Below are positions 1 through 20,000 of a DNA stretch of 20,000 nucleotides, piece by piece. Position 1 is the first letter of the stretch; each line of letters begins with the position of its first letter. Where the stretch lies: positions 116,838 to 136,837 of IMG/VR virus record IMGVR_UViG_2030936005_000022. The stretch is one strand, 5' to 3'. A program made the position numbers and the translations under genes. A model generated the notes under the pieces. The model ran no database searches. It was not told the origin of the DNA and saw nothing but the letters and a program-made list of their open reading frames with translations. Source of the stretch: an uncultured virus (IMG/VR IMGVR_UViG_2030936005_000022). Taxonomy: Duplodnaviria; Heunggongvirae; Uroviricota; Caudoviricetes.

Positions 1-330
1 TCAAGTGTTTTTTGAAATGAATCAGTTCTATCACTTCCACCCACAAATACAATTTCTTCGTACTCACCGTTTAGGCCATCCATGATATCAAACAAGTTTT
101 TTGACATTTTCATCTTGGATTGTGTTAGCAATTTCTGGGAAGAACTTTGAAATATAGAACTGACGAAGTTCTCTTGGAAGTGGATTTCTTTCTGTATCTA
201 TTGTTGAACTCAAGAAGAGTTTAACATCGGTAGAAGCATTCTGCAAAGATAATGCTTGTTCGAATACTTTACCGTGACCTAAGTGTACGGGATTCATTCT
301 CCCGTACATAAACACACAAGTTTTAGACAT
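1..330 (-). pseudogene. Cytidylyltransferase-like (HIGH-motif nucleotidyltransferase) phage protein, split by a 1-nt frameshift at the T6 run 97-102; runs off the window edge
   Basis: ORF 88..330 begins with FMYGRMNPVHLGH (HxGH motif) and LSST...NPL. Removing one A from the minus-strand A6 run continues the frame as NVKNLFDIMDGLNGEYEEIVFVGGSDRTDSF, containing the GSDR motif typical of this family. May be a sequencing error rather than a true pseudogene. Confidence 0.75.
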
Positions 331-850
331 TTTTCATTACCAAACCTAAAGTTTTTAAGTACTGAACCTTTGCATCTGTTAAATTCCTATCAAGTACAAT
401 AATACAACTAGGGAAAGGTGCAGGGTTCTCCTTTTTAGTTACATCTCTATCAGGGTCAAAGAACTTCAATCTTCCCTTAATAAAGCATATACAAGAACAT
501 TCTTTGGCTGCATAAAGTTGGAATGCTTTAGTATCAGTTCTAGAAGGAACTAGTATAACAACTGTGGCTCCCCTTTGATATGCATCAACTGCTTTGGTAA
601 GCCATGTCTTAAGATCATCGTAAGGTGGGTTAAGCCAAACGATTTCAGTACCCCAATCCTGTATTAGACTATTGTCTCCAGGAGTGTAGTACTTTTTACA
701 TAATGCACTATTGGGTAAACACGCTGCATCTAGTGTAAACTTCCAATGTGCATCTATGTCGCGAAATAACTCTCTTGGAGTATTCCATGTTTGAGATTCA
801 GAAGAGTAATGTATACTCATATCTCTCTTTGCATTTCCTTTGCTACTCAT
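323..850 (-). CDS. Phage DNA N6-adenine methyltransferase (phage Dam family)
   Basis: W-x-TP, FTLDAA, VWLNPPY catalytic motif, LVPSRTDT, FIKGRLKF and APFPS motifs of the phage Dam/MTase family; 175 aa. Confidence 0.92.
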   Translation of the reverse strand: MSSKGNAKRDMSIHYSSESQTWNTPRELFRDIDAHWKFTLDAACLPNSALCKKYYTPGDNSLIQDWGTEIVWLNPPYDDLKTWLTKAVDAYQRGATVVILVPSRTDTKAFQLYAAKECSCICFIKGRLKFFDPDRDVTKKENPAPFPSCIIVLDRNLTDAKVQYLKTLGLVMKNV

Positions 851-857
851 AAAAATC

Positions 858-1391
858 CTATTTTAGACAGAACCTCATAATGTCATCAAATTCGGCACTA
901 TTGATTCTGTATTCGTCGTGAAGTTTAAAGTGGCTTCCATACAACATAAAGATGTTAAAAACTTCATCTTCAGCAAACTTGTATGTGTTAAATGATTCGT
1001 TATCTCCTTTAAATCCAATGAAGGACTTAATATCTTCAGTTACATCAGTACTGTTACTGTAGTATAAAACCGTTTTTAACTCACCACTTATTGTATATTT
1101 CCTGTACTCACCTTGAACTCTGTTGTTATGGTCAGTATAATATACAGTATTGATATTCCCATTGTTATAGCGTTCCTCGCTATAACCACCATATTTCACA
1201 GAAAAAATGACAGGTTGTTGTGTAGGTCTAAAACTAATCTTTCCTACTTGCTTTCCTTCGTTGAACTCAATAATATTACTGAGTTTATTGAAGTCCTTTG
1301 TAATTTTATATCCAGTAAAGTAATTCGGTACTTCGTTGTCATTGGGCTTGATAACTGTACCATCTTTCTGTTTATATGTTACTTCATTCAT
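858..1391 (-). CDS. Hypothetical protein with MORN-variant-like repeats
   Basis: Likely ATG at 1391 (MNEVTYKQ). Segments GGYSEERYNNGNI and GEYRKYTISGELK resemble MORN-variant/YwqK repeats. C-terminal EDEVFNIFMLY weakly resembles the array motif. Confidence 0.7.
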   Translation of the reverse strand: MNEVTYKQKDGTVIKPNDNEVPNYFTGYKITKDFNKLSNIIEFNEGKQVGKISFRPTQQPVIFSVKYGGYSEERYNNGNINTVYYTDHNNRVQGEYRKYTISGELKTVLYYSNSTDVTEDIKSFIGFKGDNESFNTYKFAEDEVFNIFMLYGSHFKLHDEYRINSAEFDDIMRFCLK

Positions 1392-1426
1392 TGTCTGTGC
1401 TTCTCTTTTTGTTATGTACAATCAAC

Positions 1427-2062
1427 GAATCATTTCACTTCGTTCTATGATTCAGAGAAAGAATAATTCAAATACTCACTAGCGTTCGTATTTTAATATT
1501 CTTTTCATTGGATTGTACTTTAATTATTGACGAGGTTTGTTGATTCAATTTCATCCCCCCACAGGGAGGGAAGAAAAATATATTTGACGCTGGTGGTGTC
1601 ATCATTTCATGTCACGAATTTCATATAAGAACGGAAGCGGGTTGCCCGGTTTCTTCCTATCGCGGTTCTATGCAACGGTCGTAGTCTTACTACACTAATA
1701 CAATAACAACATGAACTGTTATTGTACTTATCACTCAAATTCTGGACGGAATAAGGGCTAGCCCTAAATTACGTCGCACTTGAATAAGGTGAATCCCTTA
1801 TACATTATGGTAGGTGCGAATCCTATATGTCTATCGTGCCGTGAACACGCCAAGTCCTCTTGTATTAATCGACTTGGTTTTAATAGCCGCATTGCCGTGG
1901 GTGGTACTAACTATGCCATCTCCTAACGGGTCTCATCTGCTATCGTACTGAATGAACTACTCAACTGTCCTCTACATTTTCGAGTGAATCAGGTTATTTA
2001 AATTCCCCAGAACGGGGCCATTCAGAATTGAAAAGGGGTAAAGGACACACGCCTTTACCCCT
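1427..2062. ncRNA. Candidate large structured non-coding RNA or structured cis-element
   Basis: Only long ORF-free gap in the window, somewhat GC-richer than its flanks, with at least 10 stems (e.g. 1699-1708/1717-1726, 1850-1856/1871-1877, 1948-1954/2019-2025, nested 1628-1669). Minus-strand promoter directly upstream at 2065-2093. Strand not resolved. Confidence 0.5.
2031..2062 (-). terminator. Intrinsic terminator-like hairpin after ORF 2082..2939 (or 5' hairpin of the putative ncRNA)
   Basis: 11-bp perfect stem AGGGGTAAAGG/CCTTTACCCCT (2034-2044/2052-2062) with a 7-nt loop, ending in a short T run on the minus strand. Confidence 0.65.
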
Positions 2063-2064
2063 AT

Positions 2065-2093
2065 ATTATATCACATTTTTGTCACTTTGTCTC
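2065..2093 (-). promoter_or_regulatory. Sigma70-type promoter with extended -10
   Basis: Minus strand GAGACA-N17-TATAAT with AATGTGA directly before the -10 (TGn extension); same architecture as 4751-4779. Confidence 0.7.
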
Positions 2094-2939
2094 AGAAATC
2101 TGAGCCATAATTTTGTTATGAAAACGTTTATAGTTTTCAATCTCATAGTCTGAAATGAACTTCCTAGCACTCAAAAATAATGAGTGATCATCCATCCAGA
2201 ACTGCATACACTTCATGAAAAAATCAACACGCATATGCCACGTTTCAGTACAGCCATGCTCATCATCATCAAATACACGCTTCCCAGCGAACAAGTGCTC
2301 ACTAGTACTGTATTCTTCATACACAGCATCGTCATCATTATAGTTCCGCTTACGTTGCCCTGCGAACTGCTGAGTGCGGTTAATGCAGTCTGAACCCATC
2401 TTGAAGTACTTCACGTACTCCCAAACCACGAACGGATAAACAGCATCGTGAATGTTCTTGTAATGCTCACCATCAGGAACAATACTGTAATCAGGCCGTG
2501 CGTTCGTCAAGCCGTCATGCTGACTCTCAGAACTTATACCGAACTGGAAGAACCGACCTTCTTCATCTTCACCACAAGCCTTACCATAACCATAACGATT
2601 ATCACCATATCGACACGCTTCATATGCACCTTTAGCAATGCACATCTTACCGCTTTCCATGTTGTACGCTATGTAATCGTAATCGTAAACACCATCTAAC
2701 ATGTACTGAAACATTGCTTCATCTGGAACATCAATTAGTACTTTGTACTCATTACGATCTAAATGACGACAGTACTTGGATATTTTATGTGAAGCTGTTT
2801 CTGTAAATGTCATAAGCTCATGTGGATGCATAGCAAAACTTGCACGGTCACTTACATAACCATATGGTTCTGCTATACAATCTTCCTCATCACAATCATC
2901 TCGTAATGTGTTGAAATCAATTATTAACTGTAATTTCAT
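2082..2939 (-). CDS. Hypothetical phage protein (285 aa, acidic, Tyr/Cys-rich)
   Basis: Long ORF; ATG at 2939 (MKLQLII) lies next to the upstream stop at 2941. Confidence 0.8.
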   Translation of the reverse strand: MKLQLIIDFNTLRDDCDEEDCIAEPYGYVSDRASFAMHPHELMTFTETASHKISKYCRHLDRNEYKVLIDVPDEAMFQYMLDGVYDYDYIAYNMESGKMCIAKGAYEACRYGDNRYGYGKACGEDEEGRFFQFGISSESQHDGLTNARPDYSIVPDGEHYKNIHDAVYPFVVWEYVKYFKMGSDCINRTQQFAGQRKRNYNDDDAVYEEYSTSEHLFAGKRVFDDDEHGCTETWHMRVDFFMKCMQFWMDDHSLFLSARKFISDYEIENYKRFHNKIMAQISETK

Positions 2940-2940
2940 A

Positions 2941-3162
2941 TTAATCGAAGTTCCAAGATTCTTCTTCGAAGTCACTTAGCATTTGTGCTAGTTCAGCCGC
3001 TTCACCAATACTAGCATCAAGCACTTCAAAGTCAATATTACAACCGTAATAACACTCTGATGCTTGCATTAGTTCATCATGAATCTCTTGTACAGATTTG
3101 TCTTTGTATAGGTTTAGATAGTGATCACCACTTTCAGATGTAATGTGTAATGCTACAATCAT
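2941..3162 (-). CDS. Hypothetical protein (73 aa)
   Basis: AGGAGA RBS upstream of ATG 3162 (MIVALHITSESGDHY). The longer ORF-track start overlaps the upstream gene. Confidence 0.75.
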   Translation of the reverse strand: MIVALHITSESGDHYLNLYKDKSVQEIHDELMQASECYYGCNIDFEVLDASIGEAAELAQMLSDFEEESWNFD

Positions 3163-3172
3163 AGTATATCTC

Positions 3173-3937
3173 CTAAAATTTATAGAAGCCTTTAATGCTT
3201 CCGTCTTCGTTTCTTTGTGTACTAAAACTACCATCAGCATCTTTTCCAACCATCTCAAAGAAATGGTGTAGTACTTCATGGTGACGAACAACTTTCTTCA
3301 AATCACTATTGTGAATGAAATTAGCAATGTCACTACTAACTGGTGGTAGATTGACATTCGGTAAATCATTTACTACTTGAGCAATATCTAATAATTGCTC
3401 ACATGTACGTTTAACAGAACTGAATTTCTTACGAGCATTTTTTATATAATCACTCGCTTTGTTAGTACCGTAAATGTAATCACGAACTCCCTCATAAGTA
3501 ATACAATGAGTAATAGCCCAAAACTGTTGGATTTTGTATTCGCTCAAAATCTCACCCACTGTTTGCACATAGTCCGAAATCTCTACATCAAATAATAGTT
3601 CATCTTTGTTGAGAATATCTTTTGGGACGGTTAAACAATACTCACCAGTACTGAGATTAGTTGCGAAATGACCGTCTGGATGAACATTCACCCAACCTTC
3701 CAAGAAGTCAATTAGATGTGAGTCAACCATATTCCACATCGTTTTATTGTACTCTTTAACTAAAGGAAGAATACGTTCATTGTACTGTTCTTGATATAGA
3801 TCCGCTTGGAAATTATCATCAAGAATTTCACGCATAGAAAGGGGGCGAAGTAGTTTGGTGTGAATCTTTTTAGCTTCATCTTGAATGAAAAGGAATTGAT
3901 TTACTTGGTATTGGCGAATTTCTTTAAGACTGTACAT
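3173..3937 (-). CDS. Hypothetical protein (254 aa)
   Basis: Long ORF with GGAG RBS, following the terminator at 3958-3985. Confidence 0.8.
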   Translation of the reverse strand: MYSLKEIRQYQVNQFLFIQDEAKKIHTKLLRPLSMREILDDNFQADLYQEQYNERILPLVKEYNKTMWNMVDSHLIDFLEGWVNVHPDGHFATNLSTGEYCLTVPKDILNKDELLFDVEISDYVQTVGEILSEYKIQQFWAITHCITYEGVRDYIYGTNKASDYIKNARKKFSSVKRTCEQLLDIAQVVNDLPNVNLPPVSSDIANFIHNSDLKKVVRHHEVLHHFFEMVGKDADGSFSTQRNEDGSIKGFYKF

Positions 3938-3957
3938 AAGTTCTCCAAAATTAAATT

Positions 3958-3985
3958 AAAAAAAGAGCAGGAGTTTCCCCCTGCT
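3958..3985 (-). terminator. Intrinsic terminator
   Basis: Minus strand AGCAGGGG-GAAA-CTCCTGCT (one G.U pair, GNRA loop) followed by C and T7, just after the stop at 3993. Confidence 0.85.
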
Positions 3986-3992
3986 TTTTGGC

Positions 3993-4298
3993 TTAGTGAT
4001 TAGTGCTGTAAGCGAATACAGGACGCATGTTTTCTAGTGGATTGACTTCAGGTTTAAGTACTGTTACTTTAACTTGATACTCTTCTCCAGTTGTTGGATG
4101 GGTTAGTGTTTCGAAATGAACACTATCAATAAACGTTTCGTATTCTTCTTGAGAACGTGCTGTTACTGTACTGTATTTTTTCTTAGAATCAGCTTTAGCA
4201 GTAACACTTACTACTTCAACTTCTTCATTTTCAATATCATTGAAATCGCGTTCTTCTAGAGTTGCGAACATATCAAATTTGTTATTTCCATTTTCCAT
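3993..4298 (-). CDS. Hypothetical acidic protein (101 aa)
   Basis: ORF with AAGGGA RBS-like element, followed by a terminator. Confidence 0.75.
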   Translation of the reverse strand: MENGNNKFDMFATLEERDFNDIENEEVEVVSVTAKADSKKKYSTVTARSQEEYETFIDSVHFETLTHPTTGEEYQVKVTVLKPEVNPLENMRPVFAYSTNH

Positions 4299-4326
4299 TT
4301 TTTAATTCCCTTTAAGTAATATGTTA

Positions 4327-4716
4327 TTATTCGATAATTAGTGAACCGTTGCGGTACATGTCTAGACGTTCTAGTACAGTCTTACGCTCAACGATCTCTG
4401 GAACTTCTTCATTCAACTGAGCACACGCTTCTACCATGAAGTCGTAGTCAGAATCACAATTATCTAGTACTGCTTTAAGTGTTTCCCAATCAGCAGAAAC
4501 TTCTCCAGTTTTGCGATTGCGATAGGAAGGCCAGAGGTCACCGTACTCTTGAACGTCTTTACCGTGATAAACACGAATAGCATTGAATAGCTGGCCTATG
4601 GTAAAATATTTGGTGTGCTGCATATCTTCAAGACAACATAGTTTTTCACTACCTTCATGGTTAATTAGCACTACGCCACCAACAGTCTTTAAGATTTGAG
4701 AATGATTAGTCTTCAT
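4327..4716 (-). CDS. Hypothetical protein (129 aa)
   Basis: Strong AAGGAGG RBS and promoter immediately upstream. Confidence 0.8.
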   Translation of the reverse strand: MKTNHSQILKTVGGVVLINHEGSEKLCCLEDMQHTKYFTIGQLFNAIRVYHGKDVQEYGDLWPSYRNRKTGEVSADWETLKAVLDNCDSDYDFMVEACAQLNEEVPEIVERKTVLERLDMYRNGSLIIE

Positions 4717-4750
4717 AATGTCGCCTCCTTACGAATTTTTATGATGATTT

Positions 4751-4779
4751 ATTATATCACATTATTGGTCGTCTGTCCC
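4751..4779 (-). promoter_or_regulatory. Sigma70-type promoter with extended -10
   Basis: Minus strand GGGACA-N17-TATAAT with AATGTGATATAAT, identical core to 2065-2077; lies about 35 nt upstream of ORF 4716. Confidence 0.75.
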
Positions 4780-5088
4780 AAGTTTTTCTTCAATGTGTTT
4801 CCACCACTGCCCGAAGTCATCTAGGATCATGTAAAATGTCTTTTCACATGGTTCATCGAAGTCCAAAATATGCTCCGAGTACAAATATGTTAAGTACTTT
4901 ACATCACTTTTTGTTTTATTAAAACGCGAAGAAAGAATTAAAGAATCAATAGCACTCTTTTCGGTTGGTGTATTCAAAAGATACAACACAGTACCGTCAG
5001 GGTGAATAATCTCTTCCGCATTCTTCGGTTTCATTCTGTGACCTAAATTTGGAATCTTAGGTCCGTTCTTGAATTTGAGTTCTATCAT
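4762..5088 (-). CDS. Hypothetical protein (108 aa)
   Basis: Likely ATG at 5088 (MIELKFKNG), overlapping the end of the upstream gene. Confidence 0.7.
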   Translation of the reverse strand: MIELKFKNGPKIPNLGHRMKPKNAEEIIHPDGTVLYLLNTPTEKSAIDSLILSSRFNKTKSDVKYLTYLYSEHILDFDEPCEKTFYMILDDFGQWWKHIEEKLGTDDQ

Positions 5089-5941
5089 CTTCCATAACCT
5101 CAATAGAATTTAATAACTGCTTTATAAATGAAGAATGCTTATCCTGTTCTTTTAGTACCGAATATGTATCTTCAATGTTCTTTTTAAAGAACACTCTGAT
5201 CCCTTCCATAATTTCAAATAGAACTGGATCTGCAATCATATCAAAATTGAATGTAACATACTTGTTATAAACAAAATCAATACTTGCATCTTTATAATCA
5301 AAGTACTGCACATAATCTAATCTTTCAAAATTTTTGTGGAAATTAACTTTGATCTTATTCTTCTTCTCGTGATGGATACTCATTGAGTATGTTTCACGAT
5401 TATTTCCGGTTGTCCGAATAGTAGTACGTAGTACTTTACCTTGATTGTTAACCTTTTCATAAAAGGATAACCCACTATGAGTACTAAAATTATGCTCTTG
5501 GTATTTCTTGAATTTTTCTACTCTGTAAGTAAACACATGTGGTACTATTGCACTAAGCACTTTTTCACCTCTGCGGGAAATATCCAAACCTTTAATGATA
5601 AAATTCTTATAGCAAACACCTTTTGATGGTCTGTGCACATAACCAATATCATCAAAACCACAACTTTCAGAATGCTTTTCTTTGTTGTAGAAATTAGATG
5701 ACGTGATTACATCTTGTATATTATCATCGTAGTACTTGCACCACCAGCCACGTTTATCTATCTTCAGCCATGTATTCTTTTCAAAGATAATGGTAAGTAC
5801 TTGAGGGCTGCGTTTAGTTTCCAGTACTTTAGATGTAAAAATACTGGCATCGAAAGTACGCCCATCGAACCAAAACTGATTTAAAAATTCATTGTACTCT
5901 TTCACTGAGTACCGCTTAAAATCAAAAATATTGTTTTTCAT
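5057..5941 (-). CDS. Hypothetical protein (294 aa, basic/aromatic)
   Basis: Long ORF; likely ATG at 5941 (MKNNIFDF) after a GTGGGG RBS-like element. Confidence 0.8.
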   Translation of the reverse strand: MKNNIFDFKRYSVKEYNEFLNQFWFDGRTFDASIFTSKVLETKRSPQVLTIIFEKNTWLKIDKRGWWCKYYDDNIQDVITSSNFYNKEKHSESCGFDDIGYVHRPSKGVCYKNFIIKGLDISRRGEKVLSAIVPHVFTYRVEKFKKYQEHNFSTHSGLSFYEKVNNQGKVLRTTIRTTGNNRETYSMSIHHEKKNKIKVNFHKNFERLDYVQYFDYKDASIDFVYNKYVTFNFDMIADPVLFEIMEGIRVFFKKNIEDTYSVLKEQDKHSSFIKQLLNSIEVMEDDRTQIQERT

Positions 5942-5956
5942 AGTACCCCACAAATG

Positions 5957-5983
5957 TTAAAAGGACGTGAAATCACGTCCTTT
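5957..5983 (-). terminator. Intrinsic terminator-like hairpin overlapping the end of the small ORF
   Basis: AAAGGACGTG-x4-CACGTCCTTT perfect 10-bp stem, ending in a T run on the minus strand. Confidence 0.7.
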
Positions 5984-6106
5984 ATGTTTAACTTTGCCAT
6001 TCTTGGCTTCTTTTTTTTGATCAACAAAAGTCTTAGGTTTGTTGAAAGTTTCCATGTGCTTCGCAACTGGATTGTTTACAACAGGGTTCTTCTTTTTCTT
6101 TGACAT
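5957..6106 (-). CDS. Small basic phage protein (49 aa, NPVAK motif), not in the ORF track
   Basis: MSKKKKNPVVNNPVAKHMETFNKPKTFVDQKKEAKNGKVKHKGRDFTSF*; GGAG RBS; fills the intergenic gap exactly. Confidence 0.75.
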   Translation of the reverse strand: MSKKKKNPVVNNPVAKHMETFNKPKTFVDQKKEAKNGKVKHKGRDFTSF

Positions 6107-6108
6107 GT

Positions 6109-6432
6109 TTACTCCAAGTCAGGGTTTTTAACTGAAAGACTCTCAATATCTGATGCATAGATCATCACATGCGGTTTGTCTTCTGCTACCTTAAAGTCGT
6201 GGTAGCTGTCCTTCACAATGAAATTATCAAGGATAAATCCTTTAGTGAGGAATAGCATATACTTATTATCATCTTTTGTCAAGTAAGTATTGCGACGATT
6301 TTCTACATTTCGTTGAGCAGTATCTTCTTCCGTATTTCTACAAACACGTTCGTTATATTCCTGATGGGTATACATTGGCATTCCCATTACCCAAGACGAT
6401 TCTGTACTAATTGTTACAATAAAAGATTGCAC
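6109..6432 (-). CDS. Hypothetical protein (start uncertain: GTG 6432 or ATG 6387/6375)
   Basis: ORF track; co-oriented with neighbours. A possible extended -10 (TGTGATACAAT) lies at 6481-6491. Confidence 0.6.
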   Translation of the reverse strand: MQSFIVTISTESSWVMGMPMYTHQEYNERVCRNTEEDTAQRNVENRRNTYLTKDDNKYMLFLTKGFILDNFIVKDSYHDFKVAEDKPHVMIYASDIESLSVKNPDLE

Positions 6433-6580
6433 TTATCCGAGTGGAAGCAATCATGCATAGACTTACTACACAAAACAAGCATTGTATCACATCACGAAAA
6501 TTAAACATAATATCGTGAATCTCAAAGGCATCTTGAGTGATAATATCTTGTACGGGACCACTCTCTTTTATTCCGATCAT
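6407..6580 (-). CDS. Small hypothetical ORF (57 aa), not in the ORF track; may be the 5' part of a frameshifted gene with 6109..6432
   Basis: AAGGAG RBS then ATG 6580: MIGIKESGPVQDIITQDAFEIHDIMFNFRDV...; TAG at 6407-6409. Confidence 0.5.
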   Translation of the reverse strand: MIGIKESGPVQDIITQDAFEIHDIMFNFRDVIQCLFCVVSLCMIASTRISAIFYCNN

Positions 6581-6631
6581 AGTTCACTCCTTGAACCTAT
6601 TCACGAGTACAATCCATGTACTCTCAATATA

Positions 6632-7117
6632 TCATTTAGCTTCTAGCTTATACGCCTCAACCGCTTCAGATACATTCTCGATAGCTTGATCGATAAATTC
6701 TTTACTAACTAAACGCGGGGAGGTCTTCATTTCTTTTAGAAGCTCTAGGTATTTAGTCATTAATTCTGGGATGATTCCAAAGTCGAAATCATGCACAGTG
6801 CTGTACTGAAATAGTTCACCACCATCGACATACAAGCGATTGTACGAGGTTTTAAACCCACTTTCGAGTACTGTTAGGGTCAAATCCAAACCACGCTCAT
6901 ACGAGCCTACAGACACGATAGCAGGGTTGATAGCAATACTAGCATTCTTTGCATTATCACTATAAACTAAACGTAAAGTTCCAGCACCAATAATAACAGT
7001 TAGGTCATCTGTATTAAGGGTAGTAATATCCCCAGAAACAGAAACTTTATTATTTAGACGGTCTTTAGTACTGAAAGATTTAGATAGCCGTGCAAATGCA
7101 TCTTCAAGTTTATTCAT
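6632..7117 (-). CDS. Array paralog (FQxS family)
   Basis: Motif GGELFQYSTVHD; start overlaps the upstream stop by 1 nt. Confidence 0.8.
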   Translation of the reverse strand: MNKLEDAFARLSKSFSTKDRLNNKVSVSGDITTLNTDDLTVIIGAGTLRLVYSDNAKNASIAINPAIVSVGSYERGLDLTLTVLESGFKTSYNRLYVDGGELFQYSTVHDFDFGIIPELMTKYLELLKEMKTSPRLVSKEFIDQAIENVSEAVEAYKLEAK

Positions 7118-7557
7118 TATTCGTAATCCTTTAGTAGTTCTACTAGTTTAACAATACTATCATCACTGCAAGTGTACGATAGGTTTAGAAGGGTGTACTG
7201 GAAGAAATCAATTTCATTAATTCCACCATACGGTACTGGTTGGGCTTTACCTTGTTTGTCTGCCATGTAAACATCTTCTGCATCAAAACGCATAGAAAAT
7301 GTATCACGTTCTTCTGGGTTCAAATACACAATAAAACGACCCAAGGATTTAGCAAGTTTTTCAATCCTGATGCTATTAGAACCATAACTGAACTCAGCAT
7401 CACCGCGATCATTCTGGAAATGATAGAAGTTGATACCACCAATATTAGTATAGCCCTCTGTGTATAGAAGGTCTTTGTGGTGATACATAACTTGAATCAG
7501 TTCATCAAGCGTAGTCGTCCGAGTCTTATTTTTGGTTAGCGAAAATAAATGAATCAT
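7117..7557 (-). CDS. Array paralog (FQxS family)
   Basis: Motif EIDFFQYTLLN. Confidence 0.75.
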   Translation of the reverse strand: MIHLFSLTKNKTRTTTLDELIQVMYHHKDLLYTEGYTNIGGINFYHFQNDRGDAEFSYGSNSIRIEKLAKSLGRFIVYLNPEERDTFSMRFDAEDVYMADKQGKAQPVPYGGINEIDFFQYTLLNLSYTCSDDSIVKLVELLKDYE

Positions 7558-7987
7558 AAATTCCTCTGCACATGGATAACGTTTTAATCATTGTATCATA
7601 GTCGAACTTGACTTGCAACCCCCAACCACCCACACAATTTTGAGTGAAGAAAACACCCTCCATCTCGTCAAGTGTGAACGCTTCATCAAACAAATTAGTC
7701 TGATATAATTCGGTCTTTGGATTGTATACCATCAAGAATTCAGTACTGTAACGTATTACTAATTTCTTTGGACTAATCATAATCCTGCATAAATCTTGCA
7801 AGTACTCAGTGCGAATATGTAAGTTAATGTGATTCTTATGACCAGCACAACGAACATCCATCGCGTATCCATCACCGATAACAAAACCATTTCTGGGGGT
7901 AAATTCTTTACCCGCACTCATTGACAGGCAATCCTGTACAATATAATTGATTGTATCCAAGTTGTCAAGTATATCTACTTTACGCAT
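7526..7987 (-). CDS. Array paralog, divergent motif
   Basis: AAGGAG RBS before ATG 7987 (MRKVDIL); motif-like EMEGVFFTQNCV. Confidence 0.7.
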   Translation of the reverse strand: MRKVDILDNLDTINYIVQDCLSMSAGKEFTPRNGFVIGDGYAMDVRCAGHKNHINLHIRTEYLQDLCRIMISPKKLVIRYSTEFLMVYNPKTELYQTNLFDEAFTLDEMEGVFFTQNCVGGWGLQVKFDYDTMIKTLSMCRGIYDSFIFANQK

Positions 7988-7997
7988 ATCTTCTCCT

Positions 7998-8567
7998 TTA
8001 AATCCCAACCTTATGTATCAATGTACGACGAATTTTACGAACATACTGAGTCTTAAATGAAAACGGGATATAAAGATGATAACCCTCTAATTCCGGGCAA
8101 GGTGCTGTAAGAATCTCTTCATAGGCTCTTTTAATTATATTGTACTCTGGTAGTTCTGGGTGGATCAACGATAACTGAAAATGCTCATCTTCAGTACATA
8201 ACCCTTCCTTAAAGAATGTGTCAACATAATCATCAGTATCCAATAAATCTGAATTTTCAGAATTAACAAAAGAATAACCAAAAAATTCATCATCTTTGTT
8301 GTAGGCAACACTGCAACCTGTATTACAAAATAATGAAATGCCAGTATCTTTGGATAAATGGAATACATGTTCGGAACCGTAACCATCAATGTATGTTCTT
8401 ATATATATTTTATCTTTATCAGTCCATACAAATTCTAGTTCATTACCATCGTCCATGCGAGTGTTTTGTTGATAACTATAAGCTACTTTTTGTTTCCTGA
8501 AATTCAAACAACGAATAGCTAGATCTCTACATAACTCGAAATGCTCTTTAAGTTCTTCATAGTTCAT
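7998..8567 (-). CDS. Array paralog (FQxS family)
   Basis: Motif TEDEHFQLSLIHP. Confidence 0.8.
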   Translation of the reverse strand: MNYEELKEHFELCRDLAIRCLNFRKQKVAYSYQQNTRMDDGNELEFVWTDKDKIYIRTYIDGYGSEHVFHLSKDTGISLFCNTGCSVAYNKDDEFFGYSFVNSENSDLLDTDDYVDTFFKEGLCTEDEHFQLSLIHPELPEYNIIKRAYEEILTAPCPELEGYHLYIPFSFKTQYVRKIRRTLIHKVGI

Positions 8568-8570
8568 TGG

Positions 8571-9179
8571 TTAAAATTCCTCAAAGTACAAACAAATGTC
8601 ATCATAGATAGTGTTAAGAAGTTCAGTACTAACTTCTGGACAAAGATCCATATAGAAACACATACCTTTCATTTCAGTACAATCCATAGTTAGTGCTTCC
8701 ATATAACGTGGAAGGTCTTCGTACTTCAATACCATATCATCACGAATAAGTGATTGTTGAAAGTACTCTTCCTCGCTGATATTAATTACACCACCATCTA
8801 GCTTAGAATCCAAGTACTCATCTTCGTGATCATTCCCACTATCAAAGAATGTATACTCTTCATTACGTTCATCACCTTCCATGAAGTTACGGCCCCATCC
8901 ACGATGTGTACGGAGATTGATAATATACAAGTGCTCATGATTTCCAATTTCGCAAATCTCGTAACGTTCTTCGTGATCATCCATATCAAATGATACACGA
9001 ACTAATGCATGTTCGTCTGCGTACTTAAACCCATACACCCTGCATAAGTATTGTGGCATGTACTTTTCATAAGAGAATACTTTTGGTTTATTCTTATTAA
9101 GCAAAGCACCCAATTCTAGCATAAGTTTGTAACGATAGATATCTTCATCTACTTTGTCTTTAAAGGTTGAACGCATCAT
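8571..9179 (-). CDS. Array paralog (FQxS family)
   Basis: Motif SEEEYFQQSLIRD; start probably ATG 9179 or 9176. Confidence 0.8.
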   Translation of the reverse strand: MMRSTFKDKVDEDIYRYKLMLELGALLNKNKPKVFSYEKYMPQYLCRVYGFKYADEHALVRVSFDMDDHEERYEICEIGNHEHLYIINLRTHRGWGRNFMEGDERNEEYTFFDSGNDHEDEYLDSKLDGGVINISEEEYFQQSLIRDDMVLKYEDLPRYMEALTMDCTEMKGMCFYMDLCPEVSTELLNTIYDDICLYFEEF

Positions 9180-9567
9180 AAAAGTCATTGACAATATCCT
9201 CTGCCTCATCTTGGTTCATTGGTTCTACTGAAAGTATTTCGATACGTTCAGGTTCCCAGATCATATAAGAATTACATGTATCTGGTTCGAAAAGATTTTT
9301 GTACTCAACTGAATTATATCCGTCACGAGTACAGGAATTGATTGTATCACGCCATGCTTGACAGTCACCCATGTCATCCATAGCCACTACACGACCTAGA
9401 TCTACTTCTAAGCGGTGCACATAGATCTCTAGCTCACCACTACCACAGTAGTTGCGAACCTTGCGTAAGGCCGCCTCAAGAGCACTGTGAATACCTCCCA
9501 TATGAATCCCACCATATGGAACGTAAAAATCTTTAATTTTAACTGTACTTGCGTGATACAAAATCAT
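9160..9567 (-). CDS. Putative ADP-ribosyltransferase-fold protein (ART-PolyVal-like), not a member of the array family
   Basis: N-terminal LYHAS, then GIHMG...A, and C-terminal GYNSVEYKNxxE...SYMIWEPERI resemble the LYHG...GYDG...Y[IV]VFxPxQI pattern of phage ART-like domains. Assignment by motif recall only. Confidence 0.55.
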   Translation of the reverse strand: MILYHASTVKIKDFYVPYGGIHMGGIHSALEAALRKVRNYCGSGELEIYVHRLEVDLGRVVAMDDMGDCQAWRDTINSCTRDGYNSVEYKNLFEPDTCNSYMIWEPERIEILSVEPMNQDEAEDIVNDFYDAFNL

Positions 9568-9568
9568 T

Positions 9569-10153
9569 TTAATATCCCCATAGTAATTCGTCTAAGCATT
9601 TATATGACGGATAGTAACACATCTGGGGTTCGATTGTCAAGCTATCATTATCATAAAGAGGAAGATTTCTCATACGATTCATGATCTCATTTAATTCTTC
9701 AGCAGTGTAAGTGTCCATGATAGTACTGTGCATGAATAACTCACTCTCTGCTTCAGCATCCAATTGGCTGTCACGACAGTACCAACCAATCTCGTATTCT
9801 TTCTCTTCTAGACCATATACCCGTACTGGACATGTATCACAACAAGTAGCATTAGAATAAATCTCTATCATGTTCACGGATAATCTGTTAGTTGGGTGTC
9901 TGGTAAAACATTGTCCTAGAGAAAGAATACCATTACGGTAGGAGTACTTATTTTCTTGATAAGAAATACTCATATAGTCAGGCCAGAAGTCTGCTGTTAC
10001 TGGACCTTTTTGCTGTGCATGAATATTGAGATTAATACCATCACACGTCTTCTGAAAGTTATGGTAACGCTGAATTAAAGCAAATAAAGAGAAGTACACT
10101 TTATCATTTAACATCATATCCATAACGGTTTTTAATTTTTGATCTCCAATCAT
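9569..10153 (-). CDS. Array paralog (FQxS family)
   Basis: Motif AESELFMHSTIMD; ATG 10153. Confidence 0.8.
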   Translation of the reverse strand: MIGDQKLKTVMDMMLNDKVYFSLFALIQRYHNFQKTCDGINLNIHAQQKGPVTADFWPDYMSISYQENKYSYRNGILSLGQCFTRHPTNRLSVNMIEIYSNATCCDTCPVRVYGLEEKEYEIGWYCRDSQLDAEAESELFMHSTIMDTYTAEELNEIMNRMRNLPLYDNDSLTIEPQMCYYPSYKCLDELLWGY

Positions 10154-10772
10154 TACCACACCTTTCTGCCATTAATTCAATAAGTGCTTTACGTGCTGGA
10201 ACAAAACGCAACACGTCTGTTGTACCTAATGCAAGAATTGATTCAGTACTGATATCATCCTTGAACATTTTTAAATGATCATGTACGAAGTGTACTAGAT
10301 ATGCACCATCAATTCTTTTTTGATCCCCTACCAGTAAAGCCTGAAACTCTGCTTCACGCATCGAATCATTGTCTATCCCCTCAAGAATCATATTATACAC
10401 TATCGCAAAATCATTGTCAAAGTTGCGATATAAATTATCAATACAATCCATATGGGATAGTACAAATCTGTACTTTGAATTGTTAGGGGAAGTGAAGTTC
10501 TTAATATGATTCTTACTACTTGTAATAGTAATTAATCTATCATAACCTTCATCGTATGTAATAGCATTGTGTAAATTTACTTCAGGCCATCCAAAGCTAA
10601 AACGGTATGACCGAATCTTTTCACCTTTCTCGTGAGGGATATAATGCTGACCACCAATACCACTTCTGTACTTTGCTAAATCTGGGTAATTATCATTGTA
10701 GAGTTTAAACATGTACATAATATCTAAAATGTACCCAGATAGCTTTTTCATCTTTTCGTATGAAGTCTTCAT
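10104..10772 (-). CDS. Array paralog, divergent motif
   Basis: ATGA overlap start at 10772 (MKTSYEK); motif REAEFQALLVGD. Confidence 0.75.
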   Translation of the reverse strand: MKTSYEKMKKLSGYILDIMYMFKLYNDNYPDLAKYRSGIGGQHYIPHEKGEKIRSYRFSFGWPEVNLHNAITYDEGYDRLITITSSKNHIKNFTSPNNSKYRFVLSHMDCIDNLYRNFDNDFAIVYNMILEGIDNDSMREAEFQALLVGDQKRIDGAYLVHFVHDHLKMFKDDISTESILALGTTDVLRFVPARKALIELMAERCGNDWRSKIKNRYGYDVK

Positions 10773-11347
10773 GCTAAATTTAATAACCCCCATACCTTTT
10801 GAGTACAATAATCTTTGAGTTTAATGTCGTTAAGTTCCTCTTTATTCTCGGCAATTGAAATGGCATAATCAGGTGGACAGAACTCACTAAAGTGATGATA
10901 ATGTTCCCTCATCATTACATAATCCGAATAATCAGGAACCGAAGCCAAAGTACTCAACTGAAATATTTCCTCTTCAGTAATATCAATTGGTACTTGAGAT
11001 AGTTCTACTGTACTATTTCCAATCACAATATCAGTACTGGAAGAATTCATATACATATTCATACGTTTTGAAATCGTATCACCAAAACCACTAAACATCA
11101 ACCTAGATTCTTTTGGCATAAGCATATTTGGTGAAGGAGAGACATTGAATATTTTAATTCTAAAGATTGATATATTATCACGGTGTTTAACATCAAATGT
11201 AGTTTCATACTCATCTTTGTATAAACACATCTTCAACAATCCCATACAACCATCATAGCTCATCATTAAGTCTACATAGAAAGAAGGTACATTATTATTG
11301 AAATGTATTACTGCTTTTAATAAGTTTGTGTAATCTTTGAAATCCAT
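10769..11347 (-). CDS. Array paralog (FQxS family)
   Basis: Motif TEEEIFQLSTLAS. Confidence 0.8.
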   Translation of the reverse strand: MDFKDYTNLLKAVIHFNNNVPSFYVDLMMSYDGCMGLLKMCLYKDEYETTFDVKHRDNISIFRIKIFNVSPSPNMLMPKESRLMFSGFGDTISKRMNMYMNSSSTDIVIGNSTVELSQVPIDITEEEIFQLSTLASVPDYSDYVMMREHYHHFSEFCPPDYAISIAENKEELNDIKLKDYCTQKVWGLLNLA

Positions 11348-11829
11348 GCCATGCCCTCATCTAGAATTGAATCAATAATCTCAAAGTTTTCATCACTCAT
11401 GCGGTTGACCATAATAGTATTAATATCTGGGTTTAAATTCTTTAGTACTGCTAGAATAGTTAACGCACGTGCATCCGGTACAATCAAATCCGATAGGAAG
11501 AAAAGTTCTTCCTCGTTATTACCATCCCATTCTGGAACTAATACTGTCTTATTATCAACTAGCAATTCATTACCTTGACACCTACGCCAGAACATAAGAA
11601 TACCATTTACAGTCGTATCCATTCTATTTTCTAGTACTGGATTCGGATGATTGAAAGTTCCAATTCCAAATACTGGAAGATTGTAATCATTATTCAGGAT
11701 TTGAAATCCAGAACCAGCAGTACTATAATTCGTATTGAACTCGAATTTACCTTTAGTAATACGGTTACCAATACAAGAGTAAGGTTGTAATGCGTCAACT
11801 TTTTTACAGAAGTTTAAAATATCAGTCAT
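11317..11829 (-). CDS. Array paralog (FQxS family)
   Basis: Motif NEEELFFLSDLIV. Confidence 0.78.
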   Translation of the reverse strand: MTDILNFCKKVDALQPYSCIGNRITKGKFEFNTNYSTAGSGFQILNNDYNLPVFGIGTFNHPNPVLENRMDTTVNGILMFWRRCQGNELLVDNKTVLVPEWDGNNEEELFFLSDLIVPDARALTILAVLKNLNPDINTIMVNRMSDENFEIIDSILDEGMAWISKITQTY

Positions 11830-12340
11830 GGAATGTATCTCTCAATTTAGTAAGTTCTTCAATAATAGTATCAACACAGAATGTATGATTAGAGTACGAA
11901 AGAACACTAATTCCATTCGGGTTGTTGTACTTATAATGAGACATAATCGCAATCTCATCAATTGCGGTGTTATCATAAATTGTACTCAACTGGAAGATCT
12001 CACCTTCACCCTCACCAGTTTCAATGTTAACCGGGAATAAATTGATAGAAACACTATCCTTACCACCAATATAATCCATGTGTTTACATTCACTAAGACG
12101 AATAGAACTCGCTTGGTGTTCAGAACCATAACATATAGGAGCCACTTTAGACTCCCTTGTTGAAATGTGATAAAGAGTTGTAATGTTCAAAACAGTATAA
12201 AGACTAATACCCATATCATCATTGTGGAAAGTAATACCAACATTATCATACAGTGTTTTACAGAAGTTCTTCCCCTCAAATGCATAAAGAGGTAATAGTT
12301 CTTCCAAGAGTTTTAGTACTTTATAATGTTTCTGATACAT
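11822..12340 (-). CDS. Array paralog (FQxS family)
   Basis: Motif GEGEIFQLSTIYD. Confidence 0.8.
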   Translation of the reverse strand: MYQKHYKVLKLLEELLPLYAFEGKNFCKTLYDNVGITFHNDDMGISLYTVLNITTLYHISTRESKVAPICYGSEHQASSIRLSECKHMDYIGGKDSVSINLFPVNIETGEGEGEIFQLSTIYDNTAIDEIAIMSHYKYNNPNGISVLSYSNHTFCVDTIIEELTKLRDTFHD

Positions 12341-12984
12341 TAGATATCCTCTTTTAAATTCTGTACAAAAGTAACAATCTTACTTTCTACTTCATCAATG
12401 ATTGAATCATCAACAACAGTAGGAAGGTTTATGTACTGATCATATTTCTTTTCATTCTTCGCTACGTAACCGTCAAACATGTTATCAACGATATTAAGTA
12501 AACTGAAGATACAGTACAACCCAAATGAATGACCATCAAAGGCAGTAACAGTACTGTGTTGGAATTCCAACTCTTCCATCTCATCACGTACAATCAAAGA
12601 ACCACCAGCTTCTACTGGAAGCGACTCAAGCTCAATAGCTTCGTGTGCATTCTTTTCAGTGAAACGTAATGTAGTCTTTTTACCTGATAGTACTAAAGAT
12701 TTACCAGTTAAGTAATTTTCAGGACTGTAGTAACCGTTATTTTCAGCTAGATGCGTTTTGAGAATAGTATTACCATTATGTGTCTCATTGTTCATAATCA
12801 TAACAATGAACTCATTACTCCCACGTGTATAGAATAAACGCAAGGAATGTGTATCATTAACATCACCCAAATCCCACATCATTCTGTGCTTGATTTCAGT
12901 ACTGTCAGATTGATCTAAAAGTACAGTCGCTTGTTGAATGTACTTAATCATACGGTAGTGCTTTAACATGCTATTGTGATTCAT
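12340..12984 (-). CDS. Array paralog (FQxS family)
   Basis: Motif MEELEFQHSTVTA. Confidence 0.8.
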   Translation of the reverse strand: MNHNSMLKHYRMIKYIQQATVLLDQSDSTEIKHRMMWDLGDVNDTHSLRLFYTRGSNEFIVMIMNNETHNGNTILKTHLAENNGYYSPENYLTGKSLVLSGKKTTLRFTEKNAHEAIELESLPVEAGGSLIVRDEMEELEFQHSTVTAFDGHSFGLYCIFSLLNIVDNMFDGYVAKNEKKYDQYINLPTVVDDSIIDEVESKIVTFVQNLKEDI

Positions 12985-13577
12985 TATAGTATCCTGTATC
13001 TTCTGAATAATGGCCTACTTGTAAAATAATTATACAGATAATCATTCTCCAAGTCAACCCCTCTGTGGAAATTATATACCACAAAATCGATGTTCTTCAG
13101 CCGCAATGCTTGAAAGTCAATGACGTTGTACATCATATCACGCATAAATTTGTTGTCCACTGTGAAGTCCACTGCTACTTTGCGTTCAGCCGCATCACAC
13201 GTTTGATCATACGGAATATATTCTTCTAGTACATCTCCACTATCTAAGTAACCACTACGCATAGTCAAGCACTGATCACTGAGTGAAGTTAATATAACAC
13301 TATCAGTGTACATATAATAGTTCACGTGAGTATGGCTTGTTATTAACCCTTCGGATGCATAGAATGTTATCACGTCATTGTTTAGTGAAGCTACATTCTT
13401 CTTCTCAAGTACAAGTTTCTTTACTGACTTATTATTACCTAAATCTTCAGTATCAACCCTTAAAGCAAACTCACCCAAGTCAATAAGATCTTTGCGATGG
13501 ATTAGTCTTTCCCATTCTATGTCAAGCATTGAACTGAACTTAATAAGCTCTCTATATATCGTGTCAAGTGTGTTCAT
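12984..13577 (-). CDS. Hypothetical protein within the array; family motif not clearly present
   Basis: ATG 13577 (MNTLDTIY) after a GGGGG RBS-like element; same size class as the paralogs. Confidence 0.72.
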   Translation of the reverse strand: MNTLDTIYRELIKFSSMLDIEWERLIHRKDLIDLGEFALRVDTEDLGNNKSVKKLVLEKKNVASLNNDVITFYASEGLITSHTHVNYYMYTDSVILTSLSDQCLTMRSGYLDSGDVLEEYIPYDQTCDAAERKVAVDFTVDNKFMRDMMYNVIDFQALRLKNIDFVVYNFHRGVDLENDYLYNYFTSRPLFRRYRIL

Positions 13578-13588
13578 AAGACCCCCAT

Positions 13589-13622
13589 AAAAGAAAAGGC
13601 AGTGTATCACGATACACCGCCT
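13589..13622 (-). terminator. Intrinsic terminator inside the array
   Basis: Minus strand AGGCGGTGTATC-GT-GATACACTGCCT (one G.U pair) followed by TTTCTTTT. Confidence 0.8.
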
Positions 13623-13631
13623 GTGTCAACA

Positions 13632-14186
13632 TCAACATGCCGCTTCTGCTTCAAAAATATCAATCATAGCTTGAACCGCTTCAGTACTGAAGGATAACAA
13701 GCGAGTCGCATTTAGTGCAAAATAATAATCGTTATTCATTGTGTTATGATAACAGTACTCAATGTATGAAGCAAATAGTTCTATTTCATTATCTACAACC
13801 ATACGCTGGAATAGTTCATCATCAGTACCATTGACAATTATTTCAATTTCAGCACACTCTGGATTGTTATCAAAATTGATAATCTTACGCTCTAAGCAAG
13901 TCTCTAAACTATGCATAGTTAGAAGTATATCACCTAGATTGGTTTTTTGTATATGCATAGTACCTTCAGAACTTCTGTCCAAATAAGTATGACACGCAAC
14001 TAAGAACCAATCATCTATTGTACTTTTAAGTACTGAACTATGATGTTCGCGATTAATAACATCAGTCCCAACAAAAACAGTCATCTTTGCTAAATCAGTA
14101 ATATTTCTGCACATGTGCCGTTTATTGTCATGTATATCCATGATGCAATCAATAAGTTTCTTTATTAGATCGAATTTGGCAAACAT
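13632..14186 (-). CDS. Array paralog (FQxS family)
   Basis: Motif TDDELFQRMVVDN; AGGAGA RBS. Confidence 0.8.
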   Translation of the reverse strand: MFAKFDLIKKLIDCIMDIHDNKRHMCRNITDLAKMTVFVGTDVINREHHSSVLKSTIDDWFLVACHTYLDRSSEGTMHIQKTNLGDILLTMHSLETCLERKIINFDNNPECAEIEIIVNGTDDELFQRMVVDNEIELFASYIEYCYHNTMNNDYYFALNATRLLSFSTEAVQAMIDIFEAEAAC

Positions 14187-14779
14187 TTCTTTTTCATCTC
14201 CTGAAGTTCAGAATGAGCATCATAGATTTTCTGTACTGAATTAGCAAAACAAATATAAACCTTAGTGTGGTTTTCTTCACAGAGAGTATCTTTCAACATG
14301 AAGTTCAATACCATAGCATTGATTTCATCAGTACTATATACTAGACCCTTCTGGAATAATTCACCCCGTAACTCTTCTTCATTATTAACATGTATTAGAG
14401 TAGGAAGATATACCTCATCACCTTGTATATCCCGCCAGAACCAATTACGATCATTCACTACTAAGATTTCACCACTACCTTCTCGAATGCACATACGCTT
14501 CTTGTCTGACTGATAGCGAGTACTGTATGGTCTGTTGTCATCCATAGGATCAGTATTAGCTGCTACAATAAATGAATTATAATAGTTCACATCTTCAGAA
14601 TTCAACTGCAATGCAATACTATTTTGTATCTTCAGGATTTTGTACTTTGAACTCTCATATAGTACTGCATCCATCTGGGTTACATCATCTAATACCATGT
14701 AATCAGCTATGTCACGAATCAATAAACAAACTTCTTGTACTGCTAACCACTCCAAATAACTACAATCTGCTAAATTCAT
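14165..14779 (-). CDS. Array paralog (FQxS family)
   Basis: GGAG RBS before ATG 14779 (MNLADCSY); motif LRGELFQKGLVYS. Confidence 0.8.
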   Translation of the reverse strand: MNLADCSYLEWLAVQEVCLLIRDIADYMVLDDVTQMDAVLYESSKYKILKIQNSIALQLNSEDVNYYNSFIVAANTDPMDDNRPYSTRYQSDKKRMCIREGSGEILVVNDRNWFWRDIQGDEVYLPTLIHVNNEEELRGELFQKGLVYSTDEINAMVLNFMLKDTLCEENHTKVYICFANSVQKIYDAHSELQEMKKKCLPNSI

Positions 14780-14810
14780 CTTAATCTCCAACTTAAACGC
14801 AATCTCATAG

Positions 14811-14905
14811 CACCGTCGCCCGGTCGCCCCCCGATTACACTTTATTTGCACTTTGTGAAGCGAAAATTTTTTTACGCCCCGGCACGCATATCCTCCGGGG
14901 GGTAA
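14811..14905. other. GC-rich intergenic island with inverted and direct repeats (candidate terminus, packaging or origin element)
   Basis: GTCGCCC x2 (14815-14821, 14823-14829), CACTTT x2, an A4T7 tract, and the stem TTACgCCCCGG/CCGGGGgGTAA (14872-14882/14895-14905) in otherwise AT-rich DNA. Confidence 0.6.
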
Positions 14906-14908
14906 CAT

Positions 14909-15544
14909 TTATTTATGCTTTGTAATTTCCATCATTTCGGCTAATTTCTTGTTCACATTCATAATAGCTGTATCTAAACGTTTAATCTGTAACAAACTCT
15001 GTCCGTAATAAATCATTTCACCTAACTTGTACTCCGCATCACGTAAACCCATCCACGTAGCAGCACCATCCGTCAAACGACTATCAATACACATCTGTGT
15101 CTGGAATAATGTCTCATCTGGTAGCTCCATAATATCTAAACCATCAGGCAATTGTACTGCACTGTTCTCGTACTTAACTTGTGCAAACAAAGGGGTATTA
15201 CGCATTACGTACTGAATGTAATTACTATCTTCTGTACTTTTAATAACTGAATGTGTTGGAATTGGCTTCAATGGGATAATGGGCATGTTACGATTTAAAC
15301 TAACGTACATTGAATTACCTTTACCAACAGATAAATCTATTTCGTCTGATTTTCCCGTTCCTGCACTAAAAAAATACTTCTCTTCTTCAAACAATGCCTG
15401 TACTTCATTGTAGGTCACTCCACGTGCTCTGTGCTCACGAATCAACCACAACCCAGCAGCAATGTGCGGTAAATATTCATTACCGATTATGTACTGATCA
15501 CGGAACTTCTTACCCTCTTTACTCACTTTTAATTTTAATGACAT
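14909..15544 (-). CDS. Array paralog (FQxS family)
   Basis: Motif PDETLFQTQMCID. Confidence 0.78.
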   Translation of the reverse strand: MSLKLKVSKEGKKFRDQYIIGNEYLPHIAAGLWLIREHRARGVTYNEVQALFEEEKYFFSAGTGKSDEIDLSVGKGNSMYVSLNRNMPIIPLKPIPTHSVIKSTEDSNYIQYVMRNTPLFAQVKYENSAVQLPDGLDIMELPDETLFQTQMCIDSRLTDGAATWMGLRDAEYKLGEMIYYGQSLLQIKRLDTAIMNVNKKLAEMMEITKHK

Positions 15545-16211
15545 ATTCTTCTAATGCCTCAATAATTTCATCGTAAGGAATCACTATAACATTATCCACC
15601 GCGATTGTCAATACTCCCGTAAGGATATCACACGTATTAACTAAATCATCGCCCTTCTCAAAGGTACGCTTGATTTGATCAATACCCATCGAAAAATCAC
15701 TCAACACCTTATCAGCATCTAATGCCATATCAGGCTCGCAACTCACATTGTGCTGGAATAACTCGCATTCTAACGCATCGTAACCATCCTCAAAGGGATT
15801 CTCTAAACTGAATACCCTTGGCCTACCCTTCTGTACTACGGCCCCTGCTGACACCATAGCGATATCCTGAAGCGATTTATAGGAACTCTGCCACGATAAC
15901 CAATGACCATCTGTACTGATAATCGGTACTGCATTCTCGAATTTACTATAATGACACGCTCTGAACTCAGCAATGGGTACAAATAACATACCACTCATTG
16001 TCGGTACTTCAATCTGTAATGAAGCAACCCATACATCATTTGTGTGATCAGGGTGGTAATACTTCTTCGGTACTCGTATACGAAAACCTTGCGGTACTGA
16101 ACCTACTACTTTACGATCAATACAACGTGGCATTGCCTCCATTATCTGTACTAACCTTTGTAATTTAATACTGTTCAAAGCCTGTGTATCCATTGTATCC
16201 ATTGAATCCAT
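15519..16211 (-). CDS. Array paralog (FQxS family)
   Basis: Motif LECELFQHNVSCE; N-terminal MDS-MDT-MDT repeat leaves the start ambiguous. Confidence 0.78.
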   Translation of the reverse strand: MDSMDTMDTQALNSIKLQRLVQIMEAMPRCIDRKVVGSVPQGFRIRVPKKYYHPDHTNDVWVASLQIEVPTMSGMLFVPIAEFRACHYSKFENAVPIISTDGHWLSWQSSYKSLQDIAMVSAGAVVQKGRPRVFSLENPFEDGYDALECELFQHNVSCEPDMALDADKVLSDFSMGIDQIKRTFEKGDDLVNTCDILTGVLTIAVDNVIVIPYDEIIEALEEYVIKIKSE

Positions 16212-16809
16212 ACTGTTCTCTCATCAATTTGATAATGTTCAATACGCCCTCACAATGGTTCAACGGATCTGCACCTAACCACATTTGAATGTTAGGTAAC
16301 TTCCGTCTACGCCACTCGAACGCAAACATCAAAGCATTAATAACTTCAACCTTCTGTACTAAACTCTCTTGGAACAAAAACATCTCCGTATCTGGATCTG
16401 TCATGTCCATCATTTCGTACTCAAAATATATATCACTAATGATACTTTTACGGAATATAATTCTATCACTATCTTTGTTTAATGATATATGACTCGTTAC
16501 TGTATCATTTAATAATACTACGTTTAACTCTATGTTTGTGGTATAATCCCAATTGTACTTTAAAACCGTTTTATTAACACACGCTATATGAAAAAACTGC
16601 TTTTTATCTTTATAATTATAATTGAAAAAACCACCATCCCTTTCAAAACCTACAACAACATCATTCTCAAAATTCCATGACTGTACATTGAATACTTTTT
16701 GTTGTATGTCTTTATTCTTCAGGTACTCATTCGTGATACCAATTAATGCCATCGCTTCCTCTAGGTAATCAATGCATTGACGCACCTCTTGTACTGTTAA
16801 TATGTTCAT
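16165..16809 (-). CDS. Array paralog (FQxS family)
   Basis: Motif TEMFLFQESLVQK. Confidence 0.8.
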   Translation of the reverse strand: MNILTVQEVRQCIDYLEEAMALIGITNEYLKNKDIQQKVFNVQSWNFENDVVVGFERDGGFFNYNYKDKKQFFHIACVNKTVLKYNWDYTTNIELNVVLLNDTVTSHISLNKDSDRIIFRKSIISDIYFEYEMMDMTDPDTEMFLFQESLVQKVEVINALMFAFEWRRRKLPNIQMWLGADPLNHCEGVLNIIKLMREQYGFNGYNGYTGFEQY

Positions 16810-17372
16810 AACTTTGGCTCCCCAAGCTGTACGTATAATTCATTGAAGCGTTTATTCTGGTAATATTCTATGGTACTCTCCATGCTCTCTATTACACGAT
16901 CTAATACATTTAAGGACCACACGTGTACAAAAGCAAACCTAGGCATCTTTAATTCATGTAATGCGTACATAATACAAAACTCATCGTACAACTTATCATG
17001 TATTAAACTCTGCTGAAATAAAAATGATTCCTTATCGTTGAAATCTAATTCATATTTCGTACCATCTTCATCATCGATATCCCGCACGAATGCTGTACTA
17101 TTTGGATTGTAAATTATTACATTGTGCTGATTACCCTTGATAATTTTCTTATCCGAAATGTAATTGTAATCCCACATATCCCCCCAAGCGATCTTGTGAT
17201 CGATAACAGGGTCACTACCCTGATACCACACGCAATCACCCCTATCATGAAAAGCTGATACCATCAAAGGACTTCTGCATATTGGTGTATCACATGTGTA
17301 TGTGTACAACTGCTCCAATAAGGAATCAATCTTGCATATTTTCTGTGCGTACTCTATGTGCCAATCTTGCAT
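16806..17372 (-). CDS. Array paralog (FQxS family)
   Basis: Motif KESFLFQQSLIHD; ATG 17372. Confidence 0.8.
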   Translation of the reverse strand: MQDWHIEYAQKICKIDSLLEQLYTYTCDTPICRSPLMVSAFHDRGDCVWYQGSDPVIDHKIAWGDMWDYNYISDKKIIKGNQHNVIIYNPNSTAFVRDIDDEDGTKYELDFNDKESFLFQQSLIHDKLYDEFCIMYALHELKMPRFAFVHVWSLNVLDRVIESMESTIEYYQNKRFNELYVQLGEPKL

Positions 17373-17898
17373 CAACTTCCCCTATGAATTCTGCTGTACT
17401 GTTCTGTACATATTCTAAAATCTCTAATAAACCCTGTAATGAATATGCATTAAAACGTAATGTGAAATTGTGCTTGAACTCATTCTCTTTAAGATACAAC
17501 CAAAATCCTACATCAATTTCTTGTTCTGTGCTTTGTACTAAACTCTGCTGGAATAGCCATTCCTCGGTCAAATTCTTACGCTCATGGAATGCATGATGTA
17601 TACGTATTGTATCACCTGTATCAAACGAAAAACGTAAAGCTACTCCTTTCGCCCTGTGAGGTTCTCCCATAATGAATGAAACACTATTACACAAGGACTT
17701 TGCAAGGACTCTACTCTCTTCATCGGTGGGATGATTGAAATATTCTAATGCACCTCTGCTTATTGTAAAACATTTTGGTACTTGCATCTTAATATCATTA
17801 CGCATAGCTTCGCAATTCTTAATTACAAATAATGTGTACGTATCATATAATGTCTTTAAGGCTTCCATCGCCTGTCCGTACTCGTGTCTCTCGATCAT
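17326..17898 (-). CDS. Array paralog (FQxS family)
   Basis: Motif TEEWLFQQSLVQS; GGAG RBS before ATG 17898. Confidence 0.8.
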   Translation of the reverse strand: MIERHEYGQAMEALKTLYDTYTLFVIKNCEAMRNDIKMQVPKCFTISRGALEYFNHPTDEESRVLAKSLCNSVSFIMGEPHRAKGVALRFSFDTGDTIRIHHAFHERKNLTEEWLFQQSLVQSTEQEIDVGFWLYLKENEFKHNFTLRFNAYSLQGLLEILEYVQNSTAEFIGEVDARLAHRVRTENMQD

Positions 17899-18430
17899 AA
17901 ATCTTCTCCAAATCAGCAAGAAATACATCTACATCAAACCATAAATTCTGATGGAAGGTTCCCAATATCCCAGCATTATGCATAGCGGATACAACGTACT
18001 GACAATGTACAACCTCTGGTTTCGCTACGAATTGCAACTGCTCATACATAGCCTCATCCATCTCTTCTGTACTAAGGATATCATGAACTGAAAAGGTATT
18101 GCAAGAACTTTCGTACAAAAAATCCATCGTGTTTTCAATGTTTACACTACAATACGTACAATTCTGTACATCTCTGTAATTAGCAAAATTCGTATCGTCT
18201 GTTGTACTAATCAATGTGTATGTATTCAAAAGATTCTTTTTGTTATAATACAACATGTGCTCAAGGTCACCATCTAAATGTAAACTCATCTCGATTTTTA
18301 TTGTACCACATGAACTAAAATATGTACCCTTACCATCGTAATTTACAATAAATGCTTTGTACTTCTCTAACCATTCAAAGCACTTTAGGATTTTATTTGT
18401 GTAATTTGTTGTGTACTCAAATGTGTACAT
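17843..18430 (-). CDS. Array paralog, YxQL subfamily
   Basis: Motif DEAMYEQLQFVAK; AGGAGG RBS. Confidence 0.8.
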   Translation of the reverse strand: MYTFEYTTNYTNKILKCFEWLEKYKAFIVNYDGKGTYFSSCGTIKIEMSLHLDGDLEHMLYYNKKNLLNTYTLISTTDDTNFANYRDVQNCTYCSVNIENTMDFLYESSCNTFSVHDILSTEEMDEAMYEQLQFVAKPEVVHCQYVVSAMHNAGILGTFHQNLWFDVDVFLADLEKIYDRETRVRTGDGSLKDII

Positions 18431-18963
18431 AGCACCTCCTGGAACAACGTAATTAACTCTCTTGGACTGTGTACTAAATTCTCATAATACACCAACTGCC
18501 TCTCTTGACTATCCAAAATACTCATGAGAATAATACAATTCACTACATCTTTAGTGTGTACAAATTCTAATTGATCATACATCTCTTGGGTTATCTCTGT
18601 ACTTTTAAGATACTGATAACATGATAACTCTCTGTGCATTATACCTATGTCAAATGTTGTATTGCACTTCTGATGGAAATTGTAAAAACGATATCCACCT
18701 TCTCCATTGTCAACCCAACTGCCATCAGTAGGATCTAAATTGTAAAAACCAATAGTACAAATTTCGTACTGGTCTTTACTTAAACGCCATGCATTACCCT
18801 CAACGCCATGTACTAAATTCCGTAACTCAAAACCATTTGTTAAACCAATAGGCTTACCCCAGCACGAATATGTTCTAGTACTGTAAACTAAATCCATCAA
18901 TTCAATTATATCTTGTGCATATTGCTTTACTTCTTCAAATGTCTCTAACTCAATTAGTTTCAT
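18385..18963 (-). CDS. Array paralog, YxQL subfamily
   Basis: Motif TQEMYDQLEFVHT. Confidence 0.8.
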   Translation of the reverse strand: MKLIELETFEEVKQYAQDIIELMDLVYSTRTYSCWGKPIGLTNGFELRNLVHGVEGNAWRLSKDQYEICTIGFYNLDPTDGSWVDNGEGGYRFYNFHQKCNTTFDIGIMHRELSCYQYLKSTEITQEMYDQLEFVHTKDVVNCIILMSILDSQERQLVYYENLVHSPRELITLFQEVLCTHLSTQQITQIKS

Positions 18964-19477
18964 ATAAAGCTAATCCTTCATCAATATTAATATATTCTAA
19001 ATTGACTTTAAATGGCGTAGTACATACCTTCATCAACTCCAAATATAATTCTAATGTATCATATGCATGATTTGGTAGTACTAAACTCTGCTGGAATAAT
19101 ACGTCCTCAGTATAAATGCTAGGATCTTTAATTGTAAATTTCGTTTCATCTGTAAAACCTGATATACTTGTAATGTACTCATCTTTTCCACCAGTAGGAG
19201 AGAAACAAATAATATCTGTCTTTTCAGTCATCCATCTCTCTTGTGAACAAGTATTCCAATAATCACCTGCACAAATAACAAATGCATGATCTTGCATATG
19301 ACATGATACATTAAGACCATCAGGTGTATCGTACTCATCATGTGCATCATCAAACAATTCTGAACTATGTCTGTATCCATAATGATCCATGTAAGTACTA
19401 GGATCAGCTAGAAAGTACTTCACTAATTTTGCTAACTTCCTAGCTAAGATGGTAGTTTCTGATTCCGTATTTTTCAT
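18950..19477 (-). CDS. Array paralog (FQxS family)
   Basis: Motif TEDVLFQQSLVLP. Confidence 0.8.
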   Translation of the reverse strand: MKNTESETTILARKLAKLVKYFLADPSTYMDHYGYRHSSELFDDAHDEYDTPDGLNVSCHMQDHAFVICAGDYWNTCSQERWMTEKTDIICFSPTGGKDEYITSISGFTDETKFTIKDPSIYTEDVLFQQSLVLPNHAYDTLELYLELMKVCTTPFKVNLEYINIDEGLALYETN

Positions 19478-20000
19478 CTAATACCTCATATAATTCTTCT
19501 ATCTTAGGACTGAACCACACCCTAAAAGATGTATCGTATTCTTTAAAGTACTGTACAAATTGTACTACATTTAAAATAGTATCGCTATACACAGTACTGA
19601 ATTGGAATTCTTCATCTTCATTGAGTAGGTTGTGTTGTAATGTACTAACTGTCTGACCTTCACCATCAACCTCAATATCTACTTCATCTGCCCTCTTATG
19701 ATTGATGTAGATAAAATCAGTATAGTAATCATCATTGTAAAAAGTTGGTGGTGCACTAACTCTTTCATGTGTATTCTCTAGACAGAACATGTATTGATCT
19801 TTCTGTATCTCAAGTTCATTAGTACTAACAAGATACATCTCTTGATTGTTCTCATGAACATGCATAGAAAAGTCTTTGTTAATGTAATAAATTTCATAAT
19901 GCTGATAGATAGATATGCATTTCATCTTGTGCTTATCTTGCATAAAACTCTTCATGAAAGCAATTACATTTTCTACCTTAAGACATAACTCTTTGTTAGT
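19440..20000 (-). CDS. Array paralog (FQxS family), 5'-partial
   Basis: Motif NEDEEFQFSTVYS. The frame stays open to the window edge (TNKELCLKVENVIAF precedes MKSFM), so the start probably lies beyond 20000. Confidence 0.8.
   Translation of the reverse strand, partial: TNKELCLKVENVIAFMKSFMQDKHKMKCISIYQHYEIYYINKDFSMHVHENNQEMYLVSTNELEIQKDQYMFCLENTHERVSAPPTFYNDDYYTDFIYINHKRADEVDIEVDGEGQTVSTLQHNLLNEDEEFQFSTVYSDTILNVVQFVQYFKEYDTSFRVWFSPKIEELYEVLDEKYGIRNYHLS

Follow-up and report, generated by a model that had tools for sequence, protein, structure and literature searches.

The 20,000-nt stretch of jumbo phage DNA analysed here (the window) raises the question of what is signalled by a short palindrome, AGTACT, which is scattered over most of its length and disappears from one interval in which its core, GTAC, stays abundant. 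A recount gave 50 copies between 358 and 19826 against 6.6 expected from base composition, an about eightfold excess, with 43 copies up to 14661, none until 18877 and then seven. These numbers are exactly those of a preliminary description made from the sequence alone, the rough expectation of which (7–8 copies) was also close. The corresponding window totals were 207 for GTAC (63.9 expected from base composition), 131 for GTACT and 80 for AGTAC.

A highly iterated palindrome of the genome and the clade

The excess in the window is part of one that extends through the genome and the clade. Ranked by maximal-order Markov z-score, GTAC comes first among the tetramers of the 137-kb contig to which the window belongs (1185 vs 871, z = 14.5), GTACT and AGTAC are its first two pentamers, and the enrichment is hierarchical, from TACT through GTACT to AGTACT. 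In 207 ORF-called genes AGTACT occurs 354 times. Three controls of 200 shuffles each gave 96 (synonymous shuffle, z = 30), 60 (codon permutation, z = 35) and 221 copies (dinucleotide-preserving synonymous shuffle, z = 14), and under the synonymous null AGTACT ranks first among all hexamers. All three reading frames are occupied (151/79/124), and the complete 359,777-bp genome holds 1014 copies, compared with 143 of the reversed word. The proposal that AGTAC is a genome-wide phage signal therefore survives codon, dipeptide and dinucleotide correction and extends to the rest of the genome, the two respects in which the preliminary description had left it exposed.

Reverse-complement pairs are enriched about equally (AGTACA 2.09, TGTACT 1.79), which indicates that the word is read in double-stranded DNA, and AGTAC and GTACT are balanced on the + strand of the contig (588 vs 674). 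These observations support a strand-symmetric signal, (A)GTAC(T), acting at the DNA level throughout the genome. The AGTACT gap in the window measures 4216 bp, a length that random placement attained in 0.15% of 2000 trials. With the zone described below set aside, spacing in the contig is only mildly regular (CV 0.80), and regular spacing is absent in complete genomes (CV 0.98–1.01).

Enrichment of 5.6- to 10-fold over the reversed word was found in all nine Rak2-like jumbo phages counted and in none of three outgroups (AGTACT/reversed word: T4 29/51, PA5oct 15/40, XacN1 0/127). Between the window phage and Munch, at 77% mean identity, 124 of 242 aligned AGTACT sites are kept (51%, vs 29% for all hexamers), placing the word 16th in conservation among 625 frequent hexamers. 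Its density in the approximately 20-kb direct terminal repeat is roughly threefold that elsewhere (6.1/kb in Munch and 6.6/kb in fEgEco12, vs 2.2 and 2.6). Fusion to early promoters is seen for some copies, at the edge of the -35 hexamer and just upstream of the -10, and repeated promoter forms contain the word, one of which, AGTACTTTATAATA, has 10 copies in the Munch repeat. In EJP2, 26 pairs of AGTACT are spaced 11 bp apart, one helical turn, and fEgEco12 has a 5.5-kb coding block free of AGTACT, in which GTAC is near or under chance. AGTACT, with its GTAC core and A...T flanks, is thus a selected, highly iterated palindrome of the whole Rak2-like clade that acts at the level of the double strand. 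A putative sequence-specific factor could dock on it, the simplest candidate being a dimeric DNA-binding protein.

A one-strand trinucleotide exclusion zone

The interval without AGTACT follows a different and much stricter rule. Over 3,891 bases (14662..18552, minus strand, within the AGT gap 14661..18553) there is no AGT on the + strand and hence no ACT on the sense strand, where about 80 are expected; gap length multiplied by the rate of the word gives 79.7 in the contig and 82.5 in the full genome. Extended to 14662-18876, the + strand carries 3 AGT vs 88 expected. In the zone core (14598..17491, minus strand, delimited by AGA and GAG positions) sense-strand TCT and CTC are nearly missing too, the counts over 14662-17491 being 0 vs 59.3 for ACT, 0 vs 17.0 for CTC and 1 vs 37.7 for TCT, with SCT[AGT] at normal frequency. 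AGTACT and + strand AGTAC are missing from the zone because AGT is excluded on the + strand.

The exclusion of ACT applies to any context and any frame. None of the 66 Thr residues in the zone is encoded by ACT, compared with 77 of 139 in flanking paralogues; an NAC codon is never followed by a codon starting with T (0/49 vs 44/121 in the flanks), and out-of-frame ACT is absent where the zone's own proteins and codon usage predict 21. GTAC enrichment persists inside the zone in the sense-strand form AGTACV, with 58 copies of GTAC over 14662-18876, in line with the approximately 50 first reported, 37 of GTACT and one of AGTAC. The earlier statement that AGTAC never occurs there on the + strand holds from 14662 to 18753 and fails at 18754, the position of that single copy. 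Fifty-four consecutive GTAC sites lack a + strand 5' A, the next longest such run in the contig being eight, and GTAC has a 5' A in 1 of 57 cases in the zone vs 585 of 1126 elsewhere. On the strand opposite the sense strand, GTACT reaches its highest density in the genome (26 per 3 kb vs about 15) and GTT is depleted (0.41; AAC 0.40 pooled). The preliminary description had taken the zone to allow AGTAC in only one orientation; this has to be replaced, as it is the trinucleotide AGT itself that is excluded on the + strand, along with most AGA and GAG. The polarised zone is a constraint separate from the AGTACT excess. From the sequence, the excluded word may be read as ACT or as its complement AGT, on either strand.

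The zone extends over six paralogues and an intergenic element and runs ~40 codons into the gene that follows. It lies within a tandem array of paralogues of ~160–250 aa with an E-x-LFQxS motif (6632..19955, minus strand, from ORFs and an orthology table), which is colinear with Munch genes 054-080. Seven zone proteins tested had no match to a Pfam or PHROG family, and the zone genes are fast-evolving early genes with no function assigned by family.

The zone in related phages

Zones occupy the conserved position in Munch (2.0 kb), EJP2 (about 3.5 kb) and fEgEco12 (8.3 kb). Sense-strand ACT occurs 0 times in Munch (36.8 expected), once in EJP2 (53.6 expected) and 0 times in the 8,292 nt of fEgEco12 (179.9 expected); pooled over three phages' zones, the count is 1 vs 171.9. 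On the same strand AGT is 1.4-fold enriched in the pooled zones, in which GCT, at 0.76, is not excluded. The zone is the top trinucleotide gap in the window phage and in each zone-bearing relative, and a comparable trinucleotide-free zone is absent from the control genomes T4, RaK2 and fHe-Yen9-04. The exclusion is tied to position and not to particular genes: the gene at 17928..17326 contains no ACT, and its Munch orthologue contains eight.

The downstream end of the zone is marked by a conserved single-copy intergenic element (14780..14908, minus strand, identified from sequence and comparison with relatives), which is probably the feature that the preliminary description called an island. 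It consists, in order, of a GC hairpin or G-run, A7T4-CGCT, -35/-10-like hexamers, a G-rich stretch and the next start codon. The 10-mer AAAAATTTTC has one sense-strand copy each in the contig, Munch, EJP2 and the first 60 kb of fEgEco12 (Munch has a second, unrelated one on its opposite strand). In each case the sense-strand 10-mer sits at the end of the zone, which stops 105–270 nt beyond the element.

A weaker mirror block, poor in AGT (0.15, 0.36 and 0.30 of expectation in the window phage, Munch and EJP2), lies 1.5–2.5 kb further towards the terminal repeat, near its boundary; it is not clear in fEgEco12. A search for origin-like repeats between the mirror block and the zone found none. 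The zone itself is 4–16 kb from the terminal-repeat boundary and so is not at a mapped physical end, the boundary being placed according to the available text of PMC8273493, PMC11218385 and PMC13070987.

A proposed strand-specific DNA process and its alternatives

A one-strand trinucleotide rule with two-fold symmetry around a centre suggests a process acting on a DNA strand rather than an RNA or codon effect. That the zone reflects a strand-specific DNA process in general has, in our view, slightly better than an even chance, and the fuller account, in which a double-strand AGTACT word and a strand-specific zone are two superimposed layers, not quite an even one. The process could be replication or recombination close to an origin or a break site, where the zone strand would become single-stranded and would have to escape an enzyme that reads trinucleotides. 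The zone may be a way of avoiding either priming or single-strand cleavage.

The leading candidate for such a reader, put forward tentatively, is the T4-type primase of the clade. According to the available text of PMC4488733, T4 gp61 initiates at the trinucleotides 5'-GTT-3' and 5'-GCT-3', whose 3' T is cryptic, and makes 5-nt primers. Munch_316 ("DNA primase") adjoins Munch_317 ("DNA helicase"), the primase and helicase of the clade being T4-like, and the accessible part of PMC5259590 reports homologues of gp61 and gp41 in CBB. The Toprim_2 match of the primase is weak (19.7 bits vs a cut-off of 22.1), and its gene lies outside the 137-kb contig. Against a primase as the reader, T4 has no GTT-free zone (largest GTT gap 466 bp; top trinucleotide gap × rate 17.6), GCT, the alternative T4 site, is not excluded from the zones, CTC does not match a site with a cryptic T, and the mirror block is weak where it is seen.

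A more specific and doubtful version is that instructions for replication or recombination are written in trinucleotide content, with one strand kept free, over kilobases beside a unique cis element, of ACT as a primase or nuclease word, and a weaker mirror opposite. If true, a defined strand would stay unprimed and uncut as long single-stranded DNA, which could initiate recombination-dependent replication or serve to rebuild the terminal repeat, and in the rest of the genome AGTACT would act as the corresponding "start here" word for both strands.

An unlikely alternative places the rule in RNA, by analogy with ACA-less mRNAs and MazF: messages of the zone that are free of ACU, and mostly of UCU and CUC, would escape cleavage by an endoribonuclease with sequence specificity, which could be an abortive-infection toxin of the host or a shut-off RNase of the phage. 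This would fit an exclusion that is absolute, confined to the sense strand and independent of frame, as if one cut killed the message, and zone genes that are early, fast-evolving and without assigned function. Ribosome-independent toxins with 3-nt cores also exist (MazF ACA, ChpB UAC, MqsR GCU), but none of the nine E. coli toxins profiled in the available text of PMC8546651 has an ACU core, RelE being described there as cutting before G, and a literature search found no ACU-specific toxin. Moreover, as judged from gene calls, the zone begins inside one gene and ends inside another, and it crosses a hairpin, a promoter-like element and 105–270 nt of the next gene, so that it probably does not follow one transcript. 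The adjacent block shares its direction of transcription and is poor in AGU, which fits two-fold symmetry of DNA and would be a coincidence for RNA, and all other genes of the phage are rich in ACU.

A single primase rule for both layers appears rather improbable. It would make 5'-AGTACT-3' the optimal start site of the T4-type primase, in which a cryptic 3' T adjoins the template of the pentaribonucleotide pppGUACU and which could be used on either strand, and ACT the minimal site, with the zone strand left unprimed and single-stranded, for instance beside an R-loop or a break-induced origin at the conserved element. The 5-nt primers made by gp61 from GTT or GCT (available text of PMC4488733), the latter with CT in common with ACT, agree with this, as do the hierarchical, clade-specific enrichment, the presence of primase and helicase genes, and an opposite strand that is densest in GTACT and low in GTT, a T4 site. 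The fixed positions of AGTACT in promoters and its pairing at one helical turn in EJP2 are arguments against priming, to which are added the AGTACT-free coding block of fEgEco12, the irregular spacing genome-wide, the lack of an analogous zone in T4 and an ACT frequency of already about 1 per 45 nt, at which priming sites should not be limiting.

Quite improbably, AGTACT or GTAC may be the target of a phage DNA methyltransferase whose many sites would form an epigenetic self-mark or shield of high density, with the zone kept modifiable on one strand only. The window does contain a Dam-family N6-adenine DNA methyltransferase gene (323..850, minus strand; Pfam PF05869, E = 2.1e-30; phrog_111), a candidate modifier that nothing ties to AGTACT. 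Enzymes of PF05869 are mostly GATC-specific, and GATC is under-represented here (0.74). Many other restriction palindromes are avoided (GCGC 0, CCWGG 4, CAGCTG 0, CTGCAG 0, AAGCTT 2), so an enriched one may be protected, and members of the clade encode adenine and cytosine methyltransferases according to the available text of PMC5259590; but methylation gives no reason for selecting more sites, and it leaves the exclusion of a bare trinucleotide and the loss of TCT and CTC unaccounted for.

Local context-specific mutation without selection, such as non-template-strand damage or deamination under heavy transcription erasing WCT, is very improbable: synonymous changes can indeed remove ACT in all three frames (ACT to ACA, NAC to NAT, CTN to TTR) and ATT, TTT and TTA are somewhat enriched in the zones (1.2–1.6), but C to T changes would raise T, which instead is lower on the sense strand than outside (0.301 vs 0.324; G 0.229 vs 0.196), Thr codons have shifted to ACA, ACG and ACC and not to Ile, the zone has an abrupt downstream border linked to the conserved element, and 1 ACT vs 172 expected in lineages with 27–43% protein identity would need a long-held bias of more than 100-fold.

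Comparison with known systems

The closest parallel to the palindrome is HIP1 (GCGATCGC), the highly iterated palindrome of cyanobacteria, which is kept by selection and for which we know of no reader. Like HIP1, AGTACT is a short palindrome in many-fold excess genome-wide, within and between genes, and shows the same set of properties: an excess over Markov and codon-aware nulls, conserved sites, and a clade-wide distribution with outgroups that lack it. It differs from HIP1 in being a 6-mer, in its occurrence in a clade of AT-rich viruses, in its concentration in the terminal repeat, in the fusion of some copies to early promoters and in the local strand-specific exclusion zone that accompanies it.

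With Chi and KOPS the system shares an over-represented short word and strand polarity, which in those cases is tied to DNA-end or replication processes. A polar signal of the Chi/KOPS type was nevertheless rejected for AGTACT, which is palindromic and thus without polarity; AGTAC and GTACT are balanced across the contig, and polarity appears only in the zone, through the exclusion of ACT. The zone rule is the exclusion of a 3-mer and not the orientation of an enriched 5- to 8-mer, and to our knowledge no translocase reads three bases. The sites of T4 gp61 are, like ACT, strand-specific trinucleotides ending in T and are read on a single-stranded template, but GCT is present in the zones and T4 lacks a site-free zone, the link from ACT to a primase thus being a candidate one. 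We know of no priming-free zone in any replicon.

All EcoP15I sites of T7 lie in one orientation, and ACA-less mRNAs resist MazF. As in these cases of evasion, in which one hit is harmful, a short word is fully missing or single-oriented in the zone. Those cases are genome- or gene-wide, concern words of 3 to 6 nt and have a known enzyme, whereas the zone is a kilobase-scale domain that runs across gene borders, has its anchor in a cis element and a partner in mirror image, and would involve a putative enzyme. Classical restriction-site avoidance was also rejected for ACT, since the exclusion affects one strand only, is confined to 2–8 kb and coexists with AGT enrichment on the same strand.

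Avoidance of the classical kind is present in this DNA for other words, GCGC being an example with no copies. The genuine E. coli Chi sequence (GCTGGTGG) is also enriched in these phages, where it is clustered in the terminal repeat.

Genomic setting of the window

The window is the terminal 20 kb of a 136,837-bp virus contig, the whole 137 kb of which aligns at 99.988% identity to positions 175199-312032 of G001, an IMG/VR genome of the same phage (359,777 bp, CheckV 99%); window position x corresponds to G001 position x + 292,032. Across three sequencing runs, all in the form of contigs, the stretch occurs in X1 and X2, with next to none of it in X3. Genes were called as longest ORFs with no trained gene finder, giving 207 genes that cover 94% of the contig, and all real genes of the window lie on the - strand, hereafter the sense strand.

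Window 1-6845 has ~81% identity to Salmonella phage Munch and its group. Beyond ~6.6 kb (6632-19955), the ORFs of the - strand encode paralogues of ~160-250 aa in tandem that carry an E-x-LFQxS motif; this array runs colinear with Munch genes 054-080, with protein identities of 27-69%. About 23 tandem paralogues (135-250 aa), which are fast-evolving, can be distinguished here, and their common motif, E-x-LFQ-x-S-(T/L)-(V/I), resembles, at first sight, a protease cleavage site. No RNA family or tRNA was found in the window. A perfect 11-bp-stem hairpin at 2034-2062, scoring as a terminator on both strands, lies in the 600 bp that separate genes 1421 and 2082, where part of the sequence is similar to other jumbo phages (82-88%).

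AGTACT is a selected word across the clade

The preliminary description counted 50 AGTACT palindromes in the window (43 as far as 14661 and 7 from 18877 on, with none between), and these counts are exact, against 6.6 expected from base composition; GTAC occurs 207 times against 63.9 expected. Maximal-order Markov models rank GTAC first among the tetramers of the contig (1185 vs 871, z 14.5) and place GTACT and AGTAC at the head of the pentamers, from which 334 copies of AGTACT are predicted and 368 found, indicating that the signal is hierarchical around GTAC. The enrichment survives correction for codons and dipeptides, as the 354 copies in genes compare with 96 after per-gene synonymous shuffling (z 30), 60 after codon permutation (z 35) and 221 after a dinucleotide-preserving synonymous shuffle (z 14; 200 shuffles in each case). 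Under the synonymous null AGTACT ranks first of all hexamers, followed by words that overlap it, and it occurs in all three reading frames (151/79/124), so that a codon or dipeptide artefact is rejected. It also extends over the full 359,777-bp genome, with 1014 copies against 143 of the reversed word.

A bias of the very-short-patch repair type is unlikely, since none of the words one mismatch away from AGTACT shows marked depletion (the minima are AGGACT at 0.61 and AATACT at 0.81), and the similar enrichment of reverse-complement word pairs indicates reading of the double strand. Spacing in the contig is slightly more even than random (CV 0.80 without the AGT-free zone described in the following section), a weak regularity that is absent from complete genomes (CV 0.98-1.01), and regular Okazaki-like spacing was rejected.

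The excess is shared by the Rak2-like jumbo phages, in which counts of AGTACT and of the reversed word were compared per genome: Munch (850 and 149), EJP2 (1312 and 159), Hallingskeid (1313 and 200), fHe-Yen9-04 (1008 and 137), XaC1 (1356 and 130), RaK2 (937 and 142), GAP32 (1011 and 169) and fEgEco12 (1115 and 151). The outgroups T4 (29 and 51), PA5oct (15 and 40) and XacN1 (0 and 127) do not have it. In the parts alignable with Munch (77% mean identity) AGTACT is conserved at 124 of 242 sites (51% vs 29% for all hexamers), ranking 16 of 625 frequent hexamers. AGTACT is thus a selected, clade-wide, double-strand word, and no published mention of the excess was found in a literature search by motif or among the clade papers listed.

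AGTACT density is ~3x higher in the direct terminal repeat, reaching 6.1/kb in Munch 1-21,296 (2.2/kb elsewhere), 6.6/kb in the fEgEco12 repeat (2.6/kb elsewhere) and 5-7.4/kb at G001 315-335 kb in this phage. Part of this density consists of early promoters in which AGTACT stands on the edge of the -35 and immediately upstream of the -10, in the forms AGTACTTTATAATA (10 copies in the Munch repeat) and AAAGTACTTGCATT (7 copies in this phage), but promoter-like contexts account for a small share of all sites (in Munch, the -35 form on the sense strand makes up 50 of the 850). A generic promoter scan was uninformative (83 hits vs 91 expected). Pairs of AGTACT exactly 11 bp apart number 26 in EJP2 (first ~10 kb), 2 in Munch and 2 in this phage; both this pairing and the promoter positions speak more for a DNA-binding protein than for a primase site.

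A zone without ACT on the sense strand

The preliminary description read the stretch without AGTACT as a place where AGTAC is allowed in one orientation only. Comparison of the k-mers of 14662-18876 with the rest of the contig, each strand separately, replaces that word with a shorter one: on the + strand AGT occurs 3 times vs 88, accompanied by shortages of AGA (7 vs 56), GAG (2 vs 25) and the dinucleotide AG (71 vs 213). The polarity of GTAC noted there largely stands (58 GTAC, 37 of them GTACT on the + strand), with 54 successive sites lacking a 5' A on the + strand where no other run in 137 kb exceeds 8, and the single + strand AGTAC of this interval lies at 18754. In a trinucleotide gap scan, the + strand is free of AGT, and the sense strand hence of ACT, over 3,892 bp (14662-18552, hereafter the zone). 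This is the most extreme trinucleotide gap (gap x rate 79.7 in the contig and 82.5 in the whole genome), the next in rank outside the zone being 17.6 and 23.6.

Relative to flanking paralogues, genes of the zone avoid the Thr codon ACT (0/66 vs 77/139), the Ser codon TCT (2/69 vs 30/144) and the Leu codons CTN (16/106 vs 97/210). In its core (14662-17491) the sense strand has 0 ACT vs 59, 0 CTC vs 17 and 1 TCT vs 38, and GCT and CCT are normal when the next base is A, G or T. Out-of-frame ACT is likewise absent (0 vs 21 expected, 0/500 shuffles that preserved the protein sequences and codon usage of the zone), and NAC codons are never followed by a codon starting with T (0/49 vs 44/121 in the flanks), which shows that the zone is not a codon-usage effect. 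AGTACT is impossible in the zone because ACT is absent from its sense strand; the GTAC core is still enriched (52 vs 35 after shuffling), taking the sense-strand form AGTACV (33 vs 14), and at 41 per 3 kb is denser here than anywhere else in the contig. The zone stops abruptly at its downstream border; at the upstream border one or two isolated ACT precede a return to normal density, the exclusion of TCT being weaker upstream. There is thus a second layer, separate from the AGTACT excess, in which one strand at a fixed position is kept almost completely free of ACT and, less strictly, of TCT and CTC. None of the seven zone proteins tested belongs to a Pfam or PHROG family.

The zone is conserved by position

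The full analysis covered one genome per lineage, the Munch group (5 records) being nearly identical at the zone locus, and took expected values from neighbouring same-strand sequence of each genome. In three relatives the top trinucleotide gap is this zone again, likewise on the sense strand and in the syntenic place: Munch 25612-27567 (ACT 0 vs 36.8), EJP2 14818-17008 (1 vs 53.6), where sequence is ACT-poor from ~13.5 kb, and fEgEco12 29019-37312, which spans 8,293 bp and ~22 annotated genes (0 vs 179.9). Pooling this phage, Munch and EJP2 (8,034 nt) gives 1 ACT vs 171.9, and observed/expected ratios of 0.17 for CTC, 0.20 for TCT, 0.25 for CTG, 0.26 for CTA, 0.40 for AAC and 2.07 for GAG. 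The zone occurs in the Munch group and in Asteriusvirus; no ACT-free zone was found in RaK2, fHe-Yen9-04 or T4.

The ban persists although the encoded proteins have diverged to about 30-40% identity. Genes 17928..17326 and 17375..16806 contain no ACT in this phage and their Munch orthologues contain 8 and 3, indicating that the property is tied to position and not to gene. Two further stretches were rejected as equivalents: Munch 216-219 kb, a second GTACT-poor stretch that lies upstream of the primase gene, does contain ACT, and an 'AAG-free' stretch of fHe-Yen9-04 is a compositionally odd tandem gene block. In the latter (349.8-352.3 kb, ~385-aa tandem genes, + strand) CCC is raised 6-fold and CCT 5-fold and AAG falls to 0.05, a composition that produces AAG- and AGA-free runs unrelated to the ACT zone.

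In all four phages with a zone, it ends 105-270 nt past one conserved intergenic element (window 14780..14908, - strand). The element comprises, in order, a GC hairpin or G-run, A6-7T4-C(C)GCT and -35/-10-like hexamers, and finishes in 3/4 phages with a G-rich stretch ahead of the next start codon. Its 10-mer AAAAATTTTC has a single sense-strand copy per sequence examined, always at this element. By blastn the element matches only five Munch-group phages, and a motif scan of IMG/VR returned 11 loci, one from the same phage and 10 unrelated ones that have no zone.

Terminal repeats are given as 21,296 bp in Munch (PMC8273493), 19,736 bp in fENko-Kae01 (PMC11218385), 22,456 bp in CBB (PMC5259590) and, confirmed by digestion, 20,993 bp in fEgEco12 (PMC13070987), whose record begins and ends with the same 20,993 bases. 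Measured inwards from the repeat boundary, the start of the zone is at 4-8 kb and its end at 6-16 kb. It is thus not at a mapped end, so a physical genome end at the zone was rejected.

Directly past the repeat boundary lies a block poor in GTAC and in sense-strand AGT, which falls to 0.15 of expectation in this phage (window-equivalent 21.0-22.0 kb, G001 313.0-314.0 kb, past the contig end), 0.36 in Munch (21.3-23.5 kb) and 0.30 in EJP2 (10.0-11.5 kb). At this position fEgEco12 has 28 tiny genes, AGTACT is missing over 5.5 kb, and depletion of AGT is not prominent. These tightly packed genes (~70-85 aa; 21,091-27,280) begin at the terminal-repeat boundary, and at ~21.0-26.5 kb GTAC is at or below chance; no other large coding block lacking AGTACT was seen. 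Block and zone are partial, weak mirror images about a centre of 1.5-2.5 kb. Between them no iterons or origin repeats were found, the only repeats coding for the FQQSLV motif of the paralogues.

Possible readers of the zone

As the words depleted in block and zone are reverse complements and both regions have the same direction of transcription, a two-fold-symmetric DNA process fits better than an RNA rule; forks or resection travelling towards or away from the centre would be candidates. Since a bare trinucleotide is banned whatever the frame, we infer that its reader must recognise three bases on a single strand. Primases are among the enzymes that read trinucleotides on single strands. The clade encodes a T4-type primase and helicase and recombination genes of the UvsX/UvsW/gp46/47 type (PMC5259590), and T4 gp61 is described as making pentamers that start at 5'-GTT-3' or 5'-GCT-3', sites whose 3' T is cryptic (PMC4488733). 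ACT has CT in common with the GCT site, and GTT is depleted on the opposite strand of the zone (0.41). On these grounds a strand that is not to be primed or cut while single-stranded ranks first: the zone strand would have to escape priming or cutting in that state. The ranking is weak, because T4 has no zone, GCT is not excluded, CTC does not fit and no origin-like repeats were found. Whether the word read is ACT or its complement AGT cannot be told from sequence alone.

It is possible that the mRNAs of the zone avoid an RNase, but the zone appears to disregard transcript landmarks, and no ACU-specific enzyme is among the E. coli toxin cores named in the sources consulted. E. coli toxin RNases were rejected as readers on the latter ground. 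A purely mutational origin fits poorly, as the composition of the zone is contrary to it, with T down and G up. DarT-type ssDNA ADP-ribosylation was rejected, since it does not fit ACT, TCT and CTC, DarT2 being reported to have the motif TNTC and DarT1 to have no consensus (PMC11543638).

A trinucleotide missing from one strand across 2-8 kb is a very strong signature, with 0 of 180 expected in fEgEco12. We know of no described counterpart, on the basis of a motif-based literature search. The signature gives a precise and cheap experimental handle and raises the questions of where jumbo phages start replication, how they handle 20-kb terminal repeats and which factor reads AGTACT, a word with which an entire clade of candidate therapeutic phages is saturated. 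Scanning for runs free of short words can reveal cis-acting domains that are invisible to gene-based annotation.

Other over- and under-represented words

Among 168 permutations of the same composition, the E. coli Chi octamer GCTGGTGG is the most frequent in 5/5 genomes tested, with counts against the permutation median of 57/3 in G001, 28/3 in Munch, 37/2 in EJP2, 18/2 in RaK2 and 18/2 in fHe-Yen9-04. Copies cluster on the sense strand of the terminal repeat (11/20 plus-strand copies in Munch 1-21,296 and 15/36 at G001 314-335 kb in this phage), which suggests phage ends built for engaging host RecBCD.

Many restriction-type words are strongly avoided in the contig, including GCGC (0, 88 expected), CCAGG (1), CCTGG (3), CCCGGG (0) and CAGCTG (0), as are CTGCAG (0), AAGCTT (2), GACATC (0) and GATC (at 0.74). 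TAAATA (22 vs 81) and TATTTA (8 vs 69) are both avoided inside genes, which fits a T4-like late promoter word.

What the first reader, a model, noticed from the sequence alone, without database searches (positions are those of the whole stretch)
14664..18552. 3.9-kb strand-specific exclusion zone: zero AGT and almost no AGA on the + strand
Seen: reading line by line, the last + strand AGT is at 14661 and the next at 18553. In between I count 0 AGT and 6 AGA (15329, 17492, 17919, 18104, 18231, 18527) against about 31 AGC and 27 AGG, the reverse of what AT-rich DNA should give. AGT is common elsewhere in the window, and ACT/TCT remain plentiful on the + strand inside the zone. On the coding strand this means ACT/TCT (WCT) is purged in all three frames across six complete genes, so it is not just codon bias. 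Sister paralogs outside the zone are unaffected. The zone starts within about 150 bp of the GC-rich island and fades after 18.5 kb. Inference: positional selection against a short polar signal. Candidates are a recognition site for a phage primase, nickase, terminase or translocase that must not act next to the island; a target of a host ssDNA-modifying defence (DarT-type toxins modify T in short pyrimidine contexts) on a strand exposed here; or ACU/UCU mRNA-interferase sites in first-expressed transcripts.
Basis: partly seen in the sequence, partly recalled or inferred. Interest (0 to 1): 0.92.

Follow-up and report, generated by a model that had tools for sequence, protein, structure and literature searches.

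The report
Conserved ACT-free gene block in jumbo phages
A run of early genes in a group of giant enterobacterial phages contains not one ACT on its coding strand for 2 to 8 kilobases, a conserved and unreported pattern that implies some unknown enzyme acts at this three-letter signal.

Summary
The + strand has 0 AGT from 14664 to 18552 (about 82 expected) and 6 AGA (about 51 expected). AGC and AGG are normal.

All genes here lie on the - strand, so the coding strand lacks ACT and nearly lacks TCT. Amino-acid composition is unchanged. Thr, Ser and Leu are recoded synonymously, and ACT is also missing across codon junctions and in non-coding DNA. Codon bias therefore cannot explain it.

The gap is 80 times the mean AGT spacing and is unique in the complete 360-kb genome. 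The same zone sits at the syntenic place in 6 cultured relatives:
- Munch and fENko-Kae01: about 2 kb
- EJP2: 2.2 kb
- A4: 7.0 kb
- PBECO4: 7.6 kb
- fEgEco12: 8.3 kb

Serratia phage BF and Cronobacter phage GAP32 have no such zone in their whole genomes.

The zone always ends 40-200 nt into the gene that follows a single-copy, promoter-like element with a G-rich leader. This element lies a few kb inside the left terminal repeat and is also present in the zone-less genera.

I did not resolve the mechanism. My best guess (0.35) is that these early mRNAs are immune to an endoribonuclease cutting at ACU. The main rival (0.3) is a primase- or nickase-blind DNA strand next to a candidate origin. My literature searches found no prior report.

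The parts
14664..18552 (-). ACT-free zone on the coding (- strand): 0 ACT and 6 TCT, seen as 0 AGT and 6 AGA on the + strand
17843..18430 (-). zone ORF 1 (195 aa), a paralog of the E-x-LFQ-x-S family. It has 0 ACT; its best match in fENko-Kae01 has 13
17326..17928 (-). zone ORF 2 (200 aa), a paralog. It has 0 ACT; its fENko counterpart has 8
16806..17375 (-). zone ORF 3 (189 aa), a paralog with 0 ACT and 0 TCT
16165..16809 (-). zone ORF 4 (214 aa), a paralog, 38-41% identical to the fENko/Munch counterpart
15519..16211 (-). zone ORF 5 (230 aa), a paralog
14909..15544 (-). zone ORF 6 (211 aa). It has no homolog in the phage collection by tblastn. A sigma-70-like promoter (TTGACA-17-TATAGT, TG-extended) lies at 15611-15583
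18385..18963 (-). paralog that holds the upstream zone boundary (first ACT at 18555-18553, 122 nt before the start codon of ORF 1). Only its last 56 codons are ACT-free
It holds ATAAATAAATGTTA (14916-14903) and the hairpin CCCCGG/CCGGGG (14900-14877). Next come the core A7T4CGCT (14873-14859) and a -10-like TAAAGT (14844-14839). It ends with a G-cluster leader (14833-14811) and GGAG (14789-14786)
14165..14779 (-). first gene after the element (start 14779). Its first 38 codons are ACT-free and the downstream zone boundary (ACT at 14663-14661) lies inside it. The whole gene has 10 ACT

Best explanation
The zone is a block of early genes whose coding strand is kept free of ACT (absolutely) and of TCT (partly, most strongly before a purine) by purifying selection. 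This selection acts on synonymous sites, codon junctions and untranslated spacers. I think the selected molecule is most likely the mRNA. In this reading a ribosome-independent endoribonuclease cuts single-stranded RNA at ACU and less well at UCU. It is active early in infection and cuts host mRNAs and the other phage mRNAs roughly every 50 nt. It could be host- or phage-encoded and is not identified. Transcripts of this block have no site, so they alone stay intact and translatable. This would be a natural counterpart of the engineered ACA-less mRNAs that survive MazF. What is shown: the exclusion, its all-frame and non-coding nature, its strand, its conservation, its position, and that the block holds several sigma-70-type transcription units. 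What is inferred: that RNA rather than DNA is the selected molecule, and that such a nuclease exists.
For: 1. The avoided strand is the sense strand of every gene in the zone, in all 7 genomes that have it.
2. The purge is absolute, as expected when a single site is enough to lose the message. Counts are 0 of about 82 (window), 0 of 141 (A4) and 0 of 155 (PBECO4), and fEgEco12 has 0 over 8,293 bp.
3. Protein composition is kept while codons change. Thr ACT is 0 of 66 in the zone against 72 of 132 outside. Ser TCT is 2 of 69 against 29 of 141. Leu CTN is 16 of 107 against 97 of 203. Codon-junction ACT is 0 against 18.4 +/- 3.1 expected.
4. The upstream boundary lies 22-137 nt before a start codon in 4 of 6 lineages (A4 22-28, PBECO4 71, window 125, fEgEco12 137; the exceptions are EJP2 at 287 and fENko, where it lies inside a gene). 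This fits whole cistrons plus their ribosome-binding regions.
5. The A4 zone holds 5 near-consensus (11 of 12) sigma-70 promoters, all on the sense strand. It also holds one canonical intrinsic terminator followed directly by one of those promoters. The zone is therefore several early transcription units, and each one is site-free.
6. Every ORF of 110 aa or more with zero sense ACT in three whole genomes lies in the zone (A4 12 of 12, G001 6 of 6, fENko 1 of 1).
7. Ribosome-independent toxins with 3-nt sites exist: MazF ACA, ChpB U^AC and MqsR G^CU (passages of PMC8546651).
Against: 1. No nuclease with ACU specificity is known to me or was found. The E. coli K-12 toxin motifs ACA, UAC and GCU, and also AAAU and GGAG, are not depleted in the zones (ratios 0.91-2.45).
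2. Six-frame searches found no PemK/MazF (PF02452) in fENko, A4 or G001. They found no match above the family cut-off for RegB (PF10715) in those three or in BF and GAP32; the only hit was a 12.8-bit match in BF.
3. The zone always runs on through the promoter-like element and 40-200 nt into the next gene. An mRNA-immunity model does not need this.
4. No zone gene is conserved across the three lineages at blastp E 1e-3, apart from paralog-level likeness. Nothing specific is visibly being protected, and that fits a position-based DNA function as well or better.
5. The roughly 50 genes of the terminal repeat, which presumably are expressed first, are not ACT-free.
6. No expression data were available.
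Confidence: 0.35

Rival explanations
1. DNA-level signal. In this reading 5'-ACT-3' (weaker, 5'-TCT-3') on the sense strand is the recognition triplet of the phage primase, or the site of an ssDNA nickase or nuclease. That strand must stay unprimed or uncut for 2-8 kb on one side of the conserved element, which would be the primary (R-loop type) origin. A fork moving with transcription would then make one long Okazaki fragment across the block, primed just past the element.
For: The zone is anchored on a deeply conserved, single-copy non-coding element at a syntenic place a few kb inside the left terminal repeat. This element is also present in BF, GAP32 and CBB, which have no zone. Its layout is an A-tract, then (T/C)CGCT, then a -10-like hexamer, then a G-cluster leader on the non-template strand. 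Recalled, from no call here: this resembles the promoter-plus-unwinding layout of T4 oriF/oriG and the G-clusters that seed R-loops. Primases read template trinucleotides with a cryptic 3' base (recalled: T7 GTC, T4 GTT/GCT, DnaG CTG). Template WCT would give purine-started pppG(U/A) primers, like T4 GCT. Zone membership follows position, not gene identity: orthologs are ACT-free in one lineage and carry 8-13 ACT in another, and A4 and PBECO4 hold non-homologous genes in their zones. The zone crosses the promoter-like element into the next gene. The weaker motif TCT is tolerated only in the distal 0.6-1 kb of each zone. Asteriusviruses encode primase/helicases (passage of PMC13070987).
Against: Primases use only a small share of their sites (recalled), so one extra site should cost little, and a perfect purge of about 200 expected sites is then surprising. 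I can name no benefit of a primer-free strand. No origin has been mapped in these phages. The DnaG-type zinc ribbon (PF01807) was not found in fENko, A4 or G001, so the primase type is unknown. The zone-less genera keep the element without any exclusion, except a 403-nt ACT gap across it in GAP32.
Confidence: 0.3
2. Transcription-level signal. In this reading ACT in the non-template strand (ACU in nascent RNA) makes host RNA polymerase pause or terminate once a phage or host factor is present (recalled analogy: T4 Alc on cytosine DNA). Polymerases must cross this block and the element without stopping.
For: The signal is specific to the sense strand and polar, and it ends just past a promoter-like element. 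The zone holds several strong early promoters. The element has no canonical terminator, so read-through is likely.
Against: The rest of the genome is transcribed in the same direction with an ACT every 50 nt. There is an intrinsic terminator inside the A4 zone. No such factor or trinucleotide stop signal is known to me.
Confidence: 0.1
3. A single-strand DNA base modifier or mutator. In this reading a DarT-like ADP-ribosyltransferase or a deaminase with an ACT hot spot hits the sense strand while it is exposed. Sites there are selected against, or are burnt out by repeated mutation plus purifying selection.
For: The pattern is strand-specific. The exposed strand in transcription bubbles and R-loops would be the sense strand. 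TCT belongs to a reported DarT2 motif set (recalled).
Against: TNTC, TTTW and TTT are not depleted and TTT is enriched. DarT1 has no consensus motif. Divergence between A4 and PBECO4 inside the zone (74-89% identity) is like that of the flanks (73-96%), so there is no sign of hypermutation. Nothing explains why only this block would be exposed.
Confidence: 0.07
4. No signal at all: a codon-usage island, a tRNA-supply effect, or a horizontally acquired block with different composition.
For: Codon usage does differ in other ways too: more GAG, CAG and AAG, and Gln at 4.3% against 2.4%.
Against: Out-of-frame and non-coding ACT are also absent; 0 of 2000 codon-preserving shuffles reach the observed count. 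GC content is unchanged (0.332 against 0.337 in A4). The same triplet is excluded in lineages whose zone genes are not homologous. The boundaries cut through genes.
Confidence: 0.01

Closest known systems
ACA-less mRNAs that survive MazF (engineered single-protein-production system; recalled, not from a call)
   Same: A 3-nt RNase site is removed from a message in all frames by synonymous recoding, which leaves the protein unchanged.
   Different: That system is engineered, single-gene and uses ACA. Here the pattern is natural, covers 6-13 genes plus spacers, uses ACU (and partly UCU), and has no identified nuclease. ACA is enriched in the zones (1.24-1.35).
T4 RegB, the phage endoribonuclease that cuts GGAG in early mRNAs (recalled)
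   Same: A phage-timed, sequence-specific RNase separates sensitive from resistant early messages.
   Different: No RegB match above the family cut-off was found in 5 genomes. GGAG is not depleted (1.0-2.45). RegB targets a 4-mer that lies mostly in Shine-Dalgarno regions, not a triplet found every 50 nt.
Primase recognition triplets (T7 GTC, T4 GTT/GCT, E. coli DnaG CTG; recalled)
   Same: These are strand-specific trinucleotide signals with one strong and one weaker variant. WCT would give purine-started primers.
   Different: No regional exclusion of a primase triplet has been described to my knowledge. ACT is not a known primase site. The primase type of these phages was not determined.
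Restriction-site avoidance and the one-strand orientation of EcoP15I sites in T7 (recalled)
   Same: Selection removes a short nuclease signal from a phage genome, and in T7 it does so in a strand-biased way.
   Different: Those cases are genome-wide and involve 4-8-mers. Here the motif is a 3-mer, the exclusion is local (2-8 kb of 350 kb) and absolute, and the rest of the genome carries about 7,000 copies.
T4 oriF/oriG R-loop origins (recalled)
   Same: The conserved element is a unique promoter-like sequence followed by a G-rich initially transcribed region, in phages with T4-like replication genes.
   Different: No origin activity has been shown. T4 origins have no flanking triplet-free zone. 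The Asteriusvirus version of the element carries its G-run upstream of the A-tract.

Membership tests
nuclease-immune (site-free) mRNA | the site is absent from the sense strand in all three frames and in untranslated parts | tested here: met
   0 ACT in 3,889 nt, including 367 nt outside the six CDS. Out-of-frame expectation is 18.4 +/- 3.1 against 0 observed.
nuclease-immune (site-free) mRNA | the protein is kept and the change is synonymous | tested here: met
   Thr makes up 5.3% against 5.8% of residues, while ACT is 0 of 66 against 72 of 132 Thr codons.
nuclease-immune (site-free) mRNA | a cognate endoribonuclease with that specificity is present in phage or host | tested here: not met
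   PemK/MazF was absent from 3 phage genomes. RegB gave no match above the family cut-off in 5 phage genomes. The known E. coli toxin motifs differ and are not depleted. Unknown families and host genomes were not searched.
nuclease-immune (site-free) mRNA | the messages outlast others during infection | not testable with these tools
   This needs RNA time-course data.
primase-site exclusion beside an origin | the triplet is the template recognition site of the phage primase | not testable with these tools
   Only inference is available: WCT would give pppG(U/A) primers. The DnaG zinc ribbon PF01807 was not found.
primase-site exclusion beside an origin | the anchoring element is a replication origin | not tested
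   The element is single-copy, syntenic and conserved across 10 of 13 records examined by pattern. There is no functional evidence.
restriction/modification site avoidance | avoidance is genome-wide and on both strands | tested here: not met
   The antisense strand is normal. There are about 7,000 ACT elsewhere in each genome. fEgEco12 DNA is cut as predicted by SpeI and 9 other enzymes (passages of PMC13070987).
DarT (ssDNA ADP-ribosylation) motif avoidance | depletion of TNTC, TTTW or TTT/TCT on the exposed strand | tested here: not met
   TNTC is at 0.75-0.97, TTTW at 1.18-1.74 and TTT at 1.14-1.68. Only TCT is low.
codon-usage or horizontally acquired island | the effect is confined to in-frame codons or goes with changed base composition | tested here: not met

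The most novel reading that the evidence does not exclude
ACT is a DNA signal, either the phage primase's template triplet or a single-strand nickase site. These phages would then keep one strand blind to it for 2-8 kb beside their conserved origin-like element. Replication would leave a programmed, kilobase-long primer-free and nick-free stretch there. That would be a new kind of cis-acting genome architecture, written entirely in synonymous sites.
Probability: 0.25. Interest if true: 0.9.

Novelty: categorically new. Interest (0 to 1): 0.86.

Why it matters
Roughly 80 to 200 expected copies of one of the commonest triplets are missing from one strand of up to 8.3 kb. The pattern is conserved in cultured E. 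coli, Salmonella and Klebsiella jumbo phages, some of which are being considered for therapy. Something therefore reads this triplet with single-site consequences, and nothing known does.

If the molecule is RNA, it points to an unknown ACU-specific RNase and to a natural privileged-expression slot for fast-evolving early genes. If it is DNA, it points to the primase or nickase code and the origin of a large phage group in which no origin has been mapped.

Either way it is directly testable in laboratory E. coli. It also shows that largest-gap scans for short words can reveal cis-acting constraints that are invisible to gene annotation.

My three literature searches and passages of four genome papers on these phages turned up no mention of the zone.

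Tried and rejected
- Protein annotation: Pfam and PHROGs on 10 zone and flanking proteins gave no family, except one weak PHROG of unknown function.
- Structure: the AlphaFold2 model of ORF 16806-17375 with 18 paralogs had mean pLDDT 60.5, too poor for a fold search, so none was run. The Atlas search gave no usable hit.
- RNA genes: Rfam found 0 matches in 14300-19000 at E up to 1, and there are no tRNA genes in the window.
- Terminators: the scan found no canonical terminator at the element.
- Whole-genome skew: cumulative GC skew in fENko follows gene orientation and gives no origin signal.
- Phylogenetic profile: 33 fENko ORFs have homologs in G001 and A4 but not in BF or GAP32. I sent 21 of the 33 to Pfam, dropping short or antisense ORFs. 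Only an S30AE/HPF-like ribosome factor, a tail-fibre assembly domain and a weak zinc ribbon were named. No nuclease appeared.
- Family searches of phage genomes were negative for the T7-type RNA polymerase PF00940 (its control rang nowhere, so this is uninformative), PemK PF02452, the DnaG zinc ribbon PF01807 and RegB PF10715.
- More lineages: the viral-contig scans and the metagenome scan returned only the same phage. Of the 16 metagenome loci, 15 were unrelated chance matches.
- The second-largest ACT gaps in fENko, A4 and G001 are not homologous to one another.
- I considered the CRISPR type I-E PAM (AAG/CTT) and rejected it, because the ratios are explained by ACT removal.
- Sequencing runs: no RNA holder was listed.
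- Earlier findings of this scan: nothing was on record.

Full report
**The observation**

On the + strand the last AGT before the zone is at 14661 and the next is at 18553. There are also 31 AGC and 27 AGG.

Scaled from window 1-14663, the expected counts are 81.7, 50.9, 31.3 and 23.6 respectively. The reverse-complement words ACT (112) and TCT (123) remain abundant on the + strand.

The 3,892-bp gap is 79.7 times the mean AGT spacing of the 136,837-bp contig, whose next AGT gap is 434 bp. The window's phage is also held as a 359,777-bp record (G001, 100% identical over the shared 10,479 bp). In that complete genome the gap is 82.5 times the mean, the next largest is 477 bp, and no other trinucleotide on either strand comes close. 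There is no mirror zone.

Contigs assembled independently from two public runs reproduce window 14000-19200 with no mismatch. These runs may be the source samples.

**Why it is not codon bias**

All ORFs in this part of the window are on the - strand. The excluded words on the coding strand are therefore ACT and TCT.

I compared the six ORFs wholly inside the zone (1,245 codons) with twelve flanking ORFs (2,275 codons). Amino-acid composition is the same, with Thr at 5.3% against 5.8%. Codon choice is not:

| Codons | Zone ORFs | Flanking ORFs |
|---|---|---|
| Thr ACT | 0 of 66 | 72 of 132 |
| Ser TCT | 2 of 69 | 29 of 141 |
| Leu CTN | 16 of 107 | 97 of 203 |

Recoding the six proteins with the flanking codon usage gives 66.9 +/- 6.3 ACT (minimum 46 in 2000 trials). 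About half of these are in frame and a quarter are in each other frame. Keeping the zone's own codon usage and merely permuting synonymous codons still gives 18.4 +/- 3.1 out-of-frame ACT, never fewer than 9.

The 367 nt of the zone outside the six CDS are ACT-free too. The depletion of GAG, TAG, CAG and AAG on the + strand follows from the loss of WCT.

**Conservation**

The locus is syntenic with Salmonella phage Munch and Klebsiella phage fENko-Kae01. At the homologous place Munch has an AGT gap of 1,955 bp followed by one of 434 bp. fENko has coding-strand ACT gaps of 727 and 1,228 bp. These are the largest relative gap of any trinucleotide in its whole 360,105-bp genome.

More distant relatives were found through a conserved neighbouring gene, which has 72 matching records. 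I examined parts or all of 10 of these:

| Phage | Coding-strand ACT-free stretch | Expected ACT |
|---|---|---|
| Escherichia phage A4 | 6,981 bp | 141 |
| PBECO4 | 7,620 bp | 155 |
| fEgEco12 | 8,293 bp | not computed |
| EJP2 | 965 + 1,225 bp | not computed |

In A4 the next largest ACT gap in the whole genome is 504 bp.

No outlier gap for any trinucleotide exists in the whole genomes of Serratia phage BF and Cronobacter phage GAP32. None was seen in the 60-80 kb I examined around the syntenic region of fHe-Yen9-04, CBB, RaK2 and Vibrio phage 2.275.O.

In all, 7 of 13 genomes examined have the zone. Phages 7t3, SE_PL and PHA46 matched by BLAST but were not examined for it.

In the Asteriusviruses TCT is only 0.41-0.65 of expectation. 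ACT is therefore the absolute signal and TCT a secondary one. Surviving TCT favour a following T (54% against 37% outside) and avoid a following purine. The distal 0.6-1 kb of each zone has normal TCT density.

**Position, not gene identity**

Window ORFs 17843-18430 and 17326-17928 have 0 ACT. Their best counterparts in fENko carry 13 and 8. A4 and PBECO4 hold non-homologous genes in parts of their zones. No fENko zone gene has a match in A4 beyond paralog level.

In three whole genomes every ORF of at least 110 aa with zero sense ACT lies in the zone: 12 of 12, 6 of 6 and 1 of 1.

The zone proteins belong to a very divergent paralog family (11-24% identity) with a shared E-x-LFQ-x-S motif. 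Members lie both inside and outside the zone and have no known family or confident fold.

**The anchor**

Reading along the coding strand, its architecture is:

1. ATAAATAA(A/G)TGTTA, which overlaps the upstream stop codon in different frames.
2. A variable G-rich or hairpin part.
3. The core GTC-A7-T3-4-(T/C)CGCT.
4. A -10-like hexamer (TAAAGT, TAAAAT or TATAAT) 14-24 nt further on.
5. A G-cluster leader such as GGGGGGCGACCGGGCGACGG.
6. A Shine-Dalgarno sequence and the next start codon.

This layout is seen. In the Asteriusviruses the G-run instead lies upstream of the A-tract.

The core occurs exactly once in each of five whole genomes, and at the syntenic place in 10 of 13 records searched by pattern. 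That includes the zone-less BF, GAP32 and CBB. Between A4 and PBECO4 it is the best conserved stretch of the neighbourhood, at 93.6%.

The first ACT after the zone lies 40-200 nt into the next gene in all six lineages measured.

**Place in the genome**

Two of these phages have termini mapped with PhageTerm: fENko-Kae01 (direct terminal repeat 1-19,736) and fEgEco12 (1-20,993, also checked by restriction digests). The sources are the record annotation and passages of PMC11218385 and PMC13070987.

Genes read rightwards from the left end. The zone starts 4.3 kb (fENko) and 8.0 kb (fEgEco12) after the repeat ends. By homology of the last repeat genes it starts about 3.5 kb (G001) and about 6 kb (A4) after it.

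The paralog array that holds the zone is an expansion between the repeat and a conserved gene block. It measures 12 kb in fENko, 13 kb in G001 and 33 kb in A4. The corresponding interval is 4.3-4.4 kb in BF and GAP32.

**Transcription units**

The A4 zone contains five 11-of-12 matches to the sigma-70 consensus, all on the sense strand and four of them with a TG extension. It also contains one canonical intrinsic terminator that is followed directly by one of these promoters. The window zone has one such promoter before its last gene.

The zone is therefore several early-type transcription units, not one RNA.

**What can be excluded**

- Codon or tRNA effects and compositional islands are excluded.
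- Genome-wide restriction avoidance is excluded. The exclusion is local and one-stranded, and fEgEco12 DNA is cut as predicted by ten enzymes including SpeI, whose site contains both ACT and AGT. This also argues against a blocking base modification at the word.
- The motifs of DarT2 and Mtb DarT, of MazF, ChpB, MqsR and ToxN, and of RegB are not depleted on the sense strand. DarT1 has no consensus motif.
- Known families that could supply the activity were not found in the phage genomes. These were PemK/MazF and the DnaG zinc ribbon in fENko, A4 and G001, and RegB (no match above the family cut-off) in those three plus BF and GAP32.
- A phylogenetic profile of genes shared by zone-bearing phages and absent from BF and GAP32 named no nuclease.

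**Interpretation**

A perfect purge of 80 to about 200 expected sites means that one site is enough to do harm. That in turn suggests an irreversible, site-triggered event: cutting, priming or covalent modification of one strand.

I rank the readings as follows.

1. **Immunity of these early mRNAs to an ACU-cutting, ribosome-independent endoribonuclease (0.35).** In favour: the avoided strand is always the sense strand, the exclusion is all-or-none, cistrons are intact, and the units are early ones. Against: no cognate enzyme is known, the zone runs on past the element, and no zone gene is conserved.
2. **A DNA-level primase- or nickase-blind strand beside the conserved element, which I regard as a candidate R-loop origin (0.30).** In favour: the anchor, the independence from gene content and the run-on across the promoter-like element. 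Against: I can name no benefit, single primase sites should cost little, and the origin function is unshown.
3. **A transcription pause or termination signal (0.10).**
4. **A single-strand base modifier or mutational hot spot (0.07).**
5. **No signal at all (0.01).**

The remainder is for mechanisms I have not thought of.

**Novelty**

The following turned up no description of this zone:
- Three full-text searches.
- Passages of four genome papers on these phages: PMC11218385, PMC11895373 and PMC13070987. I read only found passages, not whole texts or supplements.

The phenomenon is a multi-kilobase, one-strand, absolute exclusion of a trinucleotide. It is anchored to a conserved non-coding element and written in synonymous sites. 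It does not fit any described kind of genome feature that I know. If the RNase reading proves right, it would be a striking new variant of nuclease-site avoidance.

Noticed in passing
window 14859-14873 (- strand); also BF 21,814, GAP32 27,334, CBB 24,381, EJP2 16,721, fEgEco12 37,060 (record coordinates): The core A6-7 T3-4 (T/C)CGC occurs exactly once in each of five whole jumbo-phage genomes. It always lies at the syntenic place a few kb after the left terminal repeat, even in genera without the ACT-free zone. It is a candidate essential cis element (a unique promoter or an origin).
   Followed up: partly
GAP32 record 27,050-27,453: In zone-less GAP32 the 4th largest ACT gap of the genome (403 nt) spans the conserved element. 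This may be a minimal or ancestral version of the zone. BF has only 141 nt there.
   Followed up: partly
G000 contig 6,001-10,000 (outside the window): The + strand ACT density is 104 per 2 kb, against about 40 elsewhere. I did not look into the cause.
   Followed up: no
fENko-Kae01 record 113,730-114,056: A ribosome hibernation factor homolog (Pfam S30AE, E 8e-17) is shared by the zone-bearing phages fENko, G001 and A4 but was not detected in BF or GAP32. The fENko paper lists a ribosome-associated inhibitor among virion proteins.
   Followed up: partly
fENko-Kae01 record 22,874-24,131: A 1,257-nt gap in coding-strand CCA (14.9 times the mean) lies directly upstream of the ACT-free zone. It may be chance.
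   Followed up: no
window 13597-13629 (- strand): A terminator-like hairpin (11 pairs plus a T-run) overlaps a TTGACA-17-TACACT promoter-like site, in the 21-nt gap between two paralogs. It is the next likely transcription-unit border after the element.
   Followed up: no
window 8571-19955 (- strand): At least 18 tandem, very divergent paralogs (11-24% identity) share only an E-x-LFQ-x-S motif and have no known family. The array is specific to the zone-bearing clade.
   Followed up: partly
window 323-850 (- strand): By synteny (80% DNA identity) this ORF corresponds to the Munch gene annotated as DNA N-6-adenine-methyltransferase. The ORF before it corresponds to a gene annotated as nucleotidyltransferase. 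I did not check either with a family search.
   Followed up: no
window 14866: The contig of run X2 carries one extra T in the T-run of the conserved A7T4 core. This is homopolymer length variation or a read error.
   Followed up: no
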